This document shows positions 1 through 64,000 of a stretch of 64,000 nucleotides of DNA, piece after piece. A program made the position numbers and the translations under genes. The notes under the pieces are model-generated. The model worked only from the letters and a program-made list of their open reading frames with translations. It was not told the origin of the DNA and did no database searches. This DNA comes from Lachnospiraceae bacterium (GTDB taxonomy: Bacteria; Bacillota; Clostridia; Lachnospirales; Lachnospiraceae): NCBI GenBank assembly GCA_022776445.1, contig JALFHZ010000236.1, positions 11,266 through 75,265 on the forward strand, read 5' to 3'. Positions within the stretch are counted from its first letter, which is position 1. Each line of letters opens with the position of its first letter.

Positions 1-996
1 CATCAGAAGCACAGTGGTTGCATCTCCGGGGATGCCCAGAGCTATCATCGGAATGATGGCACCGCCCACACCGGCATTGTTGGCCACCTCCGTTGCCCAG
101 ATACCCGCATCAACACCCGTACCAAACTCCTCCGGGTGCTTGCTCATCTTCTTCGCCTGACCATAAGCGATCAGGTTGGAGATACCGGAACCCATGCCCG
201 GCAGAAAGCCGATCCAGAGGCCAATGAACAGAGACACCAGAATGGTCTTTATATTATCCATAAAATCCTTTACAGTAAGGCCAAAACCCTTCAGGGAACC
301 TGCATCCACCTCCGGCATATCCAGATTTCCCTTAGCATAGCTGGTTGCCACCTGCTGCAGAGCAAAGGTACCCATCAGCAGACAAACCACATTGATACCG
401 CCGTAAAGATTCGTGTTCTTAAAGGTAAATCTCAGCTGGTTGGTAACCATATCGGCACCGATCGTAGAAAGCCACAGGCCCAGGAATGCAGCCAGAAGAC
501 CTTTGTATACGGAACCGTTGCTCAGTCCGATTACCATGGTGATTGCCATCAGACAAAGGCTGAAGTACTCCCATGGTCCCAGCAGCAGAGCCACATCCGC
601 AATAAAGGTAGAGCAAAGCGTTGCCACAATAATGGAAACCAGCGTTCCGATGAAGGAACCACAGATACCGATAGTCAGTGCTCTGGCAGCCTTACCCTTC
701 TGAGTCATTGGATAACCGTCATAGCAGGTACCGATGGAAGCCGCAGAACCGGGAATTCCGACCAGAACCGCAGCGATAAAAGAACCGGATACACCGCCCA
801 CATACATGCCAAGCAGCATCGCAAAGCTCAGATTCGTATTCAGAGCAAAGGTCATGGGCAGAATCAGGGTAATGCCAAGACCGCCGGAAAGACCTGGAAT
901 TGCACCCAGCACACAGCCGACCAGGCAGCAGACATACATCATGATAAAGTTTACCGGCTGAAACAGAATGCCTAACGCAGTTAAATAGCTTGCCAT
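1..996 (-). CDS. tctA: TTT transporter permease TctA (3' end outside the window)
   Basis: Missing from the ORF track because it is truncated. My minus-strand translation from ATG 996 (AGGAGG 8 nt upstream) gives MASYLTALGILFQPVNF...GAIPGL...GIPGSAASIGTCYDGYPM...GFLPGMGSG...ANNAGVGGAIIPMIALGIPGD, all TctA motifs; follows tctC-tctB. Confidence 0.93.
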   Translation of the reverse strand, partial: MASYLTALGILFQPVNFIMMYVCCLVGCVLGAIPGLSGGLGITLILPMTFALNTNLSFAMLLGMYVGGVSGSFIAAVLVGIPGSAASIGTCYDGYPMTQKGKAARALTIGICGSFIGTLVSIIVATLCSTFIADVALLLGPWEYFSLCLMAITMVIGLSNGSVYKGLLAAFLGLWLSTIGADMVTNQLRFTFKNTNLYGGINVVCLLMGTFALQQVATSYAKGNLDMPEVDAGSLKGFGLTVKDFMDNIKTILVSLFIGLWIGFLPGMGSGISNLIAYGQAKKMSKHPEEFGTGVDAGIWATEVANNAGVGGAIIPMIALGIPGDATTVLLM

Positions 997-1013
997 TTTC
1001 ATTACCTCCTTTG

Positions 1014-1517
1014 TTAAGGCATCTTGATGCCCATCATCGTCCAGATCACGCCCTTCGGAAGCGGAATATTAAAGCCCCTGGTAAATCCGAAGTAACACAG
1101 GCTCCCGAGAGCCACACTCAGCACAACTGCAAAAATCAGATTGATCTTCTTGTCTGCACGCAGCGTCATAATGAAAACCAGCATGCCGATCATGGATGTA
1201 AACCAGAAACCGATCCAGTTCATGGCTGCACAGAACAGGATGCATTCAACCATGATCAGTGCCAGACGTTTCCAGCCGGCTCCGTCAAGATAAGGAGCTG
1301 CCCCTGCCCTTTTCTCTTCATTCTCCTTCCGTCCGTCAAAGATGATAGAGAGAACGGACATCACGATCATACCAATTGCAGAAATATAAGGAAACATTTT
1401 GGGTCCCGGCTCATTGGAAACCAATTTTTCCGGAATCATGCCGGTCTGGTAGATTACCCACAGGGCCAGTGCAATAAACACCGCTCCCATCACATAAGTA
1501 CGATTCAGTTTTTTCAT
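1014..1517 (-). CDS. tctB: TTT small membrane subunit TctB
   Basis: 4-5 hydrophobic helices, EPGPKMFP and C-terminal FNIPLPKG motifs; between tctC and tctA; start moved to MKKLN on RBS grounds. Confidence 0.88.
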   Translation of the reverse strand: MKKLNRTYVMGAVFIALALWVIYQTGMIPEKLVSNEPGPKMFPYISAIGMIVMSVLSIIFDGRKENEEKRAGAAPYLDGAGWKRLALIMVECILFCAAMNWIGFWFTSMIGMLVFIMTLRADKKINLIFAVVLSVALGSLCYFGFTRGFNIPLPKGVIWTMMGIKMP

Positions 1518-1558
1518 AGGAAACCTCTTTTCATACAAAATAGTCGCCAGAAATAATC

Positions 1559-1587
1559 GTCCGGCTGCCCAACAGGGTCAGCCGGAC
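1559..1587 (-). terminator. Stem-loop between tctC and tctB (mRNA stabiliser or partial terminator)
   Basis: GTCCGGCTG...CAGCCGGAC inverted repeat just after the tctC stop. Confidence 0.55.
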
Positions 1588-1601
1588 ATCACAGGAAATA
1601 A

Positions 1602-2705
1602 TTAACGAACTTTCAGCCCCATGGAGGTCACCAGATCATCCAGGAAGGTCCACTCATTGTTCAGTGCCTCCTGAGAGCCTGAATAGTCAACCGCATCAAT
1701 GAAGGTAGCCATCGCCTTGTTGCCGTCGATAAAGGACTGTACTTCGGTAGCTTTCATAATTGCCTCGTTGATTGCTTCGCAAATCTCATCCGGAGTATCC
1801 TTCGGAGCCAGTACATAGTAGTTGGAATCCCAGGTTACATCGATATTCTGCTCCTGAGTGGAAGCAAATTTCGCATCCAGCTCAGATCCAAGCAGTTCGC
1901 TCATGCTCTCCAGAGTAGCAGCTTTCGGTCCTAAGGTACCCAGAATCGTCAGCTTGCCGTCTGCATCGTAGGACTGTGCATTCGGAATGGAGCAGTTTGC
2001 AACATTGATTGCACCGGAAGCTACATTCGTCAGCTTGTCAGCCTCGGAAGAACACTGCACAAAGTTCACCAGGGAAGTATCACCAACCAAAGCTTCTACC
2101 AGTGCGGTGAACAGAATCTGTGTGGTACCGCCCAGGGAACATCCGATTACCACATCGCCAGGATTTGCCTTGATGTAATCAGCCAGCTCTCCGAAGTTTT
2201 TATAAGGAGCATCTGCGTTTGCGATGATCGCCTGCGGACCGCCCTGATTCAGGATTCCGACAACCTTCATATCTTCCTTAATATTCACTTCGGAGCTGCC
2301 GCACAGATACTGGATAATGGCGCCGCCGTGACAGGTACCCAGAGTCAGGCCATCCGGAGCTGCATTCTTCACATGCTCCATGCCTACCTCGCCGGTATCG
2401 TAGTTTGTTACGATAAAGTTTACGCCCGGGCAAACCTCAGTCAGAGCCTGCGTCAGATAACGGGTATACAGATCGGTACCGCCGCCTGCCTTGGCCGGTA
2501 CATCTACATATACATTGTCGCCGGCTTTCCATGCACCGCCTTCAGTCGGTGCCGCCTGTGCTGCCTCACCGCCCTGTGCTGCTGAGGTTGCTGCCGGTGC
2601 TGCTGTTGTAGCTTCTGCCGGTGCGCTGCTGTTTCCACATCCAGCCAGACTTCCCATAGCCAGAACTGCTGCCATTGCTGCTGCCAATACTCTGTTTTTT
2701 CTCAT
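1602..2705 (-). CDS. tctC: TTT substrate-binding lipoprotein (TctC/Bug family)
   Basis: Lipobox LAGC, Ala/Thr linker, VPAKAGGGTD and APDGLTL Bug-family motifs. Confidence 0.9.
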   Translation of the reverse strand: MRKNRVLAAAMAAVLAMGSLAGCGNSSAPAEATTAAPAATSAAQGGEAAQAAPTEGGAWKAGDNVYVDVPAKAGGGTDLYTRYLTQALTEVCPGVNFIVTNYDTGEVGMEHVKNAAPDGLTLGTCHGGAIIQYLCGSSEVNIKEDMKVVGILNQGGPQAIIANADAPYKNFGELADYIKANPGDVVIGCSLGGTTQILFTALVEALVGDTSLVNFVQCSSEADKLTNVASGAINVANCSIPNAQSYDADGKLTILGTLGPKAATLESMSELLGSELDAKFASTQEQNIDVTWDSNYYVLAPKDTPDEICEAINEAIMKATEVQSFIDGNKAMATFIDAVDYSGSQEALNNEWTFLDDLVTSMGLKVR

Positions 2706-2906
2706 CTTTCTTCTCCCTCTTTCTCATGTTTTGCATAATAAATTATTATAATTCATTTACTTATTACAATTGTAATATACTTTATTTTTGACAAGTAATG
2801 TTGTTTTCCCTTGTCTATGGCTTAATTATATCATCGCTATATCCGGTTGACAAACAGGTTAAAATTATATATGATATTAGAAAAAGTTATATATTTTGGA
2901 GCATTT

Positions 2907-3899
2907 ATGAATACAAGACAATTATCCTATATCATAACCATCGCAGAACAGGGCAGCCTCTCTGCTGCCGCCAGAACCCTAAGTGTCTCTCAGCCTGCCC
3001 TCAGCAAATACCTGGCAGAGCTGGAGGAGGAACTGGGAGTAGAACTGTTTCTCCGTCACAAAAAGCAGCTGTTCCCTACTCCTGCCGGAAAAATCTACCT
3101 CAAAGCCGCCCAGCGCATTTTATCTGTGAAAAACCAGACCTATCAGGCAATCGCTGCACTTTCCGGAGATGTAGAACAAACCATCACGCTGGGCGTCACT
3201 CCACTGCGCGGTGCCATCTCCATCGCCCGTATTTTTCCTCTGTTCCGCCAACGTTTTCCCAACGTTCGCATCACATTCAAAGAACAATATCAGGATGATA
3301 TCCGGCGCTCCATCATCAATCAAACCGCAGATCTTGGTCTTGGCACCTGCATCGAGCTGGAAGAGCCCGAGATCCGGCACATTGCGGCATTTCAGGAAGA
3401 CCTGGTACTCTTTGTCCCGTCCTTCCATCCTCTGGCATCCATGGCCAGTCCTGACCCTGCGTTCACACCCCCGGTTGATATCCGACTGTTTTCGGATACC
3501 CCGTTTCTGATCGGCGGAAAGAGCAGCACGATTCGCCAGCTTTCAGAAATCATATTTCAGCAAAACAATATGCATCCTACCATCGTATTCGAATCAGACA
3601 ACAATCTGGTGCTGAAGCACATGGTAAAGAACGGGGCCGGAGTCTGTCTTTTGTCTCGTTCTCACGGAGAAATTAACAGCAACCTGGTCTACTTCTCCTT
3701 AAAACCCAATTATCGCACCAACCTGACTGTCATGGTTGCCAAAGACCGTGTTTTGACCGAAGCAGAACGATACCTGGTTGCTTTGAATTTCTCCATGCAG
3801 TTTAACGAACCCAATTATATCTATCATCCGAATCCGGAAGCCGCACAGATTCTGAAAGAATTTGGATTTTCGAAAACATCAAGACCGACGATTTATTAA
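2907..3899 (+). CDS. LysR-family regulator (first of a tandem pair), with C-terminal extension
   Basis: LTTR HTH (GSLSAAARTLSVSQPALSKYLAELEEELGVELF); divergent from tctCBA; start at MNTRQL. Confidence 0.93.
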   Translation: MNTRQLSYIITIAEQGSLSAAARTLSVSQPALSKYLAELEEELGVELFLRHKKQLFPTPAGKIYLKAAQRILSVKNQTYQAIAALSGDVEQTITLGVTPLRGAISIARIFPLFRQRFPNVRITFKEQYQDDIRRSIINQTADLGLGTCIELEEPEIRHIAAFQEDLVLFVPSFHPLASMASPDPAFTPPVDIRLFSDTPFLIGGKSSTIRQLSEIIFQQNNMHPTIVFESDNNLVLKHMVKNGAGVCLLSRSHGEINSNLVYFSLKPNYRTNLTVMVAKDRVLTEAERYLVALNFSMQFNEPNYIYHPNPEAAQILKEFGFSKTSRPTIY

Positions 3900-3919
3900 A
3901 TAAGGAAGGGAATGAAAAC

Positions 3920-4804
3920 TTGGATACCAAGATTATCGAATATGTCATCGCAATTGCAGAAGAAAAAAGCCTCAGCAAAGCTGCCGAGCGCCTTTATCTG
4001 ACTCAACCAGCTTTAAGCCAGCGGCTCAAAAAACTGGAAGAAGAACTGGGCACTCCGCTTTTTACCCGGGATACTGACGGCCTGACTATCACAGATGCAG
4101 GGCGCATCTACGTAAACGGCGGACGCTCCGTCCTGCAGATCCGGCAGGATGCATTAAAACAACTCACTTCTATGAGCCGCAACAACAAAAAAGTACTGCG
4201 TTTCGGCTGCGCCACATCTACTGCGCTGGAATGTGTCCCGGAGTTTCGCGCGGCTTATCCCGATATCGACCTGGTTACCCGCCGATGCAATACCACGCAA
4301 GCCAAGGAAGATCTGATCATGGGACGTATGGACATCGCCGTGCTGCTGACCAACTCGCTCCAGCATACCGCTCTCGAATTTCTCCCCCTGTCTGAAGGCG
4401 AATTCCTTCTGTCAGTACCGGAACACCACCCGGCACTTCCGGAAGCCGGTACCTCAGAACTGCATCCGGAAGCACTGCGGGATGATTATTTTATCCTCAG
4501 CCCGGCCCCATCCTTTTCCAGAGATGTAGAAGATTCTGCCCTGAAATCTCTGGGTATTCAGCCACGTATACTCTGTGAGATCAACGACAATGTGTCACGA
4601 AGATATATGCTGAACCGGGGACTTGGATGCGGCTTTCTGCCAGACTACACACTTCGGCAGGAAGACACATTTCACACCTTTTCCCTGCATCCGAAACAGA
4701 CCTTTTATGTGGCTGCCGCCTATTCCAGAAGTGCCACTTTGTCAGAACCTATGAAGGGATTGCTGAAGCTGCTTCTGAATCTGTTTGACAAGCACAAATC
4801 TTAA
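3920..4804 (+). CDS. LysR-family regulator (second of the tandem pair)
   Basis: KSLSKAAERLYLTQPALSQRLKKLEEELG HTH; TTG start with AAGGAAGG RBS, 20 nt after the previous LysR. Confidence 0.93.
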   Translation: MDTKIIEYVIAIAEEKSLSKAAERLYLTQPALSQRLKKLEEELGTPLFTRDTDGLTITDAGRIYVNGGRSVLQIRQDALKQLTSMSRNNKKVLRFGCATSTALECVPEFRAAYPDIDLVTRRCNTTQAKEDLIMGRMDIAVLLTNSLQHTALEFLPLSEGEFLLSVPEHHPALPEAGTSELHPEALRDDYFILSPAPSFSRDVEDSALKSLGIQPRILCEINDNVSRRYMLNRGLGCGFLPDYTLRQEDTFHTFSLHPKQTFYVAAAYSRSATLSEPMKGLLKLLLNLFDKHKS

Positions 4805-4824
4805 AGCATTCGTCTGTTACCTGA

Positions 4825-6102
4825 TCAGTACAGCGGATACAGAATATGTGCTGCCGCTGCACAGGACAGAATCGCCAGAACCATATAAGGGAATGTAAAT
4901 TTCAGCACTTTCACCGGGTTATAACCTCCCGCCGCAAAACATACTGCGCACTCTCCGGAACCAGATGGAAAACCTACTGCAAACATATTGGCAGTTCCGA
5001 TGATCAGTACAATTCCTCTCGGATCCCAGCCACCCGCAAGGCACACAGAAGCAGCAATCGGAATCAGCACCGTCTGCGTTGCCATATTCGATAAGAACGT
5101 TGTCATAACCACGGTTGCCATAGAGAAAATCAGCATTACCATAAAGGAACTTGGATTTGCGCCAAGCAATTGCAGAATCAAATCGCCAATCGCATTGCCG
5201 GCTCCCGATTTACCCAATGCATCTGCTACAACCAGTACACCAGCCAGCATCCAGGTCATATCGGCAGTCATGCCTTTTACTGCATCTGGAACACTCAAAA
5301 TGCCGGTATAGATCAAAATCAGAACACCCAGAGCAGGTGCCAGATAGAGCAGATTTCCAGTCCATTTATTCAGAATCATCAGAAGCATTACCAGCACAAA
5401 TACGCCATAGACAATTTTTTCCTGTGCCGATGATAAAAGATCCGCCTTTTTCGCTTCTTTCAGAGCTGACTGATTAATTTCTGCACCCTTTGGCATTAAT
5501 TTCCAGGCAGCCAGGCAGTAAATTGTCAGCACAACGATCGGAATCAATGCAAATAGAAACGGATCCATCATCGTCAGATGATACTGCGGATCTGTGATAA
5601 TTCCCTCATACAGACCATTCAGTGTTGCAAAAGTTGCAGCTCCCATGCCAATCGGGAATTTAAATTTCCATGCAACCAGAATTCCCAGAAGCGGAAGGAG
5701 AAGACGGTTTGCTGTAATTTCACCGCTGTTATCCAGAGTCATCAGAAATACAACCAGAATCGTCAAAGCCGCAGTCGAAGGAATAAACTGTGCGAATACA
5801 GCGCCCACCAGATAAAAGGAGATAATCAGAAGCATACCCCTCTTACCTTTTAAAGTATTCAGAATCCCACTGATTTTCTGCACCAGACTGGTTCTCGTCA
5901 GCACAGAACTTAAAGCCAGCATCGGTGCAATCAGAACCACAATCTTATTTCCAAATCCGCTGAACGCTGTCTGGATATCTACAATTCCACAAATTGCAAG
6001 TACCAGACAACAGGTCATGGTTGTTACTCCAAACGGTACTTTATGCCAGATAAACATCACCATCATAAACAGGGTGACTGCCAATACAATATACATTTCC
6101 AT
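4825..6102 (-). CDS. SLC13/DASS (ion-transporter superfamily) carboxylate permease
   Basis: About 11-12 TM helices; TTFLSNMATQTVLIPIA and AAGGYNPVKVLKF motifs typical of SLC13/CitMHS permeases. Confidence 0.78.
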   Translation of the reverse strand: MEMYIVLAVTLFMMVMFIWHKVPFGVTTMTCCLVLAICGIVDIQTAFSGFGNKIVVLIAPMLALSSVLTRTSLVQKISGILNTLKGKRGMLLIISFYLVGAVFAQFIPSTAALTILVVFLMTLDNSGEITANRLLLPLLGILVAWKFKFPIGMGAATFATLNGLYEGIITDPQYHLTMMDPFLFALIPIVVLTIYCLAAWKLMPKGAEINQSALKEAKKADLLSSAQEKIVYGVFVLVMLLMILNKWTGNLLYLAPALGVLILIYTGILSVPDAVKGMTADMTWMLAGVLVVADALGKSGAGNAIGDLILQLLGANPSSFMVMLIFSMATVVMTTFLSNMATQTVLIPIAASVCLAGGWDPRGIVLIIGTANMFAVGFPSGSGECAVCFAAGGYNPVKVLKFTFPYMVLAILSCAAAAHILYPLY

Positions 6103-6138
6103 TTTTCCTCTCCTTTGTAGTTGTTTTGCTGCAGGTTC

Positions 6139-6975
6139 CTATTTCATCAAAGCCTTTACCTGTCTGACCCGCTCTTTTATGAAATCCGCCCAGATCGTTT
6201 CATCAAGATAAGGCTGATTCTCGTGTGTGTACTGACCGGCACGATCAATAATTTCAATCTGATTCGGATGACTCGGCAGCGCGATATCCACATGTATTTC
6301 CTGAAGCTTCTCTGCATCTTTCAGGAAGCGATCCCGGTAAACCGGAGTCAAATACTTACTGGATGCATAATAATTGTCATTCATCGTATTGGCACCGACT
6401 CCGCCATGCATTCCAATAACATAGCGTGCTCCATTTGCAGGGTTTTCCTCTTCCCAGAAAAAGCTGGTGCATCCCGGTGTATGTCCCGGAGTCAGCATAC
6501 TTCGAACCGCAATATTGCCCAAAACTACCGGCTTGTCATCGGAATAAAACTGATCCGGCTCAAACATCTGCGGATGAGAATCCTTGTCCAGTACCATGGT
6601 TTCATCCGGACATGCCTTCATAAATTCCCAGTCTTCTTTTGACATGTAAAGCTCCGCGCCGGTGAGCTCTTTCATCGCCTTTGCTGCCCCGCAGTGATCG
6701 AAATGCGCGTGGCTGAGCAGGATTTTTTTAATATTCTCCGGCTTATATCCCAATCGGTAAATGGAATCCACCAACAAATACATACTTTCCGGAATTGCCG
6801 TATCGATCAAAATTAAACCGTCTCCGGTATCAATCAGATAACATCCAACCCATGTCTGTCCTGCCACATACCAGGTCTGCGGACTTACCTGAAACGGTTT
6901 CACCGAAGCCGTCCATGGACGGTAAGCCAGAGTTGCTACCGGATCCTTAAGCGGTAGTGTACAACGAAATGCCAT
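6139..6975 (-). CDS. Metallo-beta-lactamase-fold hydrolase, subclass B3-like, no signal peptide
   Basis: HAHFDH, PGHTPG and LPSHP zinc ligands; PFQV..TWYV...YLIDTGDGLILID N-terminal strands as in B3 enzymes. Confidence 0.85.
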   Translation of the reverse strand: MAFRCTLPLKDPVATLAYRPWTASVKPFQVSPQTWYVAGQTWVGCYLIDTGDGLILIDTAIPESMYLLVDSIYRLGYKPENIKKILLSHAHFDHCGAAKAMKELTGAELYMSKEDWEFMKACPDETMVLDKDSHPQMFEPDQFYSDDKPVVLGNIAVRSMLTPGHTPGCTSFFWEEENPANGARYVIGMHGGVGANTMNDNYYASSKYLTPVYRDRFLKDAEKLQEIHVDIALPSHPNQIEIIDRAGQYTHENQPYLDETIWADFIKERVRQVKALMK

Positions 6976-7117
6976 GATCTTGTCCTCCTCATATCAACAC
7001 ATATTAGAAAATTTGCTTGTGTTCTTTTATTAATACAATTATAATATAGGTATCACCTTAGTTCAACTTATGCATTTTTATATTTGAACTAATTATTTTT
7101 AATAGGAGGACATTCCT

Positions 7118-8038
7118 ATGGATCTGCATCAGATCGAATATATGATCGCCATTGAACAGGAGCAGAGTATATCCCGGGCCGCTGAAAAACTGTTTATTAC
7201 CCAATCCGCTCTGAATCAGCAGCTTTTAAAGCTGGAAAAAGAACTGGGACTGGCTTTATTTGAGCGACGCAACCGTACCATGATTCCCACATTTGCCGGA
7301 CGGATTTATCTGGCTACTGCTCACCAGATGGTCGATATGAAACAGGAAACCTACAAAATTCTTCATGAAATTTCCAAAGAAACCGCCGGTGAAATCTCCG
7401 TGGCCTTTTCTCCGGAACAGGGTGCCCGTATGTTCTCCTCCATACTTCCGGAATTCCACAGACAATACCCCAACATCACTTTTCGTATTCAGGAAGTTCA
7501 TGTCAAAAAAATGGAACAGCTTCTGCTTCAGCATGAAACCACGATTGCATTTATGTCCCGTACAGAACACTACTGGAATCCGGATCTGGAATATATTGAA
7601 ATGAAAAAGGAAAAACTGGTGCTCGGTCTTCCCGCAAGCCACCCACTGGCTTATCTGGCTGGAGAACGCAGTTGGGAGACGCTGCCCGGCATCGACCTGC
7701 GCCTTTTACGCAACGAACAATTCGTTCTGCTTTCCAAATCCACAAGGTTTCGCAGCATGATTGACCATGCCTTTTCCCATGCCGGCTTTCACCCCAAAGT
7801 TCTTTTCGAATCCGGCAGAACCATGACTGCTGTCAACATTGTAAAAGGCCAGGTTGCCCCGGCTTTCTTTCCTCAGTCTTATGCAGAACCCAATGAGCAG
7901 ATCGTCTATTTTTCCCTTATTCCGGAAGAAACCTGGATGCTCTGCATCAGCTACCTGAAAGGCAGTTATCTGAGCAAACCAGAAAAATATTTTATGGATC
8001 TTGCGATTCAATATATGAATCAGGGAATCCATAAATAA
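7118..8038 (+). CDS. LysR-family regulator
   Basis: SISRAAEKLFITQSALNQQLLKLEKELG; divergent from the MBL-SLC13 operon. Confidence 0.94.
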   Translation: MDLHQIEYMIAIEQEQSISRAAEKLFITQSALNQQLLKLEKELGLALFERRNRTMIPTFAGRIYLATAHQMVDMKQETYKILHEISKETAGEISVAFSPEQGARMFSSILPEFHRQYPNITFRIQEVHVKKMEQLLLQHETTIAFMSRTEHYWNPDLEYIEMKKEKLVLGLPASHPLAYLAGERSWETLPGIDLRLLRNEQFVLLSKSTRFRSMIDHAFSHAGFHPKVLFESGRTMTAVNIVKGQVAPAFFPQSYAEPNEQIVYFSLIPEETWMLCISYLKGSYLSKPEKYFMDLAIQYMNQGIHK

Positions 8039-8041
8039 AAA

Positions 8042-8092
8042 TATCCTGTGGAGAACCATTTGCTTTCCAAATATATGGTATTCCACAGGATA
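8042..8092. terminator. Hairpin/terminator between convergent genes
   Basis: TATCCTGTGGA...TCCACAGGATA inverted repeat right after the LysR stop. Confidence 0.6.
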
Positions 8093-8190
8093 CTTAAACC
8101 GCATCAGACTCAAATATTTTTCATAATTTGAGTCTCCGGCAATCTCCAGGTCAAAAAACAAATTTCACGGCATGCGTTAATTTTTCGAGA

Positions 8191-8562
8191 TTACGCCTTC
8201 CTTACATGCTTCGTCACAATCACATTCGCGCCCAGGCCCAGTACATTCTCAATCACAACCTGTCCGGCAAAAACCGGAGCCTCCAGCGACTGCTTCCGGA
8301 TCTCTGCCATCACATCAAAAATGCGATTTTTCGGAATCATATGATCCAGTCGGACACTAACAAGGGGCAGCTCTCCGCCTTTTACCAGAACAGAAGTCGC
8401 AATATTGCGCTGCGGATCGGTCATTTCCTGAACTGCATATTCCTTTCCCTTCGGGCAGGTATTGCCGGTTACCAGGATTTTCTCTGCACCTGCATCAGCC
8501 CCGGTTTTCACGGTCAGATCACATCCCATCGGACACATGATACATGTCATTGCTCTTACCAT
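8191..8562 (-). CDS. DUF1667-type small Cys-rich (Fe-S/metal-binding) subunit
   Basis: MVRAMTCIMCPMGC...GNTCPKGKEYA..E..DP.R...TSV. True start is ATG 8562, overlapping the upstream stop; the longer ORF-track N-terminus is spurious. Confidence 0.85.
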   Translation of the reverse strand: MVRAMTCIMCPMGCDLTVKTGADAGAEKILVTGNTCPKGKEYAVQEMTDPQRNIATSVLVKGGELPLVSVRLDHMIPKNRIFDVMAEIRKQSLEAPVFAGQVVIENVLGLGANVIVTKHVRKA

Positions 8563-9791
8563 AATACGCTCACCTCCAGATCTCCTGTCTGACTCAGCTT
8601 CTCCGCCTTCACCGGGATCTGAATCATCTCTGCCGGAATCGCCTTCGGCATTTTCTTCTCCAATACCACCTGACCGTTCTGGCTCAGGCGAATGGTACAT
8701 TTCTTCACCGGTTTTCTCACACGCAAGGACAGCCTGAAGTCTTCCGTTCCGCTGATTTTCTGCGGAATGGTGTGGGTTACATTGCCGTCCGTCACGACAG
8801 CAAGCGGGCACTCCGGAAGACTGCCTTCCTGCAGATAGCGGCACGCAGAATCAGCCAGGCTCTCCGCCTCCATGGAAACGAAGTCTACCAGATCATGCAC
8901 CTGCAGCACATTGCCTGCCGCAAAAATACCCGGGACGCTGGTCTGGTGATTCTCATCCACAACAGCGCCTTTGCTTCTCTCATCCAGAACCACACCGGCA
9001 CCCAAAGACAGCTCATTTTCCGGAATCAGACCGACAGACAGGATCAGAGTATCGCAGGCATATTCCTTTTCCGTTCCCGGAATCGGCTGCATATGATCAT
9101 CTACCTGTGACACCACAACGGCTTCCAGACGGCCCGTTCCCTTTATTTCGGTTACCGTATGACTCAGATACAGCGGAATGCCATAATCATGCAGACACTG
9201 TTCAATATTTCTCGGAAGTCCGCTGGCATAGGGCTGAACCTCAAACACCGCCTGCACATGAGCGCCCTCCAGCGTCATTCTTCTCGCCATAATCATGCCG
9301 ATATCTCCGGATCCCAGAATCACAACTTCTTTTCCGACCATCTTGTTCTGCAGATTGATATAGCTCTGCGCCACACCGGCGGTATAAACTCCGGCCGGTC
9401 TCTGTCCCGGAATGCTGATGGCACCTCTGGTACGTTCCCGGCATCCCATGGTCAGGATCACAGTCTTTGCCTGAACCTCCAGGAGTCCGTCACAGGAAGA
9501 AGCCGTCACAACTTTATCCTCAGAGATTTGGATAACCGTCGTATCCGTTATGTAAGGAATCTGTTTTTCCAGAACCTCATCGATGAAACGCTGTGCGTAT
9601 TCCGGCCCGCTTAATGTCTCTCCAAAACGGGTCAGTCCGAAGCCGTCATGAATGCACTGTCTCAAGATGCCACCCAGAAAATGTTCTCTTTCCAGAATCA
9701 GAATATCACGGATTCCTTTCTCCCACAGGCGAACCGCAGCTGCCAGACCGGCAGGACCGCCGCCAATAATCACTACATCCGTCTGTCTCAT
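8556..9791 (-). CDS. NAD(P)/FAD-dependent oxidoreductase (pyridine nucleotide-disulphide family)
   Basis: GGGPAGLAAA, GGIL.QCIH.GFG, GSGDIG and GIFAAGNV motifs; translationally coupled to both neighbours. Confidence 0.9.
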   Translation of the reverse strand: MRQTDVVIIGGGPAGLAAAVRLWEKGIRDILILEREHFLGGILRQCIHDGFGLTRFGETLSGPEYAQRFIDEVLEKQIPYITDTTVIQISEDKVVTASSCDGLLEVQAKTVILTMGCRERTRGAISIPGQRPAGVYTAGVAQSYINLQNKMVGKEVVILGSGDIGMIMARRMTLEGAHVQAVFEVQPYASGLPRNIEQCLHDYGIPLYLSHTVTEIKGTGRLEAVVVSQVDDHMQPIPGTEKEYACDTLILSVGLIPENELSLGAGVVLDERSKGAVVDENHQTSVPGIFAAGNVLQVHDLVDFVSMEAESLADSACRYLQEGSLPECPLAVVTDGNVTHTIPQKISGTEDFRLSLRVRKPVKKCTIRLSQNGQVVLEKKMPKAIPAEMIQIPVKAEKLSQTGDLEVSVLW

Positions 9792-11251
9792 ACGTCTTCC
9801 CTTACCTTTCCTGTAAACATGTAACCGTCTGCCTTGGAATACCGGACGTTTTCCGGCGCGATTCCCAGTTCTTCCTCGATCATTTTTGTAATTCGAGTCT
9901 CACAGTAACCACCCTGACAGCGTCCCATCGTCGCACGAGTCCGGTTCTTGATACCGATTACCGTATGAACCCCCAGCGGATTGTGAATGGCCTGAAGAAT
10001 CTCCGCCCGCGAAACATTCTCACAGCGGCATACCACTTCGCCATAATCCGGATTTTCTGCAATCGCAGCCTTCTTCTCTTCACTGCTCATTTCAATGAAT
10101 CTTCGGATACCTTTGCGGATCGGATTAAATTCCGGATTCGCTTCCAGATGATCCCGCTCTGCTACGATCTTCACCGCTCTTCTCGCAAGCGGCAGTGCAC
10201 AGGTGATTCCCGGCGACTCGATGCCGACCAGATTGACGGTATTCGGATTTTTCTCATCAGATTCCAGCATAAAATCCAGAATCTCCCCGGTCTCCGGATT
10301 GTAGCGTTTCCAGCGGATTCCGGCAAAATTGCGGATAAAATACTCCCGTTTCATGTGCTTGAACATTTTCTGGCCATCCATAATCAGACCATCCAGATGC
10401 TCTTTCGTCACTTTGTAATCTTCCCGATCCTCGGTCACGTAGGAATCCGGTCCTACCAGCACATTGCCGTCAATCGTCGGAGTCGCATGGGTGGAAAATC
10501 CGCCTTTATCGTTGGGTGCCGGATAAACGGGAATATTCAAAAACTTTCCCGCCTTTTTATCCAGTACAAAATACTCGCCTTTAAAGCCTCTGGTCGGATA
10601 ATTCGGATACCCCAGCATCTCAGAGATCTCCGGTGCATACATGCCGGCACAGTTGATCACCCATTTGGTCCGGAAATCTCCCTTCGCGGTCTTCAGCACA
10701 TACTGCCCGTCTTCCCGAACAATCTTATCTACCCTGGTGTCAAAGTGGAACTCCACACCGTTCTGGCACGCATTTTCCGCTAATGCAATCGTATACTGCA
10801 TCGGATCCAAAATGCCGGAATCCGGTACATACATGGCAAATTCACCGCCCGCGCTGGAGTCCAGCTGATTCAGTTCCTCCTTATTGATGATACGCATGCC
10901 ACGTACACCATTTTTCTCGCCGATTTCCTTGAACTTCAGCAGATTTTTCATATCATGATCATCAAAACCGACAACCACCTTGCCGGTTCTCTTAAACGGA
11001 ACATCCAGCTCTGCCGCCACCTGATCAAATTCCTGATTGCCTTCTACGGCACATTCCGCTTTCAGGCTGCCCGGCTTATAGGTAAAACCCGCGTGAAGCA
11101 TGCCCGTATTTCTGCTGGAATTGCCGCAGGCAACATCCAGTTCTTTTTCGAACACGGCAGCTTTTATGGAATAGCGGGACAGTTCCCTGGCTACCGCACT
11201 TCCGATTACGCCTGCCCCAATGACAGCAACATCGAATCCTTCCATGTCCAT
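9788..11251 (-). CDS. FAD-dependent dehydrogenase (GlpA/LhgO-like) with C-terminal BFD-like [2Fe-2S] domain
   Basis: GAGVIG, SSRNTGMLHAG, KGEY, GIESPGIT, then CRCE...R..MGRCQGGYC. Confidence 0.88.
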   Translation of the reverse strand: MDMEGFDVAVIGAGVIGSAVARELSRYSIKAAVFEKELDVACGNSSRNTGMLHAGFTYKPGSLKAECAVEGNQEFDQVAAELDVPFKRTGKVVVGFDDHDMKNLLKFKEIGEKNGVRGMRIINKEELNQLDSSAGGEFAMYVPDSGILDPMQYTIALAENACQNGVEFHFDTRVDKIVREDGQYVLKTAKGDFRTKWVINCAGMYAPEISEMLGYPNYPTRGFKGEYFVLDKKAGKFLNIPVYPAPNDKGGFSTHATPTIDGNVLVGPDSYVTEDREDYKVTKEHLDGLIMDGQKMFKHMKREYFIRNFAGIRWKRYNPETGEILDFMLESDEKNPNTVNLVGIESPGITCALPLARRAVKIVAERDHLEANPEFNPIRKGIRRFIEMSSEEKKAAIAENPDYGEVVCRCENVSRAEILQAIHNPLGVHTVIGIKNRTRATMGRCQGGYCETRITKMIEEELGIAPENVRYSKADGYMFTGKVREDV

Positions 11252-11265
11252 TCCCCTTTCGTACC

Positions 11266-12570
11266 TTAAATCTTTGTCATCAGATTTCCATTCTCATCAA
11301 ATTCCAGCTCCATCGGCTCGTCCAGCGCCTCAACACCCGGATATTTTCCTGCCCGTACATCTTCATAATAGGACTCCGACAACATGATCTCGCCGATGTG
11401 CAGGCTGTTCGAAATCCGCACCATACGTGCTTTTTCCTGTTCAATCTTATTGCAGGTGCGGATACAAATCTGGATTGCCTCTTTATCATTGGCAACCACA
11501 CATGGAATCCGCGCGGAAGCCAGCACCGTACTGGTAATGCAGTTTGGATACATCTTCTCAATATCCATGTCATCAAATATCTTTTTGGTAATCGCAGATG
11601 CCAGACCGCAGCCCAGCGCATTGCCGTGGGACTCTTCACTCAAATTCAGGAAACAGGTGCGCTGAACCTTAATTCCTCCGGTCGCATACGGGGTGGAAAA
11701 GGTTCCGGTAATATTCGGATCCACTCCGGTTCCGCTGAAATTCTTCCCCACTTCATCTACAATCAGGACATCCGTTTCTCCTACAATCAGCTTCGGCATA
11801 TTGGTAAAGGCATATTTCAGAAGTTCCGGCTCTCTGGTAAGAATATCCTTTGCCAGAATTGCCTCGATCCTGCAGGTCTCGTCATAGGCATTTTCCATGC
11901 AGGGAATGGCCAGAAGAATCTTCGCCTTCTCCAGAACCACCTTCGCCATGGTCGGAATATTCTGAGCAATCACATCCATACCATCACCGTGAACGACAGA
12001 AGCTCCCACCTGCTTGCCCAGACCTACGGTCATCATCTTACACGGGCCGCTCTCGTACGGTCCCCGGAATGCGTTATGCGGTTTCAGACGGCAGGATACG
12101 ATAATGCCGTCTGCCTCATAAGCATTTTTGTCAATTGCAACACGGCGGCCGCGCTCAGAGTATCCCAGCTCTGCGACCTCCATAGACGATTTGATCGGAC
12201 ATCCCATGGATTCCGGTGTGATGTTGTAGCCCGCAAGGATTTCCAGCTGTCCCTCTGCGGTAGCACCGCCATGGCTGCCCATTGCCGGCACGATGAACGG
12301 CGCGGCGCCGCGGGATTTGACAAAATCTACAATGGCTTTCGTAATGATGTCCACATTGCGAATGCCACGACTGCCGGCAGTGACTGCAATACTCATCCCC
12401 GGCTGAATCAGAGATGCAAACGGTTCCTGTCCAAGCTGTTCGAATACAACTGCCGGAATATCCTCCGGTGCGATCCTGTCCCCCGGAAAAGTCTGTCTGG
12501 CATGAAACATTTTCGGAATCGGGGTATCCTTCAAAAGCTGAGATACCATACCACCACTTGTTACCTTCAT
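11266..12570 (-). CDS. Lactate racemase (LarA/DUF2088) domain protein; putative 2-hydroxy-acid racemase/epimerase
   Basis: GSRGI...PFIVPAMGSHGGATAEGQ, R.KPH..F, ESG..KM...GLGK and GK..SG.G.DPN motifs of LarA homologues. Confidence 0.82.
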   Translation of the reverse strand: MKVTSGGMVSQLLKDTPIPKMFHARQTFPGDRIAPEDIPAVVFEQLGQEPFASLIQPGMSIAVTAGSRGIRNVDIITKAIVDFVKSRGAAPFIVPAMGSHGGATAEGQLEILAGYNITPESMGCPIKSSMEVAELGYSERGRRVAIDKNAYEADGIIVSCRLKPHNAFRGPYESGPCKMMTVGLGKQVGASVVHGDGMDVIAQNIPTMAKVVLEKAKILLAIPCMENAYDETCRIEAILAKDILTREPELLKYAFTNMPKLIVGETDVLIVDEVGKNFSGTGVDPNITGTFSTPYATGGIKVQRTCFLNLSEESHGNALGCGLASAITKKIFDDMDIEKMYPNCITSTVLASARIPCVVANDKEAIQICIRTCNKIEQEKARMVRISNSLHIGEIMLSESYYEDVRAGKYPGVEALDEPMELEFDENGNLMTKI

Positions 12571-12613
12571 ATAGCCTCCTCGTCATAACAGTTCATCATG
12601 TAATATCTCATGC

Positions 12614-12645
12614 AAAAAAAGGACAAGATTCCATATCCTGTCCTT
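12614..12645 (-). terminator. Rho-independent terminator after gudD
   Basis: Minus strand AAGGACAGGATATGGAATCTTGTCC followed by a T7 tract. Confidence 0.6.
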
Positions 12646-12663
12646 CTTGATTTTTAATTTTTC

Positions 12664-13992
12664 TTACCGAACCAGGCAAGGTTTCTTCGGATTGAACTTC
12701 CATCCCGGAATCAGGTACTGCATTCCGATGGAGTCATCTCTTCCGCCCAGACAGTTGTCCAGATAAAGCTGATGTGCTTTCTTAATCTGCTCCATATCAG
12801 CCTCGATACCAAGACCCGGTTTCTTCGGAACTGCTACACAGCCGTCTACGATCTGCAGCGGTTCTTTGGTCAGTCTCTCCAGACCTTCCTGCCAGATCCA
12901 GTGCGTATCCAGTGCATTATACTCGCCGGGAACTGCCGCACCTACCTGAGTGAACATCGCCAGGGAAATATCAAAATGGTTGTTGGAGTGGGAACCCCAG
13001 GTATAGCCGAAGTCATGACACATCTGAGCCACACGTACGGAACCGCTCATGGTCCAGAAGTGCGGGTCTGCCAGAATGATATCTACTGCCTGAGACTCCA
13101 GAGAATGTCCAACCTCTCTCCAGTCGGTTGCAATCATGTTGGTAGCGGTCGGGAAACCGGTACGGCGGCGGAACTCACTCATGATCTCACGGCCGGAATA
13201 TACGCCCTCTGCTCCACACGGATCCTCACAGTAGGTCAGGATACCTTTCATACCTTTCACATACTCAACAGCCTCTTCCAGCAGCCAGCCGCCGTTCGGG
13301 TCCAGATCGATTCTCGCATCCGGGAACGCTTTCTTCAGTTCACGGATGACATCCATCTCCTCATTACCCGGGAGTACGCCGCCTTTCAGCTTGAAGTCCT
13401 GGAAACCGTATTTCTCATGAGTAGCTTTTGCAAACGCAACAATTTTGTCTGCAGTCAGCGCTTCCTCATGGCGGATGCGGTACCACTCGCAGTCAGAATC
13501 CGGCTCATGGTCATACGGCAGATCGGTCTTGTTCGGATCGCCTACAAAGAACAGATAGCCCAGCATACGAACCTTGTCTCTCTGCTGTCCGTCGCCCAGA
13601 AGCTCACATACCGGCACGCCCAGATGCTTGCCCAACAGATCCAGACACGGAGCCTCAATTGCTGTGATTACGTGAACACCGGTTCTCAGATCGAAGGTCT
13701 GATTGCCGCGGACATCTTCCTCGCCCTTGGAGTCCAGATACTTTTTCACTTTCAGCAGGGTACTCTTATACTCTGCCACTCTGGTGCCTTCCACTAACGG
13801 AATACACTCTTCCAGAGCTGCGGTGATCTTCTTGCCGCCCGGAACTTCACCGACGCCCATCTCACCGTTGTCTGCATACAGCACAACCACATTTCTGGTG
13901 AAATATGGTGCATGTGCACCGCTCAGATTCAGTTCCATGCAGTCTTTTCCTGCTACCGGCCATACTTCCATTTTGGTAATTACTGGTGACAT
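12664..13992 (-). CDS. gudD: Glucarate dehydratase (enolase superfamily)
   Basis: PVAG.D....[43 protein letters not shown] and [10 protein letters not shown], all GudD hallmarks. Confidence 0.93.
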
Positions 13993-14043
13993 AATTATTT
14001 TCCTCCTCTTCCTGTTCTGGGATTTCTCTTGCTTTCTGACTTT

Positions 14044-14077
14044 ATTATATCAGATTATCACAATAAGTAAAATTAAT
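14044..14077 (-). promoter_or_regulatory. gudD promoter (TTTACT-16-TATAAT) with shared ATTAAT element
   Basis: Minus strand ATTAAT-TTTACT-N16-TATAAT; the same 12-mer lies at 20623-20634 and 25772-25783. Confidence 0.6.
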
Positions 14078-14184
14078 AGTATTTATGTTTCTCTAAATCA
14101 TTTTAATTGTATTTTCTTTTCAATCAACGCCTTGTCTGCTATAATAGAACTATCTTTTAACGACTCAGAAAGGAATTTACCATC

Positions 14185-15045
14185 ATGAATGAAAAAATTA
14201 CTTTTCTCAAACAAAAGCAGAAACGTCTGCAGATTCTGGGAACGATATTCCTGATCGCCCTCATTATCGTCCTTCTGATTGGTATGAAATCTCAGTTGCT
14301 CAGCGCCGTACTGGCCTTTCTTTTCCTGCTGATCTACCTGTTTGGAATCCGTTCCGCCAAAAAAAGCTACCAGCAGGCAGTCAAAACGGTGATTCTGGAG
14401 GAAAGCTTCCGTCCACAATTCAAGCAGATCACCTACCTGCCCAAAGACGGTCTTTCTCCCTCTGACCTTGCTGATACCGGTTTTTTTCCGGTTGCTCATG
14501 CAAAGAACATGCTGATCCGTGATACGCTCAAGGGCACCTACCAGGGCATGCCGGTCGTTCTGTCTGATCTTACATTTGATGTTGTGTCCAGTCAGCCCGG
14601 TTCTACCAAAAACACGGTGGATTTCCTTGCCGGCTGCTACTTTGACATTCAGCTGAACAAAAAGACCGGCATGAACTGCTGTCTCTGGTCGGAAGACTGC
14701 ATGCCGCAGAATCGGAAGAAAGACCTGTATCCGAATCTCATCTGCGCGCAGCTAGAAGCTTCCGGAGAAAAGCCGCACAGCTACTGTCTCTATCAGTTAC
14801 CTGACATGCCGGAGACACTGTTCCCGGATTCCTTGCTCAAGGCCATCTGCCGTCTGGATGAATATACGCCAGGCGCAATCGCCTTGCAGATTACCGATGA
14901 CCATCTCCGGATTTTCATCCGCAGCCGTTTCCTCTATACGATGACGGTCAAGATCCAGGCACCGCTTACCAGTCAGCTGCTGACTGCCAATCCGTTCCCG
15001 GAGATTCACGCAATCCTTCGAACGGCAGATACCCTGATTTCCTGA
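14185..15045 (+). CDS. Membrane-anchored hypothetical protein (DUF3137-like)
   Basis: Two N-terminal TM helices then a soluble domain with D...G.Y.G......D pattern; family call tentative. Confidence 0.6.
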   Translation: MNEKITFLKQKQKRLQILGTIFLIALIIVLLIGMKSQLLSAVLAFLFLLIYLFGIRSAKKSYQQAVKTVILEESFRPQFKQITYLPKDGLSPSDLADTGFFPVAHAKNMLIRDTLKGTYQGMPVVLSDLTFDVVSSQPGSTKNTVDFLAGCYFDIQLNKKTGMNCCLWSEDCMPQNRKKDLYPNLICAQLEASGEKPHSYCLYQLPDMPETLFPDSLLKAICRLDEYTPGAIALQITDDHLRIFIRSRFLYTMTVKIQAPLTSQLLTANPFPEIHAILRTADTLIS

Positions 15046-15069
15046 ATCGAAACATATCCGTTTACCAGA

Positions 15070-15101
15070 ACGTGCTGCCTGAAATCGGACAGGCAGCACG
15101 T
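15070..15101. terminator. Bidirectional terminator
   Basis: 12-bp perfect inverted repeat ACGTGCTGCCTG/CAGGCAGCACGT between convergent genes. Confidence 0.8.
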
Positions 15102-15123
15102 CTTTTATCTCTCATCTTTTTCA

Positions 15124-16629
15124 TTATGCATTCTGTTTTTTCAATCGGTAGGCCTTTAGTTCTTTCCATACAGACCAGATGAGTACCGCAATTGCAATAA
15201 AGAAAAACAGGTCAAAAATCGGTCTCGCAAAAAATGCTCCAAAGGATTTGTACTGCATGATACCGCGTCGCAGATAGGTCTCCAGCATCTCGCCAATCAG
15301 GAAGCACAGTACGAAAGGAGTGGTCGGCAGGCTGAACTTGTGATAAATATAGCCGATGACGCCGAAAATCAGGATGGACTGTACATCGAAAATCCGATTG
15401 TTGGTCGCGTATGCACCAACGCAGCACAGCACCAGAATCAGCGGGAGCAAAATCTGCTTCGGAACCTTCAGCACCTGTACAAATCCTTTGATACAGGTCC
15501 ATTCGACAACCAGCATGATCAGCGTACAGAGCATACATGCCGCGAAAATGCCATATACCACATCCGCATTCTTCACAAACAGCAGCGGACCGGCAGACAG
15601 CCCGTGGATCAGGAAACCGCCGAGCATCATCGCTGTAACACCATCGCCCGGGATACCAAGTACGAGAAGTGGAATCATCGCACCGCCGATCGTCGCATTG
15701 TTGGCCGACTCGGTTGCCACGACTCCATCCGGACATCCCTTACCGAACTTCTCAGGATATTTGGACATATTCTTGGCGGTCACATATGCCAGCATGCCGG
15801 AGGTAGAACCGCCGATTCCAGGCAGGATCCCGATTCCGGTACCGATCAGTGCGGAACGGAAAAAATTCGGAAGATGATGTACAAACTCCTGCATACTGAA
15901 GCCAAAGCCCCGAACCTTCCGGATCGGAATGGTTTCCATCTTGCCGCTTCCCATGCTTTCTGCTGTGCACAGGATATCCGAGATTGCAAAGATACCAATC
16001 AGCGTCGGCAGCGTATCAAAGCCTGCCATCAGATTGGTGGAGCCAAACGTAAAACGTGCTGTTCCATCAATTGGTGCCATACCGATCAGGGTAAACATCA
16101 GTCCCAGCAGTCCTGCCAGAAGTCCTCGGAGCATATTGCCGGATGACAGAATCGCTACCATGGTCAGAGCGAAAAAGCAGATTCCGAAATTCTCAGCCGG
16201 AGTAAATTTCAAAGCCACATCAGCCAGCATCGGCGCACAGAAGGTCAGAATGATGAAAGAGAAACTTGATCCCAGTGCCGAGAATACAATGCCCAGACCC
16301 AGCGCCTTCATCGCCTCTCCCCGTTTTGCCATCGGGTGTCCGTCAAAGCAGGTTGCAATGGAAGATGCTGTACCCGGCATATTCAGAAGAATCGCTGAGA
16401 TCAGTCCGCCGGAAATACCGCCGATATAAACAGCTACCAGCGTATTCATTCCCATGGAAGGCGTCATGCTGAATGTAAGCGGAAGCATCAGCGCTACTGC
16501 CATGGATGCTGACAGTCCGGGGATGGAGCCAAACACAATACCGATCGCAACACCGGCAATCATCATCAGAATGGAGGCCGGATTCATAATACTCACAAAT
16601 GCATGTCCCAAAAGTCCTAAAGCGTTCAT
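15124..16629 (-). CDS. tctA: TTT permease TctA (copy 2)
   Basis: GSIPGL, NMPGT..SIATCFDGHPM, GILPGIGG and ESANNA...GAMIPLLVLGIPGD motifs. Confidence 0.95.
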   Translation of the reverse strand: MNALGLLGHAFVSIMNPASILMMIAGVAIGIVFGSIPGLSASMAVALMLPLTFSMTPSMGMNTLVAVYIGGISGGLISAILLNMPGTASSIATCFDGHPMAKRGEAMKALGLGIVFSALGSSFSFIILTFCAPMLADVALKFTPAENFGICFFALTMVAILSSGNMLRGLLAGLLGLMFTLIGMAPIDGTARFTFGSTNLMAGFDTLPTLIGIFAISDILCTAESMGSGKMETIPIRKVRGFGFSMQEFVHHLPNFFRSALIGTGIGILPGIGGSTSGMLAYVTAKNMSKYPEKFGKGCPDGVVATESANNATIGGAMIPLLVLGIPGDGVTAMMLGGFLIHGLSAGPLLFVKNADVVYGIFAACMLCTLIMLVVEWTCIKGFVQVLKVPKQILLPLILVLCCVGAYATNNRIFDVQSILIFGVIGYIYHKFSLPTTPFVLCFLIGEMLETYLRRGIMQYKSFGAFFARPIFDLFFFIAIAVLIWSVWKELKAYRLKKQNA

Positions 16630-16641
16630 ATTCTCTCTCCT

Positions 16642-17139
16642 TTACAATGTGATTGTGAAAATACCTGCCGGAAGCACGATCTTAAATCCGTAGCGGAATA
16701 AAAAGAATACAACCAGGGTGAATATAACATCAACTACAATCAATCGAACTGCTTCTTTTTTGTTGCGCTGCTCATCCGGTGCGAGCACCAGCATCTGAAA
16801 GAACAGAAATACCAGGGTCGAAAGAATGAAACCAATCAGCTTGATTGCAAACACATAGATCAGTACCAGAATGATGCTGGACAGCACACGCTTGTAGTCA
16901 CAGTCCGGAATGGAATCCGGGTTCAGACCTGCCGCATGCATTTTGAAATTTTTAATGCTCAAAATAATCAAAACCAGGGATAGAACAAACGTCACACTTC
17001 CGATACACATCGGCATGAAATCCGGTCCGATTTCCATGACTTTTGATTTTGGAAGCATCAGCGCCATGATCATCAGTACTGTTGATACCGCCATAAAAAA
17101 TACACCTACAACAATGTCTCCATACTTTTTAAAAAACAT
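16642..17139 (-). CDS. tctB: TTT small subunit TctB (copy 2)
   Basis: IGPDFMP and FKIVLPAG motifs; immediately upstream of tctA. Confidence 0.9.
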   Translation of the reverse strand: MFFKKYGDIVVGVFFMAVSTVLMIMALMLPKSKVMEIGPDFMPMCIGSVTFVLSLVLIILSIKNFKMHAAGLNPDSIPDCDYKRVLSSIILVLIYVFAIKLIGFILSTLVFLFFQMLVLAPDEQRNKKEAVRLIVVDVIFTLVVFFLFRYGFKIVLPAGIFTITL

Positions 17140-17190
17140 AGCTCACTCTCCTTATCTCTTATTCTTTAGAAGCCTTACCTCTCTGCTTCT

Positions 17191-17276
17191 ACTATACCGT
17201 ACCGGTCGTATGGAGACAATAAAAGCCCTATAAAGGGCTTGCAAATTTCTGTTAATTCTTCTTAACAATCTTAACA
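17191..17276 (-). promoter_or_regulatory. Separate promoter for tctB2-tctA2 with upstream operator-like sites
   Basis: Minus strand TTGTCT (17214-17219)-N17-TATAGT (17191-17196); palindrome AAGCCCT-ATAA-AGGGCTT (17223-17240) and TTAAG/TTAAC repeats (17251-17276) upstream. Confidence 0.6.
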
Positions 17277-17320
17277 AAACTAATAACACTATAATTTAAT
17301 CTTATTTTACAGATAACTAT

Positions 17321-17364
17321 AAAAGAAACGGGATTATTGCATGCGCAATAATCCCGTTTCTTTT
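17321..17364 (-). terminator. Strong terminator after tctC
   Basis: 20-bp perfect inverted repeat AAAAGAAACGGGATTATTGC/GCAATAATCCCGTTTCTTTT. Confidence 0.88.
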
Positions 17365-17383
17365 CACACTATACTGTATTCTC

Positions 17384-18436
17384 TTACTGCTCCAAAGCAT
17401 CTGCGATACCTTTGATCGTATTGAAGATTGCTTCATCATTCTTAGCAGAATCTGCTGCGCTTAAGTAGTATGGCATCATATCTACATTTGCTACGCCTTC
17501 TGCTGCTGCCGGATCTGCCAGTACCTTCTGTACCAGATCCTCGTAGTATGCGATTACTTCATCCGGAGTCTCAGCCGGGAAGTAGAAGGAGAAGTCACAG
17601 TCCGGATATACCAGATCAACACCCTGCTCTTTCAGAGTCGGGATATCTTTGATCAGGTCATATCTCTCCTCAGTCGGAGCACCGATACATACAAACTGAC
17701 CTGCAGTCAGATAATCTTTACAGTTGATGTATGCACCCGGCATCAGGTCAACCTGACCGGACAGCATAGCTGCAATCTTATCAGAGTTGGAACCAACGTC
17801 AACCAGATCCAGATCGATTCCTGCCTGTTTCTCAAACTCCAGAAGCTCATAGTAAGTATAAGCGCCTACCTCGGTACAAGCCTTCAGCTGACCCGGATTT
17901 GCTTTTGCTGCCTCGATGAATGCGTTCAGGTCAGTGTACTTTTCCGGATTTACATACAGCTGCTGTGCCGGATCCTTGGCAAAGGTCGGGCCAAGCTTGA
18001 ATGCGGTATAGTTGTAATCTGTTACACCAGCGATATTTGCAACGTTTACCAGATTATGTCCATACAGGAAGGTGTGTCCGTCCGGAGCCGCAGACAGAAC
18101 CTGATTTGCTGCTACAGAACCAGCTGCACCACTTGCATTTACAACGATAAAATCAACACCGGTCAGCTCTTTTGCATACTGTGCAAATACACGTGCGGAA
18201 AGGTCGGTATTGCCGCCTGCACCTGCCGGTACGATGATGGATACCGTGGTAGATGGTGCCCAGCTGCCTGCTGCGCTGTCAGCCGGAGCTGCCTCACCTG
18301 CCTCCGCCGTGGTAGCCTCTGCTGCCGGAGCTGCTGCTGCCGCTGCAGTGGTCTCTGCCGGCTTGCTGCCGCCGCATGCTGCCAGACTCAGTACCATGGT
18401 TCCTGCCAGAACAGTTGCTAACATTCTTTTTTTCAT
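17384..18436 (-). CDS. tctC: TTT substrate-binding lipoprotein TctC
   Basis: Lipobox LAAC, IIVPAGAGGNTDLSAR, APDGHT and IPTLKEQG motifs. Confidence 0.93.
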   Translation of the reverse strand: MKKRMLATVLAGTMVLSLAACGGSKPAETTAAAAAAPAAEATTAEAGEAAPADSAAGSWAPSTTVSIIVPAGAGGNTDLSARVFAQYAKELTGVDFIVVNASGAAGSVAANQVLSAAPDGHTFLYGHNLVNVANIAGVTDYNYTAFKLGPTFAKDPAQQLYVNPEKYTDLNAFIEAAKANPGQLKACTEVGAYTYYELLEFEKQAGIDLDLVDVGSNSDKIAAMLSGQVDLMPGAYINCKDYLTAGQFVCIGAPTEERYDLIKDIPTLKEQGVDLVYPDCDFSFYFPAETPDEVIAYYEDLVQKVLADPAAAEGVANVDMMPYYLSAADSAKNDEAIFNTIKGIADALEQ

Positions 18437-18518
18437 AGTAATCTCTCCTTTTCTTTTCCCTTTTTATATAGACCCTCCCCTCACAGGAGAGGGTTTATAT
18501 TCGTCATGTTATGTAGTT

Positions 18519-20024
18519 TTAAGCCGCCTGCTTTTTGGCTCTGTAAGCCTTCAGTTCCTTGTATACGGACCATACCAGTACCGCGATTGCCACAAAGAAG
18601 AAGAAGTCAAAAATCGGCCTTGCAAAGAATGCACCGAATGATTTGTACTGCATGATGCCTCGTCTCAGATAGGTCTCCAGCATCTCACCGATCAGGAAGC
18701 ACAGTACAAACGGTGTCGTCGGCAGACTGAATTTGTGATAAACGTAGCCTACAATACCGAAAATCAGGATGGACTGTACATCGAAGATCCGGTTGTTGGT
18801 CGCATAAGCACCGACACAGCAAAGAACCAGAATCAGCGGAAGCAGGATGTGTTTCGGAACCTTCAGTACCTGTACAAAGCCCTTGATACAGGTCCATTCC
18901 ACAACCAGCATAATCAGTGTACATACGATACATGCAGCGAAAATTCCGTATACAACATCTGCATTCTTCACGAACAGCAACGGACCTGCGGACAGACCGT
19001 GAATCAGGAAGCCGCCGAGCATCATTGCGGTAACACCGTCACCCGGGATACCAAGTACCAGCAGAGGAATCATTGCACCACCGATCGTCGCGTTGTTGGC
19101 AGACTCGGTTGCTACGATACCATCCGGATATCCGGTTCCGAATTTTTCCGGATGCTTGGACATATTCTTGGCAGTTACATAAGCCAGCATACCGGAGGTA
19201 GAGCCGCCGATACCAGGCAGGATACCGATTCCGGTACCAATCAGAGCAGAACGCAGGAAGTTCGGAAGATGATGAATAAACTCCTGCATGCTGAATCCAA
19301 ATCCTTTTACCTTCTTAATCGGAATGGTTTCCAGCTTGCCGCTTCCCATGCTCTCCGCGGTACACAGGATATCCGAGATTGCGAAGATACCGATCAGAGT
19401 CGGAAGAGTATCAAAGCCAGCCATCAGGTTGCTGGAACCAAAAGTAAAACGTGCGGTTCCATCGATCGGAGCCATGCCGATCAGTGTAAACATCAGACCA
19501 AACAGACCAGCCAGAAGTCCGCGGATCATGTTGCCGGAAGAGAGGATCGCAACCATCGTCAGAGCGAAGAAGCAGATACCAAAGTTCTCAGCCGGAGTGA
19601 ATTTCAGTGCCACATCTGCCAGCAGCGGTGCGCAGAAGGTCAGAATCAGGAAGGAGAAGATGGAACCCATTGCAGAGAACACAATACCAAGTCCCAGAGC
19701 CTTCATAGCCTCACCGTTCTTTGCCATCGGATGACCGTCGAAGCAGGTTGCGATGGAAGAAGCAGTACCCGGCATGTTCAGCAGGATTGCGGAAATCAGA
19801 CCACCGGAGATACCGCCGATGTAAACTGCTACCAGAGTGTTCATACCCAGAGACGGTGTCATGCTGAACGTCAGCGGCAGCATCAGTGCTACTGCCATGG
19901 AAGCGGACAGTCCGGGGATAGAACCAAAGATAATACCGATTGCGACACCGGCAATCATCAGAAGGATGGATGCCGGATTCAAAATGCTGACAAATGCATT
20001 TCCTAAAAGTCCTAATGCCTGCAT
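18519..20024 (-). CDS. tctA: TTT permease TctA (copy 1)
   Basis: Same motifs as 15124-16629; about 35 substitutions in 501 aa by manual comparison. Confidence 0.95.
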   Translation of the reverse strand: MQALGLLGNAFVSILNPASILLMIAGVAIGIIFGSIPGLSASMAVALMLPLTFSMTPSLGMNTLVAVYIGGISGGLISAILLNMPGTASSIATCFDGHPMAKNGEAMKALGLGIVFSAMGSIFSFLILTFCAPLLADVALKFTPAENFGICFFALTMVAILSSGNMIRGLLAGLFGLMFTLIGMAPIDGTARFTFGSSNLMAGFDTLPTLIGIFAISDILCTAESMGSGKLETIPIKKVKGFGFSMQEFIHHLPNFLRSALIGTGIGILPGIGGSTSGMLAYVTAKNMSKHPEKFGTGYPDGIVATESANNATIGGAMIPLLVLGIPGDGVTAMMLGGFLIHGLSAGPLLFVKNADVVYGIFAACIVCTLIMLVVEWTCIKGFVQVLKVPKHILLPLILVLCCVGAYATNNRIFDVQSILIFGIVGYVYHKFSLPTTPFVLCFLIGEMLETYLRRGIMQYKSFGAFFARPIFDFFFFVAIAVLVWSVYKELKAYRAKKQAA

Positions 20025-20039
20025 ATTCTTTTCTCCTCC

Positions 20040-20537
20040 CTACAGTGTAATGGTGAAAATACCAGCCGGAAGTACGATCTTGAATCCGTAACGGAACAGG
20101 AAGAATACTACCAGAGTAAAGATCACGTCAATGATTGCCAGTTTGATAATGTCTTTCTTGCCTCTCGCATCATCCGGCGAAAGCACCAGCATCTGCAGCA
20201 GCAGGAATACCAGAGTCGAAAGGATAAAGCCGACCGGCTGCATCGCAAATACATAAACCAGAACCAGGATGACACTGGAAAGCACACGCTTGTAATCACA
20301 GTCCGGAAGTGAATCCGGATCAATGGAAGCTGCTTTCATTTTAAAGTTTTTCACACTCAGGAATGTCAGGATCGCTGCCAGAATCAAGGTAATCACACCA
20401 ATTACCATAGGCATGAAGTCCGGTCCGATTTCCATAACTTTGGACTTAGGAAGCATCTTTGCCATAGCGATCAGCACTACTGATAAGATCATGAAAAATA
20501 CGCCTACCACGATGTCCCCGTACTTTTTGAAGAACAT
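20040..20537 (-). CDS. tctB: TTT small subunit TctB (copy 1)
   Basis: Paralogue of 16642-17139; ATG 20537 chosen from AGGAGA spacing. Confidence 0.9.
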   Translation of the reverse strand: MFFKKYGDIVVGVFFMILSVVLIAMAKMLPKSKVMEIGPDFMPMVIGVITLILAAILTFLSVKNFKMKAASIDPDSLPDCDYKRVLSSVILVLVYVFAMQPVGFILSTLVFLLLQMLVLSPDDARGKKDIIKLAIIDVIFTLVVFFLFRYGFKIVLPAGIFTITL

Positions 20538-20599
20538 ACCCACATCTCCTTTTCCTATACCTTATTACCATTTTCTGAATGGCCGTTTCTTATGTATTT

Positions 20600-20634
20600 A
20601 ATTTAACACATTTCTTATTATAAGTAAAATTAAT
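20600..20634 (-). promoter_or_regulatory. tctB1 promoter (TTTACT-17-TAAATT, extended -10) with shared ATTAAT element
   Basis: AGTAAAATTAAT at 20623-20634 matches the gudD and garD promoters. Confidence 0.55.
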
Positions 20635-20666
20635 GATATTTAGATTAGACTTAATAATTTTACTTT

Positions 20667-22016
20667 TTATCGCACAAGAGCCGGCTTCTTGGAATCAAAC
20701 TTCCAGCTCGGGATCAGGTACTGCATTGCTTCCGCATCGTTGCGGTCATGGCTCGGAAGCTTATTGTACAGCGCATTTGCCTCCATCACCTTATCCATAT
20801 CAATGGTCACACCAAGACCCGGTTTCTTCGGAACCTGCAGATAGCCATCTACGATCTGAGGCGTATCCTTCAGCAGATTCTGACCATCCTGCCAGATCCA
20901 ATGCGTATCCAGTGCCGTCGGGTTGCCCGGAGCTGCCGCCGCTACATGTGCGAATGCAGTCAGGGTGATGTCAAAGTGATTGTTGGAGTGGCTGCCCCAG
21001 GTCAGACCCCAGTCGTTCAGAATCTGTGCCATACGGACGCTGCCGCCGAATCCCCAGAAATGCGGATCTGCCAGTACGATATCCACAGACTTCAGGGCTG
21101 CTGCGTGATAGAACTGTCTCCAGTCAGTTGCAATCATGTTGGTTGCCACCGGAAGATTGACTGCATTTTTAAACTCTGCCATAATCTCACGGCTGCTGAA
21201 TCCGGATTCCGGTCCGCACGGATCTTCGATATAGGTAAGAATACCTTCCATCGGCTTACAGATCTCAATTGCTTCTGTCAGACTCCACGCACCGTTCGGG
21301 TCAATATTGATGCGGCCGTTCGGGAACTGTTTCTTCAATGCTCTTACTGCTTCCATCTCCTCTGCTCCGCGCAGAACGCCGCCTTTCAGTTTGAAGTTGC
21401 GGAAGCCGTATTTTTCCTGCAGGACACATGCCTGCTCCACGATTCTCTCCGGGGTCAGCATCTCCTGACGACGCAGACGGAACCACGGGTCGCTGCTGCT
21501 GCTCTCATCCAGATAGCTGAGCGCCGGAGCTGCTTTTTCCTTATCGCTTACATAGAAAAGATAGCCCAGGGTCTCTACCTGATCTCTCTGCTTTCCGTCG
21601 CCCAGCATCTCGCACATCGGCAGATCCAGATACTGTCCCAGAAGATCCAGCAGTGCACACTCAATTGCCCACTCAGCTTTTACCACGAATTTCAGTTTGC
21701 TGATATCCAGGCTCTGGATTCCTTCTCCGTCATCCTCTGCGCTGCGGGTGGACGCTTTGTGGATGCTGTCCAGAATCGCACGATATTTGCCGACCGGCTG
21801 TCCGATAACCAGCGGAATGCAGCTCTTTAATGCATCACAGGTATAGTCACCACCATGGATCTCACCGATACCGGTATGTCCGGCATTGTCCTTCAGTATA
21901 ACCAGGTTTCTTGTAAAATACGGAGCATGTGCACCGCTCAGTGTCATCAGCATGCTGTCATATCCTGCTACCGGGATCACCTGCATCTCTGTTACAATCG
22001 GGGTTCCTTTTTCCAT
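20667..22016 (-). CDS. Glucarate dehydratase paralogue (GudD/GudX-like, altered substrate loop)
   Basis: Catalytic/metal motifs FKLKGG, DPNG, EDP, TNM and HSNNH are intact, but GEIHGG replaces GEVPGG and the TFDLR loop is replaced by QSLDISKLKF. Confidence 0.85.
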   Translation of the reverse strand: MEKGTPIVTEMQVIPVAGYDSMLMTLSGAHAPYFTRNLVILKDNAGHTGIGEIHGGDYTCDALKSCIPLVIGQPVGKYRAILDSIHKASTRSAEDDGEGIQSLDISKLKFVVKAEWAIECALLDLLGQYLDLPMCEMLGDGKQRDQVETLGYLFYVSDKEKAAPALSYLDESSSSDPWFRLRRQEMLTPERIVEQACVLQEKYGFRNFKLKGGVLRGAEEMEAVRALKKQFPNGRINIDPNGAWSLTEAIEICKPMEGILTYIEDPCGPESGFSSREIMAEFKNAVNLPVATNMIATDWRQFYHAAALKSVDIVLADPHFWGFGGSVRMAQILNDWGLTWGSHSNNHFDITLTAFAHVAAAAPGNPTALDTHWIWQDGQNLLKDTPQIVDGYLQVPKKPGLGVTIDMDKVMEANALYNKLPSHDRNDAEAMQYLIPSWKFDSKKPALVR

Positions 22017-22176
22017 CTCGTTTCCTCCTCTTCCTCATTTACTTCATTTGGGAAATCTGCTATAATTACTATGGTTTTACTATACGACAACTGATCAGAT
22101 TTATCCAATATTTAAAATTGATTCCGGTAATCACATCTGCTAATAATGCAATCGGATGTTTCAGGAGATGAACAGA

Positions 22177-23118
22177 ATGGATGTTAAATATTTAAAATAT
22201 ATTCTTGCAATCGCAGAGCGCAAAAACATGACAAAGGCAGCAGATGAACTGTTTGTATCACAGTCTTCCCTGAGCCAGTATCTGTCCCGTCTGGAGCAGG
22301 AGATCGGTACACCGCTGTTTTTCCGTACTAAAGGCGAGCTGACACTCACCCCTGCCGGAGAGCTTTATGTGGAAGCTGCCCGGAAGGTCGTCCGGATCCA
22401 GCACGATCTGTATCAGAATATTGCAAGTCTGGACCGGCGCGGCAAAATCAGCGTAGGTGTCACTTCCAATTTCGGTCTGCGCATGCTCGCGGAGATCGTA
22501 CCGCTGTTCAAGCAGACCTATCCGAAGGTAGCGATTGAGATTTCAGAAGTGGGGCTTCCCGCCCTGAAAAAAATGCTTTCCGATGAAATGATAGATCTTG
22601 GTATTGCTTCTGCTGTCAACACAGCTCCCTTTGATGACCAGGCGCACATTCTGCGCCGGGAAGAGGTATTCTTCGCCATTCCGAAGACGCACCCTTATAC
22701 GTTCAAAAACACAGGGGATTCCCTGACAATTGATGAGCTGGTAACGAATTTCCGCACAGACAATTTTCTTCTGTCCAAGCGGGGTTCTTCTCTTCGCGGA
22801 CTGTCCGATCAGGTGTTTGATTCCTGTGATTTTACACCCAGCGCTTTCTGCGAGACCAACAATATTACCGCAACCCGGAATATGGTCGCCAGCGGAGTTG
22901 GAGTCGCTTTTATTGCAGAATCCTGCTCCGTTAATCGGGATTGTATTCGCTACTACTCCCTTTCACCGGCGCTGTACCGGCTGAATGTCATTTTCACACG
23001 CAAAAACTGGGTACAGAACGGACCGGAGATTACTTTTTTCTCCTATCTGACCCATTACTTTGAGAAGCATACCGAGACTCCGTATCTGGCAGAAAATTAC
23101 ACAGGGAACTTCCATTAG
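22177..23118 (+). CDS. LysR-family regulator (first of second tandem pair)
   Basis: NMTKAADELFVSQSSLSQYLSRLEQEIG HTH; divergent from the gudD paralogue. Confidence 0.93.
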   Translation: MDVKYLKYILAIAERKNMTKAADELFVSQSSLSQYLSRLEQEIGTPLFFRTKGELTLTPAGELYVEAARKVVRIQHDLYQNIASLDRRGKISVGVTSNFGLRMLAEIVPLFKQTYPKVAIEISEVGLPALKKMLSDEMIDLGIASAVNTAPFDDQAHILRREEVFFAIPKTHPYTFKNTGDSLTIDELVTNFRTDNFLLSKRGSSLRGLSDQVFDSCDFTPSAFCETNNITATRNMVASGVGVAFIAESCSVNRDCIRYYSLSPALYRLNVIFTRKNWVQNGPEITFFSYLTHYFEKHTETPYLAENYTGNFH

Positions 23119-23160
23119 CAATAACTGCCGGTAGTGTTCGGTTCATACAGGAGACTGCTT

Positions 23161-24063
23161 ATGGATACCAAACAGATCGAATATATCATCAAAATATCAG
23201 AAGAAAACAACATTACGCATGCGGCAGAGAAACTGTTTATTACGCAGTCTGCGCTCAACCAGCAGCTTCTGAAGCTGGAAAAGGAGCTGGGCACTCCGCT
23301 GTTTCACCGTTCCCGCACCAACTGGCGTCTGACGGAAGCCGGTGAAGTGTATGTACAGAATGCCCGTGAGATTCTGAACATCAAAAAAAATACCTACGAC
23401 CGCATTCATGACATTGCGGAACACAAAAAGGGAGTTTTGAAAATCGGAATCACCCCCGGCCGCGGCATCGACATGTTCAGCGCTGTTTACCCTGCTTTCC
23501 ATAAGGATTACCCGGATATTCTGGTGGAGCCTGTAGAGAAAGGTGTCAGAGAGCTGCAGAACATGATCTCGGACGGACAGATCGATATCTCATTTCTGAC
23601 CTTAAGTCCGCAGGACCGCACCAATGACGAATATATTCCTCTGCTTGAGGAAGAGATTCTTCTGGTAATCCCCAAAGGGCACCCCCTTGGTGCTGAGGCT
23701 GCACCTCCCGGGCAGCCTTTTGCCATCATGGACCTCAGTAGGCTCATCTACGAACCTTTCGTCCTCATGAATAAGGGGTCTACCATGCGAAGCCTGTCTG
23801 ACAAAATCTTTGAGGAAGCCGGTTTCAAACCCAATATTCTGTTCGAAACACGGAACAACGTAACGGTCCTGACGATGATCCGCACCAATCTCTGCTGCGG
23901 TTTGATTCCGCACTACTACGTCAGGAGAGATTTTTCCGACATGGCCTGCTTTTCCCTGCCCGATCATCCACACTGGGAGGTCGCAGCCAGCTATAAAAAG
24001 GGCGGGTATCTCAGCCGACCGGCACGGGAATTTATTGAATTGGCGAAAAATTACTGGAGCTGA
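23161..24063 (+). CDS. LysR-family regulator (second of second tandem pair)
   Basis: NITHAAEKLFITQSALNQQLLKLEKELG; start MDTKQI with AGGAG RBS. Confidence 0.93.
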   Translation: MDTKQIEYIIKISEENNITHAAEKLFITQSALNQQLLKLEKELGTPLFHRSRTNWRLTEAGEVYVQNAREILNIKKNTYDRIHDIAEHKKGVLKIGITPGRGIDMFSAVYPAFHKDYPDILVEPVEKGVRELQNMISDGQIDISFLTLSPQDRTNDEYIPLLEEEILLVIPKGHPLGAEAAPPGQPFAIMDLSRLIYEPFVLMNKGSTMRSLSDKIFEEAGFKPNILFETRNNVTVLTMIRTNLCCGLIPHYYVRRDFSDMACFSLPDHPHWEVAASYKKGGYLSRPAREFIELAKNYWS

Positions 24064-24086
24064 ACCAACATATCAGAAATTAAAAC

Positions 24087-24135
24087 AGCCTCCGCAGCAT
24101 CCCCGAATCTTAAAATTCCGGGGACTGCAGAGGCT
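24087..24135. terminator. Terminator between convergent LysR and garD
   Basis: AGCCTC-CGCAG...CTGCA-GAGGCT imperfect hairpin followed by TTCTTT. Confidence 0.65.
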
Positions 24136-24188
24136 TTCTTTATTTCCCACATACAACACTCACCCATGTGTACGATTGCCGGACGTCA

Positions 24189-25706
24189 TCAGGTAATCGG
24201 TGCCGGGTTAAAGATGCACATGTCATTGTGGAATCCATACAGATCACTGTAAGGCTGTCTCACACCGCTCGCAACATCCAGAATCATATCAAAGATCTCC
24301 TGACCAACATCGGCGATCGTCTTCTCGCCGGTAGCCACATCACCTGCGGAAATATCAATCAGATCAAACCAGTGATTCTTCATTTCATTGCGGCTGCAGA
24401 CCTTGATAACCGGGCTGATATCCAGACCATACGGGGTTCCGCGTCCGGTCATGAATACCTGCAGGCCGATACCGCTTGCTACCTGACTCGGTCCGCACAC
24501 GATATCACTTGCCGGAGTTGCTGCATAGATCAAGCCATGTTTAGTCGGCTTCTGCGCCGGAGAAAGTACTTCCACGATCTGGCTTGTCCCGCTCTTCGCA
24601 ATGCTGCCCATTGCCTTCTCAACGATATTTGCAAGGCCGCCTGCCTTGTTGCCGGGGGTCGGGTTCGCATCTCTGCCCACACCGCCCTTGGCCAGATAGT
24701 CATCATACCATTTCATCTCTTCAGCCAGTCGATCACGGGTATGCGCATCCGGGCAGCGTGCTGCCAGCATATGTACGCCGTCACGCACCTCAGTCACTTC
24801 ACTGAACATTACCGTAGCGCCGCCGCGCACCAACATATCCGCTGCGTAACCTGCACTTGGGTTTGCAGAAATACCGGAGAACGCATCACTGCCGCCGCAC
24901 TGCATACCGATCAGCAGATCACTTAACGGAAGCTCTTCTCTGTGTCTCTGGTTCAGTTTTTGCAGCTTCTTCTCTGCCATCTCCATAATCGCGTTCATCA
25001 TGGCATCATGACCTGCATAATCCTGCAGCGTCAGAACATTCTCAGGCGTGATATCCTCCGGAGGGAGCACCCGGTCATAAGTCAGTTTCTCGCAGCCCAG
25101 ACCTACTACCATGATTTCCCCGCCAAAATTCGGATGGCGGATGATGTTGGTGATCGCACGAATCGGAATATAAGCCAACGGTGCATTGATGGCCACACCG
25201 CAGCCGTATGGATGCGTCACAGCTACCACGCCGTCCACATTCGGATACTTCGGAAGCAGCTCGTGTTTAATCCGGTCAACTGCTACTTTCAAAACGCCTG
25301 CCGCACACTGAACGGTCGTAACGATGCCCAGCAGATTTCTGGTTCCTGCTGGTCCTTCTGCATTCCGATATCCCATCCATGTGGTTCTCGTCGGCATCGG
25401 AAGCTCCTCGTTCGGCACCAGATTCGTACCATACTCCATATCATCAACAGATGGGCTCTCCGGAAGATCCAGCATGTGTTCGTTGATCCAGTCACCCTTT
25501 TTAATATCGTTGATTGCATACCCAAGTACCACACCATAACGGATGATCTCTCCACCTGCCGGAATATCGCACAGTGCAATCTTATGTGCCTGCGGAATAT
25601 CCTGATTGGCAGTCAGACCTTCCATGACTTCCGTTCCGGCTTTCAGATCCTGAACAGCAACAACTACATTATCCTGTTCTTTGATCTTTACGTATAAACG
25701 TGCCAT
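24189..25706 (-). CDS. garD: Galactarate dehydratase (UxaA/GarD family)
   Basis: SAF N-terminal domain (DNVVVA...HKIAL), GTRNLLG, H.YGCGVAINAP, VGLGCEKL, GMQCGGSDAFSG and NPTPGNKAGGL. Confidence 0.93.
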   Translation of the reverse strand: MARLYVKIKEQDNVVVAVQDLKAGTEVMEGLTANQDIPQAHKIALCDIPAGGEIIRYGVVLGYAINDIKKGDWINEHMLDLPESPSVDDMEYGTNLVPNEELPMPTRTTWMGYRNAEGPAGTRNLLGIVTTVQCAAGVLKVAVDRIKHELLPKYPNVDGVVAVTHPYGCGVAINAPLAYIPIRAITNIIRHPNFGGEIMVVGLGCEKLTYDRVLPPEDITPENVLTLQDYAGHDAMMNAIMEMAEKKLQKLNQRHREELPLSDLLIGMQCGGSDAFSGISANPSAGYAADMLVRGGATVMFSEVTEVRDGVHMLAARCPDAHTRDRLAEEMKWYDDYLAKGGVGRDANPTPGNKAGGLANIVEKAMGSIAKSGTSQIVEVLSPAQKPTKHGLIYAATPASDIVCGPSQVASGIGLQVFMTGRGTPYGLDISPVIKVCSRNEMKNHWFDLIDISAGDVATGEKTIADVGQEIFDMILDVASGVRQPYSDLYGFHNDMCIFNPAPIT

Positions 25707-25748
25707 AGAAATTCCTCCTTTTCCCTCGCTTTTCTCTTTTATATCCTT

Positions 25749-25783
25749 ATTATAATAGCCGCCTGTTAATTAGTAAAATTAAT
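25749..25783 (-). promoter_or_regulatory. garD promoter (TTTACT-17-TATAAT) with shared ATTAAT element
   Basis: AGTAAAATTAAT at 25772-25783, in the divergent garD/LysR intergenic region. Confidence 0.62.
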
Positions 25784-25876
25784 TATTTTTCTTAGAAACT
25801 AAGTGATATTAAGTATTGAAATCTGTCTGCACGGATTCTATACTATAGGTAATTACATGTTCCTCCGGAGGTTCTT

Positions 25877-26782
25877 ATGGATGTCAAACAGATTGAATAC
25901 ATTGTAAAAATAGCCGATGAGCACAGCATTACCCGTGCCGCAGAAAAACTGTTCATCACCCAGTCTGCCCTGAACCAGCAGCTTCTTCGTCTGGAAAAGG
26001 ATCTCGGCGCACCGTTGTTTTTCCGAAGCAAGATGGATATGCAGCCCACTCCTGTGGGACATGTTTATCTGGAATACGCACGGGAAATCTTGCGTCTCAG
26101 GCAGAAAGCCTACAACATCATCAGTGATATGGCCCAGACCCAGAAGGGGCATCTGTCCATGGGCTTCACACCGGGAAGAGGCATCGAAATGTTTACCCAT
26201 ATCTATCCCGCCTTTCATCAGGCATTTCCGGGTGTGATTATCGAGCCAAAAGAACTGAGCGTACATCGACAGCAGCAGATGATTGCCCGCGGTGACCTGG
26301 ATATCGGTTTTCTGACACTGAATACACGGCAGCGAACTTCGGATGAATATATTGTTCTCGGAAGTGAAGAGATCGTCATGGCGGTTCCTGCAATCCACCC
26401 GGTATCCCGCTATGCTACACCGGCAGGAGAACCGTTTGCGGTTCTGGATATTGCTATGCTCCGACACGAGCCGTTCGTCCTGATGTATAAGGAATCCACC
26501 ATCCGTTCCACCATCGATGATATCTTTCGCACCTCCGGCTTCGTGCCCAATGTCCTGTTTGAGACATCGAGCAACAGTGCAATCATCTCCATGATCCAGG
26601 CACGCCTGTGCTGCGGTGTGGTTCCATACTTCTACGTAAAAGATCATCCAAAAGATATCTGCTGTTTTTCCTTTGAAAATCATCCAACCTGGGATATTGC
26701 AGCATGTTATCGGAAGGATGCCTACCTAAGCCATGCTGCGCAATATCTGATTGAACTGGTACGTGATTTCTGGTTCGGATGA
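25877..26782 (+). CDS. LysR-family regulator
   Basis: SITRAAEKLFITQSALNQQLLRLEKDLG; close paralogue of 23161-24063 (TPGRGI.MF...YPAFH). Confidence 0.94.
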   Translation: MDVKQIEYIVKIADEHSITRAAEKLFITQSALNQQLLRLEKDLGAPLFFRSKMDMQPTPVGHVYLEYAREILRLRQKAYNIISDMAQTQKGHLSMGFTPGRGIEMFTHIYPAFHQAFPGVIIEPKELSVHRQQQMIARGDLDIGFLTLNTRQRTSDEYIVLGSEEIVMAVPAIHPVSRYATPAGEPFAVLDIAMLRHEPFVLMYKESTIRSTIDDIFRTSGFVPNVLFETSSNSAIISMIQARLCCGVVPYFYVKDHPKDICCFSFENHPTWDIAACYRKDAYLSHAAQYLIELVRDFWFG

Positions 26783-26807
26783 TCGCCTGTTTCCGGCAGA
26801 CTGCCGG

Positions 26808-27653
26808 TTATACCGCCTCGTACAGCTCTCTCATCTTCGCTCCGCAATACTCCGCATTTTCCGGCGTCGTATTTTCCAGAGTGCCGTAGATAAAGGGCTT
26901 TTCTTTTTTGATAAATTTCATGATCGGTGAGAAATCCATCTCTCCGGTACCTGCCCCGACTGCTTTCAGGCCATAACCTTCATTCACCCGGATAAAATCC
27001 TTGAAATGCACCATGGCAATGTCCGGTCCCAGAAGCTCCATAGCCTCTGCAAACACTTCCTCCCGGCGGTCCACATTATCCAGATCCAGCATATTCACCG
27101 GATCAAACAGCACCTGAAGATTGTGGGAACCGATCTCATCCAGCACGATACGTGCCCGTTTTGCGTTCCATACGATATGACGGGCTACCGGCTCAATTGC
27201 CAGAATTACACCGAACTGTTCCGCACAGCGCACCACCGGCTTCAGATTCCGGACAAACGTCATCAGCGCTTCCTCGGAACGGCATTCCGGGCAGAATTTA
27301 TACTCCGCATTCGGAGCACCTGTCTCGGTTCCGACCATGCCGCAGCCCAGCAGAGAAGCAAATCGGATATGTGCATAATATTTCTCCTGAGACTGGCGGA
27401 TTACCTCCGGATCCGGATGTGCCAGATTCAGATAATTGCCAAGCACTGCAATGTCCATCTCATTTTTTTCAAACAGATGCTTCAGATAATGTGCATAGCC
27501 CGGAGTCAGAGCAGATGGATCGCACGGATACTCTTTCATGGCCTTGCTGAGCGCCAGATGTGTGCAGGTATAACCTTTTTTCTTCACCACCGGAAGAAGC
27601 TCTTCCATCGGAAGCTTCTCTGCGTCATGAAGACGCAATCCCAACTGCAGCAT
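26808..27653 (-). CDS. Sugar phosphate isomerase/epimerase (xylose-isomerase-like TIM barrel)
   Basis: LAIEP, FDPVN, VHFKD, GTGEMDF and LEN metal-ligand pattern. Confidence 0.85.
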   Translation of the reverse strand: MLQLGLRLHDAEKLPMEELLPVVKKKGYTCTHLALSKAMKEYPCDPSALTPGYAHYLKHLFEKNEMDIAVLGNYLNLAHPDPEVIRQSQEKYYAHIRFASLLGCGMVGTETGAPNAEYKFCPECRSEEALMTFVRNLKPVVRCAEQFGVILAIEPVARHIVWNAKRARIVLDEIGSHNLQVLFDPVNMLDLDNVDRREEVFAEAMELLGPDIAMVHFKDFIRVNEGYGLKAVGAGTGEMDFSPIMKFIKKEKPFIYGTLENTTPENAEYCGAKMRELYEAV

Positions 27654-27656
27654 GCT

Positions 27657-28766
27657 TTATGCCTCCTTTTTTCTGCGGATCTGCTCGCTGACAGCCATCA
27701 TGCAGGCAGCCGTGCCATGCTGATTGTCCGTCATCCGTGCTTCGCTCACATAATATTCCGGCTTTCCGGTGCGGTCCTTCCGATTGTGGGGGTCAGGACC
27801 GGCCCCCAGGCCGGCGCTTGCGCAGATGCCATAGAGATGCCAGCCATCTGCTTCTTTCTTCAGATACGTATCCCTGATTCCGTCAATAATCTCACTGCCT
27901 TTGATTCCATACGCTCCCGGAAGCATTCCAAGACGCGCACCTTTCATCAGCGCGTAGGCAACCATCGCACTTCCGGAGGTTTCCGGATAGTTGCCCGGAA
28001 AACCCGGCAGATCAACCACCTGATAGAACATATGGGTCTCCGGATCCTGATACTCCAGAATGCCTTCCAGACCATTCTTGAAAAGCGGAACCAGTTCTTT
28101 TGCACGCGGTGTGCGTCCTTTCGCCAGTTCATAGACATCAGCCAGTGCCATCAGGTACCATCCCTCTGCCCTCAGCCATACGGACATGCTGCGTCCGGTC
28201 ACCGGATCTGCCCAGTCGGCCTTCCGGCTCACATCGCAGCCATGCACATACAGTTTCTTATCTTCACTCCACAGCAGACGGTGGGCGCTTTCAAACTGAT
28301 CCATGATATCATCCCAGCGATCCTCACCGTTTTCAACCAGCGACTGTGCATAGAACGGCATAGCCATATAAAGACCATCCAGCCACACCTGATTCGGATA
28401 GATATCCTTGTGCCAGAAATTGCCCGTTTCTGTGCGGGGATAATGCTCCAGAAATGCGTAAGCTTTCTTTACTGCCGCATCATAGCGCTCATCTCCCGTC
28501 AGGTTCCGCAGAATTCGCAGAGACTTGCCGAAGCTGACCTTATCAATATTATTTTCATTTTCTTTCCAGTTTGCAACAGAACCGTCCTCCAAAAGCAGCC
28601 ACCTGCTGTTGTCTGTAATATACCGGTTCCATTTTGCATCTCCGGTTGCATCGGCCAGATCGGATGCACCGATTACGCAGAGATCATCCTTGTAATTCCA
28701 GGGTTTATCATTGAGGAAATGCGGAAACGCCGTTTCCATATATTGAGAAAAATATTCCAACCACAT
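27657..28766 (-). CDS. GH105 unsaturated (rhamno)galacturonyl/glucuronyl hydrolase (YteR/YesR-like)
   Basis: WNY, GNFWHK, QVWLDGLYM, W.RA.GW and ETSGSAM; start at MWLEY with AGGAGG RBS; no signal peptide. Confidence 0.9.
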   Translation of the reverse strand: MWLEYFSQYMETAFPHFLNDKPWNYKDDLCVIGASDLADATGDAKWNRYITDNSRWLLLEDGSVANWKENENNIDKVSFGKSLRILRNLTGDERYDAAVKKAYAFLEHYPRTETGNFWHKDIYPNQVWLDGLYMAMPFYAQSLVENGEDRWDDIMDQFESAHRLLWSEDKKLYVHGCDVSRKADWADPVTGRSMSVWLRAEGWYLMALADVYELAKGRTPRAKELVPLFKNGLEGILEYQDPETHMFYQVVDLPGFPGNYPETSGSAMVAYALMKGARLGMLPGAYGIKGSEIIDGIRDTYLKKEADGWHLYGICASAGLGAGPDPHNRKDRTGKPEYYVSEARMTDNQHGTAACMMAVSEQIRRKKEA

Positions 28767-28782
28767 ATCGGTTTCCTCCTTG

Positions 28783-30885
28783 TCAGATACCGGCAAAGTC
28801 CGCCACCCGGTTCAGGATGCCTGCGGCCTCCCCCATGGTAACGAGACGTTCCGGTTCAAAGCAGCCGTCGGGCTCCAGTTTCATAAATCCGAAATAGAGT
28901 GCCCGCGCCACGTTGGTGCCATAATTGTTGCTCACCTGATCAACATCTGCACAGACCGGCATGGTACTGGATGCATTGCGGTAATTCACGCCGCAGGCCT
29001 GCATCGCCACAGTTGCCATCTCCTGACGCGTCACGTAACCATTCGGCATGGAGCCTTTCTGTGCATCCTGCGCAAGGAAACCGCTGCCAACCGCAATGCG
29101 CATTGCTTCGTCATATCCCTGTGCTCCTCTTTCCGCTCCGAATCGCTTTCCAGCTGCCAGCGGCAGCAGCATTTTCGCCAGCTGTCCTCTGGTGATCGGT
29201 TCACTGTCGATAATGGTATCGTTCTCATCGAGCATCCCGCGACAAAGCAGTCGAAGACGATCGTATTTCCCGTCCATCAAAATTTCGTGCGTTTCCGTTT
29301 TGCAGCTGTATTTCTGCTCCGCAAGTACACGATAACTGCTGCTTGTCTCTGCATTGTCATGTTGATCCACAGCTGTCACACGTACATATGCGGCCTGTTT
29401 CGGAATCACCAGATGTTCGCCATGGCCCGCATCCGTCCACGCTTCACCGTCCACGGATGTTTCCCAGTTAAAATGACATGCATCATGACCTCCGCAATAC
29501 TCGGCAGATGCATGTATCTGTGCTCCCTCCATCGGTACGCCCAGAATCCGGACGCTGCACGGACGCGGGAAATTCTTTCCGTTAATCTCGATTGCTTCCA
29601 GCACCGGTTCTTTCCAGTTCATACTCCGCATCGGCTGTCTGACACCATCGATCCGGATATTGCGCAGGACCAGGCCGGTGATCGGTACCGCATCAAACGC
29701 CTCCAGGAAAATCCCATAGTCCCCTCCATGAGCCGTTATATTTTCGATGGTAATATTACGGAACACCGGCAGATCATTGCCATTGGGTCCGTCTTCGTAC
29801 ATCATGGTGCCATGCACCGCTGCGCCATGGACGTGATCCATCACACTGTCTGCCAGAATCACATCCTCTACCTTGCCGCCGCGTCGTGCATTGGTCTTCA
29901 GACGCAGCGCATAGGTCAGATTCGGACTGCTGAAACGATTATTCATCGCCAGCACCCTTCGAATTCCGCCGCTCATCTCACTGCCGAGCGCCACGCCGCC
30001 ATGTCCGTCTGCAAATTCATTGTGCTCAATCAGCACATCTTCACAGGGAACCCTGGCGATTCTTCCGTCCCGGTCCCTGCCTGATTTCAGACTGATACAG
30101 TCATCTCCCGTATCGAAACGGCAGTTTACAATATGCACGCCGCTGCAGCTTTCCGGATCACAGCCATCGTTGTTGGCACCGTGACTGGACATGGTAACAC
30201 GATCCACCGTCAGACTTTTGCACATCACAGGATTCAGCTGCCACATCGGACTGTTGTGCAGGGTAAAGCCCTGCAGCAGCACCCGCTCGCAGCGGATCGT
30301 CTGCACAAAATTCGGTCTCAGATAATGTCCCGGCCCGAACACACGCTGTTCCACCGGTACTCCGTCCAGGTTCATCTGGCGAAGCGCTTTGCGGTCCTCC
30401 AGCTGCAGATCCTGTTTATCTGCAGACCATGCGTTTTCCACCTGATGATGCCAGTTCCACCAGTGCTGTGCGTCGGCACCGCCGTCCAGCACGCCCTCTC
30501 CGGTCAGAGCAATGTCATGGGCATCACAGGCATAAATCAGAGGGCTGAAATTATAGCACGGAGTTGCTTCCCAATGTGAAAACACCGTTGGATAATGAAG
30601 CTCCGGATTTTCATTGACAAAAGCGAGAACCGTGTCTTTGCACTGGAGGTGCAGCTCCACTTTGCTTTTCAAGTGCAGTGCGCCGGTCCGGTAACGTCCG
30701 GCCGGAAGGATCAGCTTTCCGCCGCCCTGACTGCTCACCCGGTCAATCGCCTGCTGCAACCGCTCCGTCTGAACCGCATCGCTGTCCGGATTGATTCCGA
30801 ACTGCGCGGCATGATATTCCCGGGCCGGAATCATCGGTTTTTCGATTCGTTTCAGGATTGTTTCCTTCAGTTGTAATTTATCCAT
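28783..30885 (-). CDS. GH28 polygalacturonase with C-terminal SLH-like repeats
   Basis: NNDG, GDDC, GHGG, GSEMSGG and RLKT catalytic motifs; PITRGQLA, YVTRQEMA and F.P...VT..EA SLH-like repeats; no signal peptide. Confidence 0.88.
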   Translation of the reverse strand: MDKLQLKETILKRIEKPMIPAREYHAAQFGINPDSDAVQTERLQQAIDRVSSQGGGKLILPAGRYRTGALHLKSKVELHLQCKDTVLAFVNENPELHYPTVFSHWEATPCYNFSPLIYACDAHDIALTGEGVLDGGADAQHWWNWHHQVENAWSADKQDLQLEDRKALRQMNLDGVPVEQRVFGPGHYLRPNFVQTIRCERVLLQGFTLHNSPMWQLNPVMCKSLTVDRVTMSSHGANNDGCDPESCSGVHIVNCRFDTGDDCISLKSGRDRDGRIARVPCEDVLIEHNEFADGHGGVALGSEMSGGIRRVLAMNNRFSSPNLTYALRLKTNARRGGKVEDVILADSVMDHVHGAAVHGTMMYEDGPNGNDLPVFRNITIENITAHGGDYGIFLEAFDAVPITGLVLRNIRIDGVRQPMRSMNWKEPVLEAIEINGKNFPRPCSVRILGVPMEGAQIHASAEYCGGHDACHFNWETSVDGEAWTDAGHGEHLVIPKQAAYVRVTAVDQHDNAETSSSYRVLAEQKYSCKTETHEILMDGKYDRLRLLCRGMLDENDTIIDSEPITRGQLAKMLLPLAAGKRFGAERGAQGYDEAMRIAVGSGFLAQDAQKGSMPNGYVTRQEMATVAMQACGVNYRNASSTMPVCADVDQVSNNYGTNVARALYFGFMKLEPDGCFEPERLVTMGEAAGILNRVADFAGI

Positions 30886-30915
30886 GAGCAATCTCCCGAT
30901 TTTTACATATTAATC

Positions 30916-32019
30916 TCATTCATTCTTCCATTTAATCAGCCTTTTGAGATGTTCTCCCAGTTTTTCTCCATGCCACTGATGCGGTCCTTCACAGATCTCA
31001 TGCAGCAGAAGCTCCGGTGCTCCCATCAGCTGATAGGCTTTCTGTATGATCTTCACCTGCTCCACGGCATTCACAATTCCGCGCGGTCCGTTCAGACGGT
31101 CTTCCCGGCAGGATTGCACCAGCAGCGGCCGCGGCGCAATCAGACTTGCAATATCACCCATATCCAGATGTTCCCACAAATGGGGAACATAGTTGCAGGA
31201 ACAATTGTTGCTGAGCGTCAGAAGTGCATCCCGATATCCGTAGAGATATCCACTGATCACAGACAGCCTCACTCGTTCATCCAGTGCAGAAAGCATCAGT
31301 GTCTGCATGCCGCCGCCGGAAAATCCCAGACAGCTGATGGCATTACAGTCCCACTCGCCGCGTTCAAACAGATAATCAACAGCCCGCATCAGATCCCAGG
31401 TCAGCATTCCTGCCACCGGAATTCCAAGAGGCTCTCCCATATGAGCCAGACGGTAACAGTCCCCGCTCAGTGCCTTTGCCGGATCCTGCGTATCCGCAAG
31501 ATCTTCTCTCCGCTCTCCAAAACCGCGGCAGTCCGGACAGACCGCCACAAAACCGAGTTTCGCCAGCTGTAATCCATAATCATACTGATAATGGATAATC
31601 TTATCTTCCACTGCCGTATATTCCCGCAGACCGGCAACCGTATATTTCCCCGCTCCGTTATGCCCGGGCGGGCACAAAAACGGCCGGGTATCAGCTCCTG
31701 CTCCCACCGGAATCAGCAGATACATAGGCATCCATACCTCCGGTTCCACCTGAATGTTCAGATGTTCTCTCCGGATTCCTCCCGGCAGCAGAACCACATC
31801 ATCGATCATCGGATGGAGCGGGCAGTTTTCCATTTTATCCAGCCCCAGAAGCTCATGGAGAAGCCTGCGCATCGCCTTCTGCCACTGTACAAAATCTTCC
31901 CGAGTCTCTCCCGCAAAAAAGTCCCTGCGGGCATACCGGTCAAACTTACGCAGCATGGACGGAAGTGTTCCATAGCAGGCTGTAATCTCAGGCAGTTCTT
32001 TCTTATTATCAATCATCAT
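30916..32019 (-). CDS. Alpha/beta-hydrolase esterase (dienelactone hydrolase/abhydrolase_7-like)
   Basis: PPGH, PD..GFGER, D..RAVDYL, GFSGGG nucleophile elbow and LIAPRPL. Confidence 0.85.
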   Translation of the reverse strand: MMIDNKKELPEITACYGTLPSMLRKFDRYARRDFFAGETREDFVQWQKAMRRLLHELLGLDKMENCPLHPMIDDVVLLPGGIRREHLNIQVEPEVWMPMYLLIPVGAGADTRPFLCPPGHNGAGKYTVAGLREYTAVEDKIIHYQYDYGLQLAKLGFVAVCPDCRGFGERREDLADTQDPAKALSGDCYRLAHMGEPLGIPVAGMLTWDLMRAVDYLFERGEWDCNAISCLGFSGGGMQTLMLSALDERVRLSVISGYLYGYRDALLTLSNNCSCNYVPHLWEHLDMGDIASLIAPRPLLVQSCREDRLNGPRGIVNAVEQVKIIQKAYQLMGAPELLLHEICEGPHQWHGEKLGEHLKRLIKWKNE

Positions 32020-33538
32020 TTACTTCACTCTGTCCGGCAGCTGCCGCAGCAGACGCTGCACGTTTCTGTTTCAGATGATCTGAAAGGAATGGCCATACCA
32101 CACAGAATACAGAGACCAGAAGCAGTGCCGCAGACAGCGGACGGGTAAAGAACTCCGCATAACTGCCGTGTGCATAGCTGATACCCTGGCGGAAGTAACG
32201 CTCCAGCTTACTGGACAGAATAAATGCCAGTACCAGTGGAGAAGTCGGGAGTCCTGCCATACTCATAAAGATTGCCAGCAGACACAGAGCTACCATCACA
32301 TAAATGTTGAACATGGTATTGGAAATGCCATATCCACCGATGTAGCAGATTACCAGAATCACTGTGTACAGATAATGATACGGAACCTTCAGAATATATG
32401 GGAACCAGCGTTTGGTAATAATCTGAACGATGTAGGTTACAATTGCGGATACCATGACACAGGCAAAAATCAGCATTGCCAGATCCGGCTGCTCGGTCAT
32501 AAACAGAGGCCCCGCCTGCAGACCATGAATGGTCAGACCTGCAATCAGCATTGCAGTGATACCGTCACCAGGAATGCCCAACGCCATCATCGGAATCAGC
32601 GCACCGCCCAGGGAAGCGTTGTTTGCTGTCTCAGAAGCCCATACACCGGCAGGATTGCCTTTGCCGAAGGACTCCGGGTTTTTGCTGATGCTCTTGGCAT
32701 AACCATACGCTACCATGTTGGAAATACCGGAACCCATGCCCGGCAGAAAACCGATCCAGAGACCTGCTGCAAATGCAAACGCAATTGTCCTGATGTTTTC
32801 AAAAATATCCTTAAAACTAACGCCAAGGCCTTTCATGTTCACGACATCTGCTTCCGGCATCTTTGCTTCGCCGCGCGCAGAATCACGGATGATCTGGCAC
32901 ATTGCGAACATACCCAGCATCTGTGCTACGGTACTGATGCCAGAGGTCAGATAAACATTGCCGAACGTAAAACGAACCGCACCGTTGATGGGATCCATAC
33001 CGATGCATCCCATCAGCAGACCGATGCCGGCAGCCATAATTCCTTTGAAAATATTGCCTTTTGACAAGGAAGCAATCAGAGTAATTGCACAGAAGCACAG
33101 CGAGAAATACTCCCACGGTCCCAGATGCAGTGCAAATTCTGCAATCACCGGAGACAAAACCGTTGCCAGTGCAACGGAACCAACGGTACCAATAAAGGAT
33201 GCGGTCATACCGATGCCCAGCGCCTTACCCGCCTGACCGTTCTTGGTCATCGGGAAACCATCGAAGCAGGTTGCGATCGCGGAAGAAGAACCAGGGATAC
33301 CAATCAGTACCGCGGAAATAAAGGTTCCGGATACGCCGCCGATCCAGATTGCAAGCAGCAGTACGAAAGAGGTCTCCGTGGAAAGACCAAAGGTAACCGG
33401 CAGCAGCAGAGCAATACCAAGAGTTGCGGAAAGTCCCGGAATCGCACCAAATACGATGCCAAGGGATACCATTGCAACGATCAAAAGCAGATTGATCGGC
33501 TGCAGACAGATCATCAACGCATTTATATATTCAGCCAT
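32009..33538 (-). CDS. tctA: TTT permease TctA
   Basis: GAIPGL, GIPGS..AIATCFDGFPM, GFLPGMGSG and ETANNA...IP..ALGIPGD. Confidence 0.95.
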   Translation of the reverse strand: MAEYINALMICLQPINLLLIVAMVSLGIVFGAIPGLSATLGIALLLPVTFGLSTETSFVLLLAIWIGGVSGTFISAVLIGIPGSSSAIATCFDGFPMTKNGQAGKALGIGMTASFIGTVGSVALATVLSPVIAEFALHLGPWEYFSLCFCAITLIASLSKGNIFKGIMAAGIGLLMGCIGMDPINGAVRFTFGNVYLTSGISTVAQMLGMFAMCQIIRDSARGEAKMPEADVVNMKGLGVSFKDIFENIRTIAFAFAAGLWIGFLPGMGSGISNMVAYGYAKSISKNPESFGKGNPAGVWASETANNASLGGALIPMMALGIPGDGITAMLIAGLTIHGLQAGPLFMTEQPDLAMLIFACVMVSAIVTYIVQIITKRWFPYILKVPYHYLYTVILVICYIGGYGISNTMFNIYVMVALCLLAIFMSMAGLPTSPLVLAFILSSKLERYFRQGISYAHGSYAEFFTRPLSAALLLVSVFCVVWPFLSDHLKQKRAASAAAAAGQSEVNDD

Positions 33539-33553
33539 GGTTCTTGCCCCTCC

Positions 33554-34021
33554 TTATTCAAACAATGCGCCTGCCGGCAGCTTCACCTGGAAGCCATAGA
33601 CAAACATCGCATAAAGACCTGCGGTTACCAGAATGGAAATAATGATTGTCGGAACCGTTTTTACCTCACTGTTGCCCTTCAGATCATGAATGAATGCATA
33701 GGTAGCAAACGGAGTCGTAATCAGAAATCCCAGATAAGTCATTGCAATTGCATAGATAATCAGCATCAGATAGCTCTTCGTAATCTTCCGTGCACCGCCC
33801 TTCGGGAAGTATGGTTTCTCCTCTTTTGCACGATCCATGTAACCCTTAATGATCAGCGCAATGGAGCTCATTGCAATCAGTGTAATCGCGACATACGGAA
33901 GCAGACGCGGACCAGGTTCCAGAAGTTTGGCCGGCTGCTTAACCGACTGGGTCATGAACAGAAAGAATGCGCAGCCAATGAGACCCACAATTCCGGTGAC
34001 GGTATCTCTTCGCAGTTTCAT
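33554..34021 (-). CDS. tctB: TTT small subunit TctB
   Basis: EPGPRLLP and FQVKLPAG motifs; start MKLRRD. Confidence 0.88.
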   Translation of the reverse strand: MKLRRDTVTGIVGLIGCAFFLFMTQSVKQPAKLLEPGPRLLPYVAITLIAMSSIALIIKGYMDRAKEEKPYFPKGGARKITKSYLMLIIYAIAMTYLGFLITTPFATYAFIHDLKGNSEVKTVPTIIISILVTAGLYAMFVYGFQVKLPAGALFE

Positions 34022-34133
34022 AAGTAATCCCCTTTCTTTTAAAATGTCCCGGGATTTTTTCTCCCGGGACACGCGATTTTCTTTTTCCTGTAACCGTTTC
34101 GGACGGATACGTATACAAACACAGCTTCAGAAA

Positions 34134-35228
34134 TTACTCCTGAACAAACATATCCAGATTTTTAGCAATCTCTACATCCTGTGCAAACTCTTCTTCCTGA
34201 AGCTTTCTGGATTCTTCCAGATCATGCCAGCCAGGAATGTTGCCGATGCTTGCAATACCGGCATTCACAGTCTCATCCTCAACAACAGCCTTCATTGCTG
34301 CATTCATGTTCTTTACCATGGTTTCATCCATGCCAGCCGGTCCCAGCAGATAGTGGAATACAGACATGGTACAGTTGTCAAAGCCCTGCTCCTGAAGAGT
34401 CTTGTAGTTATCCGGCAGTTCTTCCGGATATTCGGAAATGGTGGTTCCGTCAGAAGATACGGTACCGATTACTTTCAGTTTTCCGGCCTTCTCATACTCC
34501 AGCGCATTGCCGACACCTACAACACCGATATCAATGAAACCGCCGGCCAGGTTAGTCAGACGGTCAGACTCCGATGCACACTCCACAGAGTTCAGCTCAA
34601 TGCCGGTTGCCGCTGTCAGCTTGCCAAAGAGGAAGGTATTTGCACCCGCTGCCGGCATACCTGCATTCAGTTCGCCCGGATGTGCCTTTGCATATTCTAC
34701 AAAGCCTGCAAAGTCATCATATGGCGCATCAGCCGGTACTGCCAGAGTGGAAAATCCGTTATCCTGCAGACATGCAATCACAGTGAAATCCTTCAGCGGA
34801 TTTACTTCTGCGTTGCCGGTAATATACTGAATATTTAAAGCAGAGGTAGCAACTGTCAATGTCGTACCATCCGGTTTTGCGCTTGCCACGGTCTGGTGTC
34901 CTACGGTATTGCTGTCGTAGTTGGTTACGGTAGTCTTCAAGCCATAGATACGGTTCAGACCTTCGCTGTAGTAACGGATACCCAGATCGGAACCGCCGCC
35001 TGCCTTACCCGGAACTACCAGAGTAATGGTCTCACCTTTCGGAAATCCAATATCATCGGCTGCTGCTTCCGCTGCTGCGGTTGTCTCACCTGCGGCTGCC
35101 TCTGCCTTGGTCTCTGCCTGAGCTGCTGTTGTAGCCGCGGTCTCAGTCTTGCTTCCGCACGCAGTCATGCCCATGACAGCAACAGCTGCAACACCGGATA
35201 ATAAGATACGATAAATACTTTTTCTCAT
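34134..35228 (-). CDS. tctC: TTT substrate-binding lipoprotein TctC
   Basis: Lipobox MTAC, VVPGKAGGGSD, KPDGTTL; most similar in this window to the TctC at 1602-2705. Confidence 0.92.
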   Translation of the reverse strand: MRKSIYRILLSGVAAVAVMGMTACGSKTETAATTAAQAETKAEAAAGETTAAAEAAADDIGFPKGETITLVVPGKAGGGSDLGIRYYSEGLNRIYGLKTTVTNYDSNTVGHQTVASAKPDGTTLTVATSALNIQYITGNAEVNPLKDFTVIACLQDNGFSTLAVPADAPYDDFAGFVEYAKAHPGELNAGMPAAGANTFLFGKLTAATGIELNSVECASESDRLTNLAGGFIDIGVVGVGNALEYEKAGKLKVIGTVSSDGTTISEYPEELPDNYKTLQEQGFDNCTMSVFHYLLGPAGMDETMVKNMNAAMKAVVEDETVNAGIASIGNIPGWHDLEESRKLQEEEFAQDVEIAKNLDMFVQE

Positions 35229-35541
35229 AACGCTTCTCTCCTTTTATTATTGTCCGTGCAGAGTGCCCTCTGCCTTATTATTAAGAACCGGTTCTCAACA
35301 CTCTTAACGAAAAAGCTGAAACTCTCAAATGGTTTTTGTATATTCTGTCTTTATTTCAACCCCTCTTGTGTTTACAAATTGATTATAGCGAATTCACCGG
35401 AATTTTACAAAATCCAATTGTTTATATCTTTCATATCATTTTAGTTATAGTTGTTGACTTCTGTACCGGAGTTTGATAAAACACCATTAGAAAGATATCT
35501 GACTGATACCGTCTGATCTTACAAGAAAGGAGTCCGCTATC

Positions 35542-37470
35542 ATGAATACACGTCAGCTTTATTATCTTGTCACAATTTCCGATTCCGGCAGCCTTTCCCG
35601 TGCTGCCCAGATACTCGGGATCTCACAGCCGGCATTGAGTAAATTTCTGGCAGAATACGAGGATGATCTGGGATTTCTGATTTTTCTCCGCTACCACAGG
35701 CAGCTGACGCCTACCGCAGTCGGCCGCTATGTAATCCAGTGCGCGCAGCGGATTCTGGACGAACAGACACGCATGCTGCAGACACTGCGTGCTGCCACGG
35801 ACAGCAACCACGCCCGCATCCGGCTTGCAACAGCGCCGAACCGCGGCGCCATCATTTACAGTCGGATTTATAAACAGTTCTCTCACCGATATCCGGATAT
35901 CTCTCTGACTCTGACTGAACTGTATGCTTCCGACCAGCCGGGAGCGATTCAGCACGGGCAGATCGATCTTGCCATCGGTTCCGGAAACATTTCCGACAAG
36001 GTCACTGATATACCGATCGCCTATGAAGAACTTCTGGTTTCCCTTCCGGTCTCACATCCGCTGGCACTTGCAGACCGGATCCGGCTTTCCGATCTGCGGG
36101 ATACCCCGTTCGTACTGCAGGGACCGCGCCACAGCATCCGGATTCTGGCAGAGGAACTGTTTGAAGAAGCCGGTTTCAATCCGGTTGTCACGTTCGAATC
36201 CAACGATGTTCTTCTGGTAGATTCCATGATGCATCAGGCTGTTGGCGTCGGTCTGGTTTCGCAGGCTCATGTATTTCCCTGCGATGAACTTGTTTATCGT
36301 TCCCTGGATCCACCAATCCACCAGACACTGCATCTGCGCTATCCGCTTGGGCACACACTGACAGAGCCGGAACGTTATCTGGCAGGACTCCTGGCCCGTG
36401 AACGGCTGACGGACCCGCGTTATCAGGCAATCAATTCACCAGAGGTAGAAGAGCTGCTGCGCATTGTGGATCAGGATCAGAACGGTATTTCTGACACAAC
36501 TGTTTCGGAACATGTCACCGTCGGTGCTGCTTCTGCACGTTACAAAGCGCCGGAACTCAACCTGAACTCTCAGCTCCTCAAATATATCATCGCCATCGTG
36601 GATGAAAAGAGCCTGACCAAAGCAGCGGAGAAATTCTACCTGACGCAGCCGGCACTCTCCCGCCATCTACGCAATGCGGAGGAAATGCTCTGCGCGCATC
36701 TGTTTACACGGGTACACAACCGTCTGCAGCCCACCAATGCCGGAAAAATTTTTGTCAATTTCGCAAGAAATATGCTGCAGATCGAGACAGAAATGAGCGA
36801 ACAGCTTCACGATTACCGCATCGGTCACGGCGGCGGTATTTATCTCCAATGTGATCCGGCCCTGACACCGCGTATTCAGGAATGTGCAGCAAAGGAATTT
36901 CACCGTCTGCACCCGGATATCAACCTTTCTCTTGCAGAAGGCACACAGGAGGAAGCGCAGGAAGCTCTGCTCAATGCTTCCGCTGATTATGGCCTTTACT
37001 TTTCCTGCGAAAAGGAACACCCTATCCTTTCCAGCCGGATTCTGGCAGAAAGCGAGCTGGTATACTGTTTTTCATCGAAACCACCGGCCGACCGACCGGC
37101 AGATTCCGAACCGGTCGGCCCCATGGCTCCGCGCCCGGTTATGCTGGCACCGGTTAACAGCGCCCTTCGTGTGGAGCAGGACCGACTTCTGTCCGAAATC
37201 TTTGACTCACCGCCTCCGATCGTCTGTGAAGCACAGATCCATATTCTGCAGCTTTTAGCTGCCAAGGGCGCTGCAGACACCATCCTGCCCGTCCATGATC
37301 TGCCACAGGAAGCATTGCCGCGATGCAGATCCTTTTTCCAGCCTCAGCGTTGGTTTCTTCTGCTGGCAAACCACCCCGGCCGCAATCTTCCGCCATCCGT
37401 CAGGGATCTTGTACGTCTGCTGGACAGCACATTTGAGGCATTTTTTTCTGCAGCTGTTCAGGAGAATTAA
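35542..37470 (+). CDS. Tandem double LysR fusion protein (two HTH plus two effector domains)
   Basis: 642 aa with HTH1 GSLSRAAQILGISQPALSKFL and HTH2 KSLTKAAEKFYLTQPALSRHL, in one reading frame with no internal stop. Confidence 0.92.
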   Translation: MNTRQLYYLVTISDSGSLSRAAQILGISQPALSKFLAEYEDDLGFLIFLRYHRQLTPTAVGRYVIQCAQRILDEQTRMLQTLRAATDSNHARIRLATAPNRGAIIYSRIYKQFSHRYPDISLTLTELYASDQPGAIQHGQIDLAIGSGNISDKVTDIPIAYEELLVSLPVSHPLALADRIRLSDLRDTPFVLQGPRHSIRILAEELFEEAGFNPVVTFESNDVLLVDSMMHQAVGVGLVSQAHVFPCDELVYRSLDPPIHQTLHLRYPLGHTLTEPERYLAGLLARERLTDPRYQAINSPEVEELLRIVDQDQNGISDTTVSEHVTVGAASARYKAPELNLNSQLLKYIIAIVDEKSLTKAAEKFYLTQPALSRHLRNAEEMLCAHLFTRVHNRLQPTNAGKIFVNFARNMLQIETEMSEQLHDYRIGHGGGIYLQCDPALTPRIQECAAKEFHRLHPDINLSLAEGTQEEAQEALLNASADYGLYFSCEKEHPILSSRILAESELVYCFSSKPPADRPADSEPVGPMAPRPVMLAPVNSALRVEQDRLLSEIFDSPPPIVCEAQIHILQLLAAKGAADTILPVHDLPQEALPRCRSFFQPQRWFLLLANHPGRNLPPSVRDLVRLLDSTFEAFFSAAVQEN

Positions 37471-37479
37471 ATAACAAAA

Positions 37480-37525
37480 GTGCCATACCGACCGGAATCC
37501 ATCTCCCATTCGATCGGTATGGCAC
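37480..37525. terminator. Terminator between the convergent LysR fusion and rpn genes
   Basis: GTGCCATACCGA/TCGGTATGGCAC 12-bp inverted repeat. Confidence 0.75.
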
Positions 37526-37529
37526 GCAA

Positions 37530-37916
37530 TCATGCTTTTCTTTCGCTTAATAATGCTTTCAATCTGGTGATTTCCTGAAGGGCAGCCTTCCGCTCTTCCT
37601 CGGCTCGCTGCTTCTCTTCCTCGGCCCGCTGCTTCTCTTCCTCGGCCCGCTGCTTCTCTTCCTCGGCCCGCTGCTTCTCTTCTTGGATCCGCTGCTTCTC
37701 TTCCTCGTTCCGCTGCTTCTCTTCCTCGATCCGCTGCTTCTCTTCCTCGATCCGCTGCTTCTCTTCCTCGATCCGCTGCTTCTCTTCCTCGACACGACGA
37801 AGTTCTTCCTGCTGCCTTTTTTCCTCTTCCTTCATCCGCTCGAGTTCTTCCTGCTGAACTTCAATCATATATTGCACCGTATTTGCATCCAGAATACTCA
37901 ACTCTTTCGAAAACAT
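37530..37916 (-). CDS. Putative internally initiated small Rpn C-terminal protein (128 aa)
   Basis: In-frame ATG (MFSKEL...) preceded by AAGGAG at 9 nt spacing inside rpn. Confidence 0.55.
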   Translation of the reverse strand: MFSKELSILDANTVQYMIEVQQEELERMKEEEKRQQEELRRVEEEKQRIEEEKQRIEEEKQRIEEEKQRNEEEKQRIQEEKQRAEEEKQRAEEEKQRAEEEKQRAEEERKAALQEITRLKALLSERKA

Positions 37917-38813
37917 ACGTACCAACTCCTTGATATGATATCGAAACTGAAACACTTCCCGATAAAATCCGGCAAATTCCGGATAAGCTTCCAGCAGGCG
38001 GCGAATATCCTCCGGCTTATCAGAAGACAGAAACGTCAGCCATCCGTCTAACCTGCTATTTATATTGTGATTGTTTTTCTGAAAGATGTCAAGCGGAATC
38101 AGAAGGTATTCCTGAATCATATTCAACTGCAGTCCTGTGTTAAAAATCTGCCTGGAATAATGCAGGTACTGATCTGGTACGGCCTGAAATTCTGACGTAC
38201 TTTTCTGAATCAGCACAATGGTATAAACGTTTTTGATATCTTTGTACGAAAACCGCTTTCCTTCTTCCCGTTTTTGATTTTTCACCTGCACATACTGCCG
38301 CATAACCAGATCGCTGGAATAACAGGCGCAGCGCTCTCCGGGGAACAGATACCCCAGTCTCTGAATCTCAATATTTACCAGCGCCCCCGTCTCCAGCTTT
38401 ACCAGAATATCCATAACCAGCAGGGAACCTTCCTCCGTAAGTCGCCGGGATTCATTCGGCAGAACCTGCACAATCTCCAGCTTTTTTCCAAGGCACAGGC
38501 TCAGAAATTCTGTCAGCCTTTCCGGATGCTCTTCCGGATTACAGATCTTTTTGAAAACAGGATCATAAGTAATATTCATCCCCCGCACACCCATACAGAA
38601 CGCCAAAAATTCTTCCTTCCATCGGTCAGACCACTGCATAAACTCCCGAAAAAGTTCCGGATTTTGCCGCAATTCCTCCTGCACCTCACATCTGGCCTTC
38701 TGAACTCCGAAAATTTCCTCATGCTCCGCCATCCATGCAATCGCATCCTGCCTTTCCGATTCTGCATGATTCCATCCGTTACTGCCTCCAATAGTCTTCG
38801 CACTCATAAGCAT
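37530..38813 (-). CDS. Rpn family PD-(D/E)XK nuclease / putative transposase with coiled-coil repeat tail
   Basis: D.VFKKI, MDILVKL....VNIEIQ, R..CYSS and K.VYTIV motifs of the PDDEXK_2/Rpn family. Confidence 0.85.
   Translation of the reverse strand: MLMSAKTIGGSNGWNHAESERQDAIAWMAEHEEIFGVQKARCEVQEELRQNPELFREFMQWSDRWKEEFLAFCMGVRGMNITYDPVFKKICNPEEHPERLTEFLSLCLGKKLEIVQVLPNESRRLTEEGSLLVMDILVKLETGALVNIEIQRLGYLFPGERCACYSSDLVMRQYVQVKNQKREEGKRFSYKDIKNVYTIVLIQKSTSEFQAVPDQYLHYSRQIFNTGLQLNMIQEYLLIPLDIFQKNNHNINSRLDGWLTFLSSDKPEDIRRLLEAYPEFAGFYREVFQFRYHIKELVRMFSKELSILDANTVQYMIEVQQEELERMKEEEKRQQEELRRVEEEKQRIEEEKQRIEEEKQRIEEEKQRNEEEKQRIQEEKQRAEEEKQRAEEEKQRAEEEKQRAEEERKAALQEITRLKALLSERKA
37591..37793 (-). 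repeat. 21-bp tandem repeat encoding heptads (V/I/N/A)EEEKQR, 9 full units plus one degenerate
   Basis: Plus-strand unit CCGCTGCTTCTCTTCCTCG(AT/GC) repeated directly. Confidence 0.95.
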
Positions 38814-39030
38814 ACCTCCTGATTTGATTTGTTGGTGTCTGAAATCTGCGTAAATTCACGCACTGATCTGTATTTCAGAAATAAAGAACCGTACAGGGAA
38901 GAACTCCCCGTGAAAAAATACAGGATCCGTCAAATGCACCATCACTCAACGGATCCAGCTAACGTAATATTAATATAACATGTTCCTGACTCTGCGTCAA
39001 TCAACCGGCAGTTTAATCCTCAGGTAATCC

Positions 39031-39999
39031 TCAACATACCGTCCTCTGCTCCGGCCGATTCACCGGAAAGTCCGGTTTCCCTCCGGACAGCACCCGGTCA
39101 ATCTGTATCGCGGCTCCCAATGCCATCTGACGCATACAGTCCTCCGTATTCGATGCCATATGCGGAGTCACCACTACATTGTCCATGAAAAAGAACGGAT
39201 GATCCTTCTCCGGCGGTTCCTGTTCCATGACATCCGTAAACAATCCGGCAATCTGCCCTGCTTTCAATGCTTCCACCAGCTCTGTTTCAACCACAACTCC
39301 GCCGCGGGAACAGTTGATCAGATATGCCGTCGGCTTCATTCGCTCAAATTCTGCCTTTCCGATAAAACCTCTGGTTTCCTGACTCAGCGGTACATGGAGT
39401 GAAACCATATCGGATCGTTCAAACAATTCCTCCCAGGGAACCAGCCGCACATATTCCGGCATTTGTTCCTGCTTTCTGCGCGGACTATATGCGAGAATCT
39501 CCATATCAAAACCAAAATGTGCTTTTCTGGCAACTTCCAGGCCAATATTACCGATCCCGATGATTCCCAGCGTCTTCCCTTTCAGATCCGTACCTTTATG
39601 AGAATTTTTGTAAAAGAAATCGCCTTCCTTCATCTTTTCCTGATGCTCCGGAATCCGTCTTGCCATCGTCAGCATTCCTCCAATGGTATATTCTGCAACA
39701 GACTCTGTCGTGACTCCCGGAGTATTGGTTACCCAGATCCCCAGTTTCTCTGCCCGCCTGATATCCACATTATTATATCCGGCACCGTGGCGGGCCACAA
39801 TTTTCAGTTCCTTCCCGGCCTCCAGCACTGCCGCCGTCACCTCAGCCGTGCGAAGAAGAATTGCCTGGCAATCTGCGGCATCACGAATCATATCCTGCTC
39901 CGTATACCCATTGCCCATCCTGATCTCATAGCCACGGGAAAGTAAATATTCTTTTCCTTCTTTCGCAATATCCTGCGGAATCAAAACCCGATATGCCAT
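39031..39999 (-). CDS. D-isomer-specific 2-hydroxyacid dehydrogenase
   Basis: ARHGAGYNNVD, GIIGIGNIG, LHVPL, INCSRG and TPHMAS; start uncertain (39999-40035). Confidence 0.9.
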   Translation of the reverse strand: MAYRVLIPQDIAKEGKEYLLSRGYEIRMGNGYTEQDMIRDAADCQAILLRTAEVTAAVLEAGKELKIVARHGAGYNNVDIRRAEKLGIWVTNTPGVTTESVAEYTIGGMLTMARRIPEHQEKMKEGDFFYKNSHKGTDLKGKTLGIIGIGNIGLEVARKAHFGFDMEILAYSPRRKQEQMPEYVRLVPWEELFERSDMVSLHVPLSQETRGFIGKAEFERMKPTAYLINCSRGGVVVETELVEALKAGQIAGLFTDVMEQEPPEKDHPFFFMDNVVVTPHMASNTEDCMRQMALGAAIQIDRVLSGGKPDFPVNRPEQRTVC

Positions 40000-40037
40000 A
40001 ACCATATTCCTCGTATCATCAATATCATTTTCCAATC

Positions 40038-40892
40038 CTAGACAATGTCCAGGTAGACTTTTCTGGTCGGAGCAGGAAATTCCCGGTCAATCAGCGCCAG
40101 TTCCTCTGCTGTCAGCACCAGTCCGTCTGCCGCTGCATTCTCCAGAGCATGCTCTGCTTTTCCGGTACGCGGAATTGCAATCACATCACCGCCACGCAGC
40201 ACGAATGCCAGAAGCACCTGAGATACTGTCGCCTGATGAGCCGCCGCAATTTTTTTCAGAACCGGATTGCTGTACAGCCCCCGGCGCAGTTCTCCGCCCT
40301 GAGCCAGCGGACAGTACGCCATCAGCGGCACATGATGCTCCCGCATCCACGGAAGCAGATCGTATTCAATTCCGCGGGAAGCAACATGATACAGCACCTG
40401 ATTTACCGCACAGTTTTTACCATTCGGCACAGACCACAGTTCCTCCATATCCTCAGTATCAAAATTCGATACGCCCCATCGGCGAATTTTTCCTTCCTTT
40501 TTCAGCTGCTCCATGCAGGCCACAGTTTCTGAAAGAGGAATCCCTCCGCGCCAGTGCAGCAAATACAGATCCAGATAATTCACACCCATTCTCTGCATGC
40601 TCGCCATACAGCTTTTGAAAATATTTTTTCTTCCGGCATTATGCGGATACACCTTTGAAACAATAAAAAGCTCTTCCCGCTTCATGCCCGCAATCGTACG
40701 GCCAATCAGCTCTTCCGCCTGGCCGCTTCCGTACATTTCCGCGGTATCAATCAGCGTCATACCGGCACTTACTCCGGCCGTCAGCGCCTGTTTCTCCTGC
40801 TCCGCCAATGCCTTCTTCTCTCCCAAAAACCAGGTTCCCTGCCCAATTGCAGGAACACCTGTGCCATCCGGCAATGTTACCATCCGTCTCAT
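40038..40892 (-). CDS. Aldo/keto reductase (YeaE-like)
   Basis: GQGTW, IDTAEMYG, SKVYP, DLYLLHW and GVSNF. Confidence 0.92.
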   Translation of the reverse strand: MRRMVTLPDGTGVPAIGQGTWFLGEKKALAEQEKQALTAGVSAGMTLIDTAEMYGSGQAEELIGRTIAGMKREELFIVSKVYPHNAGRKNIFKSCMASMQRMGVNYLDLYLLHWRGGIPLSETVACMEQLKKEGKIRRWGVSNFDTEDMEELWSVPNGKNCAVNQVLYHVASRGIEYDLLPWMREHHVPLMAYCPLAQGGELRRGLYSNPVLKKIAAAHQATVSQVLLAFVLRGGDVIAIPRTGKAEHALENAAADGLVLTAEELALIDREFPAPTRKVYLDIV

Positions 40893-40922
40893 AAGTTTAT
40901 TTTCCTTTCCGCATTCTGCCCA

Positions 40923-41894
40923 TTACACCATCATACACCAAATCGGAATGGTCAGCATGGACAGCAATGTTGATACCACAACACACTTTGTTGCAAATAT
41001 ATAATCACAACCATACTTTGCCGCGAGAATTGCGGAAGTACTCCCTGCCGGCATGCCGGTAATCAGCACACAGACACCCGCAACCAGAGGATTCAGGCGG
41101 AACAGACTGCATCCCAGCAAAACAAGCCCCGGAAGTATTCCAAGCCGGATCGCGGAAATCAAAAGCGCATCCGGATTCAGCATATCTTTCAGTCTCACAT
41201 CCGCAAGCATGGTACCGATCAAAAGCATAGTAGACGCCGTCGTACAACTGCCTGCAGAACGCACGGCTTTGTCCAGCGCCATAGTCAATGTGCGCACCAC
41301 AGCTCCCAGAGGACCGGCAGTCTGCACAACAAGTTCATAAACGGTACCCAGCGGGCCCTGAAAAATCATCAGCGCCAATCCGATATACACAGCTATGATA
41401 CAGGGGTGAACAGCAACCTTTTTGATTACCGATTTCATGTCCGGACTTGCGGTAAAACATGCAATCCCGGCTGACCACATCATCACTCGCATAGGAATAA
41501 TAAATACGGAAGCATACATCATACCTTCCGCACCGAAAATTCCCTCCGCAATCGGAAGTCCGAGAAAACCGGAATTCGATACAATCGTACAGTACTGCAG
41601 TACCCGTTTTACCTCGTACGGCTTGTGATTATACAACACACGGCTCAGAATATAGCTTACCACCTGTACAAGCAGAGATACTGTCAGAATCAGAGCAAAC
41701 CGCTTCAGAATATCCAGATTAAACTCCATACGGAACGAATTGATAATATTGCAGGGGAGAAATCCATACAGAACCAGATCCGTTATGATCCCCCGGCTCT
41801 CCTCTTTTAAAATTCCCTTTTTCTTCAAAATGGCACCGAATGCAACCAGAAAAAACATCATACACTGCAGTGTCCATAATCCAGCGACGTCCAT
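40923..41894 (-). CDS. AEC (auxin efflux carrier) family organic-acid transporter
   Basis: LPC.I, SNSGFLGLP, HP.IIA, GMPAG and ST.LS..TIP motifs. Confidence 0.88.
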   Translation of the reverse strand: MDVAGLWTLQCMMFFLVAFGAILKKKGILKEESRGIITDLVLYGFLPCNIINSFRMEFNLDILKRFALILTVSLLVQVVSYILSRVLYNHKPYEVKRVLQYCTIVSNSGFLGLPIAEGIFGAEGMMYASVFIIPMRVMMWSAGIACFTASPDMKSVIKKVAVHPCIIAVYIGLALMIFQGPLGTVYELVVQTAGPLGAVVRTLTMALDKAVRSAGSCTTASTMLLIGTMLADVRLKDMLNPDALLISAIRLGILPGLVLLGCSLFRLNPLVAGVCVLITGMPAGSTSAILAAKYGCDYIFATKCVVVSTLLSMLTIPIWCMMV

Positions 41895-41984
41895 TTTATC
41901 CTCACAGTTTCCAGCAATGGAAAAGATTGCGAATGATTTCCGCAATCTCTCCACGCTCTTTCTTATCCGGTATCTTCCGGATCT

Positions 41985-43124
41985 TTATTTCATGTTCATG
42001 CCGACTCTGATCATCCGGAACAGCCGGTCTGCCGCATTGGCATACAGCTCTTCTGCGCGATCCAGAGCTTCTGTAATATCCATGGCACCGTTGATCGTAG
42101 GAATGATGCTCTCCACACCAAACTCATAGATTTTCTCAGCACCATTTCCCATACCGCCGACAATCGCCACAGCCGGGACCCCTTTTTTCCGGCAGCGCAT
42201 GCCGATTCCGCTCGGCACCTTGCCGAACGCAGACTGCCAGTCAATCCGTCCCTCTCCGGTAATCACCAGATCAGTACCGTCCAGCAGGTGATCAAAATCA
42301 ATCAGATCGAGTACCGTCTCAATACCGGATTTGAGCTCCGCGTGCAGGAATACACACAGTGCAGCCCCCAGACCGCCGGCCGCACCTGCGCCTGCAATCT
42401 TATCCACATCCTTGCCCAGCTTCTTCTCAATCACGGCCGCATACTGCTTCATACCTGCCTCAAGCTCGTCCAGAATCTCCGGTGTACCGCCCTTCTGCTT
42501 TCCAAAGGTATATGTAGCACCCTCCGGTCCGGTCAGTGGATTGTTCACATCACACATAACCGTAATCTCAGCCTCCGCTACTGCCGGATGGATACCGCTC
42601 ACATCAATATCAGCCACACGCGCCAGATCTGCTCCAAAACCTTCCAGTTCTTTTCCGTCTTCATCCAGGAACCGCACGCCCAGTGCACGCATAGCGCCCA
42701 TTCCACCGTCATTGGTCGCGCTTCCGCCGATCGCGATGGAAAGTTTGCGATAACCTGCATCCAGGGCATCTTTAATCAGTTCACCGGTACCAAAAGTCGT
42801 TGTGTGCAGCGGATTGCGTTTTTCAACCGGAACCATCGGAAGTCCGGATGCCGCCGCCATCTCAATGATTGCAGAATCACTATGAAATACACCATAAGAA
42901 GCTTCCGTTTCCTCCATCAGCGGTCCATGAACCGGAATTCTGCGCATCTCACCTTTTGTCACAGCAATTACAGCATCTACCGTCCCCTCACCGCCGTCTG
43001 CGATCGGCACTCCCATGGTCTCACAGCCCGGAAAAATCCGGTTTGCAGAATCAGTCAGCAGACGAATAATCTGATCAGATGACAGTGTCCCTTTAAATGA
43101 ATCTGAAGCGAATAAAAATCTCAT
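41985..43124 (-). CDS. garK: Glycerate kinase (GarK/GlxK family)
   Basis: ASDSFKG, PIADGGEGT, EMAAASGL, GGSATNDGG, GAAGGLG and TGEG..D.QS..GK. Confidence 0.95.
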   Translation of the reverse strand: MRFLFASDSFKGTLSSDQIIRLLTDSANRIFPGCETMGVPIADGGEGTVDAVIAVTKGEMRRIPVHGPLMEETEASYGVFHSDSAIIEMAAASGLPMVPVEKRNPLHTTTFGTGELIKDALDAGYRKLSIAIGGSATNDGGMGAMRALGVRFLDEDGKELEGFGADLARVADIDVSGIHPAVAEAEITVMCDVNNPLTGPEGATYTFGKQKGGTPEILDELEAGMKQYAAVIEKKLGKDVDKIAGAGAAGGLGAALCVFLHAELKSGIETVLDLIDFDHLLDGTDLVITGEGRIDWQSAFGKVPSGIGMRCRKKGVPAVAIVGGMGNGAEKIYEFGVESIIPTINGAMDITEALDRAEELYANAADRLFRMIRVGMNMK

Positions 43125-43223
43125 ACATCCTCCTCTATGCACAATAGACCGGCGCAAAATAATAGGAGGAACGCCGGTCTATTGCATGAATCTATATGGT
43201 AGTTTATGTAGCTGTCTTAAACC

Positions 43224-44123
43224 TTAGAGCAGACCTGCCTTGGTCATCTCAGTTCTGATTCTGTCTAATACCGGCCCCTCCGGAGTAGCCAGATTTGGCT
43301 TATATGGAAGACCAATATTACGTCCGCGCAGATTTGCCATATCCTTAGCAGCAACCGGGAAGCTTGCCGGATCCATGGAAAGACGAACCGGATTCAGCTT
43401 GAACTGAGCTTCCAGAGAACCCTGCAGATCTCCTGCTACGAATTTGTTGTAAACATCCGTAATCAGTTCCGGCATAAAGTTTGCTGCTGTGCAGACACCG
43501 CCTACTGCGCCATGGCACATGGAAGCGTATAACAGAGTATCTTTACCGCCAAATACTTTGAAATTAACGTCTCTGGTTCTGCGGATAAACTCTGCGGTCT
43601 GAGTGATATCACCGCTGGTATCCTTCATACCAACAATGTTCTCAACTTCATGAGCCAGACGGTCTACCAGATTGCCGGACAGGGTGTAGCCAACACGTCC
43701 AGGGTTGTTGTAAAGCAGTACCGGAGTCTCCGGAACAGCCTCAGCGATCGTCTTGAAGTGCAGGAACAGCTCCGTCTCAGTTGGCTTTAAAAACATCGGC
43801 TGCAGGATGGAGATACCTGCTGCACCGTTTGCCACTGCCATCTTTGCCAGACGAACACATTTCTTGGTGCTGATCGCACCGATACCAAAGTATACCGGAA
43901 CTCTGCCTGCTGCCTGATCAACCATGATCTTCAGACCGCGTTCCATCTCATCTTCTTCAATCACATAGAACTCACCGTTGCTGCCGAATGCCAGAACACC
44001 CAGAACGCCGCCCTCAATGACATAATCAACCTGTTCTCTTAATTTTGCTTCATCGATCATCTCATTCTCATCGATTGGAGTGAGAATCGGAACTACAACA
44101 CCTTTAATAAAATCTGTATTCAT
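43224..44123 (-). CDS. DapA/NAL-family Schiff-base lyase; probable 5-keto-4-deoxy-aldarate aldolase
   Basis: GSNGE, YNNP and GMKDTSG motifs; sits between garR and garK. Confidence 0.85.
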   Translation of the reverse strand: MNTDFIKGVVVPILTPIDENEMIDEAKLREQVDYVIEGGVLGVLAFGSNGEFYVIEEDEMERGLKIMVDQAAGRVPVYFGIGAISTKKCVRLAKMAVANGAAGISILQPMFLKPTETELFLHFKTIAEAVPETPVLLYNNPGRVGYTLSGNLVDRLAHEVENIVGMKDTSGDITQTAEFIRRTRDVNFKVFGGKDTLLYASMCHGAVGGVCTAANFMPELITDVYNKFVAGDLQGSLEAQFKLNPVRLSMDPASFPVAAKDMANLRGRNIGLPYKPNLATPEGPVLDRIRTEMTKAGLL

Positions 44124-44147
44124 GATCTTCTCCTTTTGGCACTCTTA

Positions 44148-45032
44148 TTATTTTACAACACTTACACCAGCGATCTTCTCATAGTATTTTACGATAGCGG
44201 AATGGTCATCCTTATCGCAGCCTTCAGCTCTTAAGAACTGCATAACTTCCATCAGCTGAGCGGTCAGCGGAGCCGGGGAGCTGATTGCATGTGCTGCGTT
44301 CAGAGCGTTATTCAGATCCTTGATGTGCAGCTCGATACGGAAGCCCGGTTTGTAGTTGCCTGCCAGCATCATCGGTGCCTTAGCATCCATAACGGTGGAA
44401 CCAGCCAGACCGCCGCGGATTGCCTGATATACCAGCTCCGGATCGGTGCCAGCCTTCTTAGCGAAGGTCAGAGCCTCAGATACAGCAGCGATGTTGATTG
44501 CTACTACCATCTGGTTAGCCAGCTTTGCAACGTTGCCGGAACCCAGTTCGCCAACATATACAACAGAACCTGCCATTACCATCAGCATATCATAGTACTT
44601 ATCGAACAGTTCTTTCTTACCGCCGCACATTACAGACAGGGTACCGTCGATTGCCTTCGGTTCTCCACCGGATACCGGGCAGTCCAGCATCTCAATGCCA
44701 TACTTTGCAGCCTCTGCACCGATTGCCTTGCTCTCGGTTGGGTCGATGGAGCTCATGTCGATCAGAACCAGACCTGGCTTTGCGCCTTCAGCAACACCGT
44801 CTTTACCCAGAACTGCTGCTCTTACGTGAGGAGAGTTCGGAACCATGGTGATAACCACCTCAACCTGAGATGCTACCTCTTTGCCGCTCTCTGCTGCTGT
44901 TGCGCCGCAGGAAACAAGATCTGCAACTGCTTCTTTATTAAAATCGAATACTACCAGCTCGTGGCCTGCCTTTACCAGGTTCTTAGCCATCGGTCTTCCC
45001 ATAATTCCTAATCCAATAAATCCAATTTTCAT
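44148..45032 (-). CDS. garR: 2-hydroxy-3-oxopropionate (tartronate semialdehyde) reductase
   Basis: GFIGLGIMG.PM, DMSSI.P, D.PVSGGEPKAIDGTL, KLANQ and FRIELHIKDL. Confidence 0.95.
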   Translation of the reverse strand: MKIGFIGLGIMGRPMAKNLVKAGHELVVFDFNKEAVADLVSCGATAAESGKEVASQVEVVITMVPNSPHVRAAVLGKDGVAEGAKPGLVLIDMSSIDPTESKAIGAEAAKYGIEMLDCPVSGGEPKAIDGTLSVMCGGKKELFDKYYDMLMVMAGSVVYVGELGSGNVAKLANQMVVAINIAAVSEALTFAKKAGTDPELVYQAIRGGLAGSTVMDAKAPMMLAGNYKPGFRIELHIKDLNNALNAAHAISSPAPLTAQLMEVMQFLRAEGCDKDDHSAIVKYYEKIAGVSVVK

Positions 45033-45170
45033 GTCGTTTACCTCGCCTTTCTTTTTTCATTCTATTTTGTACAAAGGTATCTCAGCTGTGGAAGCGTTTT
45101 TCGCTTGCTTCAGCTTATGGCTAGATTATAACCGGTGGTTCCGGGAAATTCTATCGACATTTTTGCCAAA

Positions 45171-45240
45171 CTGAAACATTCTTTATATACAAAAGGAATA
45201 ACGTTTCATTTTTTTGAAATGTTATTCCTTTTATGTTTCA
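45171..45240. promoter_or_regulatory. TGAAA/TTTCA palindromic operator array and hairpin upstream of garR
   Basis: AAAAGGAATAACGTTTCA-TTTTTT-TGAAATGTTATTCCTTTT (45191-45232) plus extra TGAAAC/GTTTCA half-sites; TATAAT on the minus strand at 45125-45130. Confidence 0.55.
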
Positions 45241-45248
45241 TTTGGATT

Positions 45249-47117
45249 TCACTCAATTCCATATTTTTTCATCCGCCGCCATAAAGTCGCCTTGCTGATT
45301 CCCAGTTCCTTCGCCGTCTTTTCCCGGCTTCCGCCGAACCGCCTGAGCAATGTCTCAATCTGCTCTGCCTCTTCATTTTCATAAGCAGGCACAGGCATCC
45401 CGCTGTCATCCACGCCCTCTTCCGACTCCGGATACAGTTCTTCAAACAGCTGTCTCACCGCAATCTCATCCAGCGACCGCTTTCTCGCCGTAAGAATCAG
45501 CCGCTCGCAATAGCTCTCAATCTGGAATAAGTTTCCCGGCCATGGAAACCGCATCAGAATCTCCTTTGCTCCGTTCGTCAGCACATGATACCGGGAGTAC
45601 CGCTCACAGCAATCATGCAGAGTCATGTCAATCTCCTGTTCCAGATCCTCCCTGCGCTTTCTGAGCGGAGGAACCGCAAGCTCAAGACCGGACAGGAGAT
45701 AATAAAGATCCGCCCGAAGCTTTTCCTCCTGAAACAGCTGAATCAGCGGCTTTCCCACGGTCACCATCACGCGGACATCCACCTTGCGCAGTCGGGCAAT
45801 GTCCGCTCCGTGGCAGACATGAAACCGGATCAGCTGATACAGACGATACTGATTTGCCGCAGTCAGCTCCTCTGCATCCTGAATCAGAAGTGTTCCGCCC
45901 TGCGATTGCAGAACTGCCCCGCGATCACCGAAAATCATATGATACTGATCTTCTTCACTCAACCCGTCACAGGGTACATCCAGAAATGGCCCATTGCCCC
46001 GGCTGCTGCTGTTGTGAATACTCTCAGCCAGCATCCGTTTTTCCGTTCCCGGTTCTCCGCGCAGCACAACCGGCTGATCTGACATGGCGTACAGGCGTGC
46101 CAGACGAATGCATTCCTGCATGACGGCAGAACGCTGCAAAATATCCTCAAACCGTACCAGCGGAGGCAGTGCTCCGTTTTTGTCTTTGCCCTTTTTATCC
46201 GGCACTGCCGCCTTTTTCTTGACCTTATGGCAGGTAATGATCGCGCCATCCACGCGTTCTTCATAGAGCACCGGCGCCAGAACCGCAAATACCGGCACTC
46301 CGTTCCATTCCTGAAACAGAGAATAATCCTTCCCGGCCTTCAATACCTGATTCAGCGCCTCTTCTCCCATCTGTGGGGCAATCCTGCGGATATCCTGCCC
46401 TTTCAGCTCCGCCTGACTCCGACCGATGATCTCCTCCATAAGAGAATTGACCGCCGTAATGCGGCCGGCACTGTCCAGGCGGATCACACCGCTGAATGAA
46501 TAATCGGCCAGCGTCTCCATCTGAGCCGCTGTCTTTTTCTCCGCATTCATTGCATATTCCACACGCTCTGCCATCGAAAAAGCCTGCCGGATCGAATCCT
46601 CCGTCATCGAAAGAAACAGTGATGCCACACCTGCCTGATTTGCTATCGATACTGCAGTATCACCGCCAATGATCAGATCCACACCGTCTTCCACCGCACG
46701 TCTGGCAGCCTGAGGGAGCTCCACGCCCTGTTTCGCATAGTAGGTTCTCAGTTCGATCTCATACAGTTCGTCGAAATAGGACATATCACAGAACATGTTG
46801 TCAAATCCAACCACTGCAATCACCGGACGCGTTTTTTTGACAATCTGCTTTGCTTTCATCACAAGGAGTGCCATCTCCTGCGCCGTCAGCACAATCTCTA
46901 CCACAGGAATATCTGTATACTGCTTGATCAGCGATGCCTGCAGTCCGCGCGCAATGATGATGGACGCGCCGTCTGCAATGGACTGACGCGCCTCCATGAT
47001 GCAGTCCCCGGTCTTTATCACACGCATCTCCTGAATCTGAAATTTCTTTTCCTGCAAAATGTTGTGTGCCTGATAAAGCATCTCTTCCCTTGACACCAGA
47101 AGTGCTATCTTACCCAT
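45249..47117 (-). CDS. PrpR-like regulator (PrpR_N, PAS, degenerate AAA+, Fis-type HTH)
   Basis: IIIARG...IPVVEI N-terminal domain, RADLYY.L and WPGN motifs, AKELGISKATLWRRMK HTH; no GAFTGA. Confidence 0.88.
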   Translation of the reverse strand: MGKIALLVSREEMLYQAHNILQEKKFQIQEMRVIKTGDCIMEARQSIADGASIIIARGLQASLIKQYTDIPVVEIVLTAQEMALLVMKAKQIVKKTRPVIAVVGFDNMFCDMSYFDELYEIELRTYYAKQGVELPQAARRAVEDGVDLIIGGDTAVSIANQAGVASLFLSMTEDSIRQAFSMAERVEYAMNAEKKTAAQMETLADYSFSGVIRLDSAGRITAVNSLMEEIIGRSQAELKGQDIRRIAPQMGEEALNQVLKAGKDYSLFQEWNGVPVFAVLAPVLYEERVDGAIITCHKVKKKAAVPDKKGKDKNGALPPLVRFEDILQRSAVMQECIRLARLYAMSDQPVVLRGEPGTEKRMLAESIHNSSSRGNGPFLDVPCDGLSEEDQYHMIFGDRGAVLQSQGGTLLIQDAEELTAANQYRLYQLIRFHVCHGADIARLRKVDVRVMVTVGKPLIQLFQEEKLRADLYYLLSGLELAVPPLRKRREDLEQEIDMTLHDCCERYSRYHVLTNGAKEILMRFPWPGNLFQIESYCERLILTARKRSLDEIAVRQLFEELYPESEEGVDDSGMPVPAYENEEAEQIETLLRRFGGSREKTAKELGISKATLWRRMKKYGIE

Positions 47118-47148
47118 AATTCCGCATTACCCCTTCACTCGTTTCCCG

Positions 47149-48516
47149 TTACAATTTCCCTGTCCGCGCAAGTTTTGCAAAGATCCACCTCAGCATCACC
47201 ACAGCTGCCATGGCCAGCACAAATTCTGCCGCTGCCTGCGCATAAGCAAGTCCATACAGAGGAAACAGTACATTCAGGATAAAGAGCGCCGGTATCTCCA
47301 ACACGATTTTCCGCAGAACTGCAAATACCAGCGCTGCCTTTCCAAGCCCGATGGCCTGAAACACTCCGACAGCCAGGAAATCAACCATCATAAAGGTGAG
47401 TCCCAGGCAGAATCCACGCAGGAATCTGCTTCCGTACGCAATAATGGTATCGCTCTTCATGAATGCTCCGATCAGCGTTCCGGCACCGACATAATAAACC
47501 AGAGTTACCAGGACCATCGCAGGAACCATCAGCTTCAGTGTGAACGCCAGACTCTCTTTCATACGCCTGATATTGCCGCTTCCATAGTTGTAGCTGATTA
47601 GCGGCATGATACCCTGAGAACTTCCGAGCGCAATCTGAAGCGGTATCATATAAATTTTATAAGCAATGCCCATTGCTGCCACTGCATCCGCGCCAAATTC
47701 TGCCGTAAAATTGTTCAGAATCGTCATCCCCGTCACGTTAAGCAGGTTCTGAATCGAAGCCGGAATTCCCACCGCACAGATACCCAGCACAATCGCTTTC
47801 TGAAAACCAAACTTTTTTGGAGAAATACAGACAAATGTTCTGCCCTTTTTCACCTTCAGCAGAATCAGGAAATAACAGCATGCCACACAGTTTGAAAGAA
47901 AGGTCGCACATCCGGCACCGGCGGCCCCCATATTCAGCCCCCACGGCAAAATAAAGATCGGATCCAGAATCATGTTGAGCACACATCCGCTCATGGTGCC
48001 GATACTGGCGTGAAGCGCAGCTCCTTCCGAACGCACCATATAAGCCATTACCACATTCAGAATCGCCGGAGCCGCACCGCACAGGACTGTCCAGTGCATA
48101 TATGCCGCGGTAGCATCCCAGGTATTGGCATCCGCACCCAACAGCTTCAGCAGCGGGCCCAGGAAAGTTGCACACAGCACAGAAAAGAAAATCCCGCAGA
48201 ATAAGGAACAGTAAAATCCAAACGCAGAGCTTCTTCGCACCGTATCATAATCTTTCCTGCCCAGTGCACGGCTCATCATACTGGAACTGCCCACACCAAA
48301 CAGATTGTTGACCGCATTAAATGCCAGAAGAACCGGCGATGCCAGCGTCACCGCCGCATTCTGGATCGGATCATTCAGCATACCTACAAAATAAGTATCT
48401 GCCAGATTGTAAAGCACCATCACCAATGAGCTGAGTACCGTTGGAATCGCCAGCGTCATCACAGCTTTCGGGATGGGAGTTTCTTCAAATAGAACTGATT
48501 TCTGATTCACTTCCAA
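47149..48516 (-). CDS. MATE family efflux transporter (MepA-like)
   Basis: LAIP....YNLADTYFVG, N.ILDP.FI and PLISYNYG; 12 TM helices. Confidence 0.93.
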   Translation of the reverse strand: MEVNQKSVLFEETPIPKAVMTLAIPTVLSSLVMVLYNLADTYFVGMLNDPIQNAAVTLASPVLLAFNAVNNLFGVGSSSMMSRALGRKDYDTVRRSSAFGFYCSLFCGIFFSVLCATFLGPLLKLLGADANTWDATAAYMHWTVLCGAAPAILNVVMAYMVRSEGAALHASIGTMSGCVLNMILDPIFILPWGLNMGAAGAGCATFLSNCVACCYFLILLKVKKGRTFVCISPKKFGFQKAIVLGICAVGIPASIQNLLNVTGMTILNNFTAEFGADAVAAMGIAYKIYMIPLQIALGSSQGIMPLISYNYGSGNIRRMKESLAFTLKLMVPAMVLVTLVYYVGAGTLIGAFMKSDTIIAYGSRFLRGFCLGLTFMMVDFLAVGVFQAIGLGKAALVFAVLRKIVLEIPALFILNVLFPLYGLAYAQAAAEFVLAMAAVVMLRWIFAKLARTGKL

Positions 48517-48633
48517 ATTTCCATCTCCTTTGCATGTCTCCGCAGCACGACTTTTCGATCTGCTGCCAATGGGAATATTGTATCACGGCAATGAAAACAA
48601 AACAAGTACGTCAAAATTGCACAAAATGTATGC

Positions 48634-48669
48634 GAAAACCCCCGCCCGTTTTCCCGGACAGGGGTTTTC
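48634..48669 (-). terminator. Terminator after amtB
   Basis: GAAAACCCC...GGGGTTTTC inverted repeat. Confidence 0.65.
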
Positions 48670-48705
48670 AAAGAAAGTATGTAAAAAATATATGGGGAAG
48701 CAAAT

Positions 48706-49941
48706 TTATTTGTCAATCCGGAATCCGTAGTAAGCATTCATGCCATGCTCATGGATATCCAGGCCATCCAGCTGTTCCTGATCAGTTACCCGCAGACCCA
48801 GCGTTTTGTCAATGACTTTAAATACAATAAACATACATACAGCCGTCCATGCAAGAACAGAAACCATACCAACCAGCTGAATGATCAGCTGTGCTGCGCC
48901 GCCGCCATAGAACAGACCGGCAATTTCATTTTCCGGAGCTGCCGGAGTCGCAAACAGACCAACCGCGATGGTGCCCCACATGCCGTTGCAGAAATGAACT
49001 GCTACTGCGCCGACCGGGTCATCCACACGGATCACATAATCACAGAACCATACACCGAATACAACCAGCATGCCGGATACAATGCCGATAAAGAACGCGC
49101 CCATCGCATCCACTACATCACAGCCTGCGGTAACAGCTACCAGACCTGCCAGGGAAGCATTCAGGCACATGGAAACATCCGGTTTACCATATTTGATCCA
49201 GGTAAAGATCATGCAGGTTACGGTTGCCACTGCCGGAGCAATGGTTGTTGTTGCAAAGATTGATGCCAGCTGAGGACCGGTGGTTGCTGCCGCACCGTTG
49301 AACCCGTACCAGCCAAACCATAAAATGAAGCATCCAAGTGCACCGATGACCACGTTATGTCCCGGAATCGCATTCGGAGAACCATCCTTATTATACTTGC
49401 CGAGACGAGGGCCCTCCATCCACGCGCCGATCAGCGCAGACAGACCGCCTACCATATGAATTGCACAGGAACCGGCAAAATCATGAAAACCTCTTACTGC
49501 CAGCCAGCCGCCGCCCCAGATCCAGTGTGCCTCGATCGGATATACCACTGCGGAAATCACAGCAGAATAAATACAATAGGAAATAAATTTGGTTCTCTCT
49601 GCCATGGCGCCGGATACAATCGTTGCCGTAGTCGCACAGAACACCAGGTTAAAAACAAAATTGGACCAGTCAAAATTTGCATAATTTGTTACAATATCCA
49701 GAGTCGGAAGTCCGACGAATCCGCACAGGGTATCCTCTCCCAGCAGAAGTCCGAATCCAAGAAACATGAATACGACTGTACCGATACAGAAATCCATCAG
49801 GTTCTTCATAATAATGTTGCCTGCGTTCTTTGCTCTGGTAAAACCCGTCTCAACCATTGCAAATCCTGCCTGCATAAAAAATACCAAAGCCGCACCAATC
49901 AAAAACCATATACCAAAAACTTCACTTAAGATTTCTTCCAT
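48706..49941 (-). CDS. amtB: Ammonium transporter
   Basis: FMQAGF, SGAMAER, DFAGS..IH, LWFGWYGFN and DDPVGAVAVH. Confidence 0.97.
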   Translation of the reverse strand: MEEILSEVFGIWFLIGAALVFFMQAGFAMVETGFTRAKNAGNIIMKNLMDFCIGTVVFMFLGFGLLLGEDTLCGFVGLPTLDIVTNYANFDWSNFVFNLVFCATTATIVSGAMAERTKFISYCIYSAVISAVVYPIEAHWIWGGGWLAVRGFHDFAGSCAIHMVGGLSALIGAWMEGPRLGKYNKDGSPNAIPGHNVVIGALGCFILWFGWYGFNGAAATTGPQLASIFATTTIAPAVATVTCMIFTWIKYGKPDVSMCLNASLAGLVAVTAGCDVVDAMGAFFIGIVSGMLVVFGVWFCDYVIRVDDPVGAVAVHFCNGMWGTIAVGLFATPAAPENEIAGLFYGGGAAQLIIQLVGMVSVLAWTAVCMFIVFKVIDKTLGLRVTDQEQLDGLDIHEHGMNAYYGFRIDK

Positions 49942-50143
49942 AAATCATGACCTCCTCTTCCCATTCAGGTATTTCGTTCCATTCCCATCTCATACAGTCT
50001 GTGCCGGAATCGTCCCTGCTCCGGCTTTTTCCTGAGGATGCGCCCCGGGCATGTGTGGGGGTATCGTGGGGGATAATCAAAATGCCCGGATTCGCCTGTT
50101 ATCATTTTTTCCGATGTCGTTCTTCTCAAGTCTGTTCCCTGGT

Positions 50144-50195
50144 AAAAAAGAAGGAGATAACGGTCGCTTCGATCGATCCGCTATCTCCCTTGATA
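50144..50195 (-). terminator. Intrinsic terminator/attenuator between glnK and amtB
   Basis: Minus strand AAGGGAGATAGCGG...CCGTTATCTCCTT followed by CTTTTTT. Confidence 0.75.
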
Positions 50196-50244
50196 ACTTT
50201 ATAATCTGTATGAAACTGTTGTGAACCATACGGTCCAGTTGAAA

Positions 50245-50583
50245 TTACAGAGCACCTTCACCACGCTCACCGGTACGGATACGAACCGCATCCTGCACAT
50301 CATAGATGAAGATCTTGCCATCACCGTAATTGCCGGTGGTAATTTCCTTTACCACACGCTCTACGATCTCTTCTGCTGCCGCCTCAGCAACCACGGTCTC
50401 AACTTTCACTTTCGGAAGCAGGTTTACCGTATACTCCGTTCCGCGATACATCTGCTTGTAACCCTTCTGATTACCATAGCCCATGATGTTGCTGATCATA
50501 ATACCGTTTGCTTTGCAGGATTCCAGAATTCCCTTCAAATCCTCCAGTTTCTCCGGCTTAATGATAATTTCCAACTTTTTCAT
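50245..50583 (-). CDS. glnK: P-II nitrogen regulatory protein
   Basis: 112 aa, IIKPEKL, YRGTEY T-loop, GDGKIFI and RIRTGERG; upstream of amtB. Confidence 0.95.
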   Translation of the reverse strand: MKKLEIIIKPEKLEDLKGILESCKANGIMISNIMGYGNQKGYKQMYRGTEYTVNLLPKVKVETVVAEAAAEEIVERVVKEITTGNYGDGKIFIYDVQDAVRIRTGERGEGAL

Positions 50584-50611
50584 ACAGCCTTCCTCCTATA
50601 TTCTACTTACT

Positions 50612-50668
50612 TATCAAACGAAAATGAGGGCAATCCCACTTTTGTGGAACGCCCTCGTTCGTTTGATA
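50612..50668 (-). promoter_or_regulatory. Structured 5' leader (attenuator-like) of glnK
   Basis: TATCAAACGA..GAGGGC..CCAC/GTGG..GCCCTC..TCGTTTGATA long hairpin filling the leader. Confidence 0.6.
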
Positions 50669-50675
50669 TGTGTTC

Positions 50676-50703
50676 ATTATATCTTTTTTTTCCAAATTGT
50701 CAA
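50676..50703 (-). promoter_or_regulatory. Consensus sigma-A promoter of glnK-amtB
   Basis: TTGACA-N16-TATAAT on the minus strand. Confidence 0.8.
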
Positions 50704-50796
50704 ATACATTTTTCTTTACACAATTTTAATTTTTTTGTGAAAAAACAACAAATATAGAAAAAAATGGCGTTTTTCTCAAAAAAGCCGAAATGGCTC

Positions 50797-50825
50797 TTGC
50801 TAATTGTACTTTTTATGTTTATAAT
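50797..50825 (+). promoter_or_regulatory. sigma-A promoter of ispE
   Basis: TTGCTA-N17-TATAAT. Confidence 0.6.
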
Positions 50826-50861
50826 ATACTGTATACAATATTATAATGGAGAACAGAAACT

Positions 50862-51773
50862 ATGATCAAACACCTCAGACTAAAAGCCTACGGTAAGATC
50901 AATCTCGGGTTGGATGTTCTTCGCAGACGAGAAGACGGATATCACGAAGTCCGCATGATCATGCAGACAGTCGGTATCTTTGACCGCATTGATCTGATCT
51001 GGAAGGAAGCCCCCGGTATTCAGGTAGAGACCAATCTCTACTATCTTCCCACCAATGAAAATAATCTGGTCTACAAGGCTGCGAAACTTCTGATGGATGA
51101 ATTCCGGATTACAGACGGAGTTACCATCCGGCTGAATAAGTTCATCCCGGTTGCTGCCGGTATGGCTGGCGGAAGCAGTGATGCTGCCGCTGTACTTTTC
51201 GGGATCAATAAGATGTTCCAGCTGGGTCTCACCGCGGAACAGCTGATGGAGCGTGGGGTGAAGATCGGTGCAGACGTACCCTACTGTGTGATGCGGGGTA
51301 CTGCTCTTTCAGAAGGAATCGGAGAGATTCTGACCGCGCTTCCGCCGGTACCTCAATGCCAGGTTCTGATCGCAAAACCTGCCATCAGCGTCTCTACCAA
51401 ATTTGTTTATGAACATCTGCATGCCAACGAACTTCGTCCCGACCAGCATCCGGATATCGACGGGATCATTGACGGCATTCGCAGACAGGATCTCCGGCAG
51501 ATATCCGCCAAACTCGGCAATGTGCTGGAGACTGTAACCATCAGGGAATACCCCGTCATTCAGGAGATCAAAGACCGTATGCTGGAATACGGTGCCATCG
51601 GTTCCCTGATGAGCGGCAGCGGTCCGACTGTCTTCGGAATTTTCACCTCGCCGAAAGCTGCACAGGATGCCTATGAGGAAATGCGCTTCGGAGATGCTGC
51701 CCATCTTGCAAAGCAGGTTTACCTGACGAATTTTTATAATCAGAAAGAGCAAACAAAAGGAGTACAAATGTAA
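50862..51773 (+). CDS. ispE: 4-(cytidine 5'-diphospho)-2-C-methyl-D-erythritol kinase
   Basis: KINLGLDV...REDGYHEV, IPVAAGMAGGSSDAA, GADVP and MSGSGPTVF. Confidence 0.97.
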   Translation: MIKHLRLKAYGKINLGLDVLRRREDGYHEVRMIMQTVGIFDRIDLIWKEAPGIQVETNLYYLPTNENNLVYKAAKLLMDEFRITDGVTIRLNKFIPVAAGMAGGSSDAAAVLFGINKMFQLGLTAEQLMERGVKIGADVPYCVMRGTALSEGIGEILTALPPVPQCQVLIAKPAISVSTKFVYEHLHANELRPDQHPDIDGIIDGIRRQDLRQISAKLGNVLETVTIREYPVIQEIKDRMLEYGAIGSLMSGSGPTVFGIFTSPKAAQDAYEEMRFGDAAHLAKQVYLTNFYNQKEQTKGVQM

Positions 51774-52447
51774 TGGATCACGAATTAAAAGTGAATATGA
51801 ATGAATATCTTCCGTTGCGCGATGTTGTGTTCAACACCCTGCGGCAGGCGATTTTAAAAGGAGAACTGGAACCGGGCGAACGCCTGATGGAAATCCAGCT
51901 TGCCGACCGTCTTGGGGTCAGCCGTACTCCGATCCGTGAAGCAATCCGCAAACTGGAACTGGAAGGACTGGTGCTGATGATCCCGCGCAAAGGAGCGGAA
52001 GTGGCCAAAATTTCTGAAAAGAGCCTTCGCGATGTACTGGAAATCCGCCGCTCACTGGATGAACTGGCGATTGAACTGGCAATCCAGCGCATGACAGAAG
52101 AAGACCTCCTGAAGCTGGAAGAAGCTCAGGAAGCTTTCCGCAAAGCCGTCAGCAGCAGCGATGCCATGACCATAGCAGAATGTGACGAGCATTACCACGA
52201 TGTCATCTACAATGCAACCGGCAACTCCCGCCTGGTACAGATTCTGAACAACCTGCGTGAACAGATGTACCGCTATCGTCTGGAATACATCAAGGACTCC
52301 GACAAACGGCAGATTCTGGTCGTTGAGCACGAGCAGATTCTGAAAGCCATTCAGGGACGTCGTGTCAACGAAGCCAAAATCGCAATCCGGGAACATATTG
52401 ACAATCAGGAAATCACCGTTTCAAAAAATATCAAGGAACAGCAGTAA
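51773..52447 (+). CDS. GntR (FadR/FCD) family regulator
   Basis: L.PGERLME..LA..LGVSRTPIREA HTH plus FCD domain; coupled to ispE. Confidence 0.95.
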   Translation: MDHELKVNMNEYLPLRDVVFNTLRQAILKGELEPGERLMEIQLADRLGVSRTPIREAIRKLELEGLVLMIPRKGAEVAKISEKSLRDVLEIRRSLDELAIELAIQRMTEEDLLKLEEAQEAFRKAVSSSDAMTIAECDEHYHDVIYNATGNSRLVQILNNLREQMYRYRLEYIKDSDKRQILVVEHEQILKAIQGRRVNEAKIAIREHIDNQEITVSKNIKEQQ

Positions 52448-52453
52448 GCAAAA

Positions 52454-52502
52454 CGCCCTGCAGCGCGGTCCCGGGCTGAATCCGGAATCACGCCGCAGGG
52501 CG
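52454..52502. terminator. Terminator between convergent genes
   Basis: CGCCCTGC...GCAGGGCG GC-rich hairpin. Confidence 0.55.
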
Positions 52503-52510
52503 CTCCTGTT

Positions 52511-53197
52511 TTATGATAAATTCTCCGGAAGCGGATCTTCCATTCCGAATGTATCCTCCGGTTCTTCCCGCTTCGGCGTATATTTATCGAAAATTGCCAC
52601 AAACACATAAGAATTCACAAACGCAATCAGCGGAAATCCAAACAGAAAAAACATCGGCTGCAGAATCGGTGCCACAAACAGAGCCAGTGCCGGAAGTCCA
52701 AGATCAATCACCAGCAGACCCAGTGTCTGCAGAAAATGGCGGATAGACATGAAAAAAGCATTGAACAGTGTCCGCTTCACCGGATTATAGAACCTGCACT
52801 GCAGAGGAAATACAAACAGCGAGATACTCGCATAAATCAGCGCAAATCCCAGAAATCCCGCAATCAGCAAGGTCCGCATCCGGGAACTGCCGGTCATTAC
52901 AAACAGAAAAATATACAGATCCACGCCCAGAACAATGCCCGCAGCCAACAGAATCAGCCAGATCACCGTAGCCTGTCTGAAATTCTCTTTAAAAGACTTA
53001 AAAAAGCTTTTGATTGTGGAACCCTCTTCATCCCGCACCAGCTTCAGCGTCACATAATAGACGGCTGTGGTTGAGGCGCCGACCGTCACAATCGGAATGC
53101 TGCAGATCACCCACAGGATATTCAGAATCATAATATCAAAAAACTTGCCGATAAAACGCCACACCGGGTTATCATAATTAAAAAAGCCGGAAAACAT
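52511..53197 (-). CDS. YesL/DUF624 family membrane protein
   Basis: LN.LW..CSIP..T.GA.TTA.Y and F.K.FKENF.QAT..W signature. Confidence 0.88.
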   Translation of the reverse strand: MFSGFFNYDNPVWRFIGKFFDIMILNILWVICSIPIVTVGASTTAVYYVTLKLVRDEEGSTIKSFFKSFKENFRQATVIWLILLAAGIVLGVDLYIFLFVMTGSSRMRTLLIAGFLGFALIYASISLFVFPLQCRFYNPVKRTLFNAFFMSIRHFLQTLGLLVIDLGLPALALFVAPILQPMFFLFGFPLIAFVNSYVFVAIFDKYTPKREEPEDTFGMEDPLPENLS

Positions 53198-53370
53198 AGA
53201 TTTCTATCCCCTTTTCTTATATAATCGTATTTTGCATGCATAACTTACATTTTATCGCATTTTCCTGCTTCTCACAAGCCTTTCCTTGGAAATAACGGTA
53301 CTTTATAAATATTTTATAGCTGAACCTTACCGGCTTATGATATACTGTAGGAAGTTACTTTTCGAAAGGA

Positions 53371-54141
53371 ATGACAAAAATCATGAAAATTACGGAAGAA
53401 TCCATGAAACGCCAAAGAGCACTGGAAAACGGGCAGATACCGGAACCTGAGGAACCACAGACATCCGGACCGGAACCTGCACCGAAGCTCTCAGAACGTG
53501 AGAAATTAAAGAACATGAGCCGGAAGGACCGCATCTGGTACATATGGACCTATTACAAGCTTCATATGCTGGCCGCAGTCATTGTCGGCATCCTGATTTA
53601 TACGGTTGCGTCTTCTGTATACCGGAGCACCTTCACTACCGCACTTCACTGCATCTGCATCAACAGCCGCTCGGAATCCGAGGTCGACTTTACCCCTCTG
53701 GAGCAGGATTTTGCCGTATGGCTCGGCCTTGGCAAAAAAGATCTGATCTCCGCCGAGACCGCCTTCATCTCCTACGGAGACAATGCAACGGATTACAGCT
53801 ATGCCAATATGGCGAAAATTTCCGCCCTGGCGGCAGCCCGGGATCTGGATATCCTGATTGCCGATACGGAAAGCATCGACCACTATGCTTCCTTCGGCGG
53901 ACAGTTCGATCTGGAAGAAATTCTTCCGGCAGATCTTCTGTCACTCGTTCAGGATCGGCTCTACTACACCACAGGGGAGGATGGCACAGCCCATGCTTAC
54001 GCCATTGATTTAAGCGGTACGGCTTTTACAAAAGCATGCGGTTTCGCACAGCAGCCTCCGCTGCTTGGTATCCTCAACAATACCGCACGTATCGACAATG
54101 CGGTGGCTCTGATCCGTTATATCTTTGATCCGCAGTCCTGA
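53371..54141 (+). CDS. Membrane-anchored hypothetical protein (solute-binding-like extracellular domain)
   Basis: YIW.YYK motif, single TM helix, then soluble domain with K...L.....LDI..; clean ORF with RBS. Confidence 0.7.
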   Translation: MTKIMKITEESMKRQRALENGQIPEPEEPQTSGPEPAPKLSEREKLKNMSRKDRIWYIWTYYKLHMLAAVIVGILIYTVASSVYRSTFTTALHCICINSRSESEVDFTPLEQDFAVWLGLGKKDLISAETAFISYGDNATDYSYANMAKISALAAARDLDILIADTESIDHYASFGGQFDLEEILPADLLSLVQDRLYYTTGEDGTAHAYAIDLSGTAFTKACGFAQQPPLLGILNNTARIDNAVALIRYIFDPQS

Positions 54142-54811
54142 ACCCCAGTTTCTCCAGCAGATGCCTGGAAGCCGTATTAGAGCGCAGCGTGACCGCACAG
54201 ACCGGACAGTTGTATTCCTTCTGAATGTAGTCCAGAATGATGCGGCACGCCTCCTCGGCATATCCCCTCTTCCGATACGGCTGAAAGATATGGTATCCCA
54301 GTTCCATCTGCATCTCCGTCCGGTCCGGCATTCCGGATTCTCCTTCCGGCTGTTCCTCACATCCGACGATACCGGCTTTTCCAATGATTCTGCCGTCTGT
54401 TTTCCGGACAACTGCCCATACCCCGTATTCATAAAATCCATATTGCCCGCGAATGTAGGACTCCAGCAGATCCCGGTCACGGAACACACGGTCCGCTTCC
54501 TGATCTTCCGGCTCCTGCGGTACTTTCTCCAGATCGCTCAGTGTGAATTCCCGGATCAAAAGACGATCCGACGATCCGATATTCCAGGGGAGCCCCAATT
54601 CCCGACGCACCACCCGTTCCAGGAATCTGTCATCCGCCGCCTCCGGTGTCTCGATCAGATAACGCGCCGCACTCAGATCCCGGGACGACTCTCCCAGTAA
54701 ACCAACAGGGACCCTTCCGGCTGCCCGCGCAGCAAGAAGGGTCTCCTGACTGTCTGAAATCATGACGCTGTATGCATTTCCTTCCACGGTAATCGTCCGC
54801 TCTTCCTTCAT
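54074..54811 (-). CDS. GNAT (RimJ/RimL-like) acetyltransferase with N-terminal extension
   Basis: RL.IREF, ELGYHI...YRKRGYAEEA and N.ASR.LLEKLGF; start at MKEERT. Confidence 0.85.
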   Translation of the reverse strand: MKEERTITVEGNAYSVMISDSQETLLAARAAGRVPVGLLGESSRDLSAARYLIETPEAADDRFLERVVRRELGLPWNIGSSDRLLIREFTLSDLEKVPQEPEDQEADRVFRDRDLLESYIRGQYGFYEYGVWAVVRKTDGRIIGKAGIVGCEEQPEGESGMPDRTEMQMELGYHIFQPYRKRGYAEEACRIILDYIQKEYNCPVCAVTLRSNTASRHLLEKLGFRTADQRYNGSEPPHCRYVRYC

Positions 54812-54857
54812 ACACGTCCTTCCCTCATCCGGAAATCGATTCGCCCTGTCTGTCGAA

Positions 54858-55376
54858 TCAGCATTTCTCCGGCTCATCATACTCCTCGCCAAAAGTGTCA
54901 ACCGTCATGCTTTTGATTTTCTGCTCTTTCAGCGGTCTGTCATTGTAATCGGTACGAACCTCAGCGATGGCATTTACTACATCCATGCCTTCCGTCACCT
55001 TGCCGAATGCCGCATAGGCACCATCCAGATGAGGAGCATCCTTGTGCATGATAAAGAACTGAGATCCTGCAGAGTTCGGCATCATGGAACGTGCCATGGA
55101 CAGAACTCCTGCCGTGTGCTTTAAGTCATTCCTGAAACCGTTCTGTGCAAACTCACCCTTGATGGAGTATCCCGGGCCGCCGGTGCCGATTCCCTTCGGG
55201 CAGCCGCCCTGAATCATGAAGCCTGCAATCACTCTGTGGAAAATCAGGCCATCATAAAAGCCCTTCTCTGCAAGGCTGATAAAGTTCTTCACCGTATTCG
55301 GAGCAATCTCCGGATACAGCTCTGCACGGATCACTCCGCCATCTTCCATCGTAATCGTAATCTCTGGATTTTTCAT
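54858..55376 (-). CDS. Cyclophilin-type peptidyl-prolyl isomerase
   Basis: FHRVI.GFMIQGG, SMAR...NSAGSQFFI and HLDG.YAAFG. Confidence 0.95.
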
Positions 55377-55482
55377 ATCATTCATTCTCCTTCGTTTTCT
55401 ACCATAATACCATTTTTCTCCCAAAAATACAATGCAGCCGTCAAAAACGAATCATCCTCAGCACCTGCAAAAGCATAACATG

Positions 55483-55630
55483 AAAAACCTCTCCATACCG
55501 GAGAGGCTCTTCTACAACAATTCTATAAGAGGTAAAAAAGGGAGGAGAGCTGATAAGCAACTTACCAGCTCGAGTATTATGAAAAAAATCTTATAAGCAC
55601 TTCATAAACAACTCTGTTCTGTTGTTTATG
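55483..55630 (-). ncRNA. Putative trans-acting small RNA with anti-SD and anti-start-codon loops
   Basis: -10 TATACT at 55636-55641; 10-bp 5' hairpin (55603-55630); second hairpin (55547-55571); terminator CCTCTCC/GGAGAGG plus T5 (55483-55506); no credible ORF. Confidence 0.65.
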
Positions 55631-55651
55631 GTTATAGTATAGGCAGAAATC

Positions 55652-55711
55652 GTGAAGAAATCGTGATGATTGTGTAAAAGCTTTTTGAATGATTTGTGAA
55701 CAAACTATGAA
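55652..55711 (-). promoter_or_regulatory. Six 11-bp-phased TTCAC-like half-sites (OmpR/PhoB-type response regulator array)
   Basis: Plus strand GTGAA 55652, GTGAT 55663, GTAAA 55674, TTGAA 55685, GTGAA 55696, ATGAA 55707. Confidence 0.72.
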
Positions 55712-55713
55712 TG

Positions 55714-56637
55714 TCAGCGCATGATGATATATCCGGCATACACCGCATACATAATCAGCATGATCCATCCCTCCAGGCGGCTGATGCGCTGTTTGCTCCA
55801 GCAAAGCAGCCACACAATCACACTGAATCCGATCAGGCACATGGCATCAAAAACAGAAAGAATGCCGACACGGACAGGTTTGACAGCAGCGGACAGTGCC
55901 AGCACCATCAGAATATTGAAAATGTTGGATCCGATCACATTGCCCAGTGCCAGTCCATTTTCCCCTTTTCCAGATGCGACCATGGATGTAACCAGCTCCG
56001 GAAGAGAGGTTCCCAGCGCTACAATCGTCAGTCCGATCAATGTCTGACTCAGTCCGAAGGAGCGCGCGATGGCGCTCGCACAGTCTACCACCATATTTCC
56101 TCCGCACACAATCGCTGCAACACCGCCCACAATATAGACCAGGCAGCGGATCGGAGAAAGTGCCTGATATTCCTCCTCTCCCTGTACACGATTGTTTAAG
56201 GCATCCCGAATCGTCAGGAACATGAAAACGGCAAACATGATGAGCAGAAGAAACGCATCCATACGGCTCACCGTATGATCAAAGAGAATCATGATAAAGA
56301 GAACCACCGCAGCCAGTACAGAAGCCGCATAATCCCAGCGCAGCTTCACCGCAAAGGGACGAATCACGCCGCAGGCTCCAAGCACAACCAGGAGGTTGAA
56401 CATATTGGATCCCAGAACATTTCCCACCGCAATATCATTGTTGCCCGCGAAGGACGCCGCCGTACTGACTGCCAGCTCCGGCGCACTGGTTCCGAACGCC
56501 ACAATCGTCAAACCGATGATAATGCTTGGTACACGCAGCACCTTTGCGATGGAAGAGCTCGCCTCCACAAAATAATCCGCTCCCTTGATCAGAAGCACAA
56601 AACCAACTACCAGCAAAACATACTTCATCATTCCCAT
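55714..56637 (-). CDS. Ca2+/Na+ (CaCA, YrbG-like) antiporter, likely Mn2+/Ca2+ exporter
   Basis: Two alpha repeats GTS.PEL...GNV.GSN.FN; downstream of a yybP-ykoY riboswitch. Confidence 0.92.
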   Translation of the reverse strand: MGMMKYVLLVVGFVLLIKGADYFVEASSSIAKVLRVPSIIIGLTIVAFGTSAPELAVSTAASFAGNNDIAVGNVLGSNMFNLLVVLGACGVIRPFAVKLRWDYAASVLAAVVLFIMILFDHTVSRMDAFLLLIMFAVFMFLTIRDALNNRVQGEEEYQALSPIRCLVYIVGGVAAIVCGGNMVVDCASAIARSFGLSQTLIGLTIVALGTSLPELVTSMVASGKGENGLALGNVIGSNIFNILMVLALSAAVKPVRVGILSVFDAMCLIGFSVIVWLLCWSKQRISRLEGWIMLIMYAVYAGYIIMR

Positions 56638-56665
56638 AAATCTTTCCCCTTTCGTATTTTCAGGC

Positions 56666-56820
56666 AAACAAAAAGCAAGCCTTTTATCGTATCACAAAGA
56701 CACCATAAAAGTCTCGCTTATTATATGCGTACCGGGCCAGTTCTACTCGTTTCCTGACGATTCTGACCGTGATGACGACAGCGCATAACAGAATACATCT
56801 GCAAGCTACTCCCCTTTATT
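56666..56820 (-). ncRNA. yybP-ykoY (Mn2+) riboswitch with expression-platform terminator
   Basis: Minus strand AAAGGGGAGTAGC...CGTCATCACGG...CCGGT...GCGAGAC aptamer; terminator AAGCGAGACTTTTAT/ATAAAAGGCTTGCTT followed by TTTT. Confidence 0.85.
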
Positions 56821-58230
56821 TCCGTTCCCAGTATATTCAGTTTTGAACCAGATGTCAAGAGGGATTTTTACTTCGGATGCCAGAAACCACAGAGCCAGCA
56901 GATTGGGATATACCATCAGCCCGTTCCAGATATCCGAAATCAGCCATACAATCTCCAGACGGCTGATACAGCCTGTAAATACTGCTGCCAGATACAAAAC
57001 CGTGTAGAACCTGATGCCGATCTTCTCGCGGTTTTGCCCGTCCGTGGCCCGCTCCAGCAGATACTCTGCCGCCTGCCGGCCCAGATAATACCAGGCAATG
57101 ATTGTGGCAAATGCAAATACGATCATGGCACCCGACACCAGAATCTCACCGAATCCGCCCAGTTTTCTGGAAAAACACCAGGCTGTCAGGGCCGCACCAT
57201 CCGCTCCGGCAGGCGGCTGTTCCCGGCAGATGATACAGAGAATTACAAATGCTGTCAGTGTACAAATCACGATCGTATCAAAAAACACTTCAAACATGGC
57301 CCACATTCCCTGTCTTTCCGGAGTCGTATCCTCTGCCGCTCCATGCAGAACTGCCAGCGTTCCCAGTCCCGCCTCATTGGAAAATACACCGCGCGATAAA
57401 CCATAGCGCACACTCCGGCTCAGGAAAAAACCGACTGCCCCGCCGCCGGCAGCAGACGGTGTCCACGCTCCCCGGAAAACAGAGGCCGCAATCTCCGGCA
57501 GCACATTCCAGCAGGATACAATCACTGCGGCAGAAAAAATCAGATATATCCCCGCAGAAATCGGGACCAGATATTCCGACACACGGGAAATTCGTGCAAT
57601 CCCGCCTCGAATTACCGTTCCTGTCAGAAGAACCGCTGCCACTCCGATCAGCACGGCCGATACAGAAGCTCCGTTTTCTGAAAACCGGACACTGTGTGAC
57701 CGGATTGTCTCGCTCATGGAATTGGCCTGAACCATACTTCCCATTCCCAGAGATGCCATTACCACCAGAAACGCATACAGGTTTCCAAGCACCGGAACCC
57801 CCAGTCCATGTTCCATATATATCATGGGACCGCACATCCAGTGTCCGTCATCCCTGCGATATCGGTATACCTGCCCCAGCCATGTTTCTGCGTAAGCCGT
57901 CATCATTCCGATTCCCGCGGAAAGCCACATCCAGAACAATGCCCCCGGTCCGCCGGCTGTCAGAGCCGTCGCCACTCCGACAATATTTCCTGTGCCAATC
58001 GTCGCAGCCAGAGCCGTACAGGCAGACTGAAACTGAGAACATCCGGATCTCCGTTGTGCCTTTTTATCCTGTTTCCACATACTTCCGGCTGTACTGCTCC
58101 ACCAGACAGGGAACCCTCTTATCTGAAAAATACCGGAACGCAGGGTAAACCACACCCCTGTTCCCAGAAACAGAACCAGAGTCCACGGCCCCCACACCAT
58201 CCGGTGAATGATTTCCAGCCACTTTTCCAT
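56806..58230 (-). CDS. Alanine/glycine:cation symporter (AGCS family)
   Basis: ALAATIGTGNIVGVATA...GGPGALFWMW, RG.FSNEAGLG and F.DT...CT.TA. Confidence 0.95.
   Translation of the reverse strand: MEKWLEIIHRMVWGPWTLVLFLGTGVWFTLRSGIFQIRGFPVWWSSTAGSMWKQDKKAQRRSGCSQFQSACTALAATIGTGNIVGVATALTAGGPGALFWMWLSAGIGMMTAYAETWLGQVYRYRRDDGHWMCGPMIYMEHGLGVPVLGNLYAFLVVMASLGMGSMVQANSMSETIRSHSVRFSENGASVSAVLIGVAAVLLTGTVIRGGIARISRVSEYLVPISAGIYLIFSAAVIVSCWNVLPEIAASVFRGAWTPSAAGGGAVGFFLSRSVRYGLSRGVFSNEAGLGTLAVLHGAAEDTTPERQGMWAMFEVFFDTIVICTLTAFVILCIICREQPPAGADGAALTAWCFSRKLGGFGEILVSGAMIVFAFATIIAWYYLGRQAAEYLLERATDGQNREKIGIRFYTVLYLAAVFTGCISRLEIVWLISDIWNGLMVYPNLLALWFLASEVKIPLDIWFKTEYTGNGNKGE
56830..56858 (-). promoter_or_regulatory. 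sigma-A promoter for the riboswitch-antiporter unit, inside the agcS 3' end
   Basis: TTGACA-N17-TATACT. Confidence 0.8.
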
Positions 58231-58370
58231 TCCTGCACCGCCTCATATTCCGCTTCTTTTCCTTCTATATTTATGAGCCTGTAAGGCTTCACTATGACTT
58301 TTGACCCTCGCCAAATTCGTTCATATATGGTATGATGAAGGTGACTACAAAACAGGAAGAAGGGGATATT

Positions 58371-59351
58371 GTGCCTGGATTTACAACTCATTATATCTTC
58401 GGAATGAAGGCGTTCAATGATATGCCGAATAATCAGTTAAAATACATTATTTCCAAGTATCGCTGGCTGTACCAACTCGGCCTTCAGGGTCCGGACATGT
58501 TCTTTTACAACATTCCGATTCTGCGTCATCGGGATTACCGGAATGTCGGTTCGTATATGCACGAACACCACATAAAAGATTTCTTTGAATGCTATCTGCG
58601 CAATTTGCAGGAAATCAGCTCCAGGCAGCAGCGGGAGGAAGGACTGTCTTATTTCTGCGGTTTTTTATGCCATTATATCGGAGATTCCATCTGCCACCCT
58701 TATGTTTACGGGCGAATCGGACATGACATCAAAAATCCCAGCAGCCACACGCACGGCCTGCACGCTGCGCTGGAAAATGATATCGATGCCCTGCTTTTGC
58801 GAAAATACAAAAAGAAAAAGCCGTCCCAGTTCAACCAGGCGGCTACCATTTGCCTCAACGGCATGGAAATCCAGTTTATTTCCAGGTTCCTTTCCAAATG
58901 CATCAACGAAACCTATTATCCGATTTCCTATAAAAATAATTTTCAGGTCACTCCGCGGATGATCCACCGATCCATTCTGGCTCTCCGCTTTGGCTGCAGA
59001 ACCCTGGCCGATCCACGGAGCACCAAACGCAATACGATCGCATTCGTCGAGCATCTGTTTCTGAAGAATCCGATCGCATCCGCAAAACTGGTCACTGACG
59101 AAGTGACCGACCCGCGGGGCTGTCTCAATCTGGATCATGAAACCTGGTGCAATCCCTGGGATCGCCGGCTGGCCTCCAATGCCTCTTTTCCGGATCTGTT
59201 CCATCAGACCATGGTGAAGTGCAGCACCATTTATGCCATCATCAATTCCCTCCTCACGGATGGTTTGTCTTCCCGGAGCAGCAACCGGGAACGGCTTTTC
59301 CAGGAACTTGGCAGTGATTCTTATCACAGCGGATTAAACGTAGAGGATTAG
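58371..59351 (+). CDS. Zinc-dependent phospholipase C family protein
   Basis: PG..TH..FG, G.QGPD.FF, GF.CHY..D..CHPYV and H..LE..ID; GTG start. Confidence 0.82.
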   Translation: MPGFTTHYIFGMKAFNDMPNNQLKYIISKYRWLYQLGLQGPDMFFYNIPILRHRDYRNVGSYMHEHHIKDFFECYLRNLQEISSRQQREEGLSYFCGFLCHYIGDSICHPYVYGRIGHDIKNPSSHTHGLHAALENDIDALLLRKYKKKKPSQFNQAATICLNGMEIQFISRFLSKCINETYYPISYKNNFQVTPRMIHRSILALRFGCRTLADPRSTKRNTIAFVEHLFLKNPIASAKLVTDEVTDPRGCLNLDHETWCNPWDRRLASNASFPDLFHQTMVKCSTIYAIINSLLTDGLSSRSSNRERLFQELGSDSYHSGLNVED

Positions 59352-59369
59352 CCTTCGAGCTAATCCTCT

Positions 59370-59717
59370 CTACAAATACCGCTTCAGCATAGCCAACAGC
59401 TGCCACAATGCCATCCGGTCTTTCGTATTCATCTGTTCCAGATTATCAATGACCGCAATCATATCTTCTGCCGTCGCACTCTGCATCCGGATCGCTTCCG
59501 ATATCGGCTGTTCCCCCCGGTCATGAAATTCATATCCCAGAATACAGTCTGTAGAAACATGAAAATAATCCGCCATTTTGATCAGAACATCTACCTGAAT
59601 CTTACTTCTGTCGCGTTCCATCCGGCTGATAATCTGCTGTGACAGACCCATGGCATCGCCAAGCGCCCGCTGTGTGATGTGGTTCCGGTTCCGCAATTGC
59701 CTGATATTACTCTCCAT
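59370..59717 (-). CDS. XRE-family HTH regulator
   Basis: IRQLR....TQ..LG......Q..ISRMER and ADYFHVSTD.ILG. Confidence 0.9.
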   Translation of the reverse strand: MESNIRQLRNRNHITQRALGDAMGLSQQIISRMERDRSKIQVDVLIKMADYFHVSTDCILGYEFHDRGEQPISEAIRMQSATAEDMIAVIDNLEQMNTKDRMALWQLLAMLKRYL

Positions 59718-59824
59718 AACCGTAAATCTCCTTCATTTACCACTACTTTCCTATTTTAACAAATTCAGTAAGTAGCAATACTTATATATAAGGTTTCTTT
59801 ACTTATAATGGGAGTATCACATTC

Positions 59825-61042
59825 TTATCGGATGATCTGATCTCCATCTTTCATGCAATAGTGCTTCTGTACATTCAGACGACTGATCCAGCCCTTGGTC
59901 TCCGCGATCTTATAGCGATTTCCGGAATTATTCCACAGCCAGTCCGGAGTCGGCCAGAGACAGATCGACGGATCAATGGCCTGATAAACCGCCTGCCCCA
60001 CTCCGTTCTGTCCATGATGCGCCATCTGCACAATGTCTGATTTCAATGCCTCAGCACCTACATCTGCCAGAAGACGATTGCCGCCCTCATATCCCATATC
60101 GCCCAGGAACAGAATGGATCTGCCGTTTACATACAATTTATATACAATACCCGCGTTATTTCCCTTGTCACTGCCCAGTTCATAACGGTCATTCAGCACC
60201 AGAATCGTCACATCATCCACCTGGATGGTCTGCCCTCTGCTGACCGGGTGCAGCATGGTCTGAGGAAGTCCTGCCAGGGTTCCGATCATACTGTGCGCCA
60301 TTGTAGCTTCCGATGAATCGTGCACCGTATACCATTCCGGAGCTGCAAAGGAATAGTAAATTCCGTCAATCGTAATCCCGGATGCATTGCCGGCTGCTTC
60401 ATCCTGAAGAATCTTATAGAGTGCTCCGACATGATCGCCATGCGGATGTGTGATCAGCCATGCCGATACATGACCGCCGCGTGCCTGTATCTGGCTCTTT
60501 AAGTAGTCTCCGTCATCTCCCAGACCACCGTCAACAACAATCAGATTTCCCTGACTGGTCTGAAGAATTGCAGACAGCATCTGGCTGGAACTCTGAGAAT
60601 TCAGAAGTGTCAGTGTAGCACCGCCCAGAATCTGTTCCTGCAAAATCAGCTGACCCTGCTGTGCCTTTTCCCCTTCTGTCACAAGACTGCCATATACAGA
60701 AGGACCCTGACCTCCTCCCGCGGTCACCGTTTGGCTGCCGCCCGCAGTGATCGTTCCGCTGCCTCCTGCCGTCACCACATGGCTCTTCTCGGCCGACGCA
60801 TCCGTAACCGCCGATGTCAGCATATCATTCCCGATAAACGCCTGAATCGCATCGCCCTGCCCCACAGTCCTGCGGAATGCATCCATACCATCCGACAAGT
60901 ATTCCGTCAGATGAAAATCACTCTTCTGAACCGGCAAACCGGCGTACTCCGTTGTTTTTCCCGGCCCACTCACTACAGCTGCCAATACCAGCCCTGCTAC
61001 CAGACTGCCGCTCAGCCAACGTCTCTGTCCTCTATATTTCAT
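59825..61042 (-). CDS. Exported MBL-fold hydrolase (ComEC/Pce-like)
   Basis: N-terminal signal/anchor; THPHGDHVG, N.....Y...LF.GD and MAHHG motifs. Confidence 0.82.
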   Translation of the reverse strand: MKYRGQRRWLSGSLVAGLVLAAVVSGPGKTTEYAGLPVQKSDFHLTEYLSDGMDAFRRTVGQGDAIQAFIGNDMLTSAVTDASAEKSHVVTAGGSGTITAGGSQTVTAGGGQGPSVYGSLVTEGEKAQQGQLILQEQILGGATLTLLNSQSSSQMLSAILQTSQGNLIVVDGGLGDDGDYLKSQIQARGGHVSAWLITHPHGDHVGALYKILQDEAAGNASGITIDGIYYSFAAPEWYTVHDSSEATMAHSMIGTLAGLPQTMLHPVSRGQTIQVDDVTILVLNDRYELGSDKGNNAGIVYKLYVNGRSILFLGDMGYEGGNRLLADVGAEALKSDIVQMAHHGQNGVGQAVYQAIDPSICLWPTPDWLWNNSGNRYKIAETKGWISRLNVQKHYCMKDGDQIIR

Positions 61043-61300
61043 ATCATTCCTTCTCCTGTCTTTTTTTGTTCTGATGTTTTCTCTGGAAATGGTTCATCCA
61101 CAGACTCTTATTTTACCAGAGACTCCGAATTTTTTATACCCCTTTCCGAAAATCGTCAGAAAAACGTCATCTTTCCGACTTGATTTTTTTATCTTATAAT
61201 GCTATTATGTTCAATATAAATTATTTTTTTATTTTTTTGAACATCCTTTGTGGAATGCCAAACCATTCTCACAAAATAACAGCAAGGAGGTTTTTCCGTT

Positions 61301-62830
61301 ATGAATTCATCATCCAAGTCCCTGCTTTCACAGCTGGATCTTTTTACTACACTGGTGCCGTTCTTCTGTATCGTGACACTCTGTGCCCTGTTTGTATTGT
61401 ATCCTGAATCATCTTCCGGTACGCTGGAAACCATCCGTTACTTCCTCGGAGACCAGTTGGGAAGCTATTATCTGCTGATCGGGCTGGGCGTATTTTTCTG
61501 CTCCCTGTACCTTGCCTTTTCCCGCTACGGTCAGATCCGGCTGGGAAATCTGAACAAACCGGAGTATTCCAGTTTCCGCTGGGGTTCCATGATGTTCACC
61601 GCCGGTCTTGCAGCAGATATTCTGTTCTACTCCTGCTGTGAATGGATGCTGTATGCATCCGAACCGCACATCACCGAGATGGGAACCATGCAGGATTGGG
61701 CAGCAACCTTCCCACTGTTTCACTGGGGACCGATTCCGTGGGGCTTTTATCTGGTACTTTCCGTAGCTTTCGGTTTTATGCTGCATGTACGCAAACGCGA
61801 CAAGCAGAAATACTCCGAATCCTGTCGGGCTCTGCTTGGCAGCCGCGTGGATGGGTGGATCGGCAAGCTCATTGATCTGATTGCCGTATTTGCTCTGCTT
61901 GCCGGTACCGCAACCACCTTCTCCCTGGCAACTCCGCTTCTGTCTATGGCGATCAGCCGTGTGACCGGCATTGCGCAGTCCACAACCCTGACCATCATGA
62001 TCCTGCTGACCGTATGCCTGATTTACACCTTCTGTGTATATTTCGGAATGAAGGGCGTACAGAAAGCCGCAGCCTGCTGCACCTACCTGTTTTTCACGCT
62101 GCTGACCTATATCTTCCTCTTTGGCGGAGAGAGCCGTTTCATCGTTGAGACCGGCATCACCGCGCTTGGCAATATGGTTCAGAACTTCATCGGTCTGTCC
62201 ACCTGGACCGATTCCATGCGTACTTCCTCATTCCCGCAGAACTGGACTATTTTCTACTGGGCATACTGGATGGTTTGGTGCGTGGCTGTTCCGTTTTTCA
62301 TCGGTTCCATCAGCAAGGGGCGGACGATCCGCCAGACCATTCTGGGAGGATATTTCTTTGGTCTGGCAGGCACCTACACGTCCTTCATCATTCTGGGCAA
62401 TTTCGGTCTCGGCGTTCAGATGCACGGGCGGCTGGATATCCTCGCTTCCTACCATGCAACCGGAGATCTTTACACCTCCATCATTTCCATCCTGGAGCAG
62501 CTTCCGTTTTCCTGGTTCGTGCTGATCCTGCTGGTGCTGTGCATGGTTACCTTTTACTCGACCTCCTTTGATTCCATCACGATGGTGGCATCTGCCTACA
62601 CCTACAAAGAACTGCCTCACGATGCAGAACCGGACCGAAAGGTCAAACTTTTCTGGTCGGTGTTTCTGATCCTTCTGCCGCTCGCCCTGCTCTTCTCCGA
62701 AAATTCCATGGCGAATCTGCAGACTGTGTCGATCATCGCGGCATTCCCGGTTGGCATCATTATGATCCTGATTATCGCAAGTTTCTTTAAAGATGCAAAA
62801 GCTTATCTGGAGGAAACCAACTGCCGCTAA
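61301..62830 (+). CDS. BCCT family (choline/betaine/carnitine) transporter
   Basis: PEYS...W..MMFTAG, FHWG..PW, WTIFYWAYW and ISKGRTIRQ. Confidence 0.93.
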   Translation: MNSSSKSLLSQLDLFTTLVPFFCIVTLCALFVLYPESSSGTLETIRYFLGDQLGSYYLLIGLGVFFCSLYLAFSRYGQIRLGNLNKPEYSSFRWGSMMFTAGLAADILFYSCCEWMLYASEPHITEMGTMQDWAATFPLFHWGPIPWGFYLVLSVAFGFMLHVRKRDKQKYSESCRALLGSRVDGWIGKLIDLIAVFALLAGTATTFSLATPLLSMAISRVTGIAQSTTLTIMILLTVCLIYTFCVYFGMKGVQKAAACCTYLFFTLLTYIFLFGGESRFIVETGITALGNMVQNFIGLSTWTDSMRTSSFPQNWTIFYWAYWMVWCVAVPFFIGSISKGRTIRQTILGGYFFGLAGTYTSFIILGNFGLGVQMHGRLDILASYHATGDLYTSIISILEQLPFSWFVLILLVLCMVTFYSTSFDSITMVASAYTYKELPHDAEPDRKVKLFWSVFLILLPLALLFSENSMANLQTVSIIAAFPVGIIMILIIASFFKDAKAYLEETNCR

Positions 62831-62846
62831 CCCCGGCCATTCTCCC

Positions 62847-62888
62847 TGGAGATGCTGCAAACTATGCAGCACCTCCATTTTTGTTTTT
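62847..62888 (+). terminator. Terminator after the BCCT gene
   Basis: TGGAGATGCTGCA...TGCAGCACCTCCA followed by TTTTTGTTTTT. Confidence 0.75.
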
Positions 62889-62908
62889 CATATCCGATTC
62901 AATTTCCA

Positions 62909-62937
62909 TGAAACTTTTCTGGTCTTCCGAACGTCTA
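62909..62937 (+). promoter_or_regulatory. ECF sigma (SigV/W-type) autoregulatory promoter
   Basis: TGAAAC-N17-CGTCTA upstream of the ECF sigma gene. Confidence 0.72.
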
Positions 62938-62972
62938 ATGAGTAGAATGCAGAAAGAGGAGGGATAACAAAC

Positions 62973-63482
62973 GTGAGACTGTTTGCCGGAACAAAAGAAA
63001 AAGAACAGATCATAGAGCAGCTTTTACTGGAAAATTACAACCATTACTACCGTCTTGCATACAGCTACGTACACAACGAAGCTGACGCAGCAGACATTGT
63101 ACAGGAAGGAGCATACAAAGCAATTTTACATAGCCAGTCTCTGAAAAAAAAGGAATTTGCCGGAACCTGGCTGTACCGGATCATGCTGAATGAAATTTTC
63201 AATTTTCTCCGCAGGAGATCGGAATCTTCCCTGGATGAACTTCCTGCGGAACAGGGAGCAGAGGATACATATGAAAATGTGGATCTGAAGCGTGCACTCG
63301 ATGCAATGCCGGAAAAAGACAAAGCCGTCATAGAACTGAAATATTTCGAAGACAAAAAGCTCAGTGAAATCGCAGAAATTTTAGAAGAGAATATCAGTAC
63401 CATAAAAAGCCGACTGTATCGAAGCTTAAAAAAACTGCAGCTGGAACTTTCCGATGATGTGCGGAGAGATGAAAGGAGGTAA
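62973..63482 (+). CDS. ECF RNA polymerase sigma factor (SigV-like)
   Basis: YRLAYSYV.NE.DA.DIVQE, WLYRI..N and EIAEIL..N.ST.KSRLYR. Confidence 0.9.
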   Translation: MRLFAGTKEKEQIIEQLLLENYNHYYRLAYSYVHNEADAADIVQEGAYKAILHSQSLKKKEFAGTWLYRIMLNEIFNFLRRRSESSLDELPAEQGAEDTYENVDLKRALDAMPEKDKAVIELKYFEDKKLSEIAEILEENISTIKSRLYRSLKKLQLELSDDVRRDERR

Positions 63483-63485
63483 CCC

Positions 63486-64000
63486 ATGAAAGAACAGAGA
63501 AATGACAAAGAGCGGCTGGAAAAACTGAATCAGGAATATCACCAGATGCGCATGACGCAAGAACAGGTAACAGAGATGAAACACAGAATCAAAGAAGCCA
63601 AAACAGTAAAGAACAAAAAACACCGTTCAGGGATTGTAAAATGCAGCTTTGCTGCAGCTGCCGCACTCTCCGTACTGATTCTTCTTCCCAACACTTCTGC
63701 GGATGTGGCTTACGCGATGAGCAGTCTTCCTCTCGTAGGCAAACTGGTAGAAGTGGTTACTTTCCGGAATTATCAGTATGAGAGCGATCGTCAGAATGCC
63801 GATATCCAGGTGCCGGAACTGGTAGCCGGCAATCAGACGGAAAGTCCGGCAGGTGATTCCGTAAATCAGGCGATTGAACAGGTAAATCAGGAAATACAGA
63901 CGATTACCGACCAGATTATATCGGAATTTGAGAAAAACAGGAGTGATCAGGAAGGTTATCAGGATGTCGTGGTAAAAAGTGAAATTCTTACTACTACAGA
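63486..64000 (+). CDS. Anti-sigma factor (RsiV-like), truncated by the window end
   Basis: My translation from ATG 63486 (GAAAGGAGG RBS): MKEQRND...AAAAALSVLILLPNTS...AYAMS.LP.VG.LV.VVTFR.Y, the RsiV-type TM/cleavage region. Confidence 0.82.
   Translation, partial: MKEQRNDKERLEKLNQEYHQMRMTQEQVTEMKHRIKEAKTVKNKKHRSGIVKCSFAAAAALSVLILLPNTSADVAYAMSSLPLVGKLVEVVTFRNYQYESDRQNADIQVPELVAGNQTESPAGDSVNQAIEQVNQEIQTITDQIISEFEKNRSDQEGYQDVVVKSEILTTT

What the first reader, a model, noticed from the sequence alone, without database searches (positions are those of the whole stretch)
2907..37470. Rosetta-stone pair: split LysR tandem (2907-4804) and its natural fusion (35542-37470) suggest a heteromeric LTTR
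The N-half of the 642-aa protein matches LysR 2907: MNTRQL.Y..TI...GSLS.AA..L..SQPALSK.LAE, P.RGAI, FES, and the unusual tail LTE.ERYL......P.Y.....PE...L. The C-half matches LysR 3920: KSL.KAAE..YLTQPALS. Both loci sit divergently from a tctC-tctB-tctA operon, and those two TctCs resemble each other (NYD..VG, C.SE.D.LTN.A.G). LTTRs normally act as homotetramers whose protomers adopt two conformations. One genome carrying the same pair both split and fused suggests an obligate two-subunit LTTR, possibly sensing two ligands as an AND gate. The similarities are seen; the heteromer is inference.
Basis: partly seen in the sequence, partly recalled or inferred. Interest (0 to 1): 0.8.

Follow-up and report, generated by a model that had tools for sequence, protein, structure and literature searches.

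The report
Paired and fused two-subunit LysR regulators
This gut Clostridia genome carries a conserved pair of different LysR-type regulators, encoded side by side or fused into one 642-residue protein, which suggests a two-subunit version of a regulator family only known to work as four identical copies.

Summary
2907-3899 ("A", 330 aa) and 3920-4804 ("B", 294 aa) are two different LysR-type regulators (LTTRs). 35542-37470 is one 642-aa protein with two complete LTTR modules, and its halves match A and B respectively. Both loci face a tctCBA transporter operon.

- A and B are two separate LTTR lineages. In 36 loci from other Clostridia, A is directly followed by B, with overlapping stop and start codons in 21.
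- The A and B trees mirror each other.
- The fusion arose once and is kept in more than 120 protein clusters. Its nearest unfused relative is a split pair in another genus, not the window's pair.
- The genome holds a third split pair on contig C65.
- In at least three or four lineages B has shrunk to its DNA-binding domain plus linker helix (84-94 aa).
- In the fused family B's sensor domain evolves much faster than A's.

Best reading: A and B form one hetero-oligomeric regulator, with A as the main sensor and B supplying the second DNA-binding head. This rests on comparative inference, not biochemistry. The two-ligand AND gate is not supported in general.

I found no paper describing this. 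The scan noted an unrelated fused double LTTR on other DNA. Novelty: new variant of a known kind.

The parts
1..1002 (-). tctA (5' part; runs off the window), last gene seen of the operon facing the split pair
   Evidence: Pfam TctA, E 4e-99
1014..1538 (-). tctB
   Evidence: Pfam TctB, E 6e-22
1602..2705 (-). tctC, lipoprotein-type solute receptor and first gene of the divergent operon
   Evidence: Pfam TctC; 34% identical to the TctC at 34134-35228
2706..2906 (.). Control region of the split locus. Back-to-back promoter-like sites share their -35 region: + strand 2847-2875 (TTGACA-17-TATGAT) and - strand 2853-2825 (TTGTCA-17-TATAAT). A conserved block at 2853-2895 holds an imperfect dyad (perfect TTATAT-N3-ATATAA in orthologues) and AGTTATA at 2885-2891.
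   Evidence: Promoter scan; alignment of 11 orthologous intergenic regions; sequence
2907..3899 (+). LTTR subunit A (330 aa): HTH, linker helix, sensor domain and an A-specific C-terminal tail of about 40 aa
   Evidence: Pfam; A clade support 100; tail conserved in split and fused members
3920..4804 (+). LTTR subunit B (294 aa, TTG start, 20 nt after the stop of A)
   Evidence: Pfam; B clade; best match of the B-family profile, 407 bits; start-site context
28783..30891 (-). GH28 glycoside hydrolase with SLH domain, distal gene of the operon facing the fused regulator
   Evidence: Pfam; same gene order in fused-family loci L099, L101, L102
30916..32019 (-). Abhydrolase_7 / glucuronoyl-esterase-like hydrolase
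   Evidence: Pfam; conserved in L099 and L101
32009..33538 (-). tctA of the second operon
   Evidence: Pfam TctA, E 9e-136
33554..34072 (-). tctB of the second operon
   Evidence: Pfam TctB
34134..35228 (-). tctC of the second operon
   Evidence: Pfam TctC; 81% identical orthologue next to the fused gene of G145
35229..35541 (.). Control region of the fused locus. A promoter-like site for tctC lies on the - strand at 35410-35382 (TTGTAA-17-TATAAT). A conserved block sits directly upstream of its -35 at 35411-35453, with AGTTATA at 35443-35449.
   Evidence: Promoter scan; alignment of six fused-family intergenic regions; sequence
35542..36489 (+). Fused regulator, A-type half (residues 1-316), including the tail strand 294-296 and helix 300-315
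   Evidence: AF2 model
36490..36558 (+). Fused regulator, flexible linker (residues 317-339)
   Evidence: pLDDT below 50 for residues 316-337; 20% mean pairwise identity and lengths of 17-71 residues across the family
36559..37470 (+). Fused regulator, B-type half (residues 340-642 plus stop codon)
   Evidence: B-family profile 362 bits

Best explanation
A and B are two specialised paralogous LysR-type subunits that work together as one hetero-oligomeric regulator. The likely form is A2B2, or a dimer of the fused chain, giving the usual four DNA-binding heads. This regulator controls the divergent carboxylate-uptake and degradation operon and its own promoter. A carries the well-conserved sensor domain and a family-specific C-terminal tail. 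B's indispensable part is its winged-helix domain plus linker helix, which I infer pairs with A's linker helix to make a mixed DNA-binding head. B's sensor domain is accessory, and it is retained, degenerating or lost depending on the lineage.

Shown: the gene architecture, the phylogeny, the conservation pattern and the shared operator block. Inferred: physical association, stoichiometry, the pairing interface, and activation of tctCBA by a carboxylate ligand.
For: 1. Adjacency: in 36 loci from other genomes an A-type gene is directly followed by a B-type gene, always in the order A then B. Stop and start overlap by 1-20 nt in 21 loci, 25 have an overlap or a gap of at most 4 nt, and the largest gap is 137 nt.
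2. Two separate lineages: the A clan has support 100, and all B against A plus other LTTRs has 99.
3. Mirrored subclades: the A and B subclades match each other, although single genomes carry several subtypes (this genome has three sets; Clostridium sp. chh4-2 and MCC353 have two each). The pair was therefore duplicated as a unit.
4. One fusion: the fused N-halves and C-halves are each monophyletic (96 and 98), with the same split sister pair (G154) in both halves. The fused form is kept in more than 120 clusters.
5. B reduced to HTH plus linker helix: this occurs as separate 84-94-aa genes (L006, L038/L039, L093-L098) and as a natural 443-aa fusion of A with the reduced B (L003). The reduced form is a family of 22 clusters, most members 86-94 aa at 59-79% identity, and the three I looked up sit right behind a tailed A-type gene. 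The state needs at least four changes on the A tree.
6. Domain conservation in the fused family: DBD_A 0.71, RD_A 0.77, DBD_B 0.71, RD_B 0.44, linker 0.20.
7. B-centred check: all six B-profile hits of 300 bits or more in the own genome plus 200 other genera are adjacent to or fused with an A. The next best hit scores 233 bits.
8. Shared operator element: AGTTATA, in the sense of the regulator gene, occurs in 19 of 32 control regions against 1.6 expected. It lies 32-33 nt upstream of the tctC -35 in both window loci.
Against: No experiment or structure shows that A binds B. The AF2 model of the fused chain gives confident domains but only pTM 0.55, so it does not fix how the halves pack. Both A and B have complete, high-scoring HTH and sensor domains in the window's split pair, so each could in principle form its own homo-oligomer. 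One close orthologue of A (L013) has no B downstream, although its tctC is also truncated, so that locus looks decayed. The operator contains a near-perfect dyad, which symmetric homodimeric heads could also read. The loci surveyed are related to each other, so the counts overstate independence.
Confidence: 0.6

Rival explanations
1. A and B are two independent homo-oligomeric LTTRs that are merely co-transcribed. They bind separate sites in the same control region, for example one activator and one repressor, or sensors of two related substrates, in the manner of the BenM/CatM paralogues. The fusion is a tolerated tether.
For: Both proteins have complete HTH and sensor domains. The control region holds more than two half-site-like elements. 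B's sensor domain is well conserved in the window's own subfamily (0.59, against 0.65 for A).
Against: This does not explain why B repeatedly keeps only its HTH and linker helix while staying glued to A. It does not explain why no B-type gene was found away from an A, the strict A-then-B order with overlapping codons, or the retention of a 1:1 covalent fusion in more than 120 clusters.
Confidence: 0.2
2. B is a modulator rather than a co-subunit of an active complex. Its DNA-binding head would compete for A's operator, or would cap A's linker helix, setting a threshold or shutting the system off (an anti-activator).
For: DBD-only forms of B exist and are conserved. Truncated regulators that keep only a DNA-binding or dimerisation module are a known way to antagonise a full-length partner (general knowledge, not tested here).
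Against: A permanent 1:1 fusion of an activator to its own antagonist, kept across a large family, is hard to rationalise. Translational coupling gives a fixed ratio rather than a regulated one.
Confidence: 0.12
3. The 642-aa frame is an assembly or frameshift artefact, or a decaying pseudogene that joins two neighbouring genes.
For: The genome is a fragmented, 88%-complete assembly of 246 contigs.
Against: Intact full-length homologues occur in more than 120 clusters from many samples, including isolate genomes. Both halves are conserved, and the fold is confident (mean pLDDT 84).
Confidence: 0.01

Closest known systems
Canonical homotetrameric LysR-type regulators with full-length structures (BenM, CatM, CbnR, OxyR, CysB, CcmR)
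   Same: Same domains and fold. Pfam finds HTH_1 plus LysR_substrate. The best sequence matches among solved structures are BenM/CatM, and each half of the fused model matches full-length LTTR chains. The genes are divergent from their target operon, with an AT-rich dyad upstream of the target -35.
   Different: Known LTTRs are built from one gene product. Here two distinct lineages are always encoded together, fused, or with one of them reduced to its DNA-binding head. A carries an extra C-terminal strand-plus-helix tail.
BenM/CatM-type pairs of paralogous LTTRs acting on overlapping promoters
   Same: Two paralogous LTTRs bear on one pathway.
   Different: From my own knowledge, not tested here: BenM and CatM are encoded at separate places, each works alone as a homotetramer, and they are not known fused. 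The A/B pair is adjacent, translationally coupled, co-diverging and fused in one clade.
Another covalently fused double LTTR noted by this scan (about 603 aa, beside ergothioneine-breakdown genes; note e1-2570128)
   Same: Two complete LTTR modules in one chain, conserved across species, with a non-symmetric DNA box reported.
   Different: It lies in a different genome and context. I did not test whether it is related. That note does not mention a split state, a co-diverging gene pair or DBD-only partners.
Rosetta-stone (gene-fusion) inference of interacting proteins
   Same: Two separate proteins are homologous to the two parts of a single fused protein. Here this is reinforced by conserved adjacency.
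   Different: The fused protein is a paralogue, not the orthologue, of the window's split pair. The orthologous comparison is the fused clade against the split pair of G154.

Membership tests
LysR-type transcriptional regulators (LTTR) | N-terminal winged helix-turn-helix domain (Pfam HTH_1) | tested here: met
   A 74.6 bits, B 78.9 bits, fused protein two stretches at 114 bits; cut-off 26.6
LysR-type transcriptional regulators (LTTR) | C-terminal effector-binding domain (Pfam LysR_substrate) | tested here: met
   A 93 bits, B 97.7 bits, fused protein two stretches at 133 bits. The mini-B variants in other genomes lack it.
LysR-type transcriptional regulators (LTTR) | Divergent transcription from the regulated operon, with a dyad or T-N11-A-type box upstream of the target -35 | tested here: inconclusive
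   The divergent arrangement is met in both loci. A conserved dyad (TTATAT-N3-ATATAA) and AGTTATA lie upstream of the predicted tctC -35, but binding was not shown.
LysR-type transcriptional regulators (LTTR) | Homo-oligomer (usually a homotetramer) of one gene product | not testable with these tools
   The genomic evidence argues for a hetero-oligomer. No oligomeric state could be measured.
Rosetta-stone fusion pair | Separate proteins map to non-overlapping parts of one fused protein | tested here: met
   A matches residues 1-307 and B matches residues 341-590 of the fused protein. Trees agree.
Rosetta-stone fusion pair | Split and fused forms are orthologous, meaning the same pair in two states | tested here: not met
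   The window's split pair and the fused gene belong to different old subclades. The split sister of the fused clade is G154/L004.
Conserved co-translated operon partners | Adjacency, fixed order and overlapping or near-abutting stop and start across many genomes | tested here: met
   36 loci, always A then B, 21 overlapping, 25 with an overlap or a gap of at most 4 nt
BenM/CatM-type independent dual regulators | Each paralogue works alone as a homo-oligomer and is encoded separately | not tested
   Function alone cannot be tested here. Separate encoding is contradicted by the constant adjacency.

The most novel reading that the evidence does not exclude
A/B LTTRs are an obligate heteromeric class in which the two conformational roles of an ordinary LTTR tetramer have been divided between two genes. 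A senses the ligand. B is essentially a second DNA-reading head that pairs with A through the linker helices. That would explain why B can lose its sensor domain (mini-B) or be fused to A without loss of function.
Probability: 0.35. Interest if true: 0.8.

Novelty: new variant of a known kind. Interest (0 to 1): 0.62.

Why it matters
LTTRs are the largest family of bacterial transcription factors. Every mechanistic model of them, including the sliding-dimer model with compact and extended protomers, assumes four identical chains. A natural system with two different chains would let each protomer's role be assigned genetically. This family also offers a single-chain version and versions in which one chain is only a DNA-binding head.

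It also matters for annotation. These genes are all labelled simply 'LysR family transcriptional regulator', and the 90-aa mini-B genes look like fragments. If the reading is right, they should be treated as units. The systems control uptake and breakdown of carboxylates, and probably of pectin-derived uronates, in gut Clostridia.

Tried and rejected
- Complex prediction of A with B, each given as an alignment, returned no verdict. The score was 0.58, but a control with chain 1 replaced by an unrelated protein scored 0.48. It counts neither for nor against binding.
- The AF2 model of the fused chain gave good domains, but pTM was 0.55 and no coordinates or contacts were available. I could not tell whether the halves meet through linker helices or through sensor domains. 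The fold search only returned ordinary full-length LTTR chains, each covering one half.
- The search for related loci with a broad A alignment failed for lack of a conserved stretch. A narrower alignment worked, so the locus survey is biased towards the window's split subfamily.
- Six literature searches found no paper on heteromeric, tandem or fused LTTRs. One search was badly posed and returned unrelated papers. The library lacks most subscription journals, so the absence is weak.
- Plain similarity cannot recognise B-type proteins of other subfamilies. The window's B scores higher against a non-B LTTR of the same genome than against the fused C-half. I therefore used trees and a family profile instead.
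- Reading the operator as a classical T-N11-A box was attempted by eye. The region is very AT-rich and overlaps promoter hexamers, so I report only the conserved blocks and the AGTTATA enrichment.
- The artefact or pseudogene reading of the fused frame was rejected.
Full report
**What is in the window**

- 2907-3899 encodes a 330-aa LysR-type regulator, called A here.
- 3920-4804 encodes a 294-aa LysR-type regulator, called B. It starts with TTG, 20 nt after A's stop codon and behind an AAGGAAGGG ribosome-binding site.
- 35542-37470 encodes a 642-aa protein in which Pfam finds two HTH_1 and two LysR_substrate domains.

The N-half of the long protein matches A best (36% identity, 170 bits, against 63 bits for the other half). 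The C-half matches B best (33%, 109 bits, against 85 bits). A and B are only 26% identical to each other.

Both loci are divergent from tctC-tctB-tctA genes, and the two TctC proteins are 34% identical. The operon facing the fused gene continues with an Abhydrolase_7 / glucuronoyl-esterase-like gene and a GH28 hydrolase.

**The fused frame is real**

A search restricted to proteins of 353-1124 residues returned 316 clusters. The best 120 are full-length proteins of about 640 aa at 55-99% identity, carrying both domain types. They come from many metagenomes and from isolates such as Clostridium sp. AN503.

The AF2 model built on 49 homologues has mean pLDDT 84.
- Both halves fold as ordinary LTTRs, and each half matches full-length OxyR, CcmR, CysB, BenM or CbnR chains.
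- The A-specific tail is confidently predicted as a strand (294-296) and a helix (300-315).
- Residues 316-337 are disordered.
- pTM is only 0.55, so the mutual arrangement of the halves is not fixed by the model.

**Two lineages, also within this genome**

The genome has 33 good LTTR HTH matches. In a maximum-likelihood tree of all of them, with the fused protein cut in two, the fused N-half groups with A and with a third protein on contig C65 (support 99/98). The fused C-half groups with B and with the gene that follows on C65 (91/95).

That third set (L012) is again A then B, here overlapping by 11 nt, and again divergent from a tctC gene. The genome therefore holds three A/B sets, two split and one fused.

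**Survey of other genomes**

Proteins like A form a coherent family of 320-340 residues. Almost all carry the same C-terminal tail.

I fetched 80 loci from species genomes with an A alignment and classified every open frame against reference sets.
- In 36 loci a B-type LTTR directly follows the A-type gene on the same strand, always in the order A then B.
- The stop of A and the start of B overlap by 1-20 nt in 21 loci. Twenty-five have an overlap or a gap of at most 4 nt. The largest gap is 137 nt.
- Most loci are divergent from a tctCBA operon.
- The carriers are Lachnospiraceae, Oscillospiraceae and unclassified Clostridia. A few contigs carry Prevotella, Selenomonadales or Bacteroidaceae labels. 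Two of them (L015, L018) group closely with a Lacrimispora or an Oscillospiraceae locus and look like binning errors.
- The module is rare. With the fused protein as query, only 7 of 201 genera of the family had a match at E 1e-30 or better.

**Phylogeny of the halves**

I built a tree of 120 sequences: 38 split A, 29 split B, 21 fused proteins cut in two, and 10 other LTTRs of this genome.
- All A-type sequences fall on one side of a branch with support 100. All B-type sequences separate from A plus the other LTTRs with support 99.
- The fused N-halves are monophyletic (96), and so are the fused C-halves (98).
- In both halves the sister is the split pair of genome G154 (L004). Its two genes overlap by ATGA.
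- The fusion therefore happened once, from a split ancestor. The fused gene of the window is an old paralogue of the window's split pair, not its fused counterpart.

The A and B subclades mirror each other. This holds for the window's split type (19 A, 17 B), the C65 type (5 and 5) and a third type (L040, L041, L046, L047). Single genomes carry several types, so the mirroring reflects duplication of the pair as a unit rather than species phylogeny.

A B-centred control gave the same picture. A profile of the B family was searched in 200 other genera plus the own genome. It gave six hits of 300 bits or more, all adjacent to or fused with an A. The next best hit scored 233 bits. The profile was built from B proteins found next to A proteins, so very divergent orphan B proteins could be missed.

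**B reduced to a DNA-binding head**

Four loci lacked a full B.
- In L006, and in L038/L039 (Gemmiger and Allofournierella), an intact open frame of about 80-89 residues follows A. It comprises the HTH and the linker helix and then stops.
- In L003 the same truncated B is fused to A in a 443-aa protein, which is the closest relative of the fused clade.
- In L013 there is no B at all. Its tctC is also truncated, so that locus looks decayed.

The short form is a family of its own. I found 22 clusters, most of the closer ones 86-94 aa long at 59-79% identity, on contigs of up to 342 kb. I looked up three of them. Each sits 5-40 nt behind a 320-325-aa LTTR that is A-type by best match and has the tail. 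Each is divergent from a carboxylate transporter operon. On a tree of A proteins the mini-B state needs at least four changes on well-supported branches.

Domain-wise conservation agrees with this, as mean pairwise identity:

| Family | DBD_A | RD_A | DBD_B | RD_B | Linker |
|---|---|---|---|---|---|
| Fused | 0.71 | 0.77 | 0.71 | 0.44 | 0.20 (17-71 residues long) |
| Window's split subfamily | 0.73 | 0.65 | 0.82 | 0.59 | n/a |

The DNA-binding head and linker helix of B are what is always kept. Its sensor domain is optional.

**Control regions**

In the split locus a promoter-like site for A (2847-2875) and one for tctC (2853-2825, with TG extension) share their -35 region. The 45 bp to the right are almost invariant among 11 orthologous loci. 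They include the dyad TTATAT-N3-ATATAA (imperfect in the window) and AGTTATA.

In the fused locus the best promoter-like site for tctC is 35410-35382. A block conserved in the fused family lies directly upstream of its -35.

AGTTATA lies 32-33 nt upstream of the tctC -35 hexamer in both loci. In the sense of the regulator gene it occurs in 19 of 32 control regions of all subfamilies, against 1.6 expected from shuffles (maximum 6 in 500). The related loci are not independent, and the regions are AT-rich. I take this as a shared operator element at the position where LTTRs usually bind, and no more than that.

**Likely function of the targets**

Fused-family genes in four other assemblies face tctCBA followed by Abhydrolase_7, GH28 and often GH88. 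One of them faces GH28-GH88 without a transporter. This points to pectin- or uronate-derived substrates. It agrees with another first-reader note on this window (e1-5521564). The inducer is unknown.

**Mechanism**

I commit to a hetero-oligomer, A2B2 or a dimer of the fused chain, at about 0.6. Five observations support it:
- the fixed order and translational coupling of the two genes;
- their co-divergence;
- a single fusion that has been retained;
- the absence of orphan B-type genes in the sample;
- the repeated reduction of B to HTH plus linker helix while it stays attached to A.

In solved LTTRs the linker helix is what dimerises the DNA-binding heads (established knowledge from CbnR and BenM). 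From this I infer that B's head pairs with A's head, and that A's sensor domains form the core. This interface is inference.

The rivals are two independent homo-oligomers on one promoter (0.2) and B acting as an antagonist (0.12). They explain the constant 1:1 linkage and the covalent fusion less well. An artefact is excluded.

**Comparison with the literature and with this scan**

I found no paper on heteromeric, tandem or fused LTTRs in six searches. The library is incomplete. The scan has noted a fused double LTTR of about 603 aa beside ergothioneine genes in another genome (e1-2570128, not tested here), so single-chain double LTTRs are not unique to this family.

What is new here is the whole series in one family: a co-diverging split pair, a single-origin fusion, and a partner reduced to a DNA-binding head. 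I class it as a new variant of a known kind.

Noticed in passing
L012 (genome contig C65, outside the window): 1212-2216 + and 2206-3081 +: A third A/B pair of the same genome. The two genes overlap by 11 nt and are divergent from a tctC gene (1-1077, minus strand). The contig is only 3.5 kb long.
   Followed up: yes
window 22177-23118 + and 23161-24063 +; also 7118-8038 + and 25877-26782 +: Four more LTTR genes lie in the window. Two of them form another same-strand tandem with a 42-nt gap. They belong to neither the A nor the B clade. Relatives of the 7118 and 23161 types lie next to A/B pairs in other genomes. In L037 an A, a degenerate B and a 23161-type gene stand three in a row.
   Followed up: partly
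L006:1323-1589 -, L038:5993-6235 +, L093-L098 at about 4001-4276 +: Genes of 84-94 aa encode only the HTH and linker helix of a B-type LTTR. They always lie behind a tailed A-type gene. In databases they would look like gene fragments.
   Followed up: yes
L003:1501-2784 + (genome G063): A natural 443-aa fusion of a full A with only the HTH and linker helix of B. It is the sister of the full double-LTTR clade.
   Followed up: partly
window 37530-38813 -: A PD-(D/E)XK-family transposase gene lies directly downstream of, and convergent with, the fused regulator.
   Followed up: no
L013 (same contig as L005): The closest orthologue of the window's A (69% identity) has no B downstream, and its tctC lacks the N-terminal third. 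It looks like a decaying locus or a mis-assembled MAG contig.
   Followed up: partly
L015, L018, L074: Contigs labelled Prevotella, Selenomonadales and Bacteroidaceae. L015 and L018 carry A/B loci that group closely with those of a Lacrimispora (L026) and an Oscillospiraceae MAG (L029). These are probably binning errors in the MAGs.
   Followed up: no
window 4825-6975 -: Convergent with B are a CitMHS-type carboxylate permease and a metallo-beta-lactamase-fold gene. A similar CitMHS, esterase and Lactamase_B set is the target operon of an A plus mini-B pair in L097.
   Followed up: no

Follow-up and report, generated by a model that had tools for sequence, protein, structure and literature searches.

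A conserved TTT transporter operon with GH28 and GH105 genes in Lachnospiraceae and its possible role in the uptake of pectin-derived glycosides

Gene content of the operon

We analysed a 64,000-nt stretch of contig JALFHZ010000236.1 from a Lachnospiraceae bacterium, hereafter the window, whose numbering is used throughout (Table 1). Between 26808 and 35228, the minus strand encodes TctC, TctB and TctA, followed by an esterase, two glycoside hydrolases (GH28 and GH105) and a sugar isomerase/epimerase with a TIM barrel. A Pfam search confirmed the family of every gene at its coordinates, and the tightly packed order tctC-tctB-tctA-esterase-GH28-GH105-isomerase/epimerase that had been claimed from a first reading was borne out, with intergenic spacings, gaps and overlaps included, of -14 to 61 nt. 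The same reading was right in placing a fused LysR gene divergently from tctC and in stating that the enzymes have no signal peptides, which we found to hold here and in orthologues from about 25 species. Its claim that TTT is the sole transporter was correct for the operon but not for the window, which carries further TTT genes. A search for a CUT1 system (SBP_bac_1 with two BPD_transp_1) between 24 and 38 kb of the window returned none. A consensus scan predicted a promoter-like site upstream of tctC, no convincing terminator was found within the operon, and tctCBA and the enzyme genes are probably transcribed together.

Table 1. Features of the operon and of related genes in the window.
Feature	Position	Strand	Basis and remarks
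Lone tctC	1602-2705		Further TTT gene
tctC-A-B	15124-18436		Further TTT genes
tctB-A	18519-20543		Further TTT genes
GarD galactarate dehydratase	24189-25706	-	TIGR03248
12-bp element AGTAAAATTAAT	25772-25783		garD promoter
Single LysR	25877-26782	+	Pfam; between operon 3' end and garD
Sugar isomerase/epimerase TIM barrel	26808-27653	-	Pfam PF01261, xylose-isomerase-like
GH105 unsaturated uronyl hydrolase	27657-28796	-	Pfam PF07470 (GH88/105), 229 bits
GH28 exo-polygalacturonase-like	28783-30891	-	Pfam PF00295, 80 bits; 702 aa
Alpha/beta-hydrolase esterase	30916-32019	-	Pfam Abhydrolase_7, 54.5 bits; GFSGG nucleophile elbow
TctA large membrane subunit	32009-33538	-	Pfam PF01970, 453.4 bits
TctB small membrane subunit	33554-34072	-	Pfam PF07331, 71.9 bits
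TctC solute-binding lipoprotein	34134-35228	-	Pfam PF03401, 85.9 bits
Promoter-like site TTGTAA-17-TATAAT	35382-35410	-	Consensus scan, predicted; upstream of tctC
Double LysR	35542-37470	+	Pfam, 2x HTH_1 + 2x LysR_substrate, complete units; 642 aa
Aldarate lower pathway	41985-45032	-	Pfam, NCBIfam; about 4.5 kb past double LysR

The three transporter genes are adjacent and all score above their Pfam cut-offs, which identifies a three-component TTT system (TC 2.A.80). TctC has a lipobox (..GMTAC↓GS) at its start, then an Ala/Thr/Glu-rich linker and the TTT solute-binding protein (SBP) fold. Its orthologues, which are 57-100% identical, possess either such a motif or a signal peptide. The AF2 model, which has a pLDDT of 82.7 and a linker that is disordered over residues 9-57, matched MatC, BugE, TBP, BugD, TphC and AdpC with a Foldseek probability of 1.00 and TM-scores, normalised to the target, of 0.71-0.84. 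By its lipobox and modelled fold, TctC is thus predicted to be an exported type II SBP of the Bug/TctC type. Among solved structures, the closest ones are without exception TTT SBPs for small carboxylates (18-22% identity), and the PGxxGGxxD loop is conserved, with P73, G77, G78 and D81 invariant. The closest relatives of TctC share about 40% identity with it and lie in MR_MLE dehydratase-TctCBA operons, a type of operon typical of monomeric sugar acids. TctA is 83% identical to its Ornithospirochaeta orthologue and only 40-41% identical to the products of the window's two other tctA genes.

The enzyme specificities given for the operon are predicted ones. The esterase, whose gene shares 11 nt with the end of tctA, has as its best PDB match a putative acetyl xylan esterase (3nuz, E 1.8e-11). 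An assignment to CE15 was rejected, with GCE_fung scoring 22.2 bits against a cut-off of 27 bits and the match to OtCE15A confined to residues 285-326 (E about 4e-4); since these thresholds were missed, we filed the protein as Abhydrolase_7. The GH105 exhibits a GH88/105 domain of the (alpha/alpha)6 type related to YteR/YesR, and its PDB matches are 4wu0, a YteR-like protein from C. acetobutylicum (E 1.9e-59), and YteR (E 2.8e-42). The TIM-barrel gene begins 3 nt past that of GH105. A PDB sequence search with its product gave no match, while its AF2 model (pLDDT 95.4) is nearest in fold to ketose 3-epimerases, UlaE, YcjR and keto-glucal hydratase, at 13-22% identity. With E154, D184, H216 and E260 invariant, it is by sequence a predicted metal-dependent sugar isomerase/epimerase that falls outside characterised subfamilies.

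The GH28 protein displays the catalytic motifs NND, GDD, GHG and RLK of its family. In the PDB it is most similar to the Thermotoga maritima exo-poly-alpha-D-galacturonosidase 3jur (E 3.4e-111), with the alignment starting at residue 7, and NCBIfam equivalog models, including that of the BT4155 alpha-D-galacturonidase, score far under their cut-offs; judged only by its closest solved homologue, the enzyme would release galacturonate in an exo fashion. The family had been called correctly at the outset, but about 250 extra C-terminal residues with SLH-like repeats had been overlooked. Residues 440-702 score 29.5 bits with Pfam SLH, and the tail matches the Sap SLH domain weakly (E 0.025). An SLH domain is normally an extracellular module for wall anchoring. 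A six-frame scan of the genome, an 87.6% complete MAG, with PF00395 at E <= 0.001, which is insensitive to diverged repeats, returned nothing, the GH28 tail included.

Conservation and genomic context

We checked the co-location of tctABC with GH28/GH105 by comparing gene neighbourhoods across genomes (loci labelled L001 etc.). The order LysR2/TctCBA/(Est)/GH28/GH105/TIM recurs in conserved synteny in more than 20 other gut species. Carriers include Hungatella, Enterocloster, Lachnoclostridium, Anaerobium, Velocimicrobium, Ruminococcaceae, some Faecalibacterium and Spirochaetales, and the linkage between TTT and enzymes is kept across families and phyla. All three contexts looked up from TctC contained glycosidases, and the L004 cassette is otherwise identical with the esterase gene missing. 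The fused LysR (639-653 aa) is kept beside tctC in L001, L002, L004, L010, L039 and others, with two separate neighbouring LysR genes taking its place in the sister locus L096. A single LysR gene between cassette and garD recurs in Anaerobium and Velocimicrobium. Some spirochaetal GH28-GH105-TIM trios have no adjoining transporter, so transporter adjacency is not obligatory. The locus is real, conserved and uncharacterised.

Aldarate genes often accompany the cassette. In the window, GarD (domains SAF, GD_AH_second and GD_AH_C) scores 739.6 bits with TIGR03248, above the equivalog cut-off of 730.85 bits, and the genes beyond the double LysR encode a glycerate kinase, a candidate DHDPS-family aldolase and a tartronate-semialdehyde reductase-like protein. 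Orthologues of GarR (55-78% identity) and DHDPS (59-83%) occur in L008, L029 and L033-L040, and the DHDPS of L023 is only 40% identical. In L008, L029, L033 and L039 these orthologues belong to the cassette operon, and so does GarD in L015, L039, L033 and L008. The Ruminococcaceae operon reads TctCBA-Est-GH28-GH105-TIM-GarR-DHDPS-GarD-glycerate kinase, and a spirochaetal one TctCBA / Est / GarR-DHDPS-GarD-GH105-TIM, without GH28. GarR scores above the equivalog cut-off for tartronate-semialdehyde reductase (444 versus 397 bits). GarD or a homologous MR_MLE protein (40-43% identity) was found with most TTT-linked cassettes, often in the same operon, and galactarate or galactarate-ended oligomers therefore stay candidate substrates. 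The suggestion that the cassette would explain the adjacent garD was thus upheld in part: GarD/GarR/DHDPS or a GalrD-like enolase is fused or adjacent in most architectures, but here the 12-bp element in the garD promoter is common to the gudD/TTT-2 promoters and absent from that of the TctCBA-GH28/GH105 operon. The other TTT among the gudD/garD genes is distant from the operon copies (TctC 27%, TctA 40% identical). In the L010 and L004 cassettes, GarD is out of reach.

Related Oscillospiraceae GH105-GH28-TIM cassettes (L083-85) and L088 have SBP_bac_1, two permeases and DUF624 in the transporter position; SBP_bac_1 with two permeases is the classic CUT1 ABC oligosaccharide importer. Alongside are KduI, KduD, KdgK and KdgA, and aldarate genes are absent, whereas TTT-linked cassettes show the opposite pattern. 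UxaA-like genes also occur near related cassettes. The genome studied here has a second GH28/GH105 pair, linked to a CUT1 ABC system (contigs C29/C181), which would make the TTT-linked pair redundant unless separately fed. Genome searches found three UxaC and two KduI, and no PL1 lyase in the 87.6% complete MAG, a combination that fits a cross-feeder.

Candidate substrates of the transporter

Gene context suggests that the TTT imports glycosides. We put at roughly 0.5 the probability that this LysR-controlled operon scavenges small, acidic, pectin-derived glycosides via TTT uptake. The TctC lipoprotein would bind a short uronide outside the cell, and we infer from context that its ligand is a small acidic glycoside. 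This could be di- or tri-galacturonate, the 4,5-unsaturated form that pectate lyases of other organisms release, or perhaps a partly esterified or reducing-end-oxidised form. TctAB would then drive uptake with an ion gradient. In the cytoplasm, the esterase would remove an ester or open a lactone, GH105 would cut off the unsaturated non-reducing-end residue as 5-keto-4-deoxyuronate, the exo-GH28 would release galacturonate units singly, and the TIM-barrel enzyme would isomerise or epimerise one keto-sugar-acid product. Since the GH28, like the T. maritima enzyme, lacks an export signal, imported oligogalacturonides would be trimmed in the cytoplasm. The genome encodes the KduI/KduD, UxaC and aldarate pathways at other sites, and the products could feed into these. 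Against glycoside import, no solved TTT SBP binds a ligand beyond terephthalate/adipate-class acids, and the TctC model shows only a generic TTT SBP fold. The dehydratase genes that go with the closest TctC relatives and with most TTT-linked cassettes, the spirochaetal trios that have no adjoining transporter and the SLH-like tail of the GH28 also count against it. As originally surmised, our literature search found no glycoside-importing TTT. If the proposal is true, the family reaches beyond simple organic acids to small acidic sugar chains, and the implied uronide, at about 350-550 Da, would be the largest ligand of a TTT and the first glycosidic one.

A competing explanation, which we consider possible although clearly less probable, is that uptake by the TTT is restricted to a monomeric C6 sugar acid, such as galactarate, an aldarate akin to it, or galacturonate. 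The operon's hydrolases would then work on oligomers brought in by an unlinked transporter, for instance the ABC system encoded at another site. Every characterised or solved TTT SBP binds small carboxylates, members of the sister TctC clade share operons with an enolase-superfamily acid-sugar dehydratase, and most TTT-linked cassettes contain or adjoin a gene for GarD or a talarate/galactarate-dehydratase-like MR_MLE protein. In Halomonas, moreover, a TTT has been predicted to take up galactarate/glucarate, with TctABC in the GguR regulon (PMC5507952). The CUT1 system, which comes with a GH28 and a GH105, would supply the unlinked route, but this very fact cuts both ways, because a second enzyme pair without a supply route is hard to explain. 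Furthermore, tctCBA is always joined to esterase/GH genes while the aldarate genes shift position and are sometimes absent (L010), garD here has a promoter element in common with the other TTT/gudD genes but not with the operon, and an oligosaccharide ABC importer fills the transporter slot in related cassettes.

Glycoside import has an unlikely special case, in which the substrate is an oligogalacturonide, saturated or 4,5-unsaturated, oxidised at its reducing end to galactarate or its lactone. TctC would recognise the open-chain aldarate end, much as its ancestors would have bound free aldarates; the esterase would open the lactone or remove esters, GH105 and GH28 would strip uronate units, and the freed galactarate would pass to GarD, the DHDPS-type aldolase, GarR and glycerate kinase. 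This would explain every gene of the GH28-less spirochaetal operon as well as the Ruminococcaceae operon, and it is consistent with the GarR score and with the division between aldarate genes in TTT-linked cassettes and KduI/KduD/KdgK/KdgA in ABC-linked ones. Yet we know of no enzyme that splits GalA-galactarate bonds, the L010 and L004 cassettes have no GarD within reach, and garD here seems to be regulated together with the other TTT. Products of the required type do exist, as plant OGOX enzymes generate oxidised oligogalacturonides via a lactone intermediate (PMC7773757). We regard as very improbable a non-pectic target, for example unsaturated glucuronides from other lyase-degraded glycans or esterified uronate conjugates: the strong similarity of the GH28 to a galacturonate-specific exo-polygalacturonase and to the BT4155 model, the grouping of the GH105 with YteR-type pectic enzymes and the KduI, KduD and UxaA-like neighbours of related cassettes all weigh against it. 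What favours it is that GH88/105 includes unsaturated glucuronyl hydrolases, that the esterase is only distantly related to characterised enzymes, with weak CE15-like signals, and that the TIM barrel lies outside any characterised subfamily.

Comparison with known systems

The transporter shares with TctCBA/Bug-type TTT systems (citrate TctC, BugD/BugE, AdpC, MatC and TphC/TBP) its three components, their Pfam families, an extracytoplasmic SBP, the SBP fold and the PGxxGGxxD loop. It differs in the low identity of its SBP to solved ones, in being served by a Gram-positive lipoprotein with a long linker, and in its operon with cytoplasmic glycoside hydrolases, a context that we did not find described for a characterised TTT. 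Functionally, the inferred feeding of cytoplasmic enzymes with short pectic oligomers resembles TogMNAB (CUT1 ABC) and TogT of Dickeya and the YesOPQ/YtcQP-type ABC systems of Bacillus, and the related L083-85 and L088 cassettes do use CUT1 ABC with DUF624. However, the TTT has no sequence relationship to these systems and is an ion-driven secondary transporter with an SBP, neither an ATP-driven ABC system nor a GPH symporter. For pectin uptake in Gram-positive gut bacteria, a 2026 review names ABC systems alone (PMC13501991).

The intracellular exo-polygalacturonase of T. maritima, which lies in a hexuronate cluster, is the closest match to the GH28 catalytic domain and likewise has no signal peptide, whereas the enzyme described here adds the tail of about 250 aa with SLH-like repeats and has GH105, an esterase and a TTT as its partners. 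Finally, the predicted aldarate TctABC of Halomonas (PMC5507952) sits beside galactarate/glucarate catabolic genes, much as aldarate genes accompany the present cassette. Unlike the present operon, the Halomonas loci contain no glycoside hydrolases, and in our window the aldarate regulon is occupied by a different TTT paralogue.

Gene order in the window

A string of genes running from tctC to a xylose-isomerase-like TIM-barrel enzyme (TIM), divergent from a fused double LysR regulator (LysR2), formed the core of the original prediction, and the ORF list together with Pfam scans bore out each gene at the coordinates tabulated here.

Features of the window, with positions and the basis on which they were called
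Feature	Position	Strand	Basis or remark
tctC	34134-35228	minus	ORF list and Pfam
tctB	33554-34072	minus	ORF list and Pfam
tctA	32009-33538	minus	ORF list and Pfam
Abhydrolase_7 esterase	30916-32019	minus	ORF list and Pfam
GH28	28783-30891	minus	ORF list and Pfam
GH88/105	27657-28796	minus	ORF list and Pfam
Xylose-isomerase-like TIM barrel	26808-27653	minus	ORF list and Pfam
Double LysR, 642 aa	35542-37470		Two complete LysR units; divergent from tctC string
garD	24189-25706		Above equivalog cut-off
Lone tctC	1602-2705
tctC-A-B set	15124-18436
Extra tctB-A pair	18519-20543
AGTAAAATTAAT sites	14066-14077, 20623-20634, 25772-25783		Exact
AGTAAAATTAAT-like site	20653-20664		One mismatch

Neighbouring genes overlap by as much as 14 nt or stand up to 61 nt apart, a promoter-like site is predicted 5' of tctC, and no convincing terminator was found within the tctC-to-TIM string; the operon genes are therefore likely co-transcribed. 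Directly after the double LysR lies a PDDEXK_2 (Rpn-type) transposase/nuclease gene (37530-38813). The equivalent site is filled by a GalrD-like dehydratase of the enolase superfamily (MR_MLE) in Velocimicrobium and in L004 (L numbers denote comparison loci from other genomes); the window may therefore have undergone an insertion or replacement at this point.

The window as a whole is a TTT/LysR/sugar-acid island. The tripartite tricarboxylate transporter (TTT) is, as proposed, the sole transporter in the conserved operon, but the window holds further TTT genes, interleaved with two glucarate-dehydratase homologues. The other two TctA genes (15124-16629 and 18519-20024) are 93% identical to each other with only one tctC between them, which confirms that the membrane module is duplicated. 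The TTT among these aldarate genes is a distant paralogue of the operon TTT (27% identity for TctC and 40% for TctA). The 12-bp element AGTAAAATTAAT has three exact occurrences in the window versus 0.32 expected by chance; it precedes both gudD and garD and also lies in the tctB2/gudD2 region, and is missing from the tctC-lysR2 intergenic region. This distribution fits a separate aldarate regulon, to which gudD, garD and the second gudD-like gene would belong. That GarD might be a mis-called altronate dehydratase was ruled out by its full-length TIGR03248 score.

Proteins encoded by the operon

No signal peptide was found in the esterase, GH28, GH105 or TIM of the window operon. GH28 aligns from residue 7 to the exo-poly-alpha-D-galacturonosidase of Thermotoga maritima (3jur; E 3.4e-111) and contains the motifs NND, GDD, GHG and RLK. 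The original prediction overlooked its tail: the gene encodes 702 aa, and the last ~250 include SLH-like repeats (residues ~440-702, window 28783-29570) that weakly resemble the Sap SLH domain. This extension, together with the lack of a signal peptide, is common to all TTT-linked GH28s (679-721 aa). In contrast, it is absent from ABC-linked GH28s (about 512 aa) and from the T. maritima enzyme (448 aa). Possible roles include oligomerisation, tethering to the membrane or transporter, or non-classical export. A genome-wide SLH scan of the 87.6% complete source MAG gave zero matches and missed the GH28 tail itself, so that it is of little use for judging whether further diverged SLH-like repeats exist.

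By PDB sequence comparison, GH105 is nearest to YteR and a YteR-like Clostridium acetobutylicum enzyme (4wu0), and the esterase is only distant kin of solved esterases, falling below the CE15 model threshold. For TIM, no related sequence was found in the PDB; its confident model (pLDDT 95.4) resembles ketose 3-epimerases, UlaE, YcjR and keto-glucal hydratase at 13-22% identity, with E154, D184, H216 and E260 invariant. Members share 57-93% identity over Lachnospiraceae, Oscillospiraceae, Faecalibacterium and Spirochaetales (L011-L090), and the gene is usually translationally coupled to GH105 and co-occurs with KduI/KduD in some operons. TIM represents an uncharacterised, highly conserved subfamily and is likely a new enzyme of unsaturated-uronate metabolism. 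A role as KduI replacement was ruled out because KduI and KduD share an operon with a TIM orthologue in L083-85 and L076-82; hydroxypyruvate isomerase is unsupported, with no Hyi-family match and the gene also occurring in cassettes without aldarate genes.

The binding protein TctC starts with a lipoprotein signal followed by an Ala/Thr/Glu linker. In its AF2 model, residues 9-57 are disordered and the remainder adopts the typical TTT binding-protein fold, for which Foldseek returned only the generic fold. LysR2 is a head-to-tail fusion of 639-653 aa across loci (e.g., L001 7749-9668), retained next to tctC wherever a class A locus (defined below) has coverage. At a sister TTT locus (L096, 1544-3469), whose TctC is 40% identical, the regulators are instead encoded by two LysR genes standing side by side (325 and 314 aa), an arrangement suggesting that the double LysR arose by gene fusion. 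It may act as a covalent heterodimer sensing two effectors.

Distribution and architectures of the cassette

Gut metagenomes contain many TctC orthologues at 79-100% identity. Architectures were defined from TctC contexts, TIM contexts and 80 species-level loci screened by tblastn. Class A reads LysR2, TctCBA, an esterase not present in every cassette, GH28 (679-721 aa), GH105 and TIM. It occurs in Hungatella, [Clostridium] clostridioforme, Lachnoclostridium, Anaerobium and Velocimicrobium, in rumen Ruminococcaceae, in three Faecalibacterium MAGs and in several Spirochaetales, where GH28 is sometimes missing. Surveyed in this way, the co-location of tctABC with GH28/GH105 recurs across class A species, where, without exception, the enzymes lack a signal peptide and TctC has either that or a lipobox. 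Class B, seen in Oscillospiraceae L083-85 and in Lachnospiraceae L088, reads KdgA-KdgK-KduI-KduD-SBP_bac_1-GH105-permease-permease-GH28-TIM-DUF624, its transporter being a CUT1 ABC importer of oligosaccharides, and class C (L076-82) consists of TIM-KduI-GH28-GH105-KduD plus a UxaA-like gene. Some Spirochaetales have the GH28-GH105-TIM trio with no neighbouring transporter, and most Faecalibacterium genomes carry the TIM gene by itself amid phage and housekeeping genes, a context that is uninformative.

A sample of 400 other Lachnospiraceae genera yielded a TctC orthologue in only 2, and between Lachnospiraceae and gut spirochaetes (L008/L009/L034/L038) TctA is 83%, TctC about 60% and TIM 74-81% identical. 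This rarity and the cross-phylum identity of TctA indicate that the module is patchy and probably horizontally mobile; the three identities point to recent inter-phylum transfer.

The source genome, a 3.16-Mb Lachnospiraceae MAG (87.6% complete), has 8 TctC, 7 GH88/105, 2 GH28, 3 UxaC and 2 KduI genes, and no PL1 lyase was found in it. A second, class-B-like system for pectic oligomers is spread over the ends of two of its contigs, C29 (13007-15928) and C181 (1-4200). Its CUT1 ABC binding protein and permeases are 54-66% identical to their L085 counterparts, and it has its own GH28 (49%) and GH105 (47%).

What the transporter might import, and comparison with known systems

Our preferred reading, to which we give a probability of roughly 0.5, is that the operon TTT would import a glycoside. 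An exo-acting GH28 and a GH105 that are predicted to be cytoplasmic depend on glycoside uptake, the conserved operon has no transporter other than the TTT, and related cassettes have an ABC oligosaccharide importer in the same role. Since the ABC system of the same genome brings its own GH28 and GH105, the TTT-linked pair is most plausibly fed by its own supply route. The restriction of AGTAAAATTAAT to the aldarate genes and the distant paralogy of the TTT embedded among them argue in the same direction. Glycoside uptake, in line with the original prediction, is favoured by conserved context and signal-less enzymes; against it, the closest relative of TctC lies beside an MR_MLE gene.

The TctC orthologues form a tight clade that stands apart: in a whole-library HMMER search the next relatives fall to about 40% identity, and the nearest is located in an MR_MLE-TctCBA operon. 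That MR_MLE is 40-43% identical to those that adjoin LysR2 in three class A loci (L002, L004 and L029), and the best family match of these enzymes, a weak one, is L-talarate/galactarate dehydratase. Aldarate genes are variously integrated in L008/34/38, L029, L033/36 and L015, and in L039/40 the cassette operon itself includes GarD, a glycerate kinase, a DHDPS-family aldolase candidate and a GarR that scores above the cut-off for tartronate-semialdehyde reductase. On the whole, TTT-linked cassettes pair with aldarate genes; ABC-linked ones pair with KduI, KduD, KdgK and KdgA. The isolation of TctC, the operonic MR_MLE and these aldarate genes would also fit a TTT carrying only a monomeric sugar acid (aldarate), with the hydrolases supplied by another route, which we consider the less probable alternative. 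With an imported molecule bearing an aldarate end, also raised in the original prediction, one substrate would account for all genes of the operons in spirochaetes and Ruminococcaceae, the esterase acting as a lactonase or de-esterase. Such ends have a precedent, as plant OGOX yields oligogalacturonides with a reducing-end lactone that hydrolyses to galactarate (PMC7773757), but AGTAAAATTAAT is absent at tctC, and we regard this version, already counted within glycoside import, as improbable. Equally speculative is its full form: the family's first secondary binding-protein-dependent glycoside importer, specialised for galactarate-ended oligogalacturonides (OGOX-type oxidised oligomers or unsaturated lyase products), within a complete, mobile gut utilisation system for oxidised pectin fragments, where the GH105-coupled TIM would be a new 5-keto-4-deoxyuronate enzyme. 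What likelihood is left falls to a non-pectic uronide or another substrate.

Should the TTT take up uronide oligomers, the chemical range of its family would widen, and the operon would provide Hungatella, Enterocloster, some Faecalibacterium and gut spirochaetes with an ATP-independent route for pectin-fragment cross-feeding, a trait for which it could serve as a well-defined marker found in many hosts. The recurrent linkage to galactarate genes hints at a possible, so far undescribed microbial fate of oxidised oligogalacturonides. Three uncharacterised parts are notable by themselves: the GH105-coupled TIM, the fused double LysR and the SLH-like tail of a signal-less GH28.

TTT systems are abundant and poorly characterised, and all substrates known to us are small carboxylates. 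The words "oligosaccharide" and "disaccharide" never occur in a 2018 TRAP/TTT review, and for pectin use in the gut a 2026 review names no uptake other than Sus-like and ABC systems (PMC13501991). For Gram-positive gut bacteria, ABC importers are the one route to pectin that current accounts mention. Full-text literature searches found no paper tying TTT to GH28, GH105 or oligogalacturonides, and nothing relevant on TTT/TctC with galacturonate or polysaccharide lyase, or on Faecalibacterium with pectin. By architecture the operon transporter is a bona fide TTT, a family whose solved binding proteins have malate, glutamate, aspartate, terephthalate, adipate/oxoadipate and nicotinate/citrate as ligands. 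By context it would have the same role as TogMNAB and other CUT1 oligogalacturonide importers, to which it is unrelated. For a TTT this setting is new genomically and probably also chemically.

Follow-up and report, generated by a model that had tools for sequence, protein, structure and literature searches.

Organization of the locus

The window analyzed here, a 64,000-nucleotide stretch of Lachnospiraceae DNA, contains a predicted small RNA (sRNA) module on the minus strand between a gene of the Na+/Ca2+ exchanger family and a gene for a cyclophilin-type peptidyl-prolyl isomerase. The features, by position in the window, are:

55714–56667, minus strand: upstream neighbor, a Na+/Ca2+ exchanger family gene (Pfam Na_Ca_ex, 218 bits), outside the module
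55652–55711, minus strand: six TTCAC-like half-sites at an exact 11-bp period, presumed OmpR-family response-regulator sites in place of a -35 element
55636–55641, minus strand: -10 box TATACT, with ATACT invariant in a 20-sequence alignment
55603–55630, minus strand: hairpin 1, at the 5′ end, about 10 bp in the minimum-free-energy fold; conserved in the genus, with a loop of variable length
55572–55588, minus strand: single-stranded anti-start segment UUUUUUUCAUAAUACUC, complementary to GAGUAUU-AUG-AAAAAAA
55547–55571, minus strand: hairpin 2, 11 bp, between the anti-start and anti-Shine-Dalgarno (anti-SD) segments; supported by covariation
55534–55549, minus strand: anti-SD segment CUCUCCUCCC and then UUUUUU, with UCCUCCC at 55546–55540; invariant in the genus
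55483–55508, minus strand: intrinsic terminator by direct reading and folding, a GC-rich stem at about 55508–55488 and a U-run at 55487–55483
54858–55376, minus strand: downstream neighbor, a cyclophilin-type peptidyl-prolyl isomerase gene (Pfam Pro_isomerase, 174 bits), outside the module
55579–55596, plus strand: mini-ORF ATGAAAAAAATCTTATAA (MKKIL), judged not to be a gene

By direct reading of the minus strand, the half-sites start at 55711 (TTCAT), 55700 (TTCAC), 55689 (TTCAA), 55678 (TTTAC), 55667 (ATCAC), and 55656 (TTCAC). The stop codon of the exchanger gene is 3 nt ahead of the first of them. The -35 position (55664–55659) reads CGATTT, and a TTGACA-like match is absent 17 bp upstream of the -10 box. 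Judged from spacing alone, the transcription start is predicted near A55629. The predicted transcript of about 147 nt consists of hairpin 1, UUUUUUUCAUAAUACUC, hairpin 2, UCCUCCC, and the terminator. Its three hairpins form the minimum-free-energy fold (-47.4 kcal/mol, z = -4.9 relative to shuffles), in which a weak A-U helix takes up part of the anti-start segment. If hairpin 2 is looped out, its flanks read as the reverse complement of GGGAGGA-GAGUAUU-AUG-AAAAAAA.

These readings bear out the initial annotation, which had described six TTCAC-like half-sites at an 11-bp period on the minus strand, a TATACT box with a replaced -35, a layout of hairpin, segment, hairpin, segment, and terminator (also found in the minimum-free-energy fold), and flanks of hairpin 2 complementary to an SD-spacer-AUG-AAA-AAA start. 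A simple promoter and terminator scanner detected neither the -10 box nor the terminator of the module, as is expected for a promoter that has no -35.

Conservation in the genus and the family

A homolog of a 251-nt stretch spanning the module is present in all 36 other genus genomes searched, with 70–89% identity over about 190–240 nt. An alignment of 20 orthologs is conserved from exactly the first half-site to the U-run past the anti-SD segment, and both the upstream and downstream flanks are unalignable. Within it, the half-site array is invariant or nearly so, and the terminator is a hairpin with a different sequence in each genome.

The exact core, searched as a gapped exact pattern, occurs in 71 species genomes. 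By record title these are Hungatella (including H. hathewayi WAL-18680), Lacrimispora indolis, Ventrimonas faecis, Brotaphodocola, Copromonas, and Lachnoclostridium, along with many Lachnospiraceae MAGs. R1, a covariance model built on the core, matches 32 of 150 other Lachnospiraceae genera, surveyed with one genome each. Twelve of these matches were read by eye; 11 have the array, the -10 box, UUUUUCAUAAU, the hairpin, and CUCCUC(CC), and most have a terminator. The weakest match read (L133, 36.7 bits) has only two clear half-sites and no clear -10 box. The array is kept in distant Lachnospiraceae genera as well.

The sequence UUUUUCAUA is invariant across the family and across the four paralog classes described below, and CUCCUC or CCCCCC lies directly 3′ of the hairpin in all paralogs and in 12 distant genera. 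Hairpin 1 is swapped for other hairpins or absent in some more distant clades, so it does not appear essential to the design and is probably dispensable for pairing. A hairpin and T-run of freely varying sequence lie 37–64 nt past the anti-SD segment in 59 of 70 distinct tails. Because most tails are bidirectional in form (55 of the 70 are terminator-like on the opposite strand too), we dropped the terminator as an indicator of strand.

Sister sRNAs and htrA carry the same array

A half-site weight matrix (consensus y-n-TTCA[C/T][A/G]) was scanned over the whole 3.16-Mb genome. Four-site arrays number 10, 7, and 4 at thresholds of 18, 22, and 30 bits, compared with 0–1, 0, and 0 in five locally shuffled genomes. 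The array is therefore more than a chance pattern. Six loci combine it with a TATAnT box at the offset seen at the window sRNA: the window sRNA itself, loci on contigs C222, C73, C59, and C150, and one weak match. The weak match lies before a ParA-like gene and is probably due to chance.

The array stands at a 15-nt offset from TATACT or TATAGT before three further anti-RBS sRNA loci (C73, C222, and C59) and before an htrA-like gene (C150), and TATACT, TATAGT, or TATAAT occurs at a constant offset in all members of the regulon. This fixed spacing supports the proposal of the initial annotation that response-regulator-type direct repeats stand in for the -35. Each of the three sRNA loci has UUUUUCAUA(A/C)U and a different hairpin, followed at once by CUCCUC(CC) or CCCCCC. 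By these sequence features, they are paralogs of the window sRNA. A second, tandem sRNA copy with a weak array occurs at C59. The genome, which is 88% complete, thus contains four array-driven copies and a fifth, tandem copy.

Sister copies, which the initial annotation had proposed to look for, were found by the array scan. A BLAST search of the genome with the window sRNA returned no paralogs, since only short motifs are shared. Model R1 is also too specific for them (7.9 bits for C222 and 14.9–17.4 bits for C59), so copies were counted by DNA pattern. MAFFT mis-registers the paralog hairpins. A pattern of box core, -10 box, and anti-AUG gives 158 matches in 41 of 41 genus genomes, compared with 17 for a reversed control. 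The 158 matches sort into four recognizable conserved classes.

The array at C150 precedes a gene cut by the contig end, whose product reads ...GSGIIVGQNGDELLIVTNNH. Full-length orthologs contain Trypsin_2 and PDZ domains, which identifies the gene as htrA. The array is found upstream of htrA in two of the three genus relatives examined; in the third, no array passed the threshold. Among 29 other Lachnospiraceae genera, most have (A/T)TCACA or AACACA boxes at 11-bp intervals before htrA, followed by a GATAGACT-like -10 box. No other protein gene was found with an array that is both strong and correctly placed. Given this common box and -10 arrangement, the best reading of the sequences is that the sRNAs form the RNA side of a two-component regulon for envelope or secretion stress.

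Proposed mechanism and predicted targets

We favor, with fair confidence, the interpretation that the locus is an independent gene on the minus strand for a trans-acting sRNA of about 147 nt, one of at least four paralogous classes in this genus, driven by an OmpR-family array within an htrA-linked stress regulon and acting as a repressor of translation. An OmpR-family response regulator would bind the phased TTCAC(A/G) half-sites, one per 11 bp, the last of which is 9 nt from the -10 box. The induced RNA would then pair with translation initiation regions. UCCUCCC would cover the Shine-Dalgarno sequence, UUUUUUUCAUAAUACUC would cover the spacer, the AUG, and A-rich codons 2–3 (an MKK start), and hairpin 2 would be looped out at the junction of the sRNA-mRNA duplex. 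Binding of the 30S subunit would be blocked, preferentially on lipoprotein and transporter mRNAs, and the export load may fall while HtrA clears misfolded protein.

The arrangement of the pairing segments is kept in the paralog classes and in distant members, where the hairpin is followed immediately on its 3′ side by the anti-SD and lies, as a rule, 5–8 nt from CAU. Looping the hairpin out consequently restores a natural SD-AUG spacing. The implied spacing is natural in 10 of 12 distant genera and in all paralog classes except C222, for which the script mis-parsed the sequence and reading by eye gives 6–7 nt.

We predicted targets with duplexfold on 2,961 called start regions, using crude gene and signal-peptide calls. 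Relative to reversed or shuffled RNAs, the gain in mean duplex energy is only about 1 kcal/mol. Signal-peptide-like N-termini occur in 37 of the top 100 predicted targets, compared with a background of 15.3% and with 19–26 per 100 for reversed or shuffled RNAs, and the composition-matched control RNAs show a mild enrichment for exported proteins of their own. Of the ten best predicted targets, seven are solute-binding lipoproteins (three SBP_bac_3, SBP_bac_5, and DctP) or membrane transporters (DctM and CLC). A generic anti-RBS could pair with most mRNAs, and these modeled duplexes are weakly suggestive of exported-protein mRNAs as targets of repression, in parallel with the transporter targets of csRNAs.

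A more specific version of the mechanism assigns a function to hairpin 2. The SD and the spacer-AUG-AAAAAA of the mRNA would bind its two flanks to form a three-way junction that senses natural SD-AUG spacing in combination with an MKK-type start, and the family would be a dedicated brake on Sec-exported lipoproteins and transporters. We regard this version as possible, with the balance against it.

Candidate regulators of the array

The pooled half-site profile, y-n-T-T-C-A-[C/T]-[A/G], resembles in sequence the published consensus for the canonical CssR box of B. subtilis, TTTTCACA (PMC6749698). Control of htrA in other Firmicutes falls to CssRS (Bacillus), CiaRH (Streptococcus), or LisRK (Listeria) (PMC12826053). 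A CssR-like regulator is what we infer for the array from its sequence and from its presence at htrA.

The RNA may also be real and regulator-driven within a different circuit: a PhoP- or WalR-type regulator responding to phosphate or to the cell wall, or an RNA that, instead of broadly braking the synthesis of exported proteins, has a few specific mRNAs as targets or titrates a protein. This has a minor share of the probability, and evidence on both sides can be named. The half-sites TTCACA and TTTACA agree with the PhoP consensus of B. subtilis, TT(A/T/C)ACA, and TTTACA also agrees in part with the WalR box read in reverse. Because of the fit to PhoP, what favors CssR is the link to htrA together with the absence of boxes at pstS. 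No array occurs upstream of pstS and pstC, where the best four-site score is -8.5 bits, compared with 30–39 bits at the sRNAs and htrA, and a PhoB-like regulator is encoded within the pst cluster, away from any box. PhoP was rejected as the regulator of the array on the basis of pstS. As for WalR, TTCACA has a C where an A or T is needed. The one protein gene found with strong boxes is htrA, the hallmark of the CssRS, CiaRH, and LisRK regulons.

The genome encodes 14 OmpR-type regulators. Nine of them were scanned against NCBIfam, and none matched above an equivalog cut-off, which leaves room for a different regulator. In tblastn searches with all 14, no regulator gene lay close to the sRNA (90 loci) or to htrA (30 loci). 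One regulator (on C240) carries a CiaR-like recognition helix, VEIYISFLRKKL, and is a lead only.

On the side of the targets, a narrower role would be consistent with a genome-wide signal only modestly above the controls and with csRNAs, for which only a handful of targets have been validated (PMC4152353). Against titration of a protein, the RNA has no GGA-type protein-binding motifs, and its invariant single-stranded parts are the anti-AUG and anti-SD segments only. A htrA-linked, CssR-like circuit that represses translation at many start regions is the reading that we retain.

Neighboring genes

The module could instead be a cis-acting untranslated region and no independent gene, serving the cyclophilin gene as a 5′ leader or attenuator or the antiporter gene as a 3′ UTR. 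No terminator lies between the antiporter stop codon (55714) and the array, so read-through is possible, and the cyclophilin gene, also on the minus strand, lies about 105 nt past the terminator of the sRNA. In most relatives, however, a Na_Ca_ex-family gene is downstream of the module and convergent to it, with no cyclophilin gene after it, and in the relatives examined the cyclophilin gene is not adjacent to the sRNA. Because neighbors and orientation differ in this way, the module appears to be neither a cyclophilin leader nor an antiporter 3′ UTR. The paralogs also occur in unrelated contexts, and it is the array, -10 box, RNA, and terminator that are conserved and not the neighbors. We consider a cis-acting role very improbable, and the concern raised in the initial annotation, that the region is only the cyclophilin 5′ UTR, is answered by the relatives.

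Strand of the predicted transcript

Hairpin 2 was compared in 61 distinct sequences. Its pairing is kept in 93.6% of cells, compared with 23–52% when the partner is slid, and 6 of its 12 pairs have changes on both sides; the outer 3′ arm is fixed by the search pattern and cannot vary in this test. On the minus strand its wobble pairs are 40 G·U and 0 A·C, which assigns the fold to the minus-strand RNA.

The plus-strand mini-ORF, MKKIL, was compared across 84 homologous modules. The equivalent frame has 5 codons in 60 of them and otherwise 8, 11, 12, and up to 33. Changes in the length of the A-run shift the frame, and no residue is conserved past MKK, which is itself fixed by the search pattern. 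The suggestion that the expressed product is a plus-strand leader peptide or small toxin behind the strong GGGAGGAG site, with the minus-strand features incidental or an antisense partner, can point to the run of GGGAGGAG, hairpin, and AUG AAA AAA AUC UUA UAA, to several synonymous substitutions at codon 5 within the genus, and to hydrophobic peptides such as MKKIILAICVLL in some distant homologs, but it is already close to refuted by the varying and frameshifted frame in which only the pattern-fixed MKK is constant, by the 40 wobbles of hairpin 2 that would all turn into A·C mismatches on the plus strand, by conserved promoter elements that point in the minus-strand direction, and by the lack of a conserved plus-strand promoter in a flank that is unalignable. 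Expression of MKKIL had been raised in the initial annotation as a challenge to the sRNA, and it fails on the non-conservation of the frame in the 84 modules. A type I toxin-antitoxin system was rejected because the opposite-strand frame is not conserved.

The minus-strand module has its own promoter and terminator, conservation that is independent of the flanks, a covarying structure, and no conserved ORF. The conserved promoter, RNA, and terminator amid non-conserved flanks support the earlier proposal of an independent minus-strand sRNA gene. This comparative sequence evidence makes it very probable that the locus is a genuine sRNA gene of gut Lachnospiraceae, so far uncatalogued, with several sister copies.

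Comparison with known systems

Rfam 15 contains no family for the sRNA, in agreement with its initial description as unannotated, and no gathering-level match occurs in the window. The best comparison is with csRNA (RF02379), which scores 24.0 bits (E = 0.69) at 55546–55630, below the gathering threshold of 57 bits. An Rfam scan of the paralogs and of 12 distant family members likewise gave no match at gathering level and nothing credible.

The closest parallel in design is with the csRNAs of streptococci. Several homologous csRNAs of about 90–150 nt are encoded per genome; direct-repeat boxes 9–10 nt upstream of the -10 box replace the -35, anti-SD and anti-AUG sequences are unpaired between stem-loops, htrA is under the same regulator, and most known targets are transporters (PMC4152353, PMC3091779). 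The CiaR box is TTTAAG-N5-TTTAAG, 10 nt upstream of the -10 box, and CiaRH is reported in streptococci only (PMC3091779). The sRNAs described here are likewise multi-copy, with a regulator box that replaces the -35 about 10 nt from the -10 box. Their anti-SD and anti-AUG segments are predicted to be unpaired, though with a hairpin between them. Judged from promoter sequence alone, htrA carries the box of the sRNAs here as well, which strengthens the analogy. The anti-start segment nearly matches the csRNA consensus UUUUUUCAUAAUAAUCUCC, with a near-identical stretch UUUUUUCAUAAUA; shared function is enough to account for the 13 nt in common, as both are complementary to AUGAAAAAA.

The differences from csRNAs are in the box, the RNA, and the host. 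The window sRNA has six phased copies of TTCAC(A/G) in place of one TTTAAG-N5-TTTAAG pair, a conserved, covarying hairpin comes between its anti-AUG and anti-SD, which in the csRNA consensus are contiguous, and it has a separate third hairpin as terminator. The host belongs to Lachnospiraceae (Clostridia) and not to Streptococcus. The initial annotation had compared the locus to csRNAs in logic with a different regulator box, and the comparison holds on both counts: anti-SD and anti-AUG are shared, and TTCAC(A/G) is found in place of TTTAAG.

A second parallel is LhrC1-5 of Listeria monocytogenes, multicopy sRNAs induced through the envelope-stress system LisRK, whose CU-rich motifs pair with the SD of mRNAs for surface and exported proteins; three redundant UCCC motifs lie in loops and a linker (PMC4132741). 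Both groups are multicopy, CU-rich anti-SD sRNAs with a two-component link, putative in the present case, and LisRK is tied to htrA control (PMC12826053). We know of no consensus box for LisR to set beside TTCAC(A/G). LhrC has no anti-AUG/poly-U segment, whereas the window sRNA has one CUCCUCCC in its linker together with an anti-start segment. UCCC is absent from the freely varying loops of hairpins 1 and 2, in contrast to the multiple UCCC motifs that characterize LhrC.

The design therefore matches what is already known from Streptococcus (csRNA and CiaRH) and Listeria (LhrC and LisRK). What is new is the box, the use of six phased sites instead of two, the hairpin-split anti-TIR, and the host clade.

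The CssRS system of B. subtilis resembles the present one in its box (TTTTCACA, compared with ynTTCAC(A/G) here) and in the presence of the box at a gene for an HtrA-family protease. In B. subtilis, tandem phased copies of the CssR box lie upstream of the -10 box in an 11-bp arrangement. We know of no sRNA members of the B. subtilis CssR regulon. There, cssRS adjoins htrB, whereas here no two-component genes are found beside htrA.

Envelope-stress sRNAs of E. coli include MicA, RybB, and MicL, which depend on sigmaE, and CpxQ, which depends on Cpx. The E. coli regulon couples the DegP/HtrA protease with sRNAs that reduce synthesis of exported proteins, and the likeness is in functional logic only. 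The sequences, the regulators (a sigma factor or a 3′-UTR-derived RNA), and the host envelope are unrelated. The E. coli sRNAs are Hfq-dependent and act mostly by seed pairing at specific mRNAs, in contrast to a generic complement of SD and AUG.

Implications for Lachnospiraceae

Lachnospiraceae are dominant gut commensals for which, to our knowledge, almost no RNA regulators have been described. Our literature search found no sRNA described for Hungatella, Lacrimispora, or Enterocloster. The present finding defines a promoter box, a putative regulon of htrA and at least four sRNA classes, and a widespread sRNA family missing from Rfam. The family is directly testable because it is present in the cultivable Hungatella hathewayi, Lacrimispora, and Ventrimonas faecis.

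The findings suggest that the placement of an HtrA protease and anti-RBS sRNAs under one envelope-stress two-component system reaches past Streptococcus and Listeria into Clostridia, by shared ancestry or repeated convergence. If the family is a dedicated brake on exported lipoproteins and transporters, it would be the first RNA arm of a CssRS-type secretion-stress response, and one that is widespread in gut Clostridia. Such a post-transcriptional arm of a CssR-type response would matter for the envelope biology of gut bacteria and for secretion engineering in Firmicutes.

Neighboring genes, further copies, and a further array

On the minus strand, between the terminator of the small RNA and the start of the cyclophilin gene (window positions 55376-55482), there is a TTGACG motif with an extended -10-like element, TGgTATTAT. 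With these two elements, the cyclophilin gene probably has a separate promoter.

The class-B copy on contig C73 (locus L030, C73:5500-12000 of the window's own assembly, G000) is directly followed on the same strand by an M42 aminopeptidase gene and by an operon of the Opp-like type, with SBP_bac_5 and permeases. The small RNA and these genes are not separated by a clear terminator, and read-through into them, or local regulation, is possible.

Contig C59 carries two tandem class-D copies, spaced by approximately 270 nt, that consist of UUUUCAUACUCAUA, a hairpin, and CCCCC:
L032:977-1028 (G000:C59), minus strand, class-D small RNA
L032:1241-1348 (G000:C59), minus strand, class-D small RNA
The array is present at the upstream copy; the downstream copy has CATACT and only weak half-sites.

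A further TTCAC-like array of four sites (24.8 bits) occurs at C93:34735 on the plus strand (locus L031, G000:C93:33500-36500). Its distance to TATACT is about two helical turns greater than at the small RNA promoters, and downstream of the array are approximately 110 nt without any anti-AUG motif, then a strong terminator. This locus may be an additional small RNA of the same regulon.

htrA genes and a candidate regulator

A contig break interrupts htrA in this assembly, which also encodes a second, more distant HtrA paralogue and an orphan OmpR-type regulator:
G000:C150:1-629, htrA N-terminal part
G000:C128:2-739, htrA C-terminal 246 amino acids (89% identity to the orthologue in genome G033)
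G000:C197:3059-4372, minus strand, HtrA paralogue
G000:C197:6950-7660, plus strand, orphan OmpR-type response regulator without an adjacent kinase
The paralogue and regulator are separated by 2.5 kb that includes a MutS2-like gene. The regulator is one of several candidates for the array-binding protein.

Variant in a rabbit-gut clade

In a clade of rabbit-gut Lachnospiraceae metagenome-assembled genomes (loci L043, L044, L050, L066, L079, and L098), the small RNA lacks the 5′ hairpin and its 5′ end is AUAGAUAGCCAAUAUGAUUUUUUUCAU. The complement of AUAGAUAGCCAAUAUGAUUUUUUUCAU would encode MKKIILAI(C/Y)VLL, which resembles the start of a signal peptide, and this 5′ end may reflect extended complementarity to a lipoprotein mRNA.
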